Source: Pristiophorus japonicus (taxonomy: Eukaryota). From it: a stretch of 64,000 nucleotides of DNA. This document shows positions 1-64,000 of this stretch, one piece after another. The position numbers were made by a program, and so were the translations under genes. The stretch is taken from contig NC_091995.1 in the NCBI RefSeq assembly GCF_044704955.1, positions 17,546,001 to 17,610,000 on the forward strand, read 5' to 3'. The notes beneath the pieces are model-generated. The model saw only the letters and a program-made list of their open reading frames with translations. It was not told where the DNA came from and did no database searches. Each line of letters starts with the position of its first letter. The first letter of the stretch is position 1.

Positions 1-290
1 TACGTGGCTCAGTGTCACATGCTTGTCTTATATTACACCTGTGAAACGCCTTAGGATGTTTTACAACTTTAAAGGCACTATATAAATACAAGTTGTTGTT
101 GTTGTTGTTATGTTTCCTTGGACGCCCTGAGCACTTTGCAAACGCATATCATCTCAATTTATATGCCTTGGGAGCAGGTATTTACCTCTCCCCACTTTAA
201 AAACACAACGTTGAGAGGGGGCTCGCGTTTTTTAAACATACTCGCAGCTCAGATCCACATTTAAAGGAACCAGTCTGTGCAGTTCTGCTT

Positions 291-645
291 GAACATAAGA
301 ACATAAGAAATAGGAGCAGGAGTTGGCCATTCGGCCCCTCGTGCCTGCTCCGACATTCAAAGGATCATGGCTGATCTTCCACCTCAATTTCAATTTCCCG
401 CCCAATCTCCATAGCTCTTGATTCCTTAGAGTCAGCCTTAACTATACTCAACGACTCAACATCCACAGCCCTCTGGGCAAATGTCTCCAAACATTCACAA
501 CCCTCTGAGTGAAGACATTCCTCCTCATCTCGGTCTTAAATAGCCTACCCCTTATCCTGAGACTATGCCCCCTAGTTCGTGACTCTCCAGCCAGGGGAAA
601 CAACTTCTCAGCATTTACCCTGTCAAGCCCCTTCAGAATCTTATA
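291..645 (-). mobile_element. CR1 3' end
   Basis: ORF 448..678 (TRGHSLRIRG..FTQRVVNVW) and (AAGAACAT)n tail. Confidence 0.85.
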
Positions 646-736
646 TGCTTTATGCTTGGCTGGAACCCAAGTGCACATCGGTATCTTCAGTGTGTCTGCA
701 TCCTACATTCACGATACGATAAACCTTTTAAAAATT

Positions 737-1130
737 AATTCACGGAATGTGGGCGTTGCATTTATTTACATCGCAAGGTTAGCATTTACCCATGCCTAAT
801 AGCTCTTGAGTGGCTTGCTAGGCCATTTCAAAGGGCAGTTAAGAGTCATCCACGTTGCTGTGGGTCTGGAGTCATATACAGGCCAGACCGAGTTAGGACA
901 GCAGATTTCCTTCCCTAGATAGAATAGATACAATGGACCTATTTCCAGATGGGTTTTTATGAGAATCCTGTAGTTACATGGTCACCATTACAGATGCTAG
1001 CTTTTTATTCCGCATTTTTTAACTGAATTCAAATTTATACCCAACGGCCATGGTGGGATTTGAACTCATGTCTTCGGATTATTAGTCCAGGTTTCTAGAT
1101 TACTAGTCCAGTAACATTACGACTGTACTA
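737..1130 (-). mobile_element. tRNA-derived SINE (second family)
   Basis: Homologous to copies at ~58305-58700 (-) and ~59670-60150 (+); B-box-like gagttcaaatcccacc on the minus strand. Confidence 0.6.
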
Positions 1131-1241
1131 CCGTTCATTCATTTTACGGAACCAGAATGTGATTGTTGTGCTAAATAATTATAAAATACTTTTACATGCG
1201 TTACCAACAGTTAATAATACATATATTGACAGTCGCTACAA

Positions 1242-1387
1242 TTACCTCCTCTGACGGAAGCAGATAGCGACGATGATTCCAAAAGCTGCAAGTAAAGCTA
1301 TCACTACTGCTCGAACACGCCAGAGAATCCAGACATCGGTGAAGATGCTTATAGTATCTTCGGTGCTCGTTTCCTTACGTTCGTCAC
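1242..1387 (-). CDS. NCR3: NKp30/NCR3-like receptor gene A, exon 3 (stalk + TM with Arg + short tail)
   Basis: Acceptor atttcatag, phase 1. Translates SDERKETSTEDTISIFTDVWILWRVRAVVIALLAAFGIIVAICFRQRR, followed by TAA (1244-1242). Alternatively it splices at AG|gtaatt (1246) to a possible exon starting at 702 that adds MQTH-stop. Confidence 0.8.
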
Positions 1388-1544
1388 CTATGAAATGTTA
1401 TAACAGACTTAAAAATTCTCCATATCTCTTTGTGGTCCAAGGCAACAAGTAACAAAATGGGGCTAAGACGCCCTCCGTTCTGAATGTTCGCCTTCGCCAT
1501 CCAGGATACTAACCTGGCAGGGTAGATAGCTCGCCCTTTAAATC

Positions 1545-3005
1545 GTAGAATCATAGCATTTTTTTACAGCACAGCAGGAGGACATTTCGGCCCATCGTGT
1601 CCGTGCCGGCTGACAAAAAGCTATCCAGCCTAATCTCAGCTCTACGCCCGTAGCCTTGTAGGTTATGGCACTTATAGCGCATATCCAGGTACAATGCTTT
1701 TAAAATGTAGTGAGGTTTCTGCCTCTACCACGCTTTCAGGCCGTGAATTCTAGATCCACACCACCCTCTGGTTGGTAAAAATTCTCCCTCAAATCCTCTC
1801 TAAACCTCCCAACAAATATATGTAGTCTGGTGGTTGACCACTCTGCTAAGGGAAAAAGGTCCTTCCTATCGACTCTATCTCGACCGCCCATAATGTTATA
1901 CACGTCAATAAGGTCTTGAGGTGTTTCAAAGAAAACAACCCCAGCATATGTAATATTTCCTCATAGCTAAAATTCTCCAGTCCTGCGAACAACTTCATAA
2001 ATCTCCTTTGTCCATCTCTAGTGCAATCACATCTTACCTGTAATGTGGTGACCAGAACTGCATGCACTGCTCTAGCTTTGGCTTAACTGGTGTTTTATAC
2101 AGTTGAAGCATAACCTCCTGCTCTTGTATTCTATGCCACGGCTAATAAAGATATATATTATGTATGCCTTCTTAACCACCTTATCTACCTGTCCTGCTAC
2201 CTTCAGGGATTTGTGGATGTGTGCTCCAAGATCCCTTTTTTCCTCTGCACTTCTCAGTGTCCCACCATTTATTGCGTATTCCCTTGCTTAGTTAGCCCTC
2301 CCTAAATGCATTACCTCACAATACTCCAGATTAAATTCCATTTGCCTACCTGCGTTTCATTCTATTAATTACCGCTCAGGTGGTAAAAGTGAATATCTGT
2401 CCCGTTTCCTTTGTTGCCACACGTCACTTTTCACAACAATAATCAAATATGAAGACTTGTTGCTCGGTGCCTTGCTTATTGTCCCAATCTCTGCAATTTC
2501 CCCATCCCTTCACTACTGGCCCCTATCTCTCATAAACACTACCCACATATCCGAGATAGATATAAACAGATGCGCTCGTACCCTGTTCAGATTAACGACG
2601 GACAAGGTAAAGGCAATTGCACAACTTCAGATCAATCATCTATTGTGGAAAAGATCCAATCTTATGTTTTCATGTGAAACGATTAAAGCATTGAGCTAGA
2701 TTATTGCGTCCAATTCTGGGCACACTTTAGAAAGTGCGTCAAATCCTTGAAGGGGTTGCAGAGGAGATTTACCAGAAAGGTACTAGGGATGAGGGTATTT
2801 CGGTCATCTGGAGTGACCAGAGGACACAGTTTTAAGGTAATTGGCAAAAAAGCAAGAGGTGTTGGCGGAGGCGGGGAGGTGGGTGGGGGGGGGGGGGAAT
2901 GCATTTTTGTGTTAAGCTCTCTGATACACTGCCTGAAAGGGCGATGGAGACAGATTCAACACCCAACTTTCAAAAGGGAATTGGATAAATACTTAAAAAG
3001 AAAGC
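1545..3005. mobile_element. CR1 3' fragments in gene A intron 2 (~1545-2345 minus, ~2700-3005 plus)
   Basis: Degenerate RT C-terminal peptides (QRRF, TRGHSFKV). Confidence 0.75.
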
Positions 3006-3132
3006 CTTGGGCTGTTTATAATAACCAGGTTAAGGCGTGGCTCAGCAATGTCACCAACAACGCGGTGAGGATTCGTAGGCTAACGCCGGCAAGAGTAGCT
3101 TTTAGGCTATAAATGTTAAATAACAAACTTAC

Positions 3133-3474
3133 TGCGTCTCACGGTCAGTGTTGAGCCGGTTCCGTATGTTTCACCAATTTCCATGAGCTTCACTTTGCAA
3201 AGATAGAACCCTGTATCTCCCGGTTTCAGCTGGATTATTCTAATGGACGCGTTTTTCCTCTGGCGGAAATCCTCCTTACTTGCCCCGAACACTCTGCCTC
3301 GGTATTCCGCTGTATTGTTGGAAACTTCATTTCCCTCTTTGGAGCCTCGGTGCCAACTGTAGCTGCCGATTCCATCGGTACCCTCATATGTGCAGACCAG
3401 ATCCGCTGTCTGTCCCTCGGTTTTGGTGAGCGATTGCGGCCTCTGAAATACTGTGATATTTCCAACAGTAACTG
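3133..3474 (-). CDS. NCR3: NKp30/NCR3-like receptor gene A, exon 2 (V-type Ig domain with joined J-like strand)
   Basis: Manual translation: (A)VTVGNITVFQRPQSLTKTEGQTADLVCTYEGTDGIGSYSWHRGSKEGNEVSNNTAEYRGRVFGASKEDFRQRKNASIRIIQLKPGDTGFYLCKVKLMEIGETYGTGSTLTVRR. Canonical C, W, DxGxYxC and GxG; the GxEVxNxTxEYRGR segment is NKp30-like. Acceptor tttacag, donor gtaagt, 342 nt, phase 1-1. Orthology to NCR3 is not proven. Confidence 0.88.
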
Positions 3475-4737
3475 CTGTAAATGGGCGAAGTAAATGGAAT
3501 ACAAAGTGGGTGAGGTCTTTGGCCTTTGAAAGTGTTGCTTCCTATATTACGCATGAAGGCTCATCGCGTTTGAATGAGTCTTTAACCCTTTACAAATTAC
3601 AAGTATTGTTTTGGTTGAGGGGTGAGGGCGTTCCGCTACTCTGCCAAATGGCAATTTTCAGGGAACATTGATCAAATATTTTTAGAAAAATATATTAACG
3701 CAGTGAATTTAACTGTATATAACCTGTGTTGTTAATTGATGCGATAAAGCCTGTGATGAGAAAATGTCCCTCAGCCCATCGAAGATCAACCCTTGTACGC
3801 TAACTCCCTCCACGGCATTTAATTGTATTCCGTGTATCTCCAATATTGACGTTTATTGCTTGCTGTAGGAATTCGTTTTCAGACAAACACGTTCTTCTTG
3901 ATTTTAGTTCAAAATGTCCCTTTTCATTATTTTCCATTGATCGATCCGAATCTACTTTCATAGCTGGGAAGCAATAATCGGCGTGCGATTTATCCTAACT
4001 TTTAACACGGATTTCTCCCCTCGCTCACTAACTACCTTATTTCAAGACTGCAACACTCATGCGTCGCTTATCTTTTCTCACGTCTCGTCTCTTTACACTT
4101 CGGAGAGGTTTTCTTGCTCGTCTATACACCCGTTGCAGTTCAGATATATTTTTGTGTCACAGTGAGAAGAGCTGAAGGTAGGATTGCAACAATAGTGAAC
4201 CGTGTATTTAGAAGTTTAGCAAGGTTATCTGACGCTATCAAGGCTCCATATGCGAACACTTAAAAAATATATTTCGTTACATCTTTATATATCGGCTATT
4301 AGTCATCTTACTATCACGTCAGAACATAGAACCAAGAGAATTCGGAATAAATAATATTAAGAAACCGTTCGTATCTATATTACTTGAAAATGTTGATTTA
4401 ATTCCTTGTAATTTGGGGGCATTGACTTGGGATAGGCTACAGGTTTGATTTCCGGCGGGGATTGCTGAACAATAATGGATCAGTGATGATTATGCGTATT
4501 TGTCTTTGCAATCGGCAAACTTCTCAATTTTATCAACCACTTCAAGTTTGGAAAGTCTGTACCATAGATTTTTTTTAACCTTTAACGTCCTATTTATTTA
4601 TCCATATGCCCATCACCAATATGTAAGTGTAGTTGAATTGGACAAAATATAACAACGCACTCCAAAAGTAGGTTGCAATATGATTTGTACTCGCATCTTG
4701 CAATTGGAAACCGACATAACATAAAATAGTTCCTTAC

Positions 4738-4789
4738 CGGCGATCATGGTCGTTATCCAGATTGATCCAATAACATTGTTAAGGTTCAT
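4738..4789 (-). CDS. NCR3: NKp30/NCR3-like receptor gene A, exon 1 (leader, MNLNNVIGSIWITTMIA)
   Basis: ATG in good context (gaaaccATG), 17 codons plus 1 nt, then donor G|gtaagg. Phase 1 matches the V exon acceptor. Confidence 0.75.
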
Positions 4790-4976
4790 GGTTTCGGCGC
4801 AGTTCTCACAACCGGCGAAGTCAGTTGAAGAATAATTTTGTAGGATCAGTGGATAGAAGTAACAACCCAATTCTAAAGGTAGGCGTGCGCATGATGGAGT
4901 ATGTGACGTGACAGAAACAATTCCCCAATTGACATCAACTGCTTTAGTTTCTTCCCACCCTTGCAAGTACAATGTC

Positions 4977-5180
4977 AGCTGTGGATCAATGGTAGCACTC
5001 TCCCGTCTCTGAGTCAGAAGTTTGCGGGTGCAGCTCCCACTCCAGGGACTTGAGTACAAACAACTAGGCTGAAACTCCAGTGTTGTCGCTGCACTGTCGG
5101 AAGTGCCGTCTTTGGGATGAGATGTTAAAACTGAGCCGCTCAGGTGAACATAAAAGGTCGCACGGCACTATTTTGAAGAT
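4977..5180 (+). mobile_element. tRNA-head SINE (DeuSINE/SacSINE1-like), 5' part
   Basis: agctgtggatcaatggtagcactct...gtgcagctcccact A/B-box-like head; homologous to the copy at 44708. Confidence 0.6.
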
Positions 5181-5989
5181 TCCAGTTGGGGCCGACAGGA
5201 TGATGAAATCTATTTATTGAAAGTGCTTGCACCAGAAGGCAGCTAGAATACAACATTTAGTAGATAGAAGTTCCCGCAGGTCTGTTAATCGCACTAGTAA
5301 GTTTGTGAACCGTATTGTGATTATCCTAACACAACTGTTAGACCTCCTGCCAAATGCCGTCCATGTAAATCAATTTGTTTGTCCAAACGCGGAGATTGTG
5401 TGTCATGCTACCGGTTGAATACCGAACAAATGCTTCCAAAACGTAATCTGTCAGAATGTAAAGCAAACTGACACTGCTCAATCGAATTTCACACACCAAT
5501 TTGCAACCATGGAGCAGAGAAAACCTCCATAGATATAGAATGAGAAATGTTGATGACAAATTGCTAAACAATGAACGAGGCGCGGCAGCACATCCATATA
5601 ATCCGCTCAAAACCCGAGATCCGGGTTTGATTCCAACTGTCAGGATGGAAATCTTTCTTTTTAAAAAAGTGGGTGACGTTAGCAAAATACTCGCGTAAAA
5701 TATCAAGCACTATTCAACAGAATGGTTTTAATTGAAATTGTAAAGACTGTGTTGCCAAGCCGCACACTTACAGATGCAAGGTATATGCAGTCGTATAAAA
5801 ATCTGAATTATTCCAATATATGTATTTGAACTAATATAAAGAGCCGTGTGTAGGTTTCGTCCATCTCAGCTGAAGTTACGGTGGAATTCGGCTCCATTAG
5901 AAATAGTGAGGTAATTTTTGGTAACTGTTTGACATAGATCTGATCATAATATAGCACATTTGTCTGCTGTTTTCAATTTACAAGCAAGA

Positions 5990-7465
5990 ATACAGGAACT
6001 TAAGAAATGGGCTCAGGAGTAGGCCTTTCGGCTCCACTATTCAATAAGATTATGGCTGTTCTTCTACCGCAACTCCACGTTCCTGCACTATTCCCATATC
6101 CCTTGATTTCCTTAATATCCAAAAATCCATCGATCTCTGTCTTGAATATACTCAAGGACTGAGACTTCACGTCCCTCTGGGATAGAGAATTACAAAGATC
6201 CACCACCCTCTGATTGAAGAGATTTATCCTCATCCCTGTCCTTACTGGCCGACCCCTTATTCTGAGACTGTGACCCCTGGTTCTAGACTCCCCAGCCAGG
6301 GGAAACATCTTCCCAGTATCCAACCTGGAAGAATGTGGTATGTTTCAATTAGATCACCTCTCAATCTTCTAAACTCTAGAGAATATAGGCCTAGTCTACT
6401 CAATCTCTCCTCAGTGTACAATCCCCCCCATCTCAGGAATCAGCCTGGTGAACCTTCATTGCACTCCCTCTACGGCAAGTATATATTTCCTCATTACAAC
6501 TGGCCCACAGAAGAAAATATATGGGCTTGGGTTACAAATGGCTTGTGCTATATGTACCGGTTGGAGGTGAAATCATTTTCAACTATATTGCAGTATGGGC
6601 AACCCTGCATCAAGGACATTTTAGACTCTGGCTCTATGTGTCCTATTGTTCTGTCTCTGTGCTGTACACATGTGTGGGCTATGTGTGAGTGCGTGTGTAT
6701 TCGCAAATCGTCGGTTTCTGACACAAACAAAGTAACGCATAGTAACTTCGATTCCGCTTAAGCCTTTTTATCTTGTCAGGACCACTGCTGGAAGCACCGT
6801 TGCAGTTTGAAAACTCATCCTTCACTGTCGCAACTGAAGGATATACTCCAGCCTTTAGCTCTCGGAGGATGCAAATGGCGTGAATGCATTCAACACTAAA
6901 ATGCAGGACATGGCGAACGGATGTTAACTGACGTACAAAGGAGTTAATCAAGAAGGTTGCTGTTTTGTTTAAAGTAACATAAATTTATACTGCAGGATTC
7001 CAGGGGCGATACCAGCAACGGAGAACTTTGAATAAAACTACAGACAAGTTGTACGGCAGTTCGATTTTATTTCAATTCGGAGTGAACTAACACATAGGAT
7101 CACAATAAATTTTTCCTCATTTTAACATAATACATACATAGAATCAGAGAATGGTTAAAGCACAGTAGGAGGTCAATCGAGCCGTCGAGCCCGTGCCGGC
7201 TCTCTGCAAGAGAAATTCAGCTAATCCCACTTCTGGACCCTTTCCCCGTAGCCCTGCAAGTTTTTTTCCTGTTGAAAGCCACGATTGAGTCTGCCTCCAC
7301 CACCCTTTCAGACAGTGTATCCCAGATTCCAACCAGGGCTGCGTAAAAAAAAACATTTTTCTCATGTCGCCTTTGAATCTTCTGCCAATCGGTGTCCTCT
7401 GGTTCTCCACACTTCTACCAATGGGAATAGTTTCTCTATCTACTCTGTCCAGGCTCCTCATAATA
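5990..7465 (-). mobile_element. Two CR1 3' fragments (~5990-6490 and ~7140-7465)
   Basis: ORF 6000..6323 and CR1 3' UTR motifs. Confidence 0.75.
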
Positions 7466-7840
7466 TTGAACACGTGGTACTTATATTCCAATAGAACAAT
7501 AAAAAACATATAATCGAGTCGAGTACGTGATATAAATGAAATAGAGTTTCTTGCACTAAATGGATATATTGAGCCAATTATTTGCATTTTTAAGTGCGCT
7601 TTCTTGTGGTTTTCACATGCACACACAAAAGAGTTAAAGTGGCCAGAGAACATGATGAACCATAACTGAATCTCAATGCTTTAATAATGAGAAAGTAATG
7701 GGAGCTCTTGTCCAGTAAAGGGGATTAGTACTAAATAATAACATGCATGCTCTCGGTAGTGTTTATTCGAGCTATCAGGTTAAGCTAGTAATATAATTAA
7801 TGAGTGGTTATCAAGCAAAACTTTGGATTCGAGATGCACT

Positions 7841-8335
7841 TGTTGGAGCGGATTTTTGGACATATACTGGACTAGTATACGGGACAAACATTTGTTTTAT
7901 TTTCTCCTTTAATGAATTTTGTAAGGGACAATACTGATGCATTATGCTCGATATAAAAAACCAGTTAGACTTTAAGGTATGCTGGCCTTGAGTTAATGGA
8001 GATAGGACAGTGAGATAATGAACACTGGAGAGTTATGTGCTGAGTATGTTTGTTTATACCGGTGTCAAAAGCCTGCACTTGTTTATACTGCCCTGTCAAA
8101 ATGCAGGATGGGTTATATCAAAAGCTTAGCCTTCGATAGTCAAAGCTTTGTAGTGCTAAAGCATATGTTGTAAAGTGACGTAATTTGTAAGATAAAAGAA
8201 CTTCACTGCAGATACCAATTTGAGAAGATGGTTCAAAGACAGGGGTCTTTAACACTTCTCCCAAAGCTTTGTTTCCGATTTAATAAACCTCTCTTTATAT
8301 ATATTATAGTGTCTCGGAAATATTTTTCCACAACA
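7841..8335 (+). mobile_element. Solo LTR (495 bp)
   Basis: TGTTG...CAACA inverted termini, 4-bp TSD CACT (7837-7840 and 8336-8339), AATAAA at 8282. It interrupts a LINE fragment whose uninterrupted form (gatgcactgcagcaac) is seen at ~56878. Confidence 0.75.
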
Positions 8336-8414
8336 CACTGCAGCAACTCGCCAAGGCTTCTTTGGCAGCACCTCACAAATGTGCGACTTCTCCCACATAG
8401 AAGGACAAGGACAG

Positions 8415-8775
8415 TGTTAGATCTCTTAATTTCCAATGAAATACGAACTCCGATGGTAGTTTTAACTTCTTTATTTTTAGCAGAGAGCAACAAGCTGCTG
8501 GCTGATTGCCAGTTCCTTTGTCTTACTGGGACCACATGGTCAAAATGGCTGTATTTATACCGGGTTCAATTTACAGAAAAGAACTCGCCTTCTTTGACCA
8601 TATTGGCTCAATTAATAGCCTTTTAACCTTTTAATTGGCTCGCTACCCAAGGTCCAAAAATGTCAAGTTGATTGATGAGTTAATGCAACATGCTGAGCAG
8701 CACGTAGTAGCTTTGACTTGGGGGTCTGTGAATTTTCAAAGCCTGTCTAAATGAGCCTGTTTGAATACTCTATCA
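8415..8775 (-). repeat. ERV 3' LTR (361 bp)
   Basis: Preceded on the minus strand by the polypurine tract AAAGGGAGGA (plus ~8777-8786). Same internal promoter and poly(A) motifs as the 5' LTR. Confidence 0.95.
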
Positions 8776-9050
8776 ATCCTCCCTTTGATTCTTTCACAAA
8801 CTGAATAATAAAACTTCAGGTATCACTGGTTAAACATTCTACAAAATAATTTCATACATGTTAATAGAGTTTCCTTCTAAAATTTGTTGATAAATTTCGC
8901 CATATGTCCAGACTAGTAGCTTCCACACAAATTTACACCAACCCGAGTTCCATCGTGGCCACAATGGAAGTCTGGTTTTAGTAGGTTAATTAACCTTATT
9001 CCAATTTAATCCAAATTAATATCTTAATTCAACCAGTAAACAACCTTTCC

Positions 9051-10392
9051 TTAAGCATAACATACCCCTGTGCCACGTACAGACGGTCTGCTGGGACCTG
9101 CAAGGTGTCTCACCTGCTGGACAGCAGCTACAGCCGCCTGGTCACAACAACATTTAATCAACATAAACAAACAATATAAAAGTAAAACAATTACAACAAA
9201 TAGAATTAAACCTTCCACCAATGAAGTTCATATTGAACCTAGCCATTCAGTGGTTCCACTCCACAAAGTGAATGATGGGGGTTGCTTAAGTTTTTCTACC
9301 TCCTTTTGGATATGCTCCGCTAAGTGGGTAATTTCTTCGGAGCTATCTGGGATATATGTGCAACACTCAGTTCCGAGTAGGGTGCAAGTACCTCCCTTTT
9401 CAGCCAGGATGTAATCAAGGGCCAGTCTATTCTGTACGGATTGCTACGATTTCTGCATTGATTTTAACTAGGGCCTCTGAGGTATCATTGGCTACTCGTT
9501 CCACAACGAATGCCATGTTAATGGATTCCCTTGCCAGTTTGGCGGTCCCATACACAGGGATCAGAATGGCAAACAACCTCTCTGTTTCTGTGATAGCTCT
9601 CTTAGGACGGTGTAAATGTTCCGACAGTGACTTTATATGATACGTATAAGGCACAATGTAGGCTAAATAGCAGGATTTCATCCAATTCTGGGGCAGCCAA
9701 AGGTAGGCCTTGTGGCCACACACCCAATAGGTGCCATTATATGCAATGAATGTTAGCTGTTTCTTTGTCAGCAACACTCCGGGGCCTGTCCAGGCTTTTC
9801 CATCTGTTTTATTCAGAATCCCCGTTACGTTAAAAATTCCCACATCGGCCCAGTTTGGATGGTTCCGTGGCTTGATTTTATTATAATTCCGGGAGCAGTT
9901 ACTATACCCCATATTTTGGCCTCCTTTGATGTTTCTAATCAGACAGACTGATTCCCCCGGTCTTCCTATTCCCGTTGTATTAGTGATAACAAAAAATGGG
10001 GGCTGTTTGGAATTATTGTAGCACGGTTGGTACCCCCCTTCAAAGGTAGTCAGATTGTAACCTGCTGACTTCCATTTACGTGCCCAGTTTTCCATATCCT
10101 GAAACGCATTGCCTGTTTTATTTTGATTAATTATCCACTCAGCCATTTCCGAGATATTCAAGGGAACTGGCCTCAAGGGAATCCCTCCCTTTGAGTGAAT
10201 AGGAATATGTGTACACACCCAACAACTAGAAATGTTACCTTGTTTGGCATAAATGTAGGACATATATAATAAGGTATTTACATGTAATTCCCTTGCTACA
10301 CTACTATTTCCCTTTGGTGCAGAAGGTCGGCTAGTATGAAGTAGGCCTATGCCTAGGATACCTACAATCAATAATACAGTAAATTTATACAT
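9051..10392 (-). pseudogene. env: ERV env: 321-aa open SU + fusion peptide, then frameshifted TM subunit
   Basis: Signal peptide, CWVC motif, furin site RPKR. After a frameshift at ~9430 come NRLALDYILAEKGGTC (ISD), CX6CC, an in-frame TGA and a hydrophobic anchor, ending at TAA 9053-9051. Confidence 0.9.
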
Positions 10393-10415
10393 TTTCGCAA
10401 AAAGTAATTGTCCTT

Positions 10416-13400
10416 TTAGATTTCAGCTTCACTTATGGGTGCTCGTTTAACATGTGAAGCGTGGATCCAGGCTTTCTTTCCTTGGACTTTAACAGCTGCC
10501 TTGGTGGGCAATAACACTTGATATGGTCCCTCCCATTTGGCACCCAAAGGTTCTTTATGCAACTTTTTCACATACACCCAGACTCCCGGGATGATGTCGT
10601 GTCCTCCTTCAGGTGGATTACCCCAAGCTGCCGATACCTATCGGGAAACAGAACTAATAGCATTGGTTAAGTTCTGACAGTATGATAACAAAGTGTTACT
10701 CATTAAGTGAACATCAGCTTTCCGTAAATCGATAGTTCCTGGCAGCGACATGGGTCTTCCTGTTATAATTTGAAATGGGCTTAGACCTGTAGTTCTGTTC
10801 GGGGTTGCCCTAATGCAGGTAGTGCCTGGGGCCATGGTGTTCCTTCTTGGTGATATTTGGCAAGCCGTTGTTTCAGAGTTCGATTCATTCGTTCTACTTG
10901 TCCTGCTGATTGTGGATGATAAGGACAATGTAAATCCCACGTAATGTTCAGTAACCTACAAACTTCTTGGCAGACAGCACCTGTGAAGTGTGTTCCCTGA
11001 TCTGAGTCAATGCTACTCGGGACTCCCCATCGGGGAATGTAATCCTTACACAAGACCTTTGCAGTGTGATTAGCTGTGGCTCTTTTAGTTGGGACAGCTT
11101 CTACCCATCTAGAGAATCTGTCGACCATGACAAGAATGTTAGTGTATCCTTGGAATGAAGGAAGAGATATATAATCAACCTGCAGATGCTGGAATGGTCC
11201 GACAGGGGCAGGGTGCCTCAGGTGGGGCATTACCGTGATGGGTCCAGAATTATTTTTCTGGCAGACCACACAGCGGTCTGTTACCAGCTGGGCATGTTTT
11301 TTAAATCCCCGACCCCACCAGCTTTTCTGGAATCGTGCCGTCATCTGTTGTGAGGCCAAGTGTCCCCACGAGTGGATCTGTTGGGCTAAAAAAGGCATAA
11401 GCACTTGTGGCGCGACTGGCTTGTCGGTAACTCTTTGTCTCCAGACACCATCTTCACATAGCTTAATTCCTGCTTCAATCCATGTCCATTTTTCCTCTCG
11501 GGAGCACTCGCATTGCATTGTTTGAAGGTCTTGTGTCAGAGTCCTGAGTGCTTTCAATCTGCACATCTGTGTTGGTTCTTCTGGAGGAACGCCCTGTGAG
11601 GCAGCATCTTTAGCTGCCTGGTCGGCTAGGGCATTTCCCTGTGCTTCTGTGGTATTTTCCTTGGTATGGGCCTTACACTTCAGGATGGACACTTCCTGAG
11701 GTAATTGTATGGCCTCCAGTAAGTCTCGGACTTCTTTTCCGTTTCCGATAGGTGTACCAGCAGCAGTGAGGAATCCTCTTTTCCGCCGTAACATACCAAA
11801 GTCGTGAGCGACTCCAAAAGCATAACGCGAATATGTGTAGACATTAGCTGTCTGTCCTTCTGCTATTCAACATGCTTCTGACAGGGCCTGTAACTCGGCC
11901 TGTTGTGCTGACGTTCCTGAGGGTAAACATCCTTTTGCCACTACCTCATATAAGGTTGTAATTGCCCATCCTGCTTTTCTGGTACCATTGTCAACAAAGG
12001 AGGAACCATCTGTAAACAGGATGAGGTCTGGGTTGTGCAGAGGCTCCTCTGCTGCTAAGGCTGCTTCTTCTGTTTCTTTTAAAATCTCCACGCAGTCATG
12101 CTCTTCACATTCTCCCCCCTCTTGCTCCCTCGATTCTGACATCGGAAGCATAGTTGCGGGATTAGCGGGGCTGGCCCGGACGATATGGAGATTAGGAGCT
12201 TCCAAAACTGCTGTCCAGCGGGTCCATCTTGCTGCCGTCACCTGAGATATTCTATTCATAGACAGCAAAGCGTATACAGTGTGGGGACACTTGACAATCA
12301 GCTTTTGGTCGAAGACTAGACCCGCAGTGATCATTCCATGGTCCTTAGGCAACTTTCCCATCCGAGGGCTACCGCATCCAGTTTTGCCGAATTATAGCCA
12401 ATAGGTCTTTGCCGATCCCCATGTTCTTGTGTCAGTATAGCTGTCATATATCCTTCTTTCTCATGGACAAACAGGGTGAATGGTTTACCACTGTCGGGGA
12501 TTCCCAGAGCCGGTGCCGAACACAAAGCCTTTTTCAAACTCAGGAAGGCCTCTTGCTGTTCTTTAGTGAGGGTGATGGCTTCTTTAGAGGCACGTTTCCC
12601 CTTTAAAATATCATTCAGTGGCTGAGCAAGCTGTGTGAAAGAGTCAATCCAATTTCTGTTAAAGTTACACAATTCCAAAAAAGACCTTAGTTCCTGAATA
12701 GTGGTGGGTTTTTCAGCAGCCCGAATGGTTGCAGTTCTATCCTGAGTAAGTTCTTTCTTTCCTTGTGAAATGTTTTCTCCCAGCTATACAACCTCTTCTT
12801 GGGATATTTGTGCTTTGTCGATGCTGGCTTTATGTCCTTTCAGCCGAAGGTGATCCAGCAAAGCTCGTAAATCATGTTCATGCTGTTCTTCCGTGTTTGA
12901 AGCTAGCAGGATATCGTCTACATATTGGATGACTGTGGACGACAGGGGAGGTAATTCTCGCAAATGGCTTTGTAAAGCCATGTGGAATACCGTAGGGCTG
13001 TTGTGGAAACCCTGCGGTAACCGGGTCCAAGTATACTGTTGTCCTTGGACCGTGAAAGCAAACCACTGTCGAACCTCCAGTGCCAGAGGCACCGACCAAA
13101 ATCCGTTGGCCATATCTATAACCGAGAAATATTTATGTTCCGGTTTGAGGGCATTAAAAATGGTGGAGGGATCTGCGACCAAAGGAGCTTTTTAATCAAT
13201 ACACTGGTTAGCTTTCCTATAATCGACAGTCAAACACCAAGTCTCATTAGATTTCTGTACCGGCCACACGGGGCTATTGGAGGAGCTATGCATTTTAATA
13301 AGCACCCCTTGTTTCTCCAATGGCTGAATAACCGGTAAGATTCCCGTGATGGCAGTTGGACTGATGGGATACTGTTTAGTGCATGGAGGCTTGGTCCCTG

Positions 13401-13860
13401 TAAATGACGCAGGCTCCGTCTGGAGTAGGCCACAATAGTTCTTATCTTTAGCCCATATTGGGCTTCAATTCTTCTGTTCCTTCAATTCTTCTTTCTTCAA
13501 AGTTCTAATTGACCATGTCACCCGACCATCCTCAAAATGCAATGATGAATCTACTTGGATTAGAACGTCCATTCCCAAAAGTGGTTGATCTACTGGGCCT
13601 ATCCAGACCGGCGTGGTTAGTTCATGTGGACCCAGCCCTATAAGTACCGGTGCTGTCCTTTTAATTTTATGGCCCCCAACTCCATAGGCTGTACGTGCCC
13701 TACCATCCAACGGCAAAAAAGTCTCCATATTGTAGGGGTAAGCATGTTAATTCCGCCCCTGTGTCTAAAAGACAGTCCACATCCTTCTCGCCCGTTATAT
13801 ATAGCCCATCTCCCCTTTGTTGTATTAGTGCGAGGAGGGGGGCCAGGGTGGGCTCTAATC
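10416..13860 (-). pseudogene. pol: ERV pro-pol (protease, RT, RNase H, integrase), disrupted by stops and frameshifts
   Basis: LLDTGA protease, LPQGF and YVDD in RT, FTDGSS in RNase H, HHCC plus DDE integrase (LQVDYI, SDQG, GQVERMN) and C-terminal GPY. Split over at least 7 ORFs. Confidence 0.95.
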
Positions 13861-13903
13861 GTTTTTTGCTATCCCGTAACTCCTTCTGTTGTTGTATTGT
13901 CAG

Positions 13904-15415
13904 TCACTTAAATGCTTCTATGAGGTCATTATCTTGTGACAAGCCTGGCTTGTTGGTTGAATTGTATCCCTGGCTGCGTCCTCTTCCCCAGCCACGACCT
14001 TTCTGTTTTGCCCTGCACGTCTTGGCCCAGTGACCTTCTTTCCCACAATAATGACATTTTCCAGGTAATTTTCCTAATAACTGTTTATCGGAATCCTGGG
14101 ATTTCCATCCCATAGCCTGTACAGCTCGGACTTTAGCTCCCATATCCCGATCTATTTGGTTACATCGATCCACCAATGCTGCAAAGGTAGTTCCGCTACC
14201 TTCCCAGTCCGGTAACACTACCTTAAGCATTTTGGACAGTTCTGGCTTTAGACCTGCCACGAAAGCTGCTTTTAGGGGTCCAAACACTAGTTCATCCATT
14301 TCCTCATCCGTATTGTTCATACCCGAATGTTCTAGCCACGTGCATCTAAACCGCTCGTCATACTCCAGGACCTCCTCTGTTCCTTTCTGTTGGCAGGCTG
14401 CAATTTTTCCCCAGTCTGTCTTAGCTGGACTGAAGGCTTGCAGCCAGTGTTTAATCGCCTCCCATCCTGCATCTACATCTTGCTCATCCTGCCCCAAAGC
14501 TTCTTCTACCTTGTCGTGCAATTTTCTTCCCTGTGTTTTTGGCACCATTATGGTCAAAATTTGCACTCCATCCCAGGGATGAAGTTGATATATATTTCTT
14601 AAGCGGTCCAATTGGTCCCACGTTTTTACTCCCCCTTTCTTTGGATTGGGCAATTCCTTGGACCATTTATCAATTTTCTCTGGGTCTGCCGGAGCATGAA
14701 CTAAGTATTCTTCGTACACCCTTCTCTTTGTTTTTTTGGTTCCGCCCTCATCCGCAGTCTCTTCTGATTTGACTACAACTCGTCTTTTTTTAAACAGGGC
14801 AAAGCGCACCCCTAATTCGTCATCCTCCGACACTGTATTGTCGGAGGATTCAGAATCCGTATCTATTCCTCGGTCGTGTCTTCGGGATTGCGCTTTTAAT
14901 TTATCTAAACATGCGTACCCTGGGAATTGATCAATACATTTTCCTTTTCCTATTACTGTCTCTTGACCTAATGATTTTTTCCATTCTTTAATTTCACCTT
15001 TAAGATCTTTAACTTCCGCTTCCAGCTTTTCAAGTTCAAGCTTTTTCTGTTGCAGCTGCGCACAAACTGCTTGCAATTGATCGTTTTTACTGGTCAGTTC
15101 TCGATCATGTTGGGAACGCATTATAATTTCATTCCGCTTTTGGATCTGGCCCATAACCTCTTGGGACCATCTAGTTTGCTCTTTATTTTTCATACGGGTC
15201 GTTTTTCCCCAGACCCTTTTAATCTCGTCCAAGGACCATTGTCCTTTGGAGGTTCCGTACTTTTGTTCGATCTTAATACAGGTTTTAGATAAGTTGAATT
15301 GTTGCTCTATGTATTCTTTCAACTGTTCGAGAATTAAATCTAGCGAAACTGCAGGTGGTGCCTGCCCACCTTTAACAGTTGTAGGCAATTCTTTGCTCTT
15401 ATCTCCTGCTGCCAT
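13904..15415 (-). CDS. gag: ERV Gag (503 aa open frame)
   Basis: Coiled-coil N-terminus, MHR-like CQQKGTEEVLEYDERF, CCHC zinc knuckle CHYCGKEGHWAKTC. Located directly after the PBS/leader. Confidence 0.88.
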   Translation of the reverse strand: MAAGDKSKELPTTVKGGQAPPAVSLDLILEQLKEYIEQQFNLSKTCIKIEQKYGTSKGQWSLDEIKRVWGKTTRMKNKEQTRWSQEVMGQIQKRNEIIMRSQHDRELTSKNDQLQAVCAQLQQKKLELEKLEAEVKDLKGEIKEWKKSLGQETVIGKGKCIDQFPGYACLDKLKAQSRRHDRGIDTDSESSDNTVSEDDELGVRFALFKKRRVVVKSEETADEGGTKKTKRRVYEEYLVHAPADPEKIDKWSKELPNPKKGGVKTWDQLDRLRNIYQLHPWDGVQILTIMVPKTQGRKLHDKVEEALGQDEQDVDAGWEAIKHWLQAFSPAKTDWGKIAACQQKGTEEVLEYDERFRCTWLEHSGMNNTDEEMDELVFGPLKAAFVAGLKPELSKMLKVVLPDWEGSGTTFAALVDRCNQIDRDMGAKVRAVQAMGWKSQDSDKQLLGKLPGKCHYCGKEGHWAKTCRAKQKGRGWGRGRSQGYNSTNKPGLSQDNDLIEAFK

Positions 15416-15675
15416 AATTTCTTTACTGGGGTCTCGAGTCGTAGGCTTTCTAGCCGATCAATAGGTCGGTGATAAATTAACTAACACACCGCCGAAGTTT
15501 AGACGTCTATGGGACCTCGAGCCGACTACCAACCGGAGGGTTTTCAAACCGGAGGCTTTCGGAATCGCGTAGAAGGAGAGGCGAATTTAGACTCTTGACC
15601 GAGGATTTTTAAAAAGAGGTGTCCTTACCTCAATATGTAGGTCCGATGTCCAAAATTCAATTTCTTTCCTCAGCG

Positions 15676-15693
15676 ATCCTGTTCGTGACACCA
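15676..15693 (-). promoter_or_regulatory. Primer binding site, tRNA-Ser(CGA)-like
   Basis: TGGTGTCACGAACAGGAT, 4 nt after the 5' LTR. Matches 17/18 to the complement of the vertebrate tRNA-Ser(CGA) 3' end ATCCTGTTCGTGACGCCA as recalled from memory. Confidence 0.75.
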
Positions 15694-15697
15694 AACT

Positions 15698-16044
15698 TGT
15701 TGGATCTCTTAATTTCCAATGAAATACGAACTCTGATGGTAGTTTTAACTTCTTTATTTTTGGCAGAGAGCAACAAGCTGCTGGCTGATTGCCAGTTCCT
15801 TTGTCTTACTGGAACCACATGGTCAAAATGGCTGTATTTATACCGGGTTCAATTTACAGAAAAGAACTCGCTTTCTTTGACCTTATTGGCTCAATTAATA
15901 GTCTTTTAACCTTTTAATTGGCTCGCTACCCAAGGTTCTAAAATGTCAAGTTGATTGATGAGTTAATGCAACATGCTGAGCAGCATCTAGTAGCTTTGAC
16001 TTGGGGGTCTGTGAATTTTCAAAGTCTGTTTGAATACTCTATCA
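15698..16044 (-). repeat. ERV 5' LTR (347 bp)
   Basis: Direct repeat of 8415-8775 with ~12 substitutions and one 14-bp indel by manual comparison. Minus-strand CCAAT boxes, TATAAATA and AATAAA are present. Confidence 0.95.
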
Positions 16045-16729
16045 GACAGCAGGCGCCTGGGAGCACCACTGCCTCCAAGTTCCCCTCCAAGTCACACACC
16101 ATCCTGACTTATAAATTTATTGGCCATTCCTTCATTGTCACTGAGTCAAAATCCTGGAACTCCCTCCATAACAGCGCCATGGGAGAACCATCACCACATG
16201 GACTGCAGCGGTTCAAGAAAGTGGCTCACCACCTGCTACCCATGGACAATTCGGGATGGGCAATAAATGGTGGCCTTGCCAGCGATGCCCACATTGCGCA
16301 TGGGTCTGCTGGAACCGCTGGGCACTGCAATTACAGCAACATTGGACAGGATGTGATTAGGGTTGTCTGCTGCTCTCCACCCAATTTTCCTGCGTTGGCT
16401 GCGCCCAAAAGATTGAAGAGTCCAGGAACAGGAATGGGGAAAATCTGCCGCTTAAAACATTATTTGTTCATTTTCATTTCCACCGAACCACTCGACAATT
16501 CCAATGGGTGGTTTATGTCCAAATAAATTACTTTTTTCTTCCTTTATATGCCTTGTTCATTTTTAAAACATTCGACAAATTTTTGGATGCTTTCATACTG
16601 TACCAACTGCATGAGAATGGCAGCAACACAATATGGGTGCGGGCAGGTGGAATCTTGTTTGGTTCCTAGTCGAATTCTCCAACACAAAAGAGAGCTCAGA
16701 ACTGCATACTTATGGGCTCAGATAAAAGA

Positions 16730-17142
16730 GTTGCATTTCTATAGCGCCTTTATGGCCACGGGACATCCGAAAGTGCTTAACAGCCAATTAAGTACTTTTC
16801 TGAAGTGTAGTCACTGTTGTAATGCAACAAACACGGCAGCCAATTTGCGCAAAGCAAGCTTCCAAAAAAGCTGACTGATAATCTATTTTATTGCTGTTAT
16901 TTGAGGAATAAATACAGGCCAGGACAGATACCCCTGATCTTGATCAAAATGGTGCTATGAGATGTTTAACATCCACCTGAGAGAGCATCCAGAAACGACA
17001 CCTCCAACAGTGCAGCGCTCCCTCAATACTGCACTGGGAGGGTCAGCCTAGATTTTATGCTCAAGTCTATGGAGTGGAATGTAATCCCACAGCCTTCGGA
17101 CTCAAAGGCGGAGATGCTACCCACTGTCCCATGGCTGACACA
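16730..17142 (-). mobile_element. DeuSINE/SacSINE1-like SINE
   Basis: Reverse complement of the 44708-45200 family, with tail ggcgctatagaaatgca. Confidence 0.65.
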
Positions 17143-19500
17143 CAGCGAACTACTGCCCTCGATATAATTTGAACCTGGACCAAAGAAATTCCCTTAGTTG
17201 AATTTCCGCTGGCATTCTCCCGATCATCCGCAGTAACTTTCCATTACATTCACAGCAGAAACAGGAGCAGGAATAGGCCATTCGTGCTGAAATTACTAGT
17301 GGACAACAGAATAGATTAGATTGACTTGATAATGTAATATATGAGTTTTTGAATAGCTTAAGAACCAACATAATTAACAGGAGGATATATAGTTCGGGGA
17401 TAATTGTGAAGTACAGCGATGGAGATGAGCAGCTGAACGACTAAGGAATAACATGTAACAAACTTGGGGATAGATCAGACTGCCCTAGTAACTCACAAGT
17501 GTCAATCGAGGTCTTACATATGGGTATAAATATGACGATTTCCATTGCGCTCTGCCCATTTGCAAAGGGATATAGACAGATTAAGTGAGTGGGGAAAAAT
17601 TGGCATATGGAGCATAATGTGGGAAAATCTGAGGTTATCCACTTTGGCAGAAATAATAGAAAAACAAATGATAATTTAAATGGAGAAAAATTGCAAAGTA
17701 CTGCATTACAGAGAGGCCTGGGGGTACTTGTGCATGAAACAAAGAAGGTTAGTATGCATGTACAGTAAATAATCACGTAGGCAAATGGAATATTCACCTT
17801 TATTTTAAGAGCGATAGAGTATAAAAGCAGAGAAGTCCTGCTACAACTGTACAGGGTATTGATGTGGCCACACGTGGAGTACTGCGTTTTGGTCTCCGCA
17901 TTTAAGGAAGGATATACTTGCATTGGAGGCTGTTCAGAGAAATTTTACTCGGTTGATTACGGAGATATTAATTGGGACAAATATAGTATGAAGGGTATAG
18001 AGGGTGTAGAATTCTTGAAATGCATTCAAGAGAACTTTTTTAGTCTTGGATTTAGTTTTGATTAATGAAGCTGGGCAGGTTGAAGGGGTATTAGTGGGAG
18101 AGCACTTGGGTGCCAGTGACCATAATTCAGTCAACTTCAAGTTGGTTATGGATAAGGACAAGGATAGGCTTGGAATAAAAGTCCCGAATAGGGTAAAGCT
18201 AATTTTGCTAAGTTGCCCACCATGGACTGGAAACAGCTACTTGTGGGCAAATCAGTGTCGGAACCATGGGAGGCATTCAAGGAGGAGATCAAGAAGGCTC
18301 AGGCCAAACACGTGCCCTCAAAGAAAAAGGTTGGGAATAATATTTCTAGAGCCCCCTGGATGACTAGAGACTTACAGGAGAGGATAAATTAAAAGAGAAG
18401 CTTATGTCATATACCAACGGCTAAATACTATCGAATATTTAGAGGAATATAGAAAGTTAAGAGGCAAAATTAAAAATGATATTAGGAATGCTAAGAGAGA
18501 GCACGAAAAATTCTTGGCTAATAAAATTAAGGAAACCCCTAAGATGTTCTATAAATAAATTAAGAGTAATAGGGCAACTAATAAAAGGGTAAGGCCTATT
18601 AGATACCACGAGGGTAATCTTTGAGTGGAGGCGGAAGATGTTGGTAAGATTCTTAACAAATACTTTGCATCTGTTTTCACAAAGGAAAGGGGCAATGCAG
18701 AGATTGCTATCGAGGAGGATTGTGATATTCTGGATGAAATAAATATAGTGAGAGAGGAAGTATTAAGGGATTCAGCAGCTTTGAAAGTAGATATGTCCCC
18801 AGGCCCGGATGAAATGCATCACAGGCTATTGAGCGAAGTGAAAGAGGAAGTAGCAGTGGCCTTGACCATCATTTTCCAGTCCTTTTTGGATTTGGGCATG
18901 GTGCCGCAGGATTGGAGGACTGCTAATTTTGTACCGTTGTTTAAGAAGGGAGAAAGGGATAGTCCGAATAATTACAGGCCTGTCAGCCTAACCTCAGTGG
19001 TGGGAAAATTATTGGACAGGATAAATCTACATTTTGAAAGGCAAAGATTAATTAGGGACAGTTAGCACGGATTTGTTAAGGGAAGATCGTGTTTGACTAA
19101 CCTGACTGAATTTTTTGAAGAGGTAACCAAGAGGGTCGATGAGGGTAGTGCATTCGATGTAGTCTATATAGTCTTTAGCAAAGCTTTTGATAAGGTCCCA
19201 CATTGTAGACTGGTCACGAAGGTTAAAGCCCATGGGATCCAGGGCAAAGTGACAAGTTGGATCCAAAATTAGCTCGGAGGTAGGAAGCAAAGTGTCATGG
19301 TTGATGGATGTTATTGTGACTGGAAGGATTTTTCCAGTGGGGTTCCACAGGGCTCAGTACTGGCTCCCTTGCTTTGTGTGGTATATATCAACGATTTAGA
19401 TTTGAATATAGGGAGTATGATTAAGAAGTTTGCAGACGAGACTAAAATTGGCTGTGTGGTTGATAATCAAGAGGACAGTCATGGGCTGCAGGAGGATATC

Positions 19501-22500
19501 ATAAGAACATAAGAACATAAGAACATAAGAATGAGGAACAGGAGTAGGCCATCTAGCCCCTCGAGCCTGCTCTGCCATTCAACAAGATCATGGCTGATCT
19601 GGCTGTGGACTCAGCTCCACTGAACCGCCCGCTCCCCATAACCCTCAATTCCCTTATTGGTTAAAAATCTATCTATCTGTGATTTGAATGCATTCAATGA
19701 GCTAGCCTCAACTGCTTCCTTGGGTAGAGAATTCCACAGATTCACAACCCTCTGGGAGAAGAACTTCCTTCTCAACTCGGTTTTAAATTGGATCCCCCGT
19801 ATTTTGAGGCTGTGCCCCCTAGTTCTAGTCTCCCCGACCAGTGGAAACAACCTCTCTGCCTCTATCTTGCCTATCCCTTTCATTATTTTAAATGTTTCTA
19901 TAAGAGCTCCCCTCATCCTTCTGAACTCCAACGAGTAAAGACCCAGTCTACTCAATCTATCATCATAAGGTAAGCCCCTCATCTCCGGAATCAGCCTAGT
20001 GAATCGTCTCTGTACCCCCTCCAAAGCTAGTATATTCTTCATGAAGAAAGGTGACCAAAACTGCACGGAGTACTCCAGGCATGTCCTCACCAACAGCCTA
20101 TACAGTTGCAGCAAGACCTCCCTGCTTTTGTACTCCATCCCTCTCGCAATGAAGGCCAACATTCCATTCGCCTTCCTGATTACCTGCTGCACCTGCAAAC
20201 TAACTTTTTGGGATTCATGCACAAGGACCCCCAGGTCCCTCTGCACCGCAGCATGTTGTAATTTCTCCCCATTCAAATAATATTCCCTTTTACTATTTTT
20301 TTTTTCCAAGATGGATGACCTCACATTTTCCGACATTGTATTCCATCTGCCAAACCTTAGCCCATTCGCTGAACCTATCTAAATCTCTTTGCAGCCTCTC
20401 TGTATCCTCTACACAACCCGCTTTCTCATTAATCTTTGTGTCATCTGCAAATTTTGTTACACTACACTCTGTCCCCTCTTCCAGGTCATCTATGCATATT
20501 GTAAACAGTTGTGGTCCCAGCACCGATCCCTGTGGCACACCACTAACCACCGATTTCCAACCCGAAAAGGACCCATTTATCTTGACTCTCTGCTTTCTGT
20601 TAGCTAGCCAGTTCTCTATCCATGCTAATACATTTCCTCTGACTCCGCGTACCTTTATCTTATGCAGTAACCTTTTGCGTGGCATCTTATCGAATGCCTT
20701 TTGGAAATCTAAATACACCACATCCTTCGGTACACCTCTATCCACCATGCTCGTTATATCCTCAAAGAATTCTAGTAAATTAGTTAAACATGATTTACCC
20801 TTCATGAAGCCATGTTGCGTCTGCGTGAATTCACTTTTCCTATCTAGATGTCTTGCTATTTCTTCCTTAATGATAGCTTCAAGCATTTTCCCCACTACAG
20901 ATGTTAACCTAACCGGCCTATAGTTACCTGCCTTTTGTCTGCCCCCTTTTTAAACAGAGGCGTTACATTAGCTGCTTGCCAATCTGCTGGTACCTCCCCA
21001 GAGTCCAGAGAATTTTGGTAGATTATAACGAATGCATCTGCTATAACTTCTGCCATCTCTTTTAATACCCTAGGATGCAGTTCATCTGGTCCAGGGTACT
21101 TGTCTACCTTGAGTCCCATTAGCCTGTCCAGCACTAATCCCCAAGTGGTATTGATTATCTCAAGGTCCTCTCTTCCCACATTCCCGTGAGCAGCAATTTT
21201 TGGCATGGTTTTTGTGTCTTCCACTGTGAAGACCGAAGCAAAATAATTGTTTAAGGTCTCAGCCATTTCCACATTACCCATTATTAAATCCCCCTTCTCA
21301 TCTTCTAAGGGACCAACATTTACTTTAGCCACTCTTTTCCGTTTTATATATCGGTAAAAGCTTTTACTATCTGTTTTTATGTTTTACGCAAGTTTACTTT
21401 CGTAATCTATCTTTCCTTTCTTTATTGCTTTCTTAGGCATTCTTTGCTGTCGTTTATAATGTTCCCAATCTACTAGTAACCCACTAACCTTGGCCACCTT
21501 ATACGCAGTCGTTTTTAATTTGATACTCTCCTTTATTTCCTTGGTTATCCACAGCTGGTTATTCCTTCTCTTACCGTCCTTCTTTTTCACTGGAATATAT
21601 TTTTGTTGAGCACTATGAAAGAGCTCCTTAAAAGTCCTCCACTGTTCCTCAATTGTGCCACCGTTTAGTCTGTGTTTCCAGTCTACATTAGCCAACTGTG
21701 CCCTCATCCCACTGTAGTCCCCTTTGTTTAAGCAGAGTACGCTTGTTTGAGACACGACTTCCTCACCCTCAATCTGCATTACAAATTCAACCATACTGTG
21801 ATCACTCATTCCGAGAGGATCTTTTACCAGGAGATCATTTATTATTCCTGTCTCATTACACAGGACCAGATCTAAGATAGCTTGCTCCCTTTTAGGTCCT
21901 GTAACATACTGTTCTAAGAAACAATCCCTTATGCATTCTATGAATTCCTCCTCAAGGCTACCCCGTGCGATTTGATTTGACCAATCGATATGTAGGTTAA
22001 AATCCCCCATGTTTACTGCCGTTCCTTTTTCACATGCCTCCATTATTCCCTTGATTATTGCCCGCCCCACCGTGAAGTTATTATTTGGGGGCCTATAAAC
22101 TACGCCCACCAGTGACTTTTTCATCTTACTATCTCTAATCTCCACCCACAATGATTCAACATTTTGCTCATTAGAGCCAATATCGTCTCTCGCAACTGCC
22201 CTGATATCATCCTTTATTAACAGAGCTACCCCATCTCCTTTCCCTTCTTGTCTATCTTTCCGAATTGTCTGATACCCCTATATGTTTAATTACCAGTCTT
22301 GGCCACCCTGCAACCACGTTTCTGTAATGGCCACCAAATCATACCCATTTGTAATGATTTGTGCCGTCAACTCATTTACTTTATATAGAATGCTGCGTGC
22401 GTTCAGGTAGAGTGTTTTAATACTCGTTTTTAAACCATGATTTTTAGTTTTGACCCCTCCTGCGGCCCCTTTATATTCATACATATTGTCCCTTCCTATC

Positions 22501-23830
22501 ACCTTGTGGTTTACACTTACCCCAGTGCTACTGTGCTCTGTTGCCTCCTGCCTTTTGCATTCTTTCTTGGGGTCCTTTTCATCTGAGCTCTCACCAACTC
22601 TAACTAGCTCAGAGCCCTCTCCTGGGTTCCGAATACTCTTTGCATTGAGGCACCGAGCTTTCATGCTTGCCTTTTTATTACACTTTGATCCTTTGGAATT
22701 TTGCTGTACAGTGGCCCTTTTTGTTTTTTGCCTTGGTTTTCTCTGCCCTCCACTTTTACTCATCTCCTTTCTGTACTTTGCTTTTGTCTCCATTTTGTTT
22801 CCCTCTGTCTCCCTGCATTGGTTCCCATCCCCCTGCCATATTAGTTTAACTCTTCCTCAACAGCACTAGCAAACACTTCCCCCAGGTGCAGACCATGCGG
22901 TTTGTACTGGTCCCACCTCCCCCAGAACCGGTTCCAATGCCCCATGAATTTGAATCCCTCCCTGCTGCACCACTGCTCAAGCCACGTATTAATCTGAGCT
23001 ATCCTGTGATTCCTACTCTGACTAGCACGTGGCACTGGTAGCAATCCCGAGATTACTACTTTTGAAGTCCTACGTTTTAATTTAGTTATTCACTTCTTAA
23101 ATTCGTCTCGTAGGACCTCATCCCTTTTTTTTTTTACCTATATCGTTGGTACCAATGTGCACCAGGACAACTGGCTGTTCACCCTCCCTTTTCAGAATAT
23201 CCTGCACCCACTCCGAGACATCCTTGACCCTTGCACCAGGGAGGCAACATACCATCCTGGAGTCTCGATTGCGGCCGCAGAAACGCCTATCTATTCCCCT
23301 TACAATTGAATCCCCTATCACTATCGCTCTCCTACTGTTTTACCTGCCCTCCTGTGCAGCAGAGCCAGCCACGGTGCCACGAACTTGGCTGCTGCTGCCC
23401 TCCTCTATGAGTCATCCCTCTCAACAGTACTCAAAGCGCTGTATCTGTTTTGCAGGGGGATGACCGCAGGGGACCCCTGCACTACCTTCCTTGCACTGCT
23501 CTTCCTGTTGGTCTTCCATTCCCTAACTGGCTGTGGACTCTTCACCTGTGGTAAGACCAACTCGCTACACATGCTACTCACGTCATGCTCAGCATTGTGG
23601 ATGCTCCAGAGTAATTCACCCTCAGCTCGAATTCCACAACGCGGACTATCAGGAGCTGGAGGTGGATACACTTCCCGCACACGTAGTCATCACAGACACC
23701 GGAGGCGTCCCTGATTTCCCACATAATACAGGAGGAGCATAACACTTGTCCGAGCTCACCTGCCATGACGTAACCCTTAGATTAACTTAAATTGACAACA
23801 ACAGTGCTAAACGTTGCTCACTGATAAAGA
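19501..23830 (-). mobile_element. Near-full-length CR1 LINE (ORF1 zinc finger + SGNH esterase; ORF2 APE + RT), degenerate
   Basis: ORF1 pieces CSSCIMW..CGKC and IGDSIVRG..VHIGTNDIG. ORF2 pieces [17 protein letters not shown] and FADD. 3' (TTCTTATG)n tail at ~19501-19530. Confidence 0.92.
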
Positions 23831-24249
23831 ATTCCACTGGTCAAGTGGGCAGAGCAGTGGCAAATGGAATATATTTCAGAGAAGTGTGAGGTGATGCAAT
23901 TTGGGAGGACTAATAAGGAAACTGTATACACAATAAGCGGTTGGCCACTTAATAGTGTAGATGAACAAAGGGACATTGGAGTGCTTGTCCACAGAACTCT
24001 TTCGGGAGGAAACTGAAACATTAATTCTTAAATCGTGTCCCTCCGATCTGGGGGGCAAACCAAACACTTACAAGGCACCTTTTTTTGGTGTTTTTAAAAT
24101 TTTTTTTGTGTTTTTGTTTTTTTTAAAAGTTTTTTGGGGCACTAAAATCATATATATATATTTTTCCTCCAAGTGCCCCCTATAAAAGCGGAGGGGGACA
24201 CTAAAAACACCGGCAATTAAAACAAATTAAACTTTAAAACATAAAACCA

Positions 24250-27200
24250 AATTAAAATTTGGTTGCCGGGGGTGATGATGCACTCCAGTCCCTCCGGTGC
24301 CCACCTCTCGCGGAAGGCCGCGAGCGTACCGGTGGACACCGCGTGCTCCATCTCCAAGGACACCCTGGCGCGGATGTATGCGCGGAAGAGAGGCAGACAG
24401 TCAGGTTGAACGACCCCCTCGACCGCCCGCTGCCTGGACCGGCTGATGGCACCCTTGGCTGTGCCCAGGAGCAGTCTTACAAGGAGGCCCTCGGACCTAC
24501 CCGCTCCCCTCCGCTCAGGGTGCCCAAAGAGCAGGAGTGTGGGACTGAAGTGCAGCCAGAATTTCAGGAGCAGCCCCTTTAAATAATAAAACAGGGGCTG
24601 TAACCTCGTGCATTCAATAAAAACATGGAACACGGACTCTTCCAGACCGCAGAAATTGCAGGTGGCCTGGGAGCCCGTGAACCGGCTTAAAAATTTATTG
24701 CACGGCACTGCTCCGTGCACCACCCTCCAGGCCAAGTCCCCGATAAATACTGGGAGGACTCCCATGTAGAGTGCCCTCCATCGGGGACCCCCGCCTCCTC
24801 CGGATGGCAAGATGGTACGCCATGGCGTGTCCAGACGGCAGGCGAGGATGGCAAAGTTGAGAGTGTGCAGGAGCAGCCCATACAGCAAACCCCTCCGCGC
24901 TGAACTGAAAGGCATGGAGGAGATTTCCTCGAGGTGGCTCAAGTTGTGAGGCGCCGGCTCTCGAGGGAGGTTCCGGGGTTTGGCGCCGATGAGGAATTCC
25001 GTCTGGATGGGGGTCAGTTCGGACAGGATTTCCCTACGTGCTTGAGCCTCCTCGATGCATCTAACGGAGTCGGGGCCCAGAGCTGTTTTTAGCGACTCGA
25101 TGGCATCGGCCGTGCGGCGGACGTTGGCAGAATTTAGGTGCCACGACAGCGTGTCTGGCGCCATCCATCCGCTCCTCCACCATCGAGCAGGTCCCTGACC
25201 CTGTCACCTCACCAGCCACAGCCCTCTCATCCGACCGCCACCTAAAACCTCGGTCGTGGAGGTACGGATTCCCGAGCAGCGGCTCCTGCAGGACAGCCGC
25301 CACTCCAGCCGGTGGAGAGCTGCGCTTGGTGGAGACTTTGTTCCAGACCCTGGTGAGTTCCTTGTAAAAGACAGGCAGCTCCTGGAAGGCGGTCCTGACG
25401 CCCCCCAAACTCACAAACAGGAGCTGCGTGTCGTAGTTGAGGCCGTGCTGCTGGCGGAAGAAGTACGTCGCCAGAGCATGCCACCTGGGAGGGGGCTTGA
25501 CGTAAAGGTATCTCTGCAGGGTCTGAAGACGGAAAGTCGCGAGCTGGGTGCTGACGCACACCAACGACTTACCGCCCTCCCCAAGCGGGAGACTCAAGAC
25601 CGCGGCAGAGACCCAGTGCTTCCTGTTGTTCCAGAAGAAGTCCACCAGCTTCTTCTGTATCTTGGTGACAAACGCAGGGGGAGGGGTCAAAGTGACCAGC
25701 CGTTACCACAATATGGCGGCCACCAGCTGGTTTATGACTAGCACTCGACCCCTGTAGGACAGCACTCGGAGCAGTCCTGTCCAGCGTCCTCGGCAAGCGG
25801 CGACCTTGTCCTCCAGCTCTTGCCAGTTCGCCGGCCAGGCTTCCTCGTCGGGGCTAAGGTAGACTCCAAGATAGAGGAGATGGGTCGTGCTCCAGGCAAA
25901 AGGCCTGAGCTCCTCCGGCAGGGAGTCCACCCGCCACTGACCCACGAGGAGTTCGGAACATTTCTCCCAGTTGATCCTGGCGGAGGATGCGGCCGAGTAA
26001 ATCTCCTGGCACTCAATCATCCTCCGCAGGTCAGCGGGATCCTCTACCACGAGGATCACGTCATCGGCGTAAGCCGAGAGGACGACCTCCACGCCCGGCC
26101 CTTGCAGAGCCAGTCCCGTCAACCTCGTCCACAGGAGGCGCAGGAAAGGCTTCACACAGATGGCATATAACTGGCCGGACATGGGGCATCCCTGGCGCAC
26201 CCCTCTCCCAAAGCGAAGGGGCGCCGTCAAGGACCCATTAACCTTTATCAGACACTCCGCGGCGGCATACAAAAGTCGGATCCAGGCGACGAAATGCATC
26301 CCGAACCCGAAAGCGCGCAGAGTTCCGAACAGATAGTCGTGATCCACCCTGTCGAACGCCTTCTCTTGGTCAAGAGATAAGAAGGCGACCGACAGACCAG
26401 CCTCCTGGGAATGATGGATGAGGTCCCGGACCAGATGGATGTTATCGTGGATTGTCTGGCCCGGGACCGTGTAGGACTGGTCGGGGTCGATCATGTGGTC
26501 CAGCACGGCGCCAAGGCGAATAGGCATCGCCCTGGCGAAGATTTTGTAGTCCGTGCTGAGGAGGGAGACCGGGCGCCAGTTCTTAAGGAGGCAGAGATCG
26601 CCCTTCTTAGGCAGCAGGATGATGACTGCCCTGCGCCAAGAGAGGAGCATCTCCCCGGTCGCCAGACTTTCCCCCAGGACCCGCGCGTCGTCGCCCCCCA
26701 GGACGTCCCAGAACACCCTGTGGAACTCCACGGTCAGCCCGTCCAGCCCCGGGGCTTTTCCCCTCGAGAGCCAGTCGAGGGCGCCGGTCAGCTCCACCAG
26801 GCTTAGCGGAGCTTCCAGGTTTTCGGCGACCTCCGGGCCGAACTTCGGCAGGTCCTCCCACAAAACTCTACGCGCTTCCTCGCTGGATGGCTCCGGAGAG
26901 AACAGAGCCCCGTAATATTCACGGGCCCTGTTGTTGACGCCCTCCGGATCCGAGACGAGAGAGCCGTCGTCGGCCAGCAGCGTCAAGAGCTGCTTACGGA
27001 CACTCTGTCTTTTTTCCAGCGAGTAGAAGAAGGGGGAGCCGCGGTCCAGATCCCGCAGGAACCGGATCCGCGACCTCACGAACGCGCCTCGGGACCCGAC
27101 GAGCTGCAGGTCCTTCAGCGCGGCCTTCTTCGCTTCGTACACCATCCACAGGGCCGGGTCCTCGACGACTTGACTGAGACGGGACTCCAGGTCGAGCACC

Positions 27201-28144
27201 TCTTTTTCTAGGAGCCCGACCCTGGCCGCCCGCCTCTTGGTCGACCCCCTCGCGTACTCTTGACAGAAGATGCGGACGTGAGCCTTGCCCACGTCCCACC
27301 ATAGCCTCAAGGATTGGAAGCCCCTCTGCTTCCTTCTCCAGTTGGCCCAGAAACGACGGAACGAGTCCTGGAACCGCACGTCATCCAGCAGCTGGTTGTT
27401 AAAATGCCAGTACGCAGACCCCGTCCTCGCGCGGAGCGAAGCGAGCTCCGCCTACACCAGGTGGTGGTCCGAACATGGCACCGGTTGCATGGAGGCCGCC
27501 GGGACGCAGGAAACATACGCCTGAGACATGTAAAGGCGGTCGACTCTGGACCATCCGACTCCAGGCCTCACCCAAGTAAAGGCGCTGGAGTTGGGATGGA
27601 GATTTCGCCAGACGTCCACCAAGTCGAAGGACCCGACCAGGTCCCTCAACTTCAACATCGCCATCATGCTCTGCGGGGCACCGGAGCGGTCCCTCACCTC
27701 GAGGGTGCAGTTAAAATCCCCCCCGAGGACAATGCAGTCGCCGACGTCGACGGAGCCAACAAGAGCGGACACCTCTTCGAAAAAGCGCGTTTGCTGCGGG
27801 CCGGGCTGAGGGGCGTACACGTTCACGAGATGGAGTGGCACGATCCCCAGGTGAACCGTGACGTGCAGCAAGCGGCCTGGCACGGGCTTCTCGACCCCCA
27901 AGGTATCCGGCTGAAAATGCGGGGACAGCAAGATGGCCACCCCACAAGAAGTGGTAGTGAGGTGGCTCATGTGGACCTCTCCTTGCCATTCCAGGATCCA
28001 CGTGGCTTCGTCTCCCGGAACGGTGTGGGTTTCTTGCAGGAAGCACACCGAATATTTCCCCTCCCGCAGGAGCGAAAAATTGTTAAATCTACGGTGTGCC
28101 TCTCTGCCGCCGTTGATGTTGAGGCTGGCTATGGTTATCTTCAT
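24250..28144 (-). pseudogene. Tx1 ORF2 (APE endonuclease, RT, C-terminal zinc motif)
   Basis: MKITIASLNING, FLQETH, GGDFN, SDH; NWRPVSLL, DQEKAFD, QGCPMSG, YADD; CNFC...HVFIEC. Two internal stops and a frameshift. Confidence 0.9.
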
Positions 28145-28174
28145 GACAAAAGCATAGTGCAACCTCTACCTAAC

Positions 28175-30260
28175 CTATTGTGGGGGGGGAGTGGAGTCGT
28201 TTGTTGACCTCCACTCCTTCAGCAGCCCAGCGAGGAACCTTTTGAGCCGGCGCAGCTCAAGGCCTTGCGGCTTTGATAAGGGCCCGCCCGCGGCCATGGT
28301 TTTAGCGGCGGCGTGGACGGACGCGACGAGCAGCCCCGGCTCGGACCATCTTTCCAGGGCCAGATGGGCTCGGTTGCGGCGACCCTGGCTCTGGGCCAAA
28401 AAGTCCCAGAGTTCCTTTGCAGGAATGAGGGGAGACTCAGCGGCAGGCACGAGGAGATCACCCGCCTCACTAGCGATGGACTCGAGATCTTCTCCCTCGT
28501 CCCCACCGAGTCCCCATCCCCCTCCTGGAGGTCGCCGCCAGCAGCCGGCCCGCCGACTGCACGAGGTACGGCAAACGGCCCGGCCGCTCCATCCGACCCT
28601 GTCTCTGCCCCGATCCCACCCCCAGGATCGTCGGCAGAGGAGTCCCCACTGGGCTCTTTTAAAAGCGGTGCTGGGTCAGGAAGCGACAGCGGAAGGGGTT
28701 CCTCCTCCGCCCCAGGAGCCGGGGAACGCGGAGAGACCTGGTCAAAGAAATGTTCCAGGTCCTCCAAGTACCCCAGCTCCAAAGTAGGGGGTGAGGGTTG
28801 TTGTTCTTCCCCCTCCTCGCCGCCACCCCCGGCCCAGTGTGTGGATGTTCTGTAAAATTATTAACATTTTCAGTTTCTGCCGGGTCGAGCGACTCCCGGG
28901 GGAAGTTGGTTAATAGCTGGGCGGGCTCAGGTTCGGCCTTTTCGGCCCCGCCCGCCTCAGTCCCCGGGACGCTCGACACGGCGGCTACGCATTCCTCCGC
29001 TGGCCCCACGCCCCCTACAACAGGCAGATCTTCCACGCCATCCCCGGGAGGCAGAGGCTCGGCAGCCTCGACTGCCTCACCCTCCCCGGGGACAGACTCC
29101 TCTCATCTACAGCGCAGTTTGGGGGCGCTGGTAGGGGACGCGGGGACCGACTCCTCCACGGAGGGATGTTGCTCCCCCTCCGCCTCATTGGAGCGGCGCC
29201 TCCTTTTGTTCCTGGGTGTGCGCGGAGGCAGGGAGACCTCCATGTCTGTCGAGGCCTCCTGCTCCACTCCCCCCTTTTTCTTTTCTTGCCCGTGCCCGAG
29301 CCCCTCTGTTATACTGTTCAAGGGCTCGGGCACGGGCTCAGGGCACCCCGCGCTCGCCGGTGTCAGGGTTGGGCTGAGCGCGGTGTTCAAGCTGTCTGGC
29401 GCACTGAGGGGACCCGCCTCGAGATGTTTCGCCTTCCTCCGCGCCTTCTTTCTGATAGGACGTTCTCCCTCTCCCCCGCCAGAGGCCGTGAAAACGAAGG
29501 CCCCCGACGATGTCCGCGCACCTACAGCTCCCGGCACGCGGATGCAAATAGGGGGAAGGGCGGCGGCGGCGCCAGCCTTGGCCGCCTTCGATGGTTTGGC
29601 GGCCTTGGAGGCGGGGCAGTTCTTGCGAACGTGCCCCACCTCCCTGCAGGCATGGCACCGCACGCCGTCCGACGTCCAAAAGATGCGGTAGGTAGTCCCC
29701 TCGTGCACCACATTAAAACTTCCCTCTGTCGTCTCCTCCCGCGCCAGCCGGACAAAGAGCTGGCGGCGGAAGGAGAAGACGTGGCACAGGCTGCTCTCCC
29801 TGAGGCCGAGCAGTATGGGGTTGATCCCCGACCTTACCTCCCCCAGTTGGTGTAGGTGTGGGAGGAGGAGCCCAGCGGGAACAAAGGGTGGGACATTAGA
29901 AATGATAACCCTCTGCGCGGTGGCCTCGAGAGGGTCCACCGGCAGGAACGTCCCGCCCACCGTGAGCCCCTTTTCGAGGGCCAGGGATACCGCCCGCTCC
30001 GACCCCAGGAAGAATACAGCCTTCCCAGACATCTTGGAGGCCGTGACAATGGCCGAGGGGCCGACTACCCCAGCCATCGCCCGCACGCACTCCTCGATGC
30101 TCATTGTGGGGTGAGTGTAGCTCTTGACCCCTTGTTTTTTTGTTATAAATCTGAATGGTGGCAGGGCAGCAGGAGGCGCAGGAGGTGCCATGGATGTGGA
30201 TGCCGCCTGTGCGTACGTCTTAGCTGGCCCTGCCACTGGTGTGGATGGGGTCGCCATCAC
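28175..30260 (-). pseudogene. Tx1 ORF1 (RRM-like region + CCHC knuckle + low-complexity C-terminus)
   Basis: ASKMSGKAVFFL, VIISNVPPF, SFRRQ, CHACREVGHVRKNC. One internal stop (29103) and about two frameshifts. Confidence 0.85.
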
Positions 30261-32540
30261 GGGGTCCCTTTAAGGGCTATACCCACCCCAAAGTCACAGG
30301 CCTTAATGGTCTTTAATTGGCCTCGTTGGTGTTTTGAGCAGAGGGAGCTCTTAACGGGGCACACCTCTCCCCTAGTTAACGAATGGGGAGGGGTCTTGCT
30401 CCCTCTGCTCAGTTGTCTTAATTTAACTTTAATTTAAGGAGGAAAGGGGCTCTGAGAGAGAGAGCGGAGAGACAGAGAGAGTGACAGAGAGAGTGAGAGG
30501 GGGTGGGAAAGAGGGAAGCTACGAGGGCAGGTCTCCCCTCACAGCAATGGGTGGGCGTTTTTCTGGGGTGCACTCCCCAGATGATGGAAAAAAAAACAAG
30601 ACACATTCCTTGTAGATGGTCTTCGGGTGGGGGGAGAAGATGTCTTCACCTGGGGCAGCTGGAGCCACCTAGGCACACACTCCCAACGATGTTAAATAGG
30701 GTGATTAGTAATACTTCAGCCAGGTAGCTCCAGCTATCCCAGGCTAGGCAATGGGGGAGGGGTGCTTCAGTGGTGTGTGGTGCCTAGCTGTAAGCAAGAC
30801 CCCCACACACACTTCCACACATACACACCCCCCGCAATGTTCCGGCCCTCTAGCAAGTCTTCTTTCCTCCCCCCACTGATACAACAAAGTCTTTAGGGGA
30901 ATGCACCAAAACACACCCACCTTTGCTTGATGAAGTTTCTCCCTCCTTCCACACTGTTAGTTGTTCTTTTTTTCCCCCTCTCTCCAACTCTCTGCAGCAG
31001 TATTAAAGGTTGTTGAGTTTTCTGCTCTCCTCCTCTCCCTTTGGATGAATTGGAATGTAGAAAGCCCCCTCCTCCTCTTCCTGGGCTGTTTCACAGGGCT
31101 CACTTCAGGCTTTCCAGACAGGAGCTTCAGCAGCAAGCTCCTTCTCTCACCACAGCACAGCCCCAACTGAATAGGCCACGCCTCCAAAGCTCCACCATTG
31201 GTCCACAGATTTCCTGAATGTAGCAGGCCAGGTGGATAAGGTGTTTAAGAAGGCATACGGAATGCTTGCCTTTATTGGCCAAGGCATAGAATATAAGTGC
31301 AGGGAGGTTATGCTTAAATTTTATGCTACTTTGGTTAGGCCACTGTTGGAGTACTGTGTGCAGTTCTGGTCACCGTATTATAGGAAGGACATGAATGCAC
31401 TAGAGAGGGTGAAGACGAGATTTTCTAGGATGCTGCCTGGCATGGACAATCTTAGTTATCAGTACAGATTGGATTGACTGGGTTGGTTCTCATTGGAACA
31501 GAGGAGGTTGAGAGGAGACCTCATTGAGGTGTACAAAATATTGAGGGGCCTGGACATAGTGGATATTAAGGGTCTATTTCCATTGCTGGGGGGTTCTGTT
31601 ACGAGGGGCCATCATTTTTAGGTGGTTGATAGAAAGTTTAGAGAGGATTTAAGAGGGGGGTGGGGGTGTTCTTTATGCAGAGGGTTGTTGGGATCTGGAA
31701 CACGCTGCCTGGAACAGTGTTGGATGCAGAAACCCTCACCACTTTTAAAAGATGGTTGGATGGGCACTTAAAGTGCCGTAACCTGCAGGGTTACGAACCT
31801 AGAGCTGGTAATTGCGATTGGACTGGATGACCTTTTGTTGACCGGTGCAGATATAATGGTAAGTACTGCAGGGAATCGAATACGGCCAGGATGATCTCCT
31901 GGACTAGGTTCGATTGCCTGAATGGTCGGAGAGGAATTTTCCCAGATTTGTTTCCCCCGAAATAGGTCTGGGCTTTTATCTGGTTTTGGTCTCTCCCAGG
32001 AGATCACATGGCTCCGTTTGGGTTGGAATGTAAAATGTTTCAGTATAAGGGGTGTCGCAATTATATGAGGCGGACTGGTTGGGCTGGGTGCTTTTTGCCT
32101 TTCCGTCATTGTTCATAGGTTTATATGTGACCTTCAGGGCAGCTGACCAAGGGCCGTGCGGCTCTTTGTCGGCCGGCATGGACATGATGGGCCGAAATGA
32201 CCTCCTTCTGAGCTGTAAATTTCTATGTTTCCACGTTTGTACGAGGGGGTTTCCTTATGAAGCTAGGTTGAGTAGATTGGGCCTATAGCCATTGGAGTTC
32301 AGAAGAATGAGAGGTGATCTGATTGAAACTTATAAGATAATAAGAGGGCTCGACATGGTGAATGCAGAGAGGATATTTCCACACATAGGGGAAATTAAAA
32401 CTAGGGGACATAGTCTTAGCATAAAGGTCCGCCCATTTTAAACAATGATAAGGAGGAATTCCTTCTCTTGAAGCGTTGTAAATCTTTGAAACTCTGTGCC
32501 CCAGAGAGCTGTGGAGGGGCTGGGTCATTGAATATATTTA

Positions 32541-35500
32541 TAAGAAGGTAAGAAATAGGAACAGAAATAGGCCATACGGCCCCTTGAGCCTGCTTTGCCA
32601 TTCAATAAGATCCTTGCTGATCTGATCATGGACTCAGCTCGACTTCCCCGCCCACTCCCTTAACCTCTGATCCCCTTATCGTTTAAGAAGCTATCTATTT
32701 CTGTCTTAAATTTATTCAATGTCCCAGCTTCCACAACTCTCTGAGGCAGCGAATTTCACAGATTTACAACCTTCTGAGTGAAGAAATTTCTCCTCATCTC
32801 CATTTTAAATTTGCAGCCCCTTATTCTAAGATCGTGCCCTCTAGTTGTAGTCACCTCATCAATGGAAACATCCTCTCTGCATCCACCTTATTAAGCCCCC
32901 TCATAATCTTATACGTTTCGATAAGATCACCTCTCATACTTTTTAATTCCAATGAGTAGAGGCCCAACCTACTCAACATTTCCTTATAAGTCAACCCCCT
33001 CATCACCGGAATCAACCTTGTGAACCTTCTTTGAACTGTCTCCAAAGGAAGCATATCCTTTCGTAAATATGGAAACCAAAACTGCACGCAGTATTCCGGG
33101 TGTGGCCTCACCAATGTCTTATACAGCTGTAGTAAGACTTCCCTGCTTTTATACTCCACCCCCTTTGCAATAAAGGCCAAGATACCATTGGCTTTCCTGA
33201 TCATTTGCTGCACTTGCATACTATCCTTTTGTCTTTCCTGCACAAGTACCCCAGGTCCTGCTGTACTGCGGCACTTTGCAATCTTTCTCCATTTAAATAA
33301 TAACTTGCTCTTTGATTTTTTCTGTGAAAGTGCATTACCTCAAACTTTCCAACATTTTACTCCATCTGCCAACTTTTTGCCCATTCACTTAGCCTGTCTA
33401 TGTCCTTTTGCATATTTTTTGTGTCCTCCTCACACATTGCTTTTCCTCCCATCTTTGTGGCGGAGATAGACAGATTTTTGAGCTATATGGGAGTAAAGAG
33501 TTTTGAGGAGCGGGCAGGGAACTAGAGCTGAGCCAATGATCAGATCAGCCATGATCTTATTGAATGATGGCGCAGGCTCGAGAGGCCAAATGGCTTACTC
33601 CTGGTCCTATGTGTTATGTTCTTATGTTCTTGTTGCGGTTCATTTCCCATTGATTACCTGCCCCAGCAGAGGTTTCCCGGATCTGGCTTCATGATCTGCG
33701 ACGAGTGGGTTGTATAGCTTTAAGATCTCACTGCATACTGACTTTTATAGAATCATAGAAGGCTTACAGCACAGAAGAAGGCCATTGGCCCTTCGAGCGC
33801 ATGCCGACTCTCAGCTAGTTCCACGCCACCCCCCACCCTTTCCACCATAGCCCTTCAATTTGTTTCCCTTCAGATATTTATCCAACTTCCTTTTGAAAGA
33901 TTCTACCTTTTAAGTCTACCTCCACCACCTTTTCAGGAAGTGTATCCCAGATCATAACTACTCGCTGCATGAACACGTTTTTTCTTACCTCGCTTTTGGA
34001 TCTTTTGCCAATCACCTTAAATCTGTTCTCTCTGGTTCTCTAAATTTCTGCCAATGGGAACATTTTCTCTCTACCTACTCTGTCCAGACCTCCCATGATT
34101 TTGAACACCTCTATCAAATCTCCTCTCAATTATCTCTGCTCCAAGGAGAACAAGCCGAGCTTCTCGAGTCTATCAATGTAACTGAAGTCCCTCAATCCTG
34201 GAAACATTCTCGTAAATCCTGTACATTATGTGGACTTTGGACTTAATAAAATGATATATCATTCAATAATGCTTTGAGATACCGTGAACATACTGGGTGA
34301 ATACACGCACCCGGGCCTGCACTTATTGAACTGTTCCCTAAAGAAAGCAAGTGGCATTAAGATATTTGCAGTCACATGACACATGTAGAGGAATTGTGCT
34401 ACCTTCCAGCAAAGTCAATAATTCACCTTGAATAATTACTCCTGATGTGCAGTCTTGTGAAACCAAAGCGCAGATTCTTCGAAAATTAATTCCATATGGA
34501 AATGGAGTATAAAAACAGGGAAGGCTGGTTACAGTTATACAGGGTGTGGGTTAGGCCTCATCTGGAATACTGTGTAGAGTTTTGGTTTCCATATTTAAGA
34601 AAGGATATACTTGCTTTGGAGGCAATTCGGAGAAGGTTCACGAGGTTGATGCCGGAGATGAGGGGGTTAGCTTATGAGAAAAGGTTGAGGAGGTTGGTCC
34701 TCTAGTCATTGGAATTCAGAAGAATGGGAAGTGGTCTTCTTGAAACGTATAATATTATGAAGGGGCTTGACAAGGTGGATGCAGAGAGGATGTTCCCACT
34801 AATGGGGGAGACTAGAACTAGAGGGCATAATCTTAGAATAAGGGGCCGCCCATTTAAAACTGAGATGAGGAGGAATTTCTCCTCTCATAGGGTTGTCAAT
34901 CTGTGAACTTCTCTGCCCCAGTGAGTTGTGGAAGCTGGGTAATTGAATAAATTTAAGACAGAGATAGACAGTTTCTTAACCGGCAAGGGAATAAATGATT
35001 AAGAGGAGCGGGCAGGGAAGTGGACCTGATTCCATGATCGGATCAGCCATGATCGTATTAAATGGTGGAGCAGCTCATGTGGCCCTATGGCCTATTCCTG
35101 CTCCTATTTCTTATGTTCTTATGTTCTTAATAATAGTACAATTTTAAACCATAAATAATATCAAACAATGACTGCAGTGGAACAAAAACAAAAGCAAAGC
35201 ACTGAGGATGTTTGAAATCTGAAATTAAAACAAGAAATGGTTGGAAATCCTCAGCAGGTCAGGCAGCATCTGTAGAAAGAGAGAGAATTAGAGTTAACGG
35301 TTGAGGTCGATGAACTTCCAATAGAACTGGACGGTCTTCGAGATGAAAAGCTTATAAGGAAGTACAGAGCTAGGGAAATTTAAAAAAAAGGTGAAATGTC
35401 TGTGATAGGGTGGCCGGCACTCATTGGAGGGCTACTGTACTGGATTGGGACTGTTGCGATTCATGAGTTTCATGAGATTCATGACAGTATACCAGAATGA

Positions 35501-38500
35501 TTCCAGAAATGTGAGTGTATACCTATCAGGAAAAGATGAACAAGCTAAGTCACTTTTCTCCTGTAAAAAGCAGGTTGAAGGGTGACCTAATAGTGGTCTT
35601 TAAAATTCTGAAAAGTTTTGATGGAGTGGATACAGAGAGAATGTTTCCACTTGTGGGGAAGAGCGTAACTAGAGTCCATCAATATAAGATAGTCACCAAG
35701 AAATCCAATAGGGAATTCCGAAGAAAATTATTTATGCAAAGAGTGGTGAGAATTTGGAACTCACTACCACAGGGAAGGTTGAGGCGAATAGCATTGATGC
35801 ATTTAAGGGAAGCCTGGAGAACCATATGAGGGAGAAGGGAATAGCGGCTTATGCTGATTGATTTAAATGAGGAAAGACGGGAGGAGCCTCCAATGATGCA
35901 CATACGCTGGTGTGGACTGGTTGGGCCGAATGGCCTGTTTCTGTGCCGTATATCCTATGTAAACCTATGTAATACGATTGCCGATGACTTGCAACGCCAA
36001 CATCAGCATGGACATATTTGTCATGAGATATGTTACTGTTTACACCCCCGATGATGCTGTCTGATGGATTCCATTGATACATGTTTGGCTGTGTCATTAT
36101 GTCTCCTTTATTTTGGTACATGCCAGAATTAAATAACTAGTTGATTCATAAAGTACCCTTTCGGATTAGTGTAGGTTGCCTGACATTAAATCTGTAATTA
36201 TGTCTCTTTCCTGGAAGGGAGAGAACGCTCCTTTAAATGCACTCTGTCGACCCTCCTATCGGAGATTGCAAATTGATGATTACATTAAGATTCAAACGAC
36301 CACGTGGCGTTTTTTCAAACATACACATTGAGGAAGACAACTGTAGCACTACATAAATAGAAAGTGCATTTAATCTAAAAACAGAGCAGAACATTCTGCC
36401 AGTAGAGAGCAGGTTGGTCAGCACATGTGGAGAGAAAATCCGGGAAAACATTTTGGGCGTGACCGTTCTTTAGAACTGAAAAAATGAGAGGGGTTGGAAA
36501 AATAGTTGCAGATTCCTCAATAACCGGAGGTTAATGCTTTGAACCTGCTCAAAACAAGAACAGAGGGATTATTAAAAGATCAAAGCATTGCATGGTTAGG
36601 AGCACTAAAATAGTGGCTCAAGGAGGCAAACACAGAAGAGGCAATCATGAAAGACCCAGTTATGACCCCCCCACCCCAAAGCTGTGTTCAGACTATACTT
36701 CAACCCACCACTTTAGAACTCTCACGGCAACAGTAGCTCGCATCGACTTAGCGCCGTCAACGTGAAATATAGCCCCACGGCACTTCACAATGACACAAGG
36801 AACGATCCACGCCAAGCCAGCGGAGGAGGTGTTAGAAATGGACGAAAGCTGGATAAAAGTGACGGGTTTTAAGGTGGATCTAAAAGCAGAAGACGGGGGC
36901 AGGGGCGAAGGGGTTTAGGGAAGAGATTCCAGAGAATGGGGCCTGGATGGCTGAAAGCACAAATAATGATAGTGATATAGAGGGGGAATCACAACGTGGG
37001 ACTCAGAGAATGCGAATACTAGAGGTGGCTGGGTGAGGGGTGGGGGGCGGGGGAGGATGTTTTGTACGGGTGGAATCAAGGGACATAGAAACAGTGCAGG
37101 CAAGTGGAGTTGAGCTACAAGATCAGCCATGGTCTTATTGAATGGCGGAGAAGGCTCGCAGCTCCAAATGACCCACTCTTGCTATTACAGGGCTTGACAG
37201 GGTAGATGCAGGGAGATTCTTTCCTCTGGCTGGGGAGTCTAGAATCAGGAGTCACAGTCTCAGAATAAGGGGTCGGCCATTTTAGACAGATGAGGAGAAA
37301 TTTCTTCACTCAGATTATGGTGAATCTTTGGAATGCCCAACTCAAGAGGGCTGAGGAGGCTCAGTCGTTGAGTATATTCAAGATGGAGATCGATAGACAT
37401 TTGGTCTCTAGGGGAATCAAGGGATATGTGGATGGTGCAGGAAAATGGAGGTGAGGCCAAGATCAGATCAGTCATGATGTTATTTAATAGCAGACAATGC
37501 ACGAGCGGCCGAATGGCATACACCTGCTCCTAATTCTTCTGTTCTTCTGTTCCTATTTCTTATGTTCTTATGTTCTAGACCCTGCAGGACTAACATGTGT
37601 GTTCCTAACATTCCACTTGCCATTTTATGCTCATATCTGCCATCTGTCTCTTGTTTAAGACCCTCCATTTTCTTATGATGTAATTGCTTCTTTCTTTCAA
37701 AACTTCCTAACTGAGGTGATCTTAAAATCGCTTGGCAATCTCCTGCTTCACTATTCAGCAGGGGTTTTTCATCCCATTAGCTTGCTCTGGAGCATCTGCT
37801 GTTTCCTTCTCTCCCTTTTGCTGGTTCTGTTAAGAAGATAAATTGTCTCTCACTCGGTACAGAATATTCACGTGTCATTTATTTATCTCTATAGATGTTG
37901 ACTGACCTGCAGTGTTCTTTCAGCATTCTCTGACCTTGTTTCGCAACAAGAACAGTGCTCTATAAGGAAGTGTAGCATTTAGAATCAAGTCAAGAATGAT
38001 CACCTTGCAGCTCGATAAAAATCGATGTGTTGGCATAACCGCCCCCCCCCCCCCCGCCTCCCCCGCCGAATTGGAATCAGAGAATCATAGAGATTTACGG
38101 CACAGAGGTCAGTGACCAGCCGGCATAGATTTAAAGTAATTGGTGGAAGGATTAGAGGGTTTTTACATAGGATCACATAGTATATATAGAACAGAAACAG
38201 GCTATTCAGCACAACCAATCCGTGCTGACGTTTATCGGCTGAAAAAGAGATATCCGCCCTAATCGAACATTCCAGCTCTTGGTCCGTAACCTATTAGGTT
38301 ACGGCATTTCAAGTGCACATACAAGTACTTTTTAAATTTGGTGAGGGTTTCTTCCACCCTTTCAGGCAGTGAGTTCCAGATCCCCACCACCCTCTGCGTG
38401 AAAATATTTTACCTCTGAACAATTACTTACAGTCTTTGCCCCCTGGTTGTTGACCTCTACGCTAAGGGAAGTAGGTCTGTTCAGTCCACTCTATCTGGAT

Positions 38501-41500
38501 CGCTAATAATGTTAGATACTTCAATTAGGTCTCCCCTCAGCCTGCTCTGTTCCAAAGAAAACAAACCTCAGCCTATCCAATCTTTCCTCATAGCTAAAAA
38601 TTTGCAGTACAGGCAACATCTTCGTAAATCGCCTCTGTAACCTATCTGATGCAATCACATCCTTCCTGTAATGTGGTGACCAGACCTGCACGTTGTACTC
38701 TAGCTGAGGCCTAACTGGTGTTTTGTGCAGTTGAAGCATAACCTCCCAATTCTTATAATTTATTCTTCGGCTAATAAAGGCAAATATCTCGTATGTCTTG
38801 TTACCCAATTGATCTACTGATCCTGTTACTTTCTGCCATGTGGGACCTGTTAAAAGCGTTGCTAAAATCCATGTACCCTACACCAAATGTACTGCCCTCA
38901 TCGACCCTCCTTAGATCCTCCTCAAAAAATTCAATCAAGTTAGTCAGACACGACCTTCCCTTAAAGAATCCATGCAGACTACCCTTGATTAAACCGTGTC
39001 TTTCTAAATGAAGATTTATCCAGTCCCTCCGAAATTTTTTCAGTAATTTTCACACCACCGATGTTAGGCTGATTGGCCTGTAATTACTCGCTCTATCCCT
39101 TTCTACCTATTTAAACAAAGGTGCAACAGTTGCAGTACTCTCTTCCTCCGACACCATACCTGTAGCCCGAGAGGATTGGAAAATGATGGTCCGAGCTTCT
39201 GCTCTTTCCTCCCTTGCTTCTCTCAACAGCCTAGGATGCATTTCATCCGGGACTGGGGATTTATCCACTTTCAGAGATGCTAAACCCCTTAATACTTTGT
39301 ATTCCATTATGTTTATTTCATCTAATACTTCACATTCTTCCTCGCTGATTGCCATTTCTGCATCGCCCTCTCTTTTGTGAAAACAAACGCAAAGTATTAA
39401 TCAACAACCATACCCACGCCTTCTGCCTCCACACACAGATTACCTTTATGGTCTCTAATAGGCCCTACTCTTTCTTTACTTATCCTCTTGCTCTTAATGT
39501 ATTTATAAAACATGTTTGGGTTTTGGTTGACTTTACATGTCGACATTTTTCCTGCTCTCACGTTGCTTTCCAAATTTCCTTTTTAATTGCAACCCTGCAC
39601 TTTCTATACTCCTGTAGAATTTCTGTCATAAGCCTCTAATTTAAAAAAACCTACCTTGTATGCCCTTTCCATCCAGGGGGTTCTAGATTTGTGAGTTCCA
39701 CCGTTTTTCGTTTAGGGAACATACTGGTTCGGAACCCTCATTAACCGCTTCCTTGAATGCTTCCCACTGCTCTGAAACCGATTTAACTTCAAGAGGCTGG
39801 TTACAGTCCACTTTGGCTAAATCATATTTCAGCTTAGTAAAATTGGCTTTTCCCCAATTGAAACAAAGAAACATAGAAAATAGGTGCAGGAGTAGGCCAT
39901 TCGGCCCTTCGAGCCTGCCCCATCATTCAATAAGATCATGGCTGATCATTCACCTCAGTATCCCTTTCCTGCTTTCTCTCCATATCCCTTGATGCCTTTA
40001 GCCGTAAGGGCCATATCTAACTGCCGCTTGAATATATCCAATGAACTGGCATCAACAACTCTCTGCAGTAGGGAATTCCACAGGTTAACAACTCTCTGAG
40101 TGAAGAAGTTTCTCCTCAAATTATTGCGAAATATTATTCCTGGTCTATCTTTGTCCTTTTCCATAACTGCCCTGAATCTAACTAAATTATAATTACTAGC
40201 TTCACAATTCTGTCTCACTGATATCCCTTCCACTTCCTTAGATTCTTTCCCCAAAACTAGGTCCGGAACCACCCTTGTTGGGCTTGCTTTGTACTGGCTC
40301 AAAAAGTTCCCCTGAAAGCATTTTAGGAATTCTGAATCCTCTGTACCATTCACACTAATTGTATCCCAATTAATATTCTGGTAATTTAAATCTCCTACTA
40401 TTACTGCCCTATAGTTTATGCTCCACTCGAGCCTTCTCCCATCTGTCCTCATTTAAATATATCAGCATTACCTTCTATTCCCTCCTTCCTCATATACTGG
40501 TCTAGCCTCCCCCCTTAAATGCATATATACTATTCACTTCTACCACTCCCTGTGGTAGAGAGTGTCACATTCTCACCACCCTATGGGTAAATACATTTCT
40601 GCTGAATTCCCTATTTGATTTCTTGGTGACTATTTATATTGATGCCATAAATGCCATCCATAATTTTAAACACCACCATTAGGTCACCCCTCAGCCTTCT
40701 TTATGGAAAGAAAAGAGACCTGGACTGTTCATCCTTTCCTGATATATGTACCTATGCATTTCTGGTATTACCTTTGTAAATCTTCTCTGTACCCTCTCCA
40801 ACGTCTCTATATCCTTTTAATAACAAGGCAACCACAACTGTATGCAGTACTCCAAGTGTTGTCTAACCAAGGTTCGTTACAGGTTTCGCATAACTTCCCT
40901 ACTTTTCAATTATCTCCCTTTAGAAATAAACCCTAGTTGCTTGGTTTGCTTTTTTTGATGTTGAGGCGAATATTTTCACCACAGTGGTAGGGAACTGCCT
41001 GAAAGGGTGGTAGAGGCAGATTCCCTCATCATATTTAAAAATGATTCCAATATGCACTTGAAGTGTTGTTACCTGCAAAGCTACGGATCAAGAGCTGGAT
41101 CTCATAACTTTTAATGAAAGCAAAATGCCATGGAATCCAAGGCGAAATGTCAAGTTGTATCCAAAATTGGCCGAGGGGCAGGAAGCAAAGGGTAAAGGTC
41201 GATGGATGTTTTCTTGACTGGAAGGCTGGAATCCTGTTGGGTTCCACTGGGCTCAGTGCTCGGTCCCTTGCCTTTTGTGGTATATGTTAATGATTTAGAC
41301 TTGAATGTAGTGGGTATGATTAAGAAATTTGCAGTTTAAACAAACATTGGCCATGTGGTTGATAATGAAGAAGAAAGCTGTAGACTGCAGGAAGATATCA
41401 ATGAAATTGTCAGGTGGGCAGAATAATGGCAAATGGAGTACAATCAAGAGAAGTGTGAGGTAATGCATTTGGGGACGGGTAACAAGGCAAGATAGGCACA

Positions 41501-42245
41501 ATCAATGGTAGGACACTGAGAAGTGTAGAGGAGAAAGAGACCTTGGAGTGCATGTCCACAGATTCCTGAAGGTAGCAGGAAGGTACATAAGGTGGTTAAG
41601 AAGGCATACGGAATACATGCGTTTATTAGCGGAGGCATAGAATACAAGATCAAGGACGTTATATTTGAAATGTATAAAACACTAGTTAGGCCACAGCTAG
41701 AGTATTGCATGCAGTTCTGGTCACCACATTGCAGAAAAGATGTGATTGCACTAGAGAGGGTCCAGATGAGATTTACGTAGATGTTGCCTGGACTGGAGAA
41801 TGTTAGCAATGATGAAAGATTGGATAGGCTGGGTTTGGAGAGGAGGAGTCTGAGTGGAGACATTATTGAGGTCCATAATATTATGAGGGGCCTAGATAGA
41901 GTCGATAGGAAGCACTTATTTCATTTAGCAGAGAGGACAACAAGCAGGGGGCATAGATTTAACATAGTTGGTAGGAGGTTTAGCGGGGATTTAAGGGGAA
42001 AGCTTTGCACCTAAAGAGTTGTGGGGGTCTGCAACTCATTTGTGGGGGTCTGCAACTCATTGTCTGAAAGGGTAGTAGAGGCAGAAACCCTCACCCCATT
42101 TAAAAAATACTTGAATATGCACTTGAAGTGCAGTACAAGGCTACGGACCAGGAGCTGGAAAGTAGGTCTAGACTGTATAGATTTTTTTTTGGTCGGCACA
42201 GATACGATGGCCCATTGGTCTCCTTCAGTGCCGTAAATTTTTATG
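32541..42245. mobile_element. Cluster of truncated CR1 fragments on both strands, with a probable L2-like fragment at ~36730-37030
   Basis: Many ORFs with LVRPHLEYCVQFW / RRMRGDL / GVPQGS motifs (32851, 34496, 35515, 38521, 39107, 39955, 41592, 41781). Confidence 0.8.
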
Positions 42246-44707
42246 ATGTGAAAAGAATGACATATCTGCTTTATTTGATCAAATCCCATTGCATGTTATT
42301 TTATTGGACTCTTGAAGTGTTTCTAAGTGAACAATTTAACAATTTACTTAAAATGACCTGTAAAATTATTGCATGTGAAGTGGATAAGTTTCCTTTTGTT
42401 TTATTGTTTATTTGCACAATATAAACTCAGGGCCCAGGCGTAACGTCCGAATTTTAGGCAGTTCCTGTGGATTTTGGACTTTTGCTGTAGTTCTTCCATG
42501 TCATGACACTAACTTGAAAGGAGGATGGAGCTGACAACAGATTGGTATGGAGTTCACTCACGCTTTCCTCAGCAACGTGCAGTGTTGACTGAAGTTGATG
42601 AACGGTCCTCGTAGCTTAAATTAGGTGACTGCAAGTAAGAAACAACCATATGTCTTTGTGGCCGAGCAGCTTCCTGACCTCCAACACCAGGGAATTCAGT
42701 TATAGATGTTGAACGCTGCTCGTTGTCTTTAATAGACGTGGCATTTACCTCAAGTGTTTTGCAGAATTTCATTGCTAGTGCACATCCGTCTGAAGTTATC
42801 GGGCTACGTGCAAATTAGCACACCCGACATGAAGTTTCGTAACTTGCTGATGAGCCACATGTTGCACAGAATACACGTCAATGAAGAAATGCAAAACCAC
42901 CGCCCCCCCCATATAATTCCTTCTTTAAATATTAAACATCTTGAAAAGCAAACGCGACCAACATAAAATAATAACTTGATTTGGGGCTTTTCAATTAGTT
43001 TGATGCAGGAAATTTAGGGGGGCATGAAAAATCTCAGGAAGCTATTTACATAATTGACCCCCGGCCCTCCTGCTGAAGTAGTTGATTCACGGTTTGCCAG
43101 GTCGGGTGGCACAGTTTAATATTTATGTTTTGCAGGTAGACTCTAAAAGAGTTTCACGGTTTGTCTGTTTTCCACAGGTGGCGGGACTCAGCTGCTTCGC
43201 AATTGGCCATTTTCATCTCTGAGCCCGGACAATGACTGATGGGTGCTATTCAACTAAGGACTCCCCTCACCCCACCCCAACCTCCACCTGGCCAAATATT
43301 AGCAGATGACAGGTTGGGCTCAGTGTCTAATTCTGGCTCAAGTATCCTATTCCTTCAGCATTACTTTGGTTCTGAATCTTTACTCCCGTCTGTAACCGTG
43401 GACGCATTTTGACCTTAAAGCCACCACGTTACTTCCTGCAAGATGGAGGATGCTTACTGTATAGTCATTAGCCAACTGGCAAGGGTTGGACCGGGCACTC
43501 GCTTCAAGCATAATGTATCCCAAAACAGCCCACCGCCGCCCACATTAATATGTATCGGTATCGTTCAGTTTGGGTTGATAGTTCATATCATCAGACCCGA
43601 ATTAACGCAGTTCAACACAAACAAAACTGTTTATGCTGTTGTTTGTGTTACTGCAAAGTGAAAATCAGCGTATAGGTGGCAATATAACTCTGAAGTTTCC
43701 CACTTCACTAACATCCTGATGTGTGAGAGTCCACATAGGAAGCCGTCCTTCACTGCTTGGAGTTCTCAAAGTAGGCATTCCAAATTGAACTTTAAGAAAA
43801 AGCGGTGGTGCATTTATATAGCGATTTTGAGACTTCGTAAAATGCCTTCATCGCCTTCTCTTGCCAAATAGAGCCGCCGCACATTTTACTTCCAGGTGAG
43901 AGGGTGGAAGCGGCTTTGCATAGCTAAAGCAAAACATCCTGCCCTTTATATTCTAGCCCTCTAGATGTAAAATATAACATTTCATTAGACATTTTGATTA
44001 TTTTTTTGTACATGGTCACCACATTTTAATGACTTGTGTACATGGAGCCCTAACTCTCTTTGGGCCTCGACTGTTCCTAGTTTTTCACCTATTAAACATA
44101 TTTGTATCGATTCTGTGCTGGTCCAAAATGTATGCCGTCACCCTTTGTGGCGTTGAAATCCAACTGCCACAGTTTTACCCACTCACTTGATCTATCAATT
44201 TTATGCTCTCTTGTATATTAATTAATACACCAGCTATCATTACATCTTTGGTAAAATTGGATATATGGCTCCCTATTGTGCTGAGTCATTCATACTTATA
44301 GTGAATAGAAGAGACTGCAGCAGATCCTTGTGGGATACTACAAATTAATTCCTTCTAATTGTAGTACAATCCCATTAATCCTACTCTGCGTATTCCACCG
44401 TCTAACCAATCATATAACCAGGTGAATAATTTGCCTTTAATTCCATGCGTTTTCACTTTAACCAACAATCTTTTATGCAGAACCATAGCAAATATTTTCT
44501 GGAGATTCATATAAATTCCCCTGTCGGTTACTTTAATCGCTTCCTCAAAAAATTCAATGAACTTAGTTAGACATGAACTACCTGTTACAATTTCATGTTG
44601 GCTCACTCTAATTAGCTCAAATTTCTCCAAGTGTTCAATCACTCCGTCCTTAATTATAGATCCTAATAACTTCCTCACCACAGTACTGCTTCAGTTAGCT
44701 ACTGTGT

Positions 44708-45200
44708 TAGCTGTGGCTCCGTGGATAGCACTTCCTTCTTTGAATCAGAAAGTTGTCGGTTCAAATCCCACTCCAAGACTTGAGTAGAAAGAGTGTAGGT
44801 TGAAACTCCAGTGCTAGTACTAAGGCAATTTACATCTTTGGTAAACTTGGATATATGGCACTCTCTTGTGCTATGTAAGTTACTAAAACTTATAGTGAAG
44901 CAGTATTGCACAGTCAGAGGTGCCGTCTTTTGGACGAGATGTTAAACCAAGACTCCATCTGCTCTCTTAAGATTCCATGGCACTATTTCGAAGAAGAATA
45001 GGAGAGTTCTCCCAGGTGCCTTGGCCAATATTTTTCCCTCAATCAACATAAAAAAACAGATTATCTGGTCATCATCACATTGCTGTTTGTGGGAGCTTGC
45101 TTGTGTGCAAATTATCTGCCGCATTCCTACACTACAACAGTGACTACACTCCAAAAGTACTTCATTGGCTGTAAAGTGCTTTGAGACGTCCAGTGGTCTT
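44708..45200 (+). mobile_element. DeuSINE/SacSINE1-like SINE
   Basis: tRNA-like head (ggttcaaatccc B box) and conserved core ttgctgtttgtgggagcttgc..caaatt..acaacagtgactacact. Confidence 0.7.
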
Positions 45201-48200
45201 TCTTTTTTTTACTGGGGGCATCCAAAAATCAGATTATTCATTCTACCAGTCGGACTTTATTACTGTGGGAGGTCAATGCTGTTTCTGATCTTTCAATGGT
45301 TTGCAGCCATGTTTTCTTCAACACCATGGATTTTATTGACATTTTGGAAAGATAAAATATGGCCCAAATCAATAATATCTTATGTTTAATGGGTCGCTAT
45401 CTGTGATAGTAAGATGCTGGGTACAATCTGTGATCAAGATACTATTTCGAGCACGAAGATTGAACAGCATTATGTTTTATTGATCTGTTGAATCATCATT
45501 GAAACTTTCAACAAACTCTTATGCTTAAGCACCGCGATGTACTTTGCCAGTGATATCGTTGCAATCACCCTGAAACAGGTTTGATGGGTGAGATAGTTTG
45601 CAGGAGTCATGCAAAGTAGCATGATATTTACACTTTAGTCTCGTGGCCCCGTTTACACTGAATTCCTCACTGCAGTCCCTTCCTTATGCAGGTCCTATAT
45701 TTCATGTTGTTTTCTTCTTCACTGTTGCATATGCTTTACATGTACTTTCATTCTGTTTATGTTCAAGTAATAACAACATATTATAAACTTTACCATAGAC
45801 CGAAATGAAGGAAAATGTGTTAAAAATGATCAACGAATCTATCAAAACTGAATAAACGACAGACGGCAGAGTTCTTACCAAACATTTGACATGAGTACAC
45901 AAGAGCTTGAAAGTTAACATAAGGTATAATTTTGCCTATACACTATAATAAGCCAAATTGAAATCTTATTTATAAAGAATCGTTTCGCTTTTAATTACAC
46001 ATAACGCTCCCCAGGTGTTATTTTTTCATCCAAACCCTTAAACCTTTCTATCAAATGTCTGTGCCACCTTCTTTAGGGAGGCATAGTATCTATATCTTAA
46101 ATTGGTTTAAAAACATCTCCGTTGAAAGGATATCATACCAAATGCTTTTAAGTGTTGGGACATAAGAACATAAGAAATAGGAGCAGGAGTAGACCATTTT
46201 GCCCCTCGAGCCTGCTCCACGATTTAATAAGATAAGCTCATCTGATATTGCATTCAGCTGCACTTTCCTGCCCGCTCCCCATATCCCTTCACTCCCTCAT
46301 CATTCAAAAATATGTCCATCTCCAACTTCAATATATTCAATGACCCAGCCTCCACAGCTACCTGGGGCAGAGAATTCCACAGATATACGACCCTATGAGA
46401 GAAGACATTCCTCCTCATCTCTGTTCTAAATGGGCAACATCTTACTCTTAAACTATGCACCCTAGTTCTAGATTCCCCCTTCAGTAACAATGTATAATTC
46501 CAAGGCTTATAACTGGAAATATAAGTATGGTTTACATTTTCTCTTTATTAATTCAAAGGAAAACATGCAGCCAAGTATTAATTCATAAAGCAGAGTACAT
46601 TATTAAGGAAGAAGGAGCAGGACGTTTGGAAAAGCATAATATAGTCAAGCAGAATCAGCATGGTTTTATGAAAGGGAAATCATGTTTGACAAATTTGCTG
46701 GAGCTCTTTGAGGATGTAACGGACATTGTGGATAAAGGGAAACCAGTGCATGTGGGGTATTTGGATTTTCAGAAGGCATTCGATAAGGTACCACATAAAA
46801 GGTTACTTCACAAGATAAAAGCTCACGAGCTTGGGGGTAATTTATTAGCATGGATAGCGGACTGATTAACTAACAGAAAACAGAGAAACGGGATAAGTGG
46901 GGCATTTTCCAGTTGGCAACCGGTAACTAGTGGGAACACAGGGTTCGAGGCTGGGCCTCAAATTTTACAGTCTATATTAATGACGTGAATGAATGAACCG
47001 AGTGTAATGTAGCCAAGTTCGTTGATGAAAAAAGTTGGGTGGAAAAGCAAGTTGCGCGGAGGACAAAACGAATCTACAAAGGGATATAGACAGGCTAAGT
47101 GAGTGGGCAAACATTTGACAGCTGTAATTAAATGTGGGAAATGTGAGGTTATCCACTTTGGCAGAAAATATAGAAACACAAAGTCTTATTTAAATGGAGA
47201 GAGATTACAACATGCTGCAGTAAGGAGGGACTTGGGATTATTGTGCATGAAACATAAAAAGTTACTATGCAGGTACAGCAAGTAATCAGGAAGACAAATT
47301 GAATGTTGGCCTTTATTGCAAGGAGGATGGAGTATAAAAACAGAAGTATTGCTGCAACTGTATAGGGTATTGGTGAGGCCACACCAAGAGCAATGCATAG
47401 TTTTGGTCTCCTTATTTAAGGATGGATATAATTGCATTGGAGGCAGTTCAAAGTAGGTTCACTAGGTTGATTCCTGAGATGAGGGGGTTGACGTATGAAG
47501 AAAGGTTGAGTAGGTTGGGCCTATACTCATTGGAATCTAGAAGAATGAGAGGCGTTCTTATTGAAACATATAATATACTGAGCGGGTAGATGCAGAGAGG
47601 ATATTTCCACTCGAAGGGGAATCTAGAACTAGGGGACATAGTTTAAGAATAGGGGGTTACCCATATAGAACTGAGATGAGGAAGAATTTCTTCTCTCAGA
47701 GGATCGTAAAAATGTGGAACACTCTGCCCCAGAGAGCAGTGGAGGCTGGCTCATTCAATATATGTAAGTTGGAAATAGACAGATTTTTGAATGATACGTG
47801 AGTCAAGGTTATGGGGAGTGGGCAGGGAAGTGGAACTGAGCCCAAGATCAGATCAGGCTTGATGTTATAGAATGGCAGAGCAGGATCGAGGTGCCGAATG
47901 GCCTATTTCTGCTCCTTCTTTGCTATGTTCCTATCTTCCTATTTTCCATCCGGAGTAGCACGTGAAATTTCCTGGCCATCCAATCACAGCACAAGTATTA
48001 TTGCCTTTGAGAAAGATAACAGAGGCAAAGAAGAAAGTTGCAGTGTGGGTTGAAATGGTGCATGGGCAGTGTTGCATGAGTTAAATGCTGTTAACTGCTG
48101 TTAAACGCTGCGCCCGCTATTCCACTCTAGTGACTTCAATGGAACAGAATATCGATGGTACAGTACCACGGTCAGCAAATGAGTTTCTGTCTTTTTGGCA

Positions 48201-49326
48201 TCTCCACCAATGACCAATTTCATCCCCAAGCTGACCGGCGGTCAGAAATTAGGTAGCAAAAAGTGGCTTATGACAAATCTAAGGTTCATAATAAGAGTCG
48301 AAAACCAGGCTGAATGTAAAAAGTAGAGAGGAGACCCAGAACAGGAATAAGAACATAAGAACATTAAAAAATGCGAGCTGCAGTAGGCCATTTGGCCCCT
48401 CGAGCCTGCTCCCCATTCAATAAGATCATGGCTGATCTGATCAGTGACTCAGCTCCACTTCCATGCCTGCTCCCCATAATCCTTTTTTCCCTTATCACTC
48501 AAAAATCTGTCTAACTCTGCCTTAAACATATTCAATGACCCAGCCTCCACAGCTCTCTGGGGCAGAAAATACCACTGATTTACAACCCTCTGAGAGAAGA
48601 AATTCTTCCTCATTTCAGTTTAAAATGAGTGGCCCTTTATTCTGAGACTATGCCCTATGAGTGGAAATAACTTCTCTGCATCCACCTTGTCGAGACCCCT
48701 CATTATCTTATATGTTTCGATAAGATCACCTCTCATCCCTCTGAACACCAATGAGTACAGGCCCAACTTACTGAACATATCTTCATAGGTCAACCACCTC
48801 ATTTCTGTAATCAACCTAGTGAACCCTCGCTGAACTTCATCCAATGCAAGTATACCCTACCTTAAATACGGAGACCAAAACTGAATGCAGTACTTTAGGT
48901 GCCGCCTCAACAATAACCTGCACAGTGGTAGCAGGACTTCTCTGCTTTTAAACTCCATCGTCCTTGCAATAAAGGACAACATTCCATTTGCCTTACTGAT
49001 TACTTAATGTACCTGCATACTAAAGTTTTGTGTTTCATACACAAGTACCCCCAGGTCCCTCTGATTTGCAGCATTTTGCAATTTTTCTCCGTTTAAATTT
49101 CTATTTTTTCTGCCAAAGTGCATAACCTCACATTTTTCCACACTATACTCCAGAGGGGCAAAGAGAGAGAGGGAGAGAGAATATTAGAACATATGAGCGG
49201 CTAAAATAAAAGGGAACTCAAAAATATTTTATGAACATATACATAGTAAAAGTGTAGTCAAGGATGGGTGCGGCCGATTAGGGACCAAAAGGAAAATATT
49301 CTTGTTCTGGCAGAGGTATCACTGAG

Positions 49327-49558
49327 GGAGGTGGGTGGAGTGGCTTGACCCATCCACCTCCACGGAGGTGTGTGGGGGGCCTGACCCATCCACCTCCATG
49401 GCACGAACCTGGTATTGCAGTACTTCCAGGAACGGTGCAGTGGCTCTCGGCCTTTTGGCTAAGAGCATTGGCGCAGAGTGATCCTTGATGTGTGCAAGGT
49501 GACCTCTGGCGTTTGTGATTTGACAAAGAATTGGAAAGATTGGCAACGAAAAAAAAAA
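49327..49558 (+). mobile_element. Poly(A)-tailed insert built from rearranged U2 snRNA segments (SINEU-like candidate)
   Basis: ACCTGGTATTGCAGTACTTCCAGGAACGGTGCA (49407-49439) corresponds to the U2 3' stem-loop IV. TCTCGGCCTTTTGGCTAAGA (49445-49464) corresponds to the U2 5' end. A10 tail; sits inside a CR1 fragment. Confidence 0.7.
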
Positions 49559-51302
49559 GAATACTTTGCATCTGTCTTCACTGGAGAAGAGGATGCTGCT
49601 AATGTAGCAGCAAAGGAGGAAGTAGTGGTGATATTGGATAGGATATAAATATTTTAAGAGGGGGTACTTAAAAGTTAGGCAGTCCTCAAAGCCAAGTGGT
49701 CCAGGTGGAATGCATCTTAGTTTCCTGAGGGAATTAAGGATGGAAATTGCAGAGGCTTTGGCCACAATCTTCCAAGCCTCGTTAGATATGGGGATGGTTC
49801 CAGGGGACTGGTGGATGGCAGATGTTACACCACAGTTTACAAAAACGGGACAGGAATAAATTTGGTGACTACAGACTAGTGAGCCTGATTTCCAGAAGGT
49901 GCCACATAAGATGTTACTGCACAAGATAAAAGCTCACGGGGTTGGGGGTAATATATTAGCATGGATAGAGGATTGGCTAACTAACAGAAAACAGAGAGTC
50001 GGGATAAATGGTCATTTTCAGGTTCGCAAACTGTAAATAATGGGGTGCCGCAGGGATCGGTGCTGGATCCTCAACTATTTACAATCTATATTCATGACTT
50101 GGATGAAGGGACCAAATGTAATGTAGCCAGGTTTGCTGATGATACAAGATGTGTGAGAAAGCAGATTTTGAGAAGGACATAAAAAATCTGCAAAGGGATA
50201 TAGACAGGCTAAGTGAGTGGGCAAGAATTTGGCAGATAGAGTATAATGTGGGAAAATGTGAGTTTTTCCGCTTTGGCAGAAATAATAGAACAGCAAATTA
50301 TAATTTAAGTGGAAAAACATTGCAAAGTTCTGCAGTACCGAAAGACCTGGGGGTGCTTGTGCATGGAACAAAAAAAGTTATTATGCAGGTTTAGCAAGTA
50401 ATCAGGAAGGTAAATGGAATGTTGGCCTTTATTGCAAGGGAGATAGAGTACAAAAGCAGAGAAGTCCTGCTACAACTGTACAGGGTATTGGTGAGGCCAC
50501 ACCTGGAGTACTGCGTGCAATTTTGGCCTTCGTATTTAAGGAAGGATATACTTGCATCGGAGGCTGTTCAGAGAATGTTTACTAGGTTGAATCCGGAGAT
50601 GAGGGGGTTGACTTATGAGGATAGGTTCAGCAGATTGGGCCTATACATATTGGAGCTCAGAAGAATGAGAGGTGATCTTATTGAAATTGATAAGAAAATG
50701 AGGGGACTCGGCAAGGTGGATGCAGAGAGAATATTTCCACTCATAGGGTAAACTAAAACAAGGGACATAGTTTTAGAATAAGGGACTGCCCATTTAAAAC
50801 TGAGATAAGGAGACATTTCTTCTCTCAGAAGCTTGTAAATCTATGGAATTCTCTGTCCCACAGAGCTGCGGAGGCCGAGTTATTGAATATATTTAAGGCG
50901 GAGATAGACAGATTTTTGAGTGATAATGGTTATGGGGAGCAGGCATGGAAGGAGAGCTGAGTCCATGATCAGATCAGCCATGATGTTATTGAATGGCGGA
51001 GCAGGCTCGAGGGGCTAAATGGCCTACTTCTGCTCTTATTTCTTATGTTCTTAAGTTCTTATGAGCCTAACTTCGGTGGTGGAGAAACGTTTAGCAAAAA
51101 TAAAATGGGTCAAACCTTTACTGGCATTCGGACACGTGTGGGCTAATAAATGAAAGTCAGCACAGTTTTGTTAAAGATAAATCCTGATTGACTAACTTGA
51201 TTGAATTATTTGATGAAGTAATGGAGCGGGTTGATGTTGAGTAGTTTGATTGAAGTGCAGATGGACTTTGAAAAGGCGTTTGACAAAGTGTCACATAATA
51301 GA

Positions 51303-51866
51303 TAAGGGAGCAGCATGCGGTATCTGAAATCGGCGCGGTCCCGGCCTGCAAGACCATCAGCAGGCCGGAGCCATCAGAGGGAGCAGCGTGCGGTGGCATA
51401 CCACTGCAGGAGGACGAATGCTGCAAAGTCCGGTCGTTGATTGCAGTGCGGGCAGGCACAGCACGAGGGGAGAAGGAGCGGCAAGTGTTTGTAGAAGGAA
51501 GTAACTACGGCCCAGGAGATGCCTGAGTCTGAGGCCCAGAAGAGGCGAGGGCCCAGGAGCAGCATGAGTCAGCCCACGATGCTATATATGTGCGTGCTCT
51601 GTCCATGCAGCAGAGCTGGTCTCCAGTCGTATTGGGTAATCCTTGCCACTGGACCAAGGTCTAGCTCTGTCAAGCCCGTGTGGTGGTTGGTGTGCAACGG
51701 CCACCACACGTTAAAAAAATTCACACACAAGCATCTTCCACCCTCCAAGATATAGTTTGGGATCTGAAATCTTAGGTCCTTTATTGAAACACCTGTGAAC
51801 TCATTCCTTTTTGCCCTGGAAGCAAGTGATCCTCGCTTCGAGGGATTGCCTATGAAAATGATGATG
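51303..51866 (+). mobile_element. Non-autonomous retroelement with (ATG)n tail, probably RTE-derived
   Basis: 10-bp TSD ACATAATAGA (51293-51302 and 51867-51876) interrupting a CR1 RT fragment. Ends cttcgagggattgcctatgaaaatgatgatg. The family assignment is from memory. Confidence 0.6.
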
Positions 51867-54542
51867 ACATAATAGACTTGTAAGCACAATTAAAGATCAT
51901 GGGATTAAAGGAGCAGTAGGGATGAAATTGGCCAAGGCACAGCAAGCAGAGAGTAGTGGTGAACGGTAGGTTTTCAGACTGGAGGGAAGTGTGCAGTGGT
52001 GCTCTCCAACAGTCGGTATTGGGAACCCTGTTCTTTGATATATATTCATGACCTGAATTTCTGCAAACAGGACATAATTTCAAAGGTTGCAGTTGAAATA
52101 AAACTCGGAAATTAAATAAATAATAAGCAGAAAACTTCAGGAGGACATAGACATACTGGTAAAATGTGTAGACACATGGCAGATGCAAATTAACGTAGAG
52201 AAGTCTGAAGTGATACATTTTGGTAGAAAGAATGGCAGAGGCCATTATAAACTAATATAAACTAAATTATAACGTTTTAAAGGCAGTGCAGGAACAGGGA
52301 GACGCAGGCTTGTATGGACACACATCTTTGAAGGTGGCAGAACAAGTTGAGAATGGTGTTAACAAGTCTAATGGAACACTTGGCTTTTTTAAGAGGAAAA
52401 ACATTACAAAATCAAGGCGGTTGAGCTGAAGCTTTGTGAAACATTGGTTAAGGCTCACCTAGAGTGTTGTGTTCAATTCTGGGCACGATACTTTAAGAAG
52501 AATTCAAGGTCTTAGAGAGGGTGCAGAAGAGATTTGCTAGAATGGGACCAGGTCTGAAGGACTTCAGTTATGTGGACAGACTGGAGAAGCTGGGTTGGTT
52601 CTCACTAGAGCAGAGAACGTTAAGAGATTTGTTAGAGGTGTTTAAAATCATGAACGATTTTAGTGTAAATAAGGAGAACTTGTTTCAGTGACAGAAGGGT
52701 CGGTAACCAGAGGTCACGGATGTTAGTCGAATACCAAAAGAACCAGAGGTGACATGAGGAAACACTTTTTTTCACAGTGAGTTATTGTGCTCTGGAATGG
52801 AAAGGCAGTAACCCTCAAGGGAATTGGATAAATACTTGAAGGGTAAAACGAAAAACTATGGGGAACGAGCAGGGTGAGAGGGTTGATTGGATAGCTCTAC
52901 CAAGCAGTTGGCACAATCACAATTGGCCGAATGGTCCCCTTCTGTGCTGTGTCATTCTATGGTTCGATGATTTATATTTCTTAATGATAAAACCTCCCCC
53001 ATGCCTCAAATACATTTGTCCATTGAATAGGGGATTGGCACAGAACACCAAGCAAGTAACACCAGTGGAGTTCTGCTAGTGTTGGGGAGAGGTGGATCAA
53101 TGCCACTGAGTTAGAGATGGAGCAGTAGCTAGATTCTTTTTATTCATTGGATCTTCATCGTCCATATAATTGAAATTGCATGTGTGTGGTACTCTGCTGC
53201 ATATAGCATAGAATGGTTACAGCACAGAAAATGAGGCCATTTGGACAACTGAACCAGTGCCAGTTCTCTGCAAGAGCACTTCAGCTAGTCCCAATCCCCC
53301 TACCCTTTTCCCATAAGCCTGTATTTTTTCCCTTCAGGTACTTATCCAATTCCCTTTTGAAAGCCACGATTGAATCTGCCTCTGCCACCCTCTCAGGCAG
53401 TACATTCCAGTTTATGACCACACCCTACGTAAAAAACATTTTCCTCATGTAGCTTTTTGCCAATCACCTTAAATCTGTGTCCTCTGATTCTCGACCGTTC
53501 TGACAATGGGAACAGTTTCTCTCTGTCTACTCTGTTGAGACCCCTCATGATTTGGAATGTCAAATCTCCTCAACCTTCTCTGCTCCAAGGAGAACAACCC
53601 CAGCTTCTCCAGTCGACCCACGTAGCTGAAGTGCCTTATTTCCGGAACCATTCTTGTAAATATTTTCTGCACTCTCTCTATGGTTGTCACATCTTTCCTA
53701 AATTACGAAGCCCAGAATTGGACACAATACACTAGGTGAGGCCGAATCTTTATAAAGGTTCATCATAACTTCATTGCCTTTGTACTCTATAGAGGAGAAA
53801 TTCAGGGCATTTGCACCTCCTGTTCGTGGGGCGTAAACGACATTTCACCCGGGTATGGTGCTGCTAGCGACTCCCGCATAATTCCAGAAGTGAAGGGTGG
53901 AGAGTTGAGTTATTTGCCCAAATTCGGCCCAGCAAATGCCCGCGAAGTTCTTAGGACTGATAAATGCAGATGTAAAGTCTGCTTTTATCAGTGTAAGACT
54001 TTTAAAGGACAGAAAACATTTTTTTTCAATAACTTCAACATTTCAACATCTATTAAATCAGGTACGTTTATTTTAGACCCTTTAAAATATCTACATTTGT
54101 TTTTCAATGTTAAAAAAATAATTAAATGCCATTTTGATTAATTTTAAATATGTGACTTTTTTTTGCATTTTTTTTAAGTGTTTGCGTATTTTTTTTGAGC
54201 TCACCAGAAGCATGAATGAGGATCCTCCTACGTGGATTGCTTGGGCCGGCCTACGTGATCCCAGTGATGTGTGCGAAGCGCTTATGTTTTTGGGATATGT
54301 GGGCCTCTCCCAGGCCTTCACGTAGAGGCCCAGCACCAGACGTCTCCTGATCTCCGGGGCCACCCTGGAAATTCGTTGAAATCTATCAGGTCGGAGGCAT
54401 TCACTGGCGGGAAGCCTCCAATCGCAATTTCTGAGCCAATATTGAGTTCAAATGTGGCATTTTTCACTCTGAGGCACATTTTGCTTTTACCTCACATACG
54501 TGTGTGTGCCCAAAACCATGATTCATTGACAGTAAACACATT

Positions 54543-54628
54543 CTATGCCCGAATTTCAGTAACTGTGAGGTTACCTACCACATCGTTAGAATCAATCCCA
54601 CGGACTGAGCCAACCATATATATAATAT
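54543..54628 (-). CDS. Gene B candidate last coding exon (DIIYMVGSVRGIDSNDVVGNLTVTEIRA-stop)
   Basis: Strong acceptor ttctctttgttttcag, phase 1, open to TAG at 54545-54543. An internal donor (G|gtaggt at 54579) could extend the gene further. Confidence 0.45.
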
Positions 54629-55093
54629 CTGAAAACAAAGAGAACAATTAACGGTGGGGATTTGTTACATTTCTAAAGGACAGCTGTAGGAAGCAACCTT
54701 TTAGGAAATCAAAAGTATGACTCGGAGCAAAATTATTGCATAAAATGTAATGGCATTATGAAAACATTCACTGTACGTAAATGTTTATAGTCACAAGCAC
54801 GCAGTCTGGTGACACAGCAAATCCGACCGTCAATATAGCTAAAAGGAAAAGTACCTGAGTTCAAAGGAAAGGAGAGGGTACAATATTAGGAATACATTCT
54901 AATATGCCCCCATTTGGTCACATTAATTATAACCATACAGTTAGCGTTACTTATATTAACGGTTAGTTATATCACCGCCCTTATCGCGGGTTACTCTGAG
55001 CCGGACTAAGTAATATCGCACAAATAAGTTATATCTTGAAAGGCTAATATAGAAAATAGTAACTTGTAAGTAACAAAATGGAACAATCCTTAC

Positions 55094-55255
55094 CACGTGG
55101 GTGGATATCGTCGTATGCCTCGTCATCACTGAACCACAAAGGGAGGAAGAAGCAAATGGTTACCTTTTTAAAGCATTCGGCGCAGGTCAGAGAAACATAA
55201 AGGCAGCAAAATGTCACAGAGAGACCTACGCACCATTGCAGGGGTAGAGAGACGT
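55094..55255 (-). CDS. Gene B cytoplasmic module 5: micro-exons 55255-55234 (22 nt) and 55128-55094 (35 nt), DVSLPLQCDDEAYDDIHPR
   Basis: ttttgtgtttccacag|...|gtgcgt and ccctttgtggttcag|...|gtaagg; phases 1-2 and 2-1. Confidence 0.75.
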
Positions 55256-55717
55256 CTGTGGAAACACAAAAGGAACAAACAGGAAAATCGTAACTCTGTT
55301 ATATCTGAAACAATATTTAGTACAGCTGCATTTTAAACCGCGTCTCAGTTGTGCTTATCATCTGTGTATAATAATTAATGCACGTTTATCTGCGGCCAGT
55401 GGGAGTGGGAAGGGTTATGTCGGCTCCCATACCATTATGGGAACCAGTCTAATTCAAACGCAAAATACAGGCTGAGCGCGCCCTTGCTCACTGTCTAGAA
55501 TGGCAAAGTTTAGGACCGTTCCAGTGAGCGTAGTTGAACTGAATATAATGAAGCATTAAACCGATCACGTGTAGCTGATCCAACAGATCAAAAGCGAAGT
55601 CATACTAATCAAAATAAATTACTCTTCAGAGATTATGGCTAAAGTATAGCATTAATATGGAGCACGGGCACTCAGCACTCTAGACGGGCGCTGTAATAGC
55701 GCTCCAACTAAGGTTGT

Positions 55718-55896
55718 TGCTGATATTTTAAACAATGGCCGGGCGGGAAACCCGCGAATCCGGGTGGGACACCGGTTTTACACCCCGATATTCCCTTCCA
55801 TTGACTTCAATGGTGAGTAAATCCCTGCGGGTGTACAACCGGTTTTGCACTCGATCTCATCAGTTTCCCGACGGCCGGTTAGGTTAAAGTTGCCCC
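55718..55896. repeat. Imperfect palindromic MITE-like element
   Basis: Centre CCATTGA-CT-TCAATGG (55798-55813); arms accggttttacaccc/gggtgtacaaccggt and ggccgggcgggaaac/gtttcccgacggcc. Confidence 0.5.
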
Positions 55897-55949
55897 GGGT
55901 CCAAGAACATAAGGGCAAGAATATTACTTCTGCAACAAGTGACAGTCGG

Positions 55950-57225
55950 CGTGCAGTTCTGGTCACCACATTATAGGAACATGTAATTGCATCAGTAAAG
56001 GTACCGGGGAGATTTACGAGGACGTTGTATTGACTGGAGAATTTTAGCTAAGAGGAAAGATTGGATAGGTTGGGATGGCTTGCATTGGAACCGATGGAGC
56101 ACAGAGGAGACCTAATTGAGATATATAAAATTATGAGGGCCGTAGATAGAGTGGGTAGGAAGAACCTGTTTCCCTTAGCAAAGTGATCAAATATCAGGGG
56201 GCACAGATTTAAAGTAATTGGGGGAATGTTTAGAGGGAACTTGATGAGAGTTTTTTCACCCAGAGGGTGGTGGGTGTCTGGAATACACTGGCTGAAAGGG
56301 TGGTAGAGGCAGAAACTCACATAGCATTTAAAAAGTACTTGGATATGCACTTGAAGTGCAATAACGTACAAAGCGACGATCAAGAGCTGGAAAATGGGAT
56401 TAGGCTGGATAGCTCTTTGTCGGCCGACACAGACACAATGGGCAGAAGGTCTCCTTCTGTGCTGTAAATGTCTATGATTCTGTGAGCCTAACTACCTCCT
56501 CATGACATTTAACGGCCTTACCATCGTCATCCTGGGGGAGGTGAGGGAGGGGTGGTGCGGGTGTGGGGGTGGGGGCGTGGGGGCGGGCACCAGTGACCAG
56601 ACACTTAACTGGACCAGCCACATAAATACTGTGGCTGCAAGCTCAGAGCAGAGGCTGGTATTCTGCAAAGAAAATCTCATTTCCTCACTCCCCAAACCTT
56701 TTCCATCATCTAAAAGACACAAGTCAGGAGTGTCATGGAATGAAGCTCCAGCACACGCAAGCAGCTTGACACCTTCCAGGACAAAGCAGCCCGTTGGATT
56801 GGCACTCCATCCGCCACCTTAAACATTCACTCCCTCCACCACTGGCCCACCGTGGCTGCAGTGTGTACCATCGACAAGATGCACTGCAGCAACTTGCCAA
56901 GGCTTCTACAGCAGCACCTAGCAAACCCGTGAACTCTACCACATAGAAGGACAAGGGCAGCAGGCGCAAGGGAACACCGTCAACTGCAAATTCCCCTCCA
57001 AGGCACACGCCATCCTCATTTGGAAATATATCGGCCATTCCTTCATCGGCGCTCGTTCAAAATCCTGGAACTCCCTCCCTAACAGCACCGTGACCAGAAG
57101 ACCTTCACCAGAAGGACTGCAGTGGTTCAGGAAGGTGGCTCACCACCACCTTCCCAAGGTTAATTAGGGATGGGCAGTAAATGCTAGCCTTGCCAGCAAC
57201 ACCCACATCTCAGGAACTAAAAAAA
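55950..57225 (+). mobile_element. CR1 3' fragment (~55950-56480) and a second LINE 3' end (~56590-57225) in a gene B intron
   Basis: The second fragment is an uninterrupted homologue of the sequence split by the solo LTR and the ERV (8336-8414 + 16045-16295). Confidence 0.7.
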
Positions 57226-57344
57226 ATAGCAAGCAGCAAGCTGCTGAGGTTGTTCCTGAGCAATTCACACAAGTATAATACTGAGGCCTCAGTGAAACTT
57301 GTCAATTTGAAAATTTAAGTGAATCTTTAATCGGCGGTGCTCAC

Positions 57345-57502
57345 CATCTACATTAGTTTCATCGTGAGGCAGCTCATTCCTTCGGAACAACAGACAAATA
57401 AGAGAAAATTAGTTACTAAACTAACTACAGAACAATTAGAATAAAAGTTGATGAAAAGTTTAACTCTGAGATTCACCGACCTTCCAAATTGTGGAGGAAC
57501 AT
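57345..57502 (-). CDS. Gene B cytoplasmic module 4: micro-exons 57502-57481 (22 nt) and 57379-57345 (35 nt), DVPPQFGRNELPHDETNVD
   Basis: ttttacctttgcag|...|gtcggt and tgttgttccgaag|...|gtgagc; phases 1-2 and 2-1. Confidence 0.7.
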
Positions 57503-58304
57503 CTGCAAAGGTAAAAGTTAACAATGAAAGATTTGCAGCTTTGATGCAACCTGTCTAAAGACACATTGACTACAGGAAACTGTTTCCCATGTCGGGCAGG
57601 TCAGTAGACAAAGGACACAGATTTAAAATAATTGGCAAAAAAACCAGAGGGGAGTTGAGGAGATTTTTTTATGCGGTGATATGGAAAGCACTACCTGAGA
57701 GAATGGGAAAAGCAGGTTCCCTTTCCGTCCCCCACCCAGATCTTCTCTCTCTACCATATTCTCTCCCTCAGCTCCTCGATGCTCCTGTCGCGATATTCCC
57801 TCCTCCCACCGCCCCCCCCGCCATGCTCCAAACCCGAACTTCTCCTCCACACTGGCCCCCCCCCACCCGATGCTCCTGGCTCGACTTTCTCTCCCTCGCC
57901 TCCTCGATGCTCCAGCCCCGTTGCTTCCCTCCCTCCTCCCCAATCCTCGTCTGGCCACTGATGACCCTCCCCCCTCCCCCGCCTTGCATGCAGCTGATCC
58001 TCCCCCATCCCCATCTCCCTGCAATGTAGTGCTACAACCTCTCCATCTGGCTGGCTGCGGGTAGGGAGTCAAAAGTTTGAAATGCAAATCAGGCCCTACC
58101 AGCAAGACCTGCGGGAAACCTGTTCCCCGGGTTTCTCAACCGCTTCCAAGCAACCGTCCTACCAACCAGCCTCCCGATTAAAATTCCTGCCATCGTATCA
58201 CGCAATCACTAGCCCCAATGATACCAGTTATTTCAGCATGTGTCACTGATCCAAACACAGGCCCCCGTTGGTACTCGTGACTCAGTAGTACGTGCATGTT
58301 TTGT

Positions 58305-58700
58305 TATCATTCTATCACGGGATGTGGGCATTGCTGGCGAGGGCTGTATTTATTGCCATCCAAATTGCCTTCGAGAAGATGGTAGTGAGCCGCCTTCTTG
58401 AACCACAGAGGACAATTAAGAATCAACGAACAGTGCGTGGGTCTGGAGTCACATGTAGGACAGACCAAGTAAGGAACACAGATTTCGTACCCTAAATGAC
58501 ATCTGTGAATCAGATGTTTTTTTTTAACAGCAATCCGGTTGATTCATGGTCAGCATTACTGAAACTAGCTTTTTAATTCCAGACTTATTTAATTAATGAC
58601 ATTTAAATTCCCCAGCTGCCATGGTGGGATTTTGAAAACTCATGTCCCCAGATCATTCGACCTCTGGATTACTAGTCCAGTAACATAAGCACGATGCTAC
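58305..58700 (-). mobile_element. tRNA-derived SINE (second family)
   Basis: Matches 737-1130 (gggtctggagtcaca..., ggattactagtccagtaacat). Confidence 0.6.
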
Positions 58701-58723
58701 CATGCTCCATATGCTTCACTCAC

Positions 58724-58886
58724 CAGCTGGATTAATTTCATCATAGGTCGAAAAAGTGCTCTCCATCCAGGATCTGAGAAAGAAGAAAAGAAAATCACAT
58801 AGCTATTGAAAAAAAAAATCCAGCTAATTAAAAAAAGATTCACCCTCTATGACCACCAACCAACCTTTGAGCTTGCGGACCTAACT
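58724..58886 (-). CDS. Gene B cytoplasmic module 3: micro-exons 58886-58865 (22 nt) and 58773-58724 (50 nt), ELGPQAQRSWMESTFSTYDEINPA
   Basis: ttttgttcccacag|...|gttggt and ttcttctttctcag|...|gtgagt; phases 1-2 and 2-1. Confidence 0.75.
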
Positions 58887-59110
58887 CTGTGGGAACAAAA
58901 GTCAAAAATTAAGGTTTATCCATGGATGCAAACAAAGCAATTGATTCTGTGAAATAAGATTCAAATTACATGTGCCTCTTATATGCATCCAGCAACAGTA
59001 ATCAGTTAACCTACTTAAGCCATTTACTAAAAATAATTGGTAATTAAAAAAATAATGCTTAAAAGACTTTTAAAATATTGACCAGTTAAATACATGTAAC
59101 TAATACTCAC

Positions 59111-59284
59111 CATTAAAATTAATATTATTGCAAGGCGCAATATTGCTTTGGGATTAAAGCAAAAAAGAAAAAAAGGTTTCAGTGGATTGAATATCAATAT
59201 GTATATCAAGTGAATAAAAGATCAAGAGAAGTGTAATCTTCACTTTGATATTCACTGACCATTGTAACCGTGCTGGTCCGCAGG
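59111..59284 (-). CDS. Gene B cytoplasmic module 2: micro-exons 59284-59260 (25 nt) and 59145-59111 (35 nt), PCGPARLQCNIAPCNNINFN
   Basis: ttttattcccgcag|...|gtcagt and polyT..cccaaag|...|gtgagt; phases 1-2 and 2-1; open frame. Confidence 0.68.
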
Positions 59285-59669
59285 CTGCGGGAATAAAAGG
59301 TGATATAGGAAGTGTTACAACTTTAGTATGGGTGTACGGTAGCATAATGGTTATAACAACGTAAGAAATAGGAGCAGGGTTAGGCCAACCGGCCCGTCGG
59401 GTCTGCTCTGCCATTCAACAAGATCATGGCTGATCTTCTATCTCAGATCCTCCTTCCCGCCCGATCTCCATATATTGTGATTCCCCATGAGTCCAAAAAT
59501 CTATCCCTCGCTATCTTGAATATACTCAACAACTGAGCATCCACAGCCCTCCGGGGTAGAGAACTCCAAAGATTCACAACCATCGGAGTGAGGAAATTTC
59601 TCCTCAACTCAGTCCTAAATGAGACTGTGATCCCTAGTTGTAGACTCACCAGGTTGTGAAAACTGTTAT

Positions 59670-60150
59670 GTTACTGGACATAAAGCAGAGGCCTGGAGCA
59701 ATGATCTACAAATATGAGCTCAAATCCCACCACGGCAGCTGCTGTGAAATTTAAATTCTGTTAATTTAAATAAATCTGGAATAAAAACTAGTATCAGCAA
59801 TGGTGACTATGAAACGATCGGATTTTAGTAAAAACTGGTCTGGTTCACTAATGTCCTTCAGGGAAGGAAACATAGAAACATAGAAACATAGAAAATAGGT
59901 GCAGGAGTAGGCCATTCGGCCCTTCTAGCCTGCACCGCCATTCAATGAGTTCATGGCTGAACATGCAACTTCAGTACCCCATTCCTGCTTTCTCACCATA
60001 CCCCTTGATTCCCCTTCACCTGGTCTGGCCTATACGTGACTCCAGACCCACAGCAATGTGGTTGACTCTTAATGGCTCTCTGAAATGGCCTAGCAAGCCA
60101 CCGCCAAGGTGACTCACCATCATCTCCTCGAAGGCAATTAGGGATGGGAA
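59670..60150 (+). mobile_element. tRNA-derived SINE (second family) interrupted by a short CR1 3' end (~59868-60013)
   Basis: Opposite-strand match to 737-1130, with a (AAACATAG)n tail inside. Confidence 0.55.
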
Positions 60151-60622
60151 ATGAATGAATAAAAAATAAATACACTTCTCTTATTGAAAGTCAAACATTA
60201 CAACCACAGTCCGGCCAAGATCAACTAATATTTTCAACGGAACGCTAACGGTATCGTTTATATAATAAATCGACTCAATTCCTAGCCACTTACAAATACC
60301 TAGTAGTAATTATAATTATTTAGTATAATCTCTGTACATAAAATGCAAACAGCTCACTGCAACTAGCGAATGTAAAAATAGTAATCTAAGAATTGCTGTT
60401 AATGATATTTACGGAGGGACCTAGCCGCATAATGGAATATGGAATTATTCGGATTATATTTTGAAAATGTGAATTGATTCATCCATTAACAAGGCGGGAA
60501 TGCTAAATATCACACCAACCCGCTTAAGGTTCATTTCCAAATGTAACCCAGATTATTTCCGAACTTTTTCATGCAAAACGTGTTTGTCGTGGAAAAGAGT
60601 GCAATTTGAATAAGTCACTTAC

Positions 60623-60775
60623 GAGCTAAAGGAATGTCATCATAAATTCGATCATTCATTCTAAATCACAAAGCAAAAGGGCACATTATCGAACAGTAGA
60701 AAAACATTTATACATAATTTTTCAATACAAAATTTGGGGGGAGATTTACTAACCTCCGAAATTGTAGGCGAACAA
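60623..60775 (-). CDS. Gene B cytoplasmic module 1: micro-exons 60775-60754 (22 nt) and 60660-60623 (38 nt), VVRLQFRRMNDRIYDDIPLA
   Basis: gatttctacag|...|gttagt and gtgatttag|...|gtaagt; phases 1-2 and 2-1; reading frame continuous from the TM exon. Confidence 0.75.
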
Positions 60776-60834
60776 CTGTAGAAATCAAAATTAATAATAA
60801 AAGTAACAATTTGAATATATACATCATTAAAATC

Positions 60835-61010
60835 AGATTGACTGGTCATTATCACTTTGCTATTTGTGAGAACTTGCTGTGCGCAAATTGGCCGCCGCGT
60901 TTCGCACATTACAAGAATGATTACACGTTAAATGAAATCTGTCTTTGACTGTAAAGCGCTTTGGGAAGTCCGGTGGTCGTGAAAGGCGCTATATGAATGC
61001 AAGTCTTTCT
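60835..61010 (+). mobile_element. DeuSINE-like SINE 3' fragment in a gene B intron
   Basis: Same core and aaggcgctatatgaatgcaagtctttc tail. Confidence 0.6.
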
Positions 61011-61132
61011 TTAAAACAACATGAAAAGCTTTAGCGCAAACCAAATGTCACTGGCACTAACTTGCATTTGAATGAATTAATCTACTTTGTGGATATATCC
61101 GAAAGCGGAATATTGTTCTTTATAATATGTAC

Positions 61133-61249
61133 CTTTTGTCAGACCGTAACCCGCGGAGAACATGAGGAAAACGGCTAAAGCTCCAGAAATGGTATACATT
61201 GATGCGAAGCTGATGGACGACTCGTCGGATTTCTCTGCGATCGGTTTTG
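61133..61249 (-). CDS. Gene B stalk + TM exon (PKPIAEKSDESSISFASMYTISGALAVFLMFSAGYGLTK)
   Basis: Acceptor ttttgtcttctgcccag, donor G|gtacat, 117 nt, phase 1-1. Hydrophobic stretch with no charged residue in its core. Confidence 0.82.
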
Positions 61250-61599
61250 CTGGGCAGAAGACAAAATAAGAGATTAGTTTCACTCAGAACACCACTTGCT
61301 AACTCCCGCTATCCATTGCGGGGGAATGTATACTGTGCCCCAAAACCAACCATGTAATTTCAATGGCGATGAGAACTACAGATGCAGTCGTGCTGGTTTT
61401 ATCCATCTCCCCTACATTTGGTGATTGGGCTTGTGATATTAGTTATTTATCTTTTTTTATTTTAACGGCTTTTTTTTCTTCAAATTAATTAAAGTAAATT
61501 GTTATCGAAAATATATCATGACAAAACTTTTAACGAATATAATATCGTGATTGAATTAGCTGTTCTCAGTATTCTTTGCATTGTATGTGTCAGAGCGCA

Positions 61600-62297
61600 T
61601 GTATATGTGTTAATGTAGGCATGTGTGTGAGTGTGTGTATGTTTGTGTCTGTGTGTTTAGCCCTGTGTGTATCTGTATGTGTCTATGTGCGTGTGTTTGT
61701 GTCTGTATGCCTGTGTGTGTCTATATCTGTGTGTATACATCTGTGTGTGTTTGTGTGTGTTTGTCTATGTGTGTCTGTTTATGTGNNNNNNNNNNNNNNN
61801 NNNNNNNNNNNNNNNNNNNNNNNNNNNNNNNNNNNNNNNNNNNNNNNNNNNNNNNNNNNNNNNNNNNNNNNNNNNNNNNNNNNNNNNNNNNNNNNNNNNN
61901 NNNNNNNNNNNNNNNNNNNNNNNNNNNNNATTTATGTGTATCTGTGCATGCGTATATGTGTTTATGTGTATATGTGTGTGTGTGGATATGTGCGTGTGTA
62001 TGTGCGTGTGTATGTGCATGTGTATGTGCATGTGTTTGTGGATGTGTGTGTGTATAAATGTGTTTGTGTATGTGTGTATGTATACATGTATGAGTGTTTG
62101 TTTGTGTGTGTGTATGTGTATATGTGTGTGTATGTGTGTGTTTGTGTGTGTATCTGTGCGTGTGTAGATGTGTGTGTATGTGTGTTTGTGTGTGTGTGGG
62201 TATGTATGTGGGTGTGTATTTATGCGTGTATGTGTCTGATTATAGGGTGTTATTCTATGGCTGTGTATGTGTTTGTGTGTGTGTGTCTGCATGTGTG
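61600..62297. repeat. Degenerate (TG)n microsatellite spanning an assembly gap (N 61786-61929) in the gene B V-TM intron
   Basis: Seen directly; the overlapping CVCV/HTHT ORFs are artefacts. Confidence 0.95.
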
Positions 62298-62804
62298 AGT
62301 TTGTGCAAACTATCATAACTTTTTAATAAACGTTTTGGTGATAAAGTGGCGATAGTTATCAAACACAAAGGGATACATGCTTATAACCCATGCATTCGGA
62401 CATCGAAATGGATATAATAACAGAAAATGCTGGATTTACTCAGCAGATCAGGCGGCATCTGTCGAGAGAGAAACAAAGTTATCGTTTCAGGTCGATGCCT
62501 TTTCCTCAGTATTGGGAAAAAAATTAGAGATGTAACAGATTATAAGTAGGTGCGGTGGGCATTAATCTGGGGACGGAGGAAAGAAGAAAAGGGAAGGCCT
62601 GTGATAGGCAGGGTTGATTATATGACAGAAGGTATGATAGGACAACGTAAAAGTCATAGAAATAGAATGTTATCCTCATTTTCACTAGGTTGACATATGT
62701 TCTGTACGTGTAAGACCCTGCAAGTTGAGTCTGCTGTGATATAATAACGGATCGACCGACCCAGGGGTTATGGTGGAACAGTTTGTAATAAACAGTCAAC
62801 TCAC

Positions 62805-63140
62805 GCACTACATTTAGCGTTGTTCCTTGTCCGTACGTTTCGGCCACTTCCATTAGTTCCACTTTGCAGTAGTAGTTTCCTGAATCATACTGTCTCACGT
62901 CTTTGATAGTAATGGAAGCGTCCCTCCTTTGCGTGAAATCCTCGGCACTTGCCCGCGATAGACGCCCGCTGAATTCCGTGGTTTTGTCGCTGACTTCAGG
63001 TCCACCTTTAAAGTTTTTGTGCCAATTGAAATTACCGACCCCCGGAGGCCCTTCATGCGTGCAGTTCAGGAGCACCGACTGCCCCTCCGTGGCGTTAATG
63101 GACGGGATTTGAATTACTTTGATGTTGGCTGCAGCAATTC
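62805..63140 (-). CDS. NCR3: NKp30/NCR3-like receptor gene B, V-type Ig domain exon
   Basis: Lies within ORF 62524..63171: IAAANIKVIQIPSINATEGQSVLLNCTHEG...W...GPEVSDKTTEFSGRL...DSGNYYCKVELMEVAETYGQGTTLNVV. Acceptor ctattgacag, donor gtgagt, 336 nt, phase 1-1. About half of residues are identical to the gene A V domain by eye. The leader exon was not found and is probably beyond 64000. Confidence 0.9.
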
Positions 63141-63474
63141 CTGTCAATAGATGATGATTTGTGATTAGCAAGACGCACCGAGTACTAACTTCATCTTAAC
63201 CAAGCGCTGAAGATGAGGGAGGCCTCCAGTAAAGAGGCCTATCCGGGCAGCCAGTGGTGAAGGGACATTCAAAATGCAGCAACCTTGAACCCGCTGGGTG
63301 TGTTTTTCCAAGGCACCGCGCCACAGTTGGGGCCTGATTAGCAGCGGAGGGATTACGAGACCACGGGTGCACAGACTGCCATTTCCCATCAATTAACTTT
63401 AGCCGTTTTCCCACAACCCGTCCCGCTGCTGGGGTGCTGGCGTGGGACATCGGCAAATAAACTGGGTTGGTTAC

Positions 63475-63810
63475 AGCACATAAGGTGGCCTTTCGGCCCG
63501 TCGAGCCCATGCCGGTCTCTGTCCTAGAGAACTTCAGCTAGTGCCACTACCCCGCCCTTTCCCCGAAGTGCTGCAACTTTTTTACTTCAGTTACTTATCC
63601 AATTCCCTTTAGAAAGCCACTCTTGAATCTGCCTCCACCACTCTTTCAGGCAGTGCATTCCAGATCGTAACCACTCGCTGCATAAAACATAATTTTTCTC
63701 AGGTCGCCTCTGTTTCTTCTGTTAATCACCTTTAATCTGTGTCCTCCGACTCTCGACCCTTCCGCCAACGGGAATAGTTTATCGCTATCTACTATAGCTC
63801 AAACCCTCAT
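63475..63810 (-). mobile_element. CR1 3' end
   Basis: Same 3' UTR family as 7140-7465 and 53205-53790. Confidence 0.7.
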
Positions 63811-64000
63811 TCCACCCATTGGGGTGGAATTCCGTCTTTACCGCCTGGGTGCTACACGTCTTGGGATGGAAGAAGAAAGAAAAAGCCACAGTGAGATTCG
63901 AGGCAATAGACCCCGCCAGATGTCCTCCATTGGGCTGAACGGGAGGAATGTTGGGTGAGTGCTTGGACCCACGACATCAGATTTTCCTTCCTGCATTCCG

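Follow-up and report, generated by a model that had tools for sequence, protein, structure and literature searches.

Two NKp30-like genes in the window

The window, i.e., the whole stretch of 64,000 nucleotides of Pristiophorus japonicus that we analyzed (G000:C19:17546001-17610000), contains two exons with a Pfam V-set domain, both on the minus strand, at 3133-3474 (gene A) and 62805-63140 (gene B). These exons are 59.3 kb apart and share 56 of 111 residues (51% identity in protein, 63% in DNA), as the original prediction of two same-strand V exons about 59 kb apart and roughly 50% identical had it, and two whole-genome V searches identified no V exon between them. Exons of this contig are matched at 94-99% by two proteins recorded for Pristiophorus japonicus, in line with this sawshark as the likely source. 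The exons of the two genes are as follows.

Gene A
4738..4789, minus strand, leader exon (52 nt, phase 1)
3133..3474, minus strand, unsplit VJ-type V exon
1242..1387, minus strand, stalk and transmembrane (TM) exon with outer Arg; a possible donor after 1246 shares bases with the stop codon (1242-1244)

Gene B
G000:C19:17611574-17611616, outside the window, leader
62805..63140, minus strand, VJ-type V exon
61133..61249, minus strand, stalk and uncharged TM exon
60623..60775, minus strand, tail exon pair 1 (22 nt + 38 nt), with IYDDI; compare horn shark P0003
59111..59284, minus strand, tail exon pair 2 (25 nt + 35 nt), without Tyr
58724..58886, minus strand, tail exon pair 3 (22 nt + 50 nt), with STYDEI
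57345..57502, minus strand, tail exon pair 4 (22 nt + 35 nt), with His in place of the horn shark Tyr
55094..55255, minus strand, tail exon pair 5 (22 nt + 35 nt), with AYDDI
54579..54628, minus strand, tail exon (50 nt), with one Tyr fitting no consensus
45702..45752, minus strand, likely last coding exon, with KAYATV and then a stop; weak acceptor; agrees with the C-terminus of horn shark isoform X4 (P0007)

In the predicted model of gene A, the leader, the V exon, and the TM exon (from 1387) form a single open frame with intact splice sites. The leader has 9 of 17 residues in common with that of bamboo shark P0019, and a second copy of it is located upstream of a paralogue, gene A2. A provirus lies 3.6 kb upstream of the gene A leader. 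Read in frame, the outer end of the gene A TM segment bears two Arg, where Arg at the outer face had been predicted, which lie about as deep as those in the NCR3 of donkey and meerkat and in two shark Arg-type proteins; the best 19-residue hydrophobic window begins one residue before the second Arg, with both Arg at its edge. This TM exon is present in two copies in the genome, in gene A and in gene A2 (C19:17727), and the A2 copy is intact. Word-index protein searches, which are weak searches, found no database homologue of the TM exon and, at near lengths, nothing for the gene A V domain.

The TM exon of gene B (61133-61249) is uncharged, and its tail, for which more than 100 residues with several Tyr had been claimed, is built in the predicted model from 12 small exons encoding 135 residues with 5 Tyr, in agreement with horn shark RefSeq isoforms that show the same exon chain. 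Gene B extends lower than the original prediction could tell, to the last exon at 45702-45752. Both V exons, the membrane Arg of gene A, and the uncharged TM segment and five-Tyr tail of gene B are real features of this locus.

NKp30/NCR3 is the best family match for both V domains

The family proposed from the letters alone held up. Human NKp30 is the best match among sequences of solved structure for both V domains (E 1e-11 and 2e-12), and it is also the top fold match for gene A, the only one of the two that was folded (pLDDT 94): in Foldseek, NKp30 takes ranks 1-4 (TM-score 0.83-0.87), and in VIA-align it comes first (Z 16.6, rmsd 2.0, 107 residues aligned), with the next match at Z 14.5. 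Both V exons are single, non-rearranging, and VJ-type; each begins at strand A, includes GxGT, and ends in a phase-1 donor.

The V domain of gene A clusters with nurse shark NCR3 (99/97) and is 68% identical to nurse shark QTT61898.1 (P0013), and gene B joins the same shark NCR3 group at 95 in one tree and at 92/87 in another, and is unplaced in a third. Within this family, the V domains of A and B fall in separate old clades, both of which include sequences of other sharks. Neither groups with SIRP or TCR V in trees that left out CD28/CTLA4 and named NITR sequences; one of these trees (108 rows) was made by a quick method. The deep forks of two trees do not resolve shark and mammalian NCR3 into a single clade. 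We also considered the SIRP family and rejected it, as SIRP sequences keep to a group of their own in two trees and rank below NKp30 both in sequence and in Foldseek. Among the 11 B7-H6 contact residues given for human NKp30 in Table II of PMC3135353, gene A keeps 4 and gene B keeps 3, and these positions vary among the paralogues.

A cluster of 43 NCR3-like V loci

The two whole-genome V searches returned 45 and 44 matches, all on the contig of the window (C19), which merged into 43 NCR3-like V loci in two blocks, at 15.67-16.28 and 17.24-18.00 Mb. An expanded family in a cartilaginous fish had been anticipated and is what we find: on sequence grounds, A and B are two members of a shark cluster in which NKp30-like immune receptors are numerous. 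In the approximately 0.6 Mb examined around the V loci, the gene ends seen include those with an Arg or a Lys in the TM segment (Arg-TM and Lys-TM), two-ITIM ends, and YD[DE]I ends, and counts of tail exons from this region are lower bounds. The cluster is rich in pseudogenes and mixed domain orders. The contig also carries 22 of the 41 MHC class I matches, at a distance of 22-40 Mb from the cluster; a search for MHC class II found nothing. In addition, a TM exon of the CD3zeta/FcRgamma family with a TM Asp is present elsewhere in the genome (G000:C11).

The V exon of gene A is shared with two-ITIM genes

Fourteen V loci are at least 59% like gene A, and behind the V exons of the A clade a two-ITIM last exon (LQYAxL and VLYxxx) occurs at least seven times. 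The V domain of gene A is 72-84% identical in protein to those of neighbors with this exon, and the close partners are 100-450 kb away, outside the window, most of them on the same strand as gene A. One of the seven ITIM genes could be assembled whole; this gene, C19:17650853-17663934, is open from leader to stop and has a V domain 84% identical to that of gene A, with a leader and TM segment that differ from those of gene A. Two of the ITIM genes have broken V exons, and others have damaged mini-exons. ITIM-tailed relatives are also present in RefSeq, under automatic names.

Alignment of 5 kb around gene A with five ITIM genes showed 81-88% DNA identity over the V exon (3135-3489) in all five, and no alignment in the leader, the TM exon, or the DNA flanking the V exon, the only matches beyond it being 0-3 short, off-position ones at 69-81% which we took for repeats. 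The introns follow the gene bodies, i.e., the ITIM genes share theirs with each other at approximately 75-85%, and gene A shares its own with A2 at 82%. Silent divergence of the V exon is 0.20-0.37 between gene A and four ITIM genes and 0.30-0.52 among those four. Since neutral drift cannot erase introns yet keep silent sites so close, the exon appears to have moved between gene bodies, and the restriction of the likeness to the V exon indicates gene conversion; with a silent divergence of 0.2-0.4, any such exchange was not recent. Gene conversion with two-ITIM genes, which are predicted to be inhibitory, has thus likely homogenized the V exon of gene A.

Three further observations concern this mismatch between V exon and gene body. 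Arg-type and ITIM-type V domains of the sawshark are intermixed in one tree group (93/96). The bamboo shark has a gene whose leader is of the A type, and in the tree this gene joins the ITIM gene of its own species (91/88) and not gene A; its model is without a TM exon, and the activating type is based on the leader. In a second sawshark pair, C19:15943640 (Lys-TM) and 15969269 (Tyr-motif tail), the only common block is 1.69 kb around the V exon, at 95.6%.

A single exon-shuffling or duplication event, in place of repeated conversion, could also have given gene A its V exon, within an ordinary birth-and-death cluster that has no functional pairing. The many pseudogenes and mixed domain orders would fit such a history, as would the silent divergence and a pairwise dN/dS of 0.16-0.78, which is below 1 in all 28 pairs and gives no sign of overall positive selection. 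We nevertheless regard this account as improbable, given that the same mismatch recurs in the bamboo shark and in the second, unrelated sawshark pair. The pairing that we predict from these comparisons is of gene A with its two-ITIM neighbors, which combine similar ectodomains with opposite ends, rather than with gene B.

Gene B is a separate subtype with a YD[DE]I tail

The five Tyr of the gene B tail lie in the contexts RIYDDI, STYDEI, EAYDDI, IIYMVG, and KAYATV, the last providing a YxxV in the final exon. Three YD[DE][IV] motifs were reached by none of 100,000 shuffles of the tail, a result for which exon repetition accounts in part. IYDDI and SxYDEI are kept in the horn shark and the third YDDI is absent there; B2, the closest paralogue of gene B, has lost both IYDDI and SxYDEI, and with them several of these Tyr, and has gained other motifs. 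One of the five Tyr, that of STYDEI, fits a looser ITIM consensus in which Ile is allowed at +3. A YDDI site is also carried by CD6. In ADAP, pYDDV binds SLP-76 and Nck (as described in PMC2908683), and we therefore prefer adaptor docking for this tail, i.e., by analogy it likely recruits adaptor proteins rather than serving as a brake.

The original prediction had A and B themselves as the activating and inhibitory members of one pair, and for this gene B would have to act as a brake through SxYDEI and the final YxxV. The two genes do adjoin on one strand, and in the horn shark SxYDEI is kept and a YSTV motif closes isoform X4. However, the V domains of A and B are only 51% identical, compared with 72-84% for gene A and the ITIM genes; their separate V clades predate the species split; of the 11 B7-H6 contact positions of human NKp30, 6 differ between A and B; and none of the five gene B Tyr fits a strict ITIM or ITSM by the consensus given in PMC5112662. 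We consider a pair of this composition quite improbable and, from the sequence comparisons, class gene B as a separate, old subtype. The idea of activating and inhibitory pairing itself is partly supported, in that both end types occur in one cluster and gene A is an Arg-type member; the right family and the right kind of pairing had been named, with the wrong partner.

The tail and activity of gene A

For gene A, a tail of at most about eight residues without Tyr had been proposed. Read-through past the TM segment does stop after RQRR at the stop codon (1242-1244), and AATAAA follows 236 nt beyond the stop (227 nt in gene A2). A plausible donor site (AG/GTAATT) shares bases with this stop. 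Splicing from it to a candidate acceptor at G000:C19:17537352, which lies outside the window at 8.6 kb from its edge, would extend the tail by 35 residues, among them one Tyr in a YxN context, so the absence of Tyr is not secure. Splicing after the TM segment is also the origin described for the tail isoforms of human NKp30 (PMC6514059). The candidate acceptor is single-copy, with a counterpart behind gene A2 and nowhere else in the genome. Conservation between A and A2 does not discriminate here, because the flanks of the candidate last exon are conserved to the same degree (approximately 85%); of the codons that changed, 5 of 14 are silent in the phase-2 frame and 1 of 7 in the phase-0 frame, numbers too small to discriminate between the frames. 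The phase-0 frame contains an ITIM-like LRYKDL, and our search for a conserved exon that would shift gene A into this frame found none, nor was a two-ITIM exon found in the DNA behind gene A or A2. Since YxNx is listed in PMC5112662 as a GRB2-type motif of activating receptors, the candidate exon would not make gene A an inhibitor.

That gene A fails to work as an activating receptor, being unexpressed or having its Arg outside the membrane, could be argued from the position of both Arg at the edge of the hydrophobic window and from the upstream provirus, and is very improbable given the open frame, the intact splice sites, the second intact copy of the TM exon, and the similar Arg depth in donkey, meerkat, and the two shark Arg-type proteins.

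A model for paired NKp30-like receptors in sharks

We give a probability of roughly two-thirds to the reading that gene A is an activating receptor whose V exon has been converted with predicted inhibitory two-ITIM neighbors, and that gene B is an older subtype with a YD[DE]I tail that docks SH2 adaptors. Gene A would signal through its TM Arg and an adaptor of the CD3zeta/FcRgamma family, as PMC12272517 describes for the TM charge of NKp30 and CD3zeta; the two-ITIM genes would recruit SHP-type phosphatases; exon exchange would keep the ectodomains of gene A and the ITIM genes matched to the same ligands; and gene B may be a costimulatory or modulatory receptor acting through SLP-76/Nck-type SH2 domains. 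This reading draws on exon structures, motifs, the V-exon-limited similarity, and the adaptor TM exon in the genome, with all gene models being predicted. For NK-type recognition in cartilaginous fish, each half now has a candidate, namely an Arg-type gene and a two-ITIM gene that is intact, with 84% identity between their V domains.

More tentatively, and with the odds against it, sharks may run NKp30 in the manner of KIR, with an MHC-linked cluster of Arg, Lys, ITIM, and YD[DE]I genes, repeated, lineage-wise copying of ectodomains, gene B as an ancient costimulatory NKp30 linked directly to SLP-76/Nck, and mammalian NKp30 as the lone survivor. If so, ectodomain copying between activating and inhibitory genes would track pathogen or self ligands.

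Comparison with known systems

The expansion of NCR3 in sharks is already published, Kinlein et al. 2021 reportedly being the primary paper on the shark NCR3/NKp30 family, and what is added here is mechanism and detail. PMC12227049 cites eight NCR3 genes of the nurse shark (MT914154-914161), and gene A groups with one of these. The sawshark genes resemble this family, e.g., nurse shark QTT61898.1 (P0013) and QTT61904.1 (P0047), in their unsplit VJ exon, their multigene organization, and their location on an MHC-bearing chromosome. The difference is that 43 V loci have been mapped here, that their ends include the Arg, Lys, two-ITIM, and YD[DE]I types, and that exchange limited to the V exon is seen. 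Our literature search, judged mostly from search entries, found no study in which shark NCR3 genes of the ITIM and Arg types are paired or undergo conversion.

For gene B, the horn shark proteins XP_067865360-69 (P0003, P0007), known from automatic annotation only and including TM-less isoforms, are an orthologue-like partner with 68% V identity and the same exon chain. Its repeated acidic Tyr motif, YD[DE][IV], resembles the pYDDV sites described for ADAP (PMC2908683), but the gene B motifs are on a single-V receptor and arise from repeated exon pairs of 22 nt and 35-50 nt, and their docking is predicted.

Human NKp30 is the top sequence and fold match, shares the TM charge, and has tail isoforms produced by splicing after the TM segment, as may be the case for gene A, whereas it is encoded by one gene without an ITIM paralogue, and the sawshark genes A and B keep only 3-4 of its 11 B7-H6 contacts. 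Siglec-11 and Siglec-16 are reportedly a pair kept matched by gene conversion. Paired receptors matched in the same way are described in PMC5112662 for Xenopus Ceacam301/303 and human CEACAM1/3, where, as in the sawshark, the likeness does not extend beyond the ligand-binding exon with its splice sites, and the signaling ends are opposite. Those pairs belong to another family, with recent conversion (few silent changes) and genes on opposite strands (PMC5112662), whereas the sawshark genes have a dS of 0.2-0.4 and are mostly on the same strand. Ectodomain matching by gene conversion, known for CEACAM and Siglec pairs, is thus suggested for the NKp30 family too.

Tail mini-exons of gene B and isoforms of its horn shark orthologue

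Gene B, the NKp30/NCR3-like gene with the multi-Tyr tail, contains five mini-exon pairs (22-25 nt plus 35-50 nt), whereas the ITIM genes, neighbors on C19 (NC_091995.1) with a gene A-like V exon and a two-ITIM last exon, contain one such pair (22 nt plus 35 nt), which suggests that the gene B tail was enlarged through repetition of this module.

Window 55094-60775, gene B mini-exon pairs
C19:17655976-17656137, mini-exon pair of ITIM genes

For the horn shark orthologue of gene B, short isoforms are annotated (P0002, P0004, P0005 and P0010), with P0002 skipping the transmembrane exon.

Mobile elements in the window

Window 8415-15997 (minus strand), LTR element resembling a provirus, located between gene A and gene B
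Window 24200-30300 (minus strand), LINE with a high GC content (57-64%)

The LTR element has 300-nt terminal direct repeats (96% identity), and its RT, RNase H and integrase matches each lie in a different frame, with interrupting stops; the LINE retains stop-broken ORF1-like, endonuclease and RT frames.

Other loci in the genome

C3:316.6-319.3 Mb, MHC class I matches, nine in number and nearly identical to one another
C19:15943300-15975589, Lys-TM gene and Tyr-motif-tail gene, a second pair
C19:16181899, 16231894 and 16282177, three V-TM units
C19:17727186-17742203, gene A2

In each MHC class I match, a single open frame (419-777 aa) spans the entire peptide-binding region, which therefore lacks its usual intron. 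Gene A2, to which the second Arg-TM exon belongs, has an A-type leader and four V exons in tandem, one of which contains a stop. The V-TM units, nearly identical and spaced 50 kb apart, either arose by triplication very recently or are duplicates introduced by the assembly. The Lys-TM gene and the Tyr-motif-tail gene have 1.69 kb in common around V, with 95.6% identity.

Follow-up and report, generated by a model that had tools for sequence, protein, structure and literature searches.

A young, multi-copy SINEU-type retroposon family of the shark Pristiophorus japonicus with candidate promoter-bearing source genes in a U2 gene array

The window analysed here, a stretch of 64,000 nucleotides of the Pristiophorus japonicus genome (NCBI RefSeq assembly GCF_044704955.1, contig NC_091995.1, positions 17,546,001 to 17,610,000 of the forward strand), contains a poly(A)-tailed element assembled from pieces of U2 snRNA and lodged in an older LINE, and it raises the question of what such an element is, by which machinery it is moved and from which genes it could be transcribed. 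The initial annotation had recognised two hairpins resembling U2 stem-loop III, a stem-loop IV, the U2 5' end, unrelated sequence and an A-run between 49327 and 49558, and direct checking of the sequence finds every one of these pieces where it had placed them; their origin was left between a U2-derived SINE family and a LINE with U2 hairpins captured in its 3' UTR. The features of the locus, in which family A denotes the SINE family described below, are the following.

49327..49558, + strand: SINE copy of family A, 5'-truncated (nt 121-343 plus A10), 98.7% identical to the full-length copy at L027:1381-1723
49327..49361, + strand: hairpin 1, from U2 stem-loop III, with a 13-bp stem; stem constant and loop variable across subfamilies
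49364..49397, + strand: hairpin 2, from U2 stem-loop III, supported by the fold; together with stem-loop IV 82% identical over 65 nt to host U2 124-186
49401..49438, + strand: U2 stem-loop IV with loop ATTGCAGTAC; 34-nt match, 94% identical to host U2 153-186
49445..49464, + strand: second, internal U2 5' hairpin (U2 7-26); 20/20 to the Rfam U2 model at 7-26 and 22/23 to host U2 7-29
49465..49548, + strand: family-specific tail, related to the tail of family B (match equalled by 0/300 shuffles)
49549..49558, + strand: poly(A), A10
49180..49326 (left end approximate), + strand: upstream part of the older, interrupted LINE ORF2 fragment, joined to the downstream part in homologous copies
49559..51010 (right end approximate), + strand: downstream part of the same fragment, with a broken RT-like translation

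Elsewhere in the window, a run of N occupies 61786-61929. The RNA of the window copy is predicted to fold better than 200/200 shuffles (z -3.8), and when this copy alone was scanned against Rfam the sole accepted match was U2 7-26 (E 0.39), hits to Prion_pknot and to microRNA models being rejected as chance. It is not an isolated sequence: all 40 of the genome matches that were scored, out of 1,267 candidates, are 99-100% identical to it. The interrupted LINE, which we take to be of CR1 type, is represented over 49560-49680 by closest genome copies that are 84-90% identical. In the 19 relatives of the host LINE that were compared, about 9 nt (GTACTAAAT-like) stand at the insertion site and are missing in the window, and the site has therefore probably lost about 9 target bases without gaining a target-site duplication (TSD), as judged from a host copy only 84-90% like its relatives. 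The remark in the initial annotation that no TSD was evident is thus borne out, whereas the 5' boundary that it called uncertain is a point of truncation and not the start of the family.

That the locus is a single-copy template-switch chimera, as the same annotation had allowed, is contradicted by the genome search: the 33-nt junction that joins stem-loop IV, the U2 5' hairpin and the tail has at least 4,791 exact matches, a lower bound on the size of the family, and its reversed control has 0. Followed upstream of the window-copy start, many copies run on for 120 nt and reach ATCGCTTC, with which U2 begins, and a full-length family A copy measures 334-343 nt between its TSDs and begins at U2 +1. 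Its parts are, in order, U2 1-29, U1 3-57 (SL1), a T-tract at the position of the Sm site, the two stem-loop III hairpins, stem-loop IV, U2 7-27, an 85-nt tail and poly(A). The full element is therefore colinear with U2 (5' hairpin, Sm-like site, stem-loop III, stem-loop IV) and not permuted, the apparent 3'-then-5' order of the window copy being due to its truncation at nt 121. For the same reason the window copy has no Sm-like site; full copies have one, so that the absence proposed earlier does not extend to the family, while the absence of the branch-point pairing sequence GTAGTA holds for both the window copy and the full-length copy tested. What the initial annotation had overlooked is the U1-derived part: element nt 36-90 align to host U1 3-57 with a score equalled by 0/1000 shuffles, and the window's subfamily carries an additional piece of U1 28-47. 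U1 sequence thus takes the place of the branch-point region of U2, and a second U2 5' hairpin follows stem-loop IV. Against the Rfam U2 model, full-length copies reach 57-66 bits, and the full-length RNA has a fold z of -4.2; hairpin 1 with the Sm region is, in a full-length copy, 74% identical to host U2 100-147. With GTAGTA lacking and the U1-derived 5' end altered, as is the U1 loop, the RNA of the element, though it retains hairpins of the snRNAs, is predicted to be inactive in splicing.

Two readings of the sequence fare poorly against this structure. Were the copies chimeras that arose independently by template switching, or a U2 pseudogene that had been circularly permuted, one would point to the variable heads of some of them (extra U2 1-44 pieces in L221, L266 and L362), which imply that 5' additions recur; that one internal junction is found at 4,791 places, in copies that fall into diagnostic subfamilies with constant stems and that are colinear with U2 when full, refutes this account, to which we give next to no credence. 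An ordinary processed pseudogene of U2 is likewise excluded by the U1 sequence in the branch-point region, by the extra hairpins and by the tail. The notion of a LINE 3' UTR with captured hairpins draws some support from the U2-targeting LINE Keno, discussed below, which carries its own U2 1-44-like head (L092:8372-8300, minus strand), so that fusions of LINE and U2 do exist in this genome. However, full copies are complete between TSDs from U2 +1 onward, their tail resembles Keno at the level of shuffles only, and none of the copies in the loci examined runs on at its 5' end into a common ORF; the notion is already largely refuted and scarcely credible. Of the two origins between which the initial annotation had hesitated, the SINE family is thus the one that stood, on the strength of thousands of dispersed copies with common ends, TSDs and poly(A).

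The source of the tail was sought in host U1, U2, U4 and Keno, and none matched it better than shuffles; a U4 origin in particular was discarded, its score being equalled in 119/300 shuffles. No tRNA head was found in the element. Pol III promoters are marked by A and B box motifs, and the element has no exact match to either, with one single-mismatch match to each, in the wrong order, and three T4-5 runs. Beside family A we observed a sister, family B, which opens with a near-whole U2 that has lost a short internal piece and continues with U2 2-30, a tail that is shorter than but related to that of family A, and poly(A) (examples are L023:1752-2013, L108, L113 and L093:6088-6610); it retains the target of Keno, and Keno was found inserted within it.

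To describe the family without bias, the first 80 loci on contig C1 were taken from 100 listed junction places, yielding 87 junction-bearing copies. Their 5' starts lie at nt 1-30 in 49 copies, at nt 106-130 in 30 and elsewhere in 8, none of the 87 starting at nt 31-80; truncation beyond nt 30 thus affects 38/87. By an automatic rule, 56/87 copies have a TSD (median 13 bp), as do 23/41 single-copy loci of earlier locus sets. The cluster at nt 106-130, just 3' of the T-tract, holds 30 of the 38 truncated copies (P ~2e-20 against a uniform distribution), and the 5' end of the window copy falls in it. The simple account that an Sm ring blocks reverse transcriptase finds no support in its present form, because the cluster comprises 0/11 copies of the subfamily with the canonical Sm site AUUUUUG as against 30/76 of the rest (Fisher p 0.014, with 17 copies of unclassified tails counted in the rest). 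Stem-loop IV is identical in sequence in 69/87 copies. Subfamilies differ by diagnostic changes while the hairpin stems stay constant and the loops vary, with no compensatory covariation seen on inspection of the commonest variants. The family was also placed in a tree, whose 52 rows are 48 near-full copies, three variants from the U2 array and the window copy, truncated copies being excluded; it shows several young subfamilies, with rough supports, and places the array variants at the tip of one lineage, again with rough supports; this array lineage accounts for 11-13 of the 87 sampled copies. The element is, in sum, a young, dispersed, multi-copy and non-coding family of retroposons.

As to its mobilisation, the U2 tandem array of this genome houses full-length LINEs whose ORF1 has ZCCHC3-type RNA-binding domains and a zinc knuckle, whose ORF2 has APE, RT and zf-RVT domains, and whose 3' end is a poly(A) followed by TCTGTTCTTATCAG at U2 +38, that is, an insertion 37 nt into U2. 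This is the target at U2 +37/38, with the 3' junction TCTGTTCTTATCAG, that has been published for Keno (PMC6136364; PMC4640811). ORF2 is open (1135 aa) in 19 of the 21 array copies checked, and there are 167 exact Keno 3' ends genome-wide; amphibians and fishes have homologues of the protein that are 37-49% identical and to which no Keno name is attached, and its closest fragments lie in Heterodontus gene models. Although no common tail of SINE and Keno was found, the two share targets. Among the first 30 of the 167 dispersed Keno 3' ends, six are directly followed by family A and one by family B, while two lie at a site in Gypsy pol and two at a CR1-type site, both of which the SINE also uses (the CR1-type site in copies L012, L017 and L025); SINE and Keno also form mixed tandem arrays. 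At the Gypsy site, 95 filled copies stand against 7,153 empty ones, with a chance expectation of 0.003, and the 30 filled sites examined hold family A in 23 cases, family B in three, a sister Tx1 element in one and a bare A-tract in three. This hot spot makes up only 3/80 sampled SINE loci, and SINE targeting is loose. Further recurrent sites in abundant repeats were seen with two or three insertions each (L366/L380/L387; L315/L390; L336/L344/L019; L085/L322). The link to Keno at which the initial annotation had guessed is thus borne out by the common target sites, and we consider it very probable that the element belongs to a SINEU-like family whose mobiliser is Keno or a close relative.

Which close relative could be meant is suggested by an older sister Tx1 family (L231-L260), about 83% like Keno and dispersed, with 1,692 first-look candidates. 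It might have been the main mobiliser instead of the array Keno, or the two might have acted in turn: one of its 3' ends, at the Gypsy site, adjoins a family A copy (L111), and three of 30 sister copies lie, by eye, at another hot spot with SINE copies. Yet none of the other 29 occupies the Gypsy site or has family A directly behind it, and the sister copies, at 94-97% identity to one another, are older than the SINE subfamilies, which leaves this alternative very improbable beside mobilisation by Keno itself.

There remains the matter of transcription, which for SINEU, the snRNA-derived retroposons of crocodilians, was posed as an open question, since snRNA genes have their promoters beyond the transcribed part, so that a retroposed copy loses them (PMC4494074). 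Here the U2 genes themselves are informative. Exact junctions of poly(A) with U2 38 number 58, and in the 57 examined they are preceded by family A in 21 cases, family B in seven and Keno in 29, many of the junctions on C9 being segmental copies and hence non-independent. The main array comprises C19:69.62-69.73 Mb as well as contigs C1832, C1868 and C4309; 17 of its family A copies abut the U2 upstream flank with zero spare bases and one additional copy is cut by a contig end. A further copy stands behind the different, C9-type U2 flank. In the 18 flank-fused copies +1 of the SINE coincides with +1 of U2, and on the 3' side poly(A) is followed by U2 38-191, as in Keno. The same stretches, which were selected for holding insertions and overlap slightly, contain about 118 intact U2 units and about 13 units starting with Keno. 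The upstream flank of the array copies is 100% identical to that of the intact array U2 genes; 16 of the SINE copies are identical and two differ at two bases, with A-tracts of about 22 to 110 nt. The 16 identical copies may represent one insertion spread by array recombination. Outside the array, the 16-copy variant, which carries the diagnostic bases C113 and A130, has two dispersed copies genome-wide, both identical to it, and the diagnostic bases of the 2-copy variant recur in nine, seven of them without further change over the aligned part. Most of these dispersed copies have long A-tails, and in none of the 11 is the tail followed by U2 38-191, as would be expected if priming occurs in the A-tract; the identity of array and dispersed copies is compatible with either direction of copying. 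Two of the youngest array-type copies, L227 and L230, appear from their flanks to lie in histone-gene sequence (H4-like and H2B-like by eye).

Several further observations concern the U2 loci. At the C19:69.62-69.73 Mb array end (L161-L171) nearly all units hold Keno, often two in tandem, or SINE, and the unplaced array contigs consist mostly of intact units. In L162 (C19 array, reversed 101824-108053), Keno sits in a SINE-occupied U2 unit at the equivalent of +37/38, with the SINE head replaced. A second U2 gene type, 96% identical but with different flanks, lies at C9:111.0 and 113.4-113.8 Mb (L093-L100, L131-L151); it has by eye a PSE-like stretch at about -61 and occurs in duplicated units of 18-21 kb, behind every one of which stand a remnant of the Keno 3' end and U2 38-191. 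At C14:76.77 Mb (L152:2110-2400, oriented) an orphan U2 unit comprises upstream flank, a Keno head and a single-hairpin SINE variant, whose 12-bp TSD lies within the Keno head. For both types of U2 gene, 400 bp of upstream sequence showed no octamer within one mismatch, whereas the same scan found that of U1; a perfect octamer, ATGCAAAT, stands about 15 nt behind the Keno head in L092, and the array upstream flank is without one. Keno may bring its own enhancer. That the flank has promoter activity we infer because the U2 array is intact and homogeneous.

From these arrangements we regard it as probable, in a model drawn from sequence comparison, that the copies within U2 genes are the source genes of the SINE and that homing supplies them with a U2 promoter. 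The observations beneath it are the family itself, its structure, its TSDs, the targets common with Keno and the copies that coincide with U2 at +1 and end in poly(A) at U2 37/38. Keno, a Tx1-clade LINE, likely copies the SINE; its endonuclease would nick U2 at +37/38, reverse transcription would be primed in the SINE A-tract, and the U2-identical head of the SINE (nt 1-28) would pair with, and replace, the 5' end of the U2 gene. Each insertion at the U2 site would in this way create a new promoter-bearing source gene, transcribed like a U2 gene, with a transcript that would include the A-tract and U2 38-191 and terminate at the 3' box of U2, while most copies would land at looser sites elsewhere and probably be dead ends.

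The same family and the same Keno could alternatively be joined with array copies that are sinks, the source RNA arising by read-through from chance upstream promoters in host Gypsy or LINE copies, in Keno or in tandem arrays, a mechanism that Kojima put forward for SINEU-2 of crocodiles. Exact fusions of the window's head type to the main-array flank number 0 (L131, the only copy of this type found at a U2 site, has an unrelated 5' flank), many copies lie inside other transposons or in tandem (19/60 loci, one locus counted twice), and the array lineage is a minority. Because this lineage is only 11-13/87 copies, most of the family must, on the homing model too, descend from other sources, which have been lost, are missing from the assembly or differ in kind. 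Read-through would, on the other hand, hardly lead one to expect that 49/87 copies have their 5' start in the 30 nt from U2 +1 onward and none at nt 31-80, or that 30 head-selected loci share by eye no 5' extension except target DNA and three duplicated loci, or that the youngest, long-tailed copies match the array variants. Taking both sides together, we judge read-through from chance promoters unlikely, and we retain homing into U2 genes as the preferred explanation.

Among known systems, SINEU-1, -2 and -3 were described by Kojima from crocodilians only (2015, PMC4494074; the definition is repeated in PMC5786205). The present element shares with them, as set out in PMC4494074, a short (<500 nt) poly(A) form with serial U1/U2 heads, snRNA pieces that are partly duplicated internally, runs of oligo-T, copies arranged in tandem around a TSD, a target preference inside another transposon, a Tx1-clade partner close to Keno and, as Kojima noted for SINEU-1, the lack of a common tail of SINE and partner LINE; family B resembles, by description, SINEU-3, with its internally deleted U2 and short tail. 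The element accordingly has the traits of SINEU, namely a U1/U2 head, a short, non-coding, poly(A)-ended body, TSDs with 5' truncation and targets common with a Tx1 LINE. It differs in its host, in its partner, which is the U2-targeting Keno and not Tx1-Mar, in being very young and, relative to SINEU as reported, in having copies within U2 genes at +1 (PMC4494074). The shark element and SINEU presumably arose independently, their likeness being judged from descriptions. Like Keno (PMC6136364, PMC4640811), the SINE has its 3' junction at U2 +37/38 and in this genome begins with a U2-like head that directly adjoins the upstream flank of U2; unlike Keno, it encodes nothing, is without the Keno tail and lies mostly outside U2 genes. 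The nearest mechanistic analogy is offered by the R2 SIDEs of Drosophila, which are non-autonomous, share with their LINE a multicopy RNA gene as insertion target, and whose autonomous partner is expressed as a cotranscript of the host gene (PMC3414825). Whereas R2 SIDEs are LINE deletion products with a ribozyme (PMC3414825), the SINE is built from host snRNAs and dispersed in thousands of copies, and it would use the start site of the U2 gene itself.

Our search of the literature, as distinct from Repbase and Dfam, found no snRNA-derived SINEs beyond crocodilians, and within that scope the element extends such SINEs to a shark. It is a real, young and multi-copy family of SINEU type with candidate promoter-bearing source genes, and the genome offers, side by side, these candidates with their diagnostic bases, daughter copies that match them, and an intact young Keno within the array itself. 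More broadly, and as a conjecture that has somewhat more against it than for it, there may be a class of promoter-less SINEs whose masters are made by homing, with an RNA that would mimic an Sm-class snRNP stripped of the sequences that read splice sites, with turnover of the U2 array driving the succession of subfamilies, and with the nt 106-130 cluster reflecting a protein block or cleavage on the RNP. Two parasites, SINE and Keno, occupy units of the essential U2 gene array, and if the homing model is true it would provide a testable answer to the question of how promoter-less SINEs get transcribed.

What the first reader, a model, noticed from the sequence alone, without database searches (positions are those of the whole stretch)
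55094..60775. Receptor tail encoded by five tandem two-micro-exon cassettes, each a Tyr-motif unit
Seen in sequence: downstream of the gene B TM exon are five pairs of tiny exons (22+38, 25+35, 22+50, 22+35, 22+35 nt). All have canonical AG/GT sites, the two exons of a pair are separated by a 91-114 nt intron, and every pair has phases 1-2/2-1. Pair totals are 60, 60, 72, 57 and 57 nt, so each can be skipped without frameshift. Spliced, they read VVRLQFRRMNDRIYDDIPLA-PCGPARLQCNIAPCNNINFN-ELGPQAQRSWMESTFSTYDEINPA-DVPPQFGRNELPHDETNVD-DVSLPLQCDDEAYDDIHPR with no stop. None of this appears as a coherent protein in the ORF track. Established: mammalian NKp30 has a short tail and signals through adaptors, and pY-D-D/E-V/I motifs dock SLP-76/Nck-type SH2 domains (e.g. 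CD6 YDDI, ADAP YDDV). STYDEI also fits the ITIM-like S-x-Y-x-x-I pattern. Inference: this is an NKp30-family receptor that signals through its own tail, built by cassette duplication and potentially tunable by alternative splicing.
Basis: partly seen in the sequence, partly recalled or inferred. Interest (0 to 1): 0.88.

Follow-up and report, generated by a model that had tools for sequence, protein, structure and literature searches.

The report
Shark NKp30-like receptor tail of duplicated mini-exons
A shark immune-receptor gene related to NKp30 encodes its long intracellular tail on twelve tiny exons, ten of which are five old copies of a two-exon unit. The layout is real and shared with horn shark, but how the tail signals is untested.

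Summary
On the minus strand, after a V-set exon (63140-62805) and an uncharged TM exon (61249-61133), lie ten exons of 22/38, 25/35, 22/50, 22/35 and 22/35 nt. All have AG/GT sites, inner introns of 93-114 nt, phases 1-2/2-1 and an open frame.

- **Homology:** the five pairs are homologous. Ungapped identity is 0.47 (a exons) and 0.57 (b exons) against a null of 0.25.
- **Cross-species support:** each pair matches, one to one and in order, a segment of the horn shark RefSeq protein "NCR3-like". That protein is the only other one found with this tail.
- **Corrections:**
  - The tail does not end at 55094. Exon 11 (54628-54579) and a terminal exon (45752-45702) follow.
  - The terminal exon ends in a Y-A-T-V-K motif resembling the ITIM exon of paralogues.
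  - Only three of the five cassettes carry Tyr here. Only YDDI (cassette 1), S-x-YDEI (cassette 3) and the C-terminal Tyr are conserved.
- **Alternative splicing:** none of the nine horn shark protein models skips a cassette.
- **Leader caveat:** the only ATG is one base out of frame with the leader, so this copy may be defective or mis-assembled.
- **Missing evidence:** no RNA data could be obtained.

This is a new variant of known kinds (shark NCR3 family, small-exon tails). Signalling direction is unresolved.

The parts
63141..63194 (-). Leader-like segment with the only nearby ATG (63194-63192), which is one base out of frame with the leader/V frame
   Evidence: The V frame upstream of the V exon resembles the horn shark signal peptide but has a stop at 63198-63196 and no in-frame ATG. 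No alternative leader exon was found up to 64000.
62805..63140 (-). V-set (VJ-type) Ig exon, 336 nt, phase 1-1
   Evidence: Pfam V-set 5e-11. The best PDB matches are human NKp30 entries 3NOI, 6YJP, 9FWW and 3PV6. It is 61-67% identical to horn shark NCR3-like.
61133..61249 (-). Stalk and transmembrane exon, 117 nt, phase 1-1, with no charged residue in the membrane span
   Evidence: It is 18/38 identical to the horn shark TM segment.
60754..60775 (-). Cassette 1, exon a (22 nt)
   Evidence: AG acceptor, GTTAGT donor.
60623..60660 (-). Cassette 1, exon b (38 nt), carries YDDI
   Evidence: It is 10/12 identical to horn shark.
59260..59284 (-). Cassette 2, exon a (25 nt)
59111..59145 (-). Cassette 2, exon b (35 nt), no Tyr in either species
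   Evidence: It is 8/11 identical to horn shark.
58865..58886 (-). Cassette 3, exon a (22 nt)
58724..58773 (-). Cassette 3, exon b (50 nt), carries S-x-Y-D-E-I, conserved in horn shark
57481..57502 (-). Cassette 4, exon a (22 nt)
57345..57379 (-). Cassette 4, exon b (35 nt). It has His where horn shark has Tyr.
55234..55255 (-). Cassette 5, exon a (22 nt)
55094..55128 (-). Cassette 5, exon b (35 nt), carries YDDI here. Horn shark has His at this position.
54579..54628 (-).
   Evidence: AG acceptor, GTAGGT donor. It aligns 9/20 columns with the corresponding horn shark segment.
45702..45752 (-). Terminal coding exon with the stop codon. It ends in a Y-A-T-V-K-K-K-T-T motif. Candidate AATAAA signals lie about 220 and 365 nt downstream of the stop.
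   Evidence: It is 10/16 identical to the end of horn shark isoform X4. It resembles the C-terminal ITIM exon of paralogues.

Best explanation
**What it is.** These are the real cytoplasmic-tail exons of a shark NKp30-like (NCR3-family) type I receptor on the minus strand. The gene reads: leader/V exon, uncharged TM exon, five ancient tandem copies of a two-exon unit, exon 11, and a terminal exon about 8.8 kb further on.

**The repeating unit.** Exon a (22-25 nt) encodes a Pro-rich linker. Exon b (35-50 nt) encodes an acidic (Y/H)-D-(D/E)-I core.

**The tail.** It is 135 aa. The terminal exon ends in a Y-A-T-V-K motif that resembles the family's C-terminal ITIM exon. The five-copy array predates the split from the horn shark gene.

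**Shown:** the exon anatomy, the homology between cassettes, and collinearity with horn shark protein models.

**Inferred mechanism.** The membrane span has no charged residue and so cannot pair with CD3zeta/FcRgamma-type adaptors. The receptor would therefore signal through its own tail:
1. Clustering by ligand lets a Src-family kinase phosphorylate the conserved tyrosines (YDDI in cassette 1, S-x-YDEI in cassette 3, Y-[AS]-T-V at the C-terminus).
2. These then dock SH2 proteins.

I lean slightly to pYD(D/E)[IV]-class partners (Src-family, SLP-76, Nck) over SHP phosphatases, but the sign of signalling is unresolved.

**Confidence by layer:** architecture about 0.9, phosphotyrosine-docking function about 0.55, activating-type partners about 0.35.
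For: - **Exon anatomy and open frame:**
- **Excess over background:**
- **Cassette homology:**
- **Collinearity with horn shark:** the region from stalk to stop aligns with horn shark isoform X4 at 93/179 identity, with exon 11 and the terminal exon included.
- **One-to-one cassette orthology:** diagonal scores are 45-59, off-diagonal scores are at most 31.
- **Junctions confirmed by isoforms:** horn shark isoforms differ exactly at the predicted junctions. These are V/TM, TM/1a, 1a/1b, 1b/2a, after 5b and after exon 11.
- **Conservation pattern:** conservation is concentrated in the b exons of cassettes 1-3 and in the C-terminus.
- **NKp30 relationship:** the V domain is closest to human NKp30.
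- **Mammalian contrast:** mammalian NKp30 couples to CD3zeta through a TM charge (PMC12272517).
- **Motif precedent:** the pYDDV and pYDDI peptides of ADAP pull down SLP-76, Nck, PLCgamma, p85, Crk, Gads and RasGAP (PMC2908683).
- **Family context:** paralogues with uncharged TM carry canonical ITIMs, including V-L-Y-A-T-V-K.
Against: - No transcript evidence was obtained for this species.
- The horn shark models are automated RefSeq predictions, and I could not inspect their support.
- The ATG at 63194 is out of frame with the leader. This copy may be a young pseudogene or carry an assembly indel.
- Tyr is not conserved in cassettes 4 and 5 and is absent from cassette 2.
- No binding or phosphorylation data exist.
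- YxxI/V also fits generic sorting signals.
- The S-x-Y-x-x-I motif and the ITIM-derived end argue for inhibition rather than activation.
Confidence: 0.72

Rival explanations
1. Inhibitory receptor. The tail recruits SHP-1/SHP-2/SHIP through the conserved S-x-Y-D-E-I of cassette 3 and the C-terminal Y-A-T-V. This would make it the inhibitory partner of short-tailed, TM-charged neighbours in a paired-receptor cluster.
For: - The TM is uncharged and the tail is long.
- S-x-Y-x-x-I is conserved in both species.
- The terminal exon resembles the V-L-Y-A-T-V-K ITIM exon of paralogues P0018 and P0012.
- An earlier scan note reports a neighbouring chain with TM Lys and almost no tail (unchecked).
Against: - Asp at +1 is unusual for SHP SH2 ligands (my knowledge of the consensus, not tested).
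- Position -2 of the C-terminal motif is Lys here and Glu in horn shark, not I/V/L/S.
- Cassettes 1 and 5 do not fit the ITIM pattern.
Confidence: 0.3
2. In this genome the gene is a recently inactivated copy, or its 5' end is mis-assembled. The tail architecture is then ancestral and real, but is not used here.
For: - The only ATG (63194-63192) is one base out of frame with the leader-like sequence.
- The V frame has an upstream stop and no Met.
- The hydrophobic core of the leader is interrupted by polar residues.
- The family shows decayed copies. The horn shark paralogue P0014 is truncated and has Phe in place of Tyr. An earlier scan note also reports decay nearby.
Against: - The V, TM and all twelve tail exons keep open frames and good splice sites.
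- A single-base assembly indel, or a leader exon beyond the window end, would explain the defect equally well.
Confidence: 0.25
3. The Y-x-x-I/V motifs act mainly as tyrosine-based sorting or endocytosis signals (AP-2 type) and acidic clusters. They would control surface level rather than dock SH2 proteins.
For: - YDDI, YDEI and YATV all fit Y-x-x-hydrophobic.
- The tail is acidic, with 15 Asp and 7 Glu in 135 residues.
Against: - The pattern is generic.
- Conservation extends well beyond four residues, for example an identical run around the cassette 1 and cassette 3 motifs.
- Family members carry bona fide ITIM patterns.
Confidence: 0.12
4. The exons are chance AG...GT-bounded open segments and are not spliced into mRNA.
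For: No RNA evidence was obtained for this species.
Against: - Five hits fall in 5.7 kb, against about 0.2 expected.
- The cassettes are homologous.
- They are collinear with horn shark protein models, exon by exon.
Confidence: 0.02

Closest known systems
Heterodontus francisci "natural cytotoxicity triggering receptor 3-like" / "SIRP beta-2-like" isoforms X1-X8 (XP_067865360 to XP_067865368), plus XP_067865369, an N-terminally truncated "uncharacterized protein" model of the same tail
   Same: - The order is the same: V, uncharged TM, five tail units, exon-11 segment, and the K-K-K-T-T end of isoform X4.
- V is 61-67% identical and stalk-to-stop is 52% identical.
- YDDI, YDEI and the C-terminal Tyr are conserved.
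   Different: - It is a different species or paralogue.
- Tyr is present in unit 4 and absent from unit 5, the reverse of the window.
- Most isoforms use another 3' exon that looks repeat-derived.
- These are automated models that have never been described in a paper that I could find.
Human NKp30 (NCR3)
   Same: - Single VJ-type V-set ectodomain.
- It is the best structural-sequence match.
- Tail variation arises by alternative splicing at the 3' end (PMC6514059).
   Different: - Human NKp30 has a charged TM that pairs with CD3zeta/FcRgamma.
- Its short tail is encoded in exon 4 (PMC12272517, PMC6514059).
- Here the TM is uncharged and a 135-aa tail is spread over 12 exons.
Shark NCR3 family with ITIM tails (nurse shark NCR3 P0017; horn shark P0018; catshark P0012 first half). 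The window's gene A belongs to this type.
   Same: - Same V family, 46-50% identity.
- Uncharged TM.
- A C-terminal Y-A-T-V-K exon.
   Different: Those tails are short and carry canonical V-Q-Y-A-T-L and V-L-Y-A-T-V ITIMs. They have no YD(D/E)I cassettes.
Chicken MHC BG genes (butyrophilin relatives)
   Same: One V exon, one TM exon, then a tail built from many tandemly duplicated tiny exons and a 3' exon. The number of tiny exons differs between BG genes (PMC4046983).
   Different: - BG exons are single 21/24-nt heptads that form a coiled coil.
- Here the unit is a pair (22-25 nt plus 35-50 nt) that shifts phase 1-2-1 and encodes an acidic Tyr motif.
ITAM two-exon units (TCR zeta with three ITAMs; the extra ITAM of Xenopus FcRgamma)
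   Same: A signalling tyrosine module encoded on two small exons and multiplied by exon duplication (PMC4536121).
   Different: - In ITAMs the exon border splits the first Y-x-x-L.
- Each ITAM unit has two Tyr spaced by about 7 residues.
- Here the Tyr core lies wholly in exon b, and conserved Tyr are more than 40 residues apart.
ADAP YDDV / YDDI docking motifs
   Same: The Y-D-D-I/V core is the same. In T cells these phosphopeptides bind SLP-76, Nck, PLCgamma, p85, Crk, Gads and RasGAP (PMC2908683).
   Different: - ADAP is a cytosolic adaptor, not a receptor.
- The resemblance is a four-residue motif only, and no homology is claimed.

Membership tests
NKp30 / NCR3 family | Single V-set domain of VJ type (J-like G-x-G-T-x-L-x-V at its end) encoded by one exon | tested here: met
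   Pfam V-set 5e-11. The exon 63140-62805 is phase 1-1 and ends in the Y-G-Q-G-T-T-L-N-V motif.
NKp30 / NCR3 family | Closest known relatives are NKp30 proteins | tested here: met
   The top four PDB sequences are human NKp30, E 5.7e-13 to 7.5e-13, ahead of antibody light chains. It is 50% identical to nurse shark NCR3 P0017. The horn shark counterpart is named NCR3-like.
NKp30 / NCR3 family | Charged TM residue for CD3zeta/FcRgamma coupling, with a short tail (mammalian type) | tested here: not met
   The TM exon translation has no Arg, Lys, Asp or Glu in the hydrophobic span, and the tail is 135 aa. The mammalian feature is taken from PMC12272517.
NKp30 / NCR3 family | MHC linkage and binding of a B7H6-type ligand | not testable with these tools
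   The window holds no MHC marker that I identified.
ITIM-bearing inhibitory IgSF receptors | At least one (S/I/V/L)-x-Y-x-x-(I/V/L) in the tail, with an uncharged TM | tested here: inconclusive
   One conserved match, S-x-Y-D-E-I in cassette 3. The C-terminal Y-A-T-V has Lys (window) or Glu (horn shark) at -2. Cassettes 1 and 5 do not fit the pattern.
ITIM-bearing inhibitory IgSF receptors | Recruitment of SHP-1/SHP-2/SHIP after phosphorylation | not testable with these tools
   This needs biochemistry.
ITAM-bearing signalling chains | Y-x-x-(L/I), 6-8 residues, Y-x-x-(L/I), with the exon border splitting the first module | tested here: not met
   Tyr lie at tail positions 14, 58, 96, 106 and 127. 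The only close pair (96/106) ends in Y-M-V-G, and both of those Tyr are absent from horn shark. The exon borders do not split the Tyr modules (rule from PMC4536121).
BG/butyrophilin-type small-exon tails | Tail of tandem 21/24-nt exons, each one heptad of a coiled coil | tested here: not met
   The exons are 22-25 and 35-50 nt in alternating phases. The sequence is Pro- and Asp-rich, not heptad-like. The overall gene layout is similar (PMC4046983).

The most novel reading that the evidence does not exclude
The cassette array is a previously undescribed, adaptor-independent signalling module of an early-vertebrate NKp30 lineage. It would be a multivalent pYD(D/E)I scaffold that recruits SLP-76/Nck/Src-class SH2 proteins directly. 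Output would be tuned over evolutionary time by Tyr/His toggling in individual cassettes, as seen between this gene and horn shark, rather than by cassette skipping.
Probability: 0.25. Interest if true: 0.6.

Novelty: new variant of a known kind. Interest (0 to 1): 0.45.

Why it matters
NKp30 is the one NK receptor traceable from sharks to humans, and how it signalled before adaptor coupling is open.

- **Biology.** A conserved, self-contained tail with repeated Y-D-D/E-I units gives a concrete candidate to test.
- **Exon evolution.** The array is a clean example of a phase-symmetric two-exon unit being multiplied to build a signalling tail.
- **Annotation.** Such tails are missed by annotation. 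The catshark model of the same subtype stops in the intron after the TM exon. A tail search of 1.84 billion representative proteins found only the horn shark gene.

Tried and rejected
- **Horn shark locus.** The horn shark genomic locus, and hence splice-site conservation at DNA level, could not be examined.
- **Joined model.** Searches used the V exon ORF by reference and horn shark proteins by id. The joined frame was only translated and aligned locally.
- It was redone from references.
- **Tail homologue searches.**
  - The word-indexed search found only the horn shark gene itself.
  - The full HMMER scan of representatives gave two further hits, both unrelated repetitive proteins.
  - The ESM Atlas gave no usable hit.
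- **Possible sixth cassette.** The candidate at 52600-52459 was rejected. It lies in an interspersed repeat and has an in-frame stop in the matching frame.
- **Intron retention.** The short introns of cassettes 1-4 contain stops. Only the 105-nt intron of cassette 5 is open, and that is within chance.
- **Literature.** Kinlein et al. 2021 (shark NCR3 family) and Flajnik et al. 2012 are not held. I cannot say whether they already describe such tails.
- **Complex prediction.** Complex prediction was not used. No SH2 reference is available, and unphosphorylated peptides would be uninformative.

Full report
**1. Observation**

The gene runs on the minus strand. A V-set exon lies at 63140-62805 (Pfam V-set E 5e-11; sequence). 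A stalk/TM exon lies at 61249-61133.

- **Splice sites.** Every one has a pyrimidine-rich tract and AG in front and a GT donor behind.
- **Introns.** The inner introns are 93, 114, 91, 101 and 105 nt. The outer ones are 1338, 224, 1221 and 2089 nt.
- **Frame.** With phase 1 inherited from the TM exon the joined frame is open, and the other two frames are full of stops.

**2. More than chance**

- **Pattern scan.** I scanned both strands for such pairs: a pyrimidine tract, AG, 19-28 nt, GT..G, an 80-130 nt intron, AG, 30-55 nt, GT..G, a sum divisible by three and an open frame.
  - The scan returned all five here.
  - It returned only four other loci in the rest of the window. Three of those lie in a GC-rich LINE element.
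  - The scan criteria were fitted to the five cassettes, so this is only a background rate.
- **Cassette homology.** The stronger tests are independent of those criteria.
  - Exon-anchored ungapped identity among cassettes is 0.47 for a exons and 0.57 for b exons.
  - Five random pre-donor segments give 0.25 +/- 0.03.
  - None of 20,000 samples reached the observed value (alignment).

**3. Cross-species evidence**

A protein search with the V exon ORF found one horn shark (Heterodontus francisci) RefSeq gene. It comprises nine protein models: eight named isoforms plus one N-terminally truncated "uncharacterized protein".

*Collinearity*
- The horn shark tail is collinear with the window's model. 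Stalk-to-stop identity is 93/179 against isoform X4.
- Each window cassette scores best against the same-numbered horn shark unit. Diagonal scores are 45-59 and off-diagonal scores are at most 31.
- The five-copy array is therefore older than the split of the two genes.

*Junction support*
- The horn shark isoforms differ exactly at the junctions predicted here. The differences are TM-exon skipping, a one-residue variant at 1a/1b, another at 1b/2a, an end after unit 5, and alternative exons after exon 11.
- I take this as indirect evidence that the micro-exons are spliced. Ab initio prediction of 22-nt exons is unlikely. That step is inference, because I could not see the transcript support.

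*Conservation*
- Conservation is uneven. The b exons of cassettes 1-3 score 10/12, 8/11 and 10/16, and the terminal exon 10/16.
- The a exons score only 3/8 to 5/8.

**4. Extension of the model**

- **Exon 11**, 54628-54579. It is 50 nt, runs from phase 1 to phase 0, and has donor GTAGGT.
- **A terminal exon**, 45752-45702, with the stop codon. It lies about 8.8 kb further on, across an intron filled with interspersed repeats.

The tail is 135 aa. The terminal Y-A-T-V-K resembles the C-terminal V-L-Y-A-T-V-K ITIM of paralogous shark receptors (P0018 and P0012). The cassettes therefore look like an insertion and expansion between the TM exon and the family's old ITIM exon.

**5. What family**

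- **Ectodomain.** The V domain's four best solved-structure matches are human NKp30, ahead of antibody light chains. It is 50% identical to nurse shark NCR3.
- **Neighbour.** A second V exon in the window (gene A, 3457-3122, minus strand) is 66% identical to nurse shark NCR3. The window is therefore part of an NCR3-family cluster.
- **Membrane and tail.** Unlike human NKp30, the membrane span has no charged residue and the tail is long. Human NKp30 uses a TM charge to pair with CD3zeta and has short exon-4-encoded tails (PMC12272517, PMC6514059).
- **Verdict on membership.** Membership holds for the ectodomain. The mammalian signalling arrangement is not met.

**6. Tyrosine motifs**

- **Window.** Tyr lie at tail positions 14 (YDDI), 58 (S-x-YDEI), 96 (YDDI), 106 and 127 (YATV).
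- **Horn shark.** Tyr lie at positions 14, 61, 80 (T-x-Y-H-D-I) and 133.
- **Shared.** Only cassette 1, cassette 3 and the C-terminal Tyr are present in both.
- **Variable.** Cassette 2 never has Tyr. Cassettes 4 and 5 show reciprocal Tyr/His.
- **Not an ITAM.** The spacing is wrong, and the 96/106 pair ends in Y-M-V-G and is absent from horn shark.
- **Precedent for the core.** The Y-D-D-I/V core matches ADAP motifs whose phosphopeptides bind SLP-76, Nck, PLCgamma, p85, Crk, Gads and RasGAP (PMC2908683).
- **Counter-indication.** S-x-Y-x-x-I and the ITIM-derived end point towards inhibition instead.
- **Status.** Nothing here tests binding, so the sign of signalling is unresolved.

**7. Alternative splicing**

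Pair sums divisible by three make cassette skipping frame-neutral. None of the nine horn shark models skips a cassette. The tuning idea is possible but unsupported.

**8. Caveat on this copy**

The sequence just upstream of the V exon resembles the horn shark signal peptide in the V frame. Three observations cast doubt on it:
- The only ATG (63194-63192) is one base out of frame.
- A stop precedes the leader-like stretch.
- No other leader exon was found up to the window end.

This may be an assembly indel, a leader exon beyond the window, or recent inactivation.

**9. Comparison with known systems and novelty**

Small-exon tails after a V and a TM exon are known from chicken BG genes, which use 21-nt heptad exons in numbers that differ between genes (PMC4046983). 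Two-exon tyrosine modules multiplied by duplication are known from ITAM chains (PMC4536121).

The present unit differs from both in exon sizes, phases and motif.

The tail itself was found only in the horn shark gene:
- by a word-indexed search of 5.8 billion proteins;
- by a full HMMER scan of 1.84 billion representatives.

The catshark model of the same subtype ends in the intron after the TM exon.

I could not read Kinlein et al. 2021 on shark NCR3 subtypes, so prior description cannot be excluded.

My verdict is a real, conserved and probably undescribed variant of known kinds, of moderate interest.

**10. Limits**

- No RNA run was listed.
- The joined spliced model was not submitted to any search tool. 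It was only translated and aligned locally.

Noticed in passing
window 3122-3457 (-), possibly 1245-1310 (-): A second NCR3-family V exon (gene A). It is 66% identical to nurse shark NCR3 and 65.5% to a horn shark ITIM-tailed paralogue. A TM-like stretch at 1310-1245 may be its TM exon. Its tail would run off the window start.
   Followed up: partly
window 63141-63198 (-): The leader-like sequence of gene B has no in-frame start. The ATG at 63194-63192 is shifted by one base, and a stop at 63198-63196 closes the V frame upstream.
   Followed up: partly
window 24200-30300 (-): The GC-rich block (GC 0.57-0.64) is a LINE-type retrotransposon. It has an endonuclease/reverse-transcriptase ORF broken into pieces and an upstream ORF with a CCHC knuckle. 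It accounts for most chance hits of the exon-pair scan.
   Followed up: partly
window 61576-62316, N run 61786-61929: The intron between the V and TM exons holds a long TG/CA-rich simple repeat interrupted by the 144-N gap. The gap was left untouched.
   Followed up: no
window 52433-52624 (-): The usual 3' coding exon of horn shark isoforms X1-X3 resembles an interspersed-repeat copy here (45% identity, with an in-frame stop). The horn shark exon therefore looks like an exonised repeat. The window gene more likely uses the K-K-K-T-T exon.
   Followed up: partly
window 46160-51060, 59353-59960, 53454-53680, 57576-57641: Several families of interspersed repeats fill the long introns. The short intra-cassette introns (91-114 nt) are repeat-free.
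   Followed up: partly
P0012 (Scyliorhinus canicula LOC119975537), P0014 (horn shark): The catshark model fuses an A-type and a B-type gene and ends in the intron after the B-type TM exon. The horn shark paralogue P0014 has V joined directly to a cassette-1-like piece, with Phe in place of Tyr. Both suggest mis-annotation or decay in this subfamily.
   Followed up: no
window 55129-55233 (-): The 105-nt intron inside cassette 5 is open in frame, so its retention would not truncate the protein. This is within chance expectation (about 0.2).
   Followed up: yes
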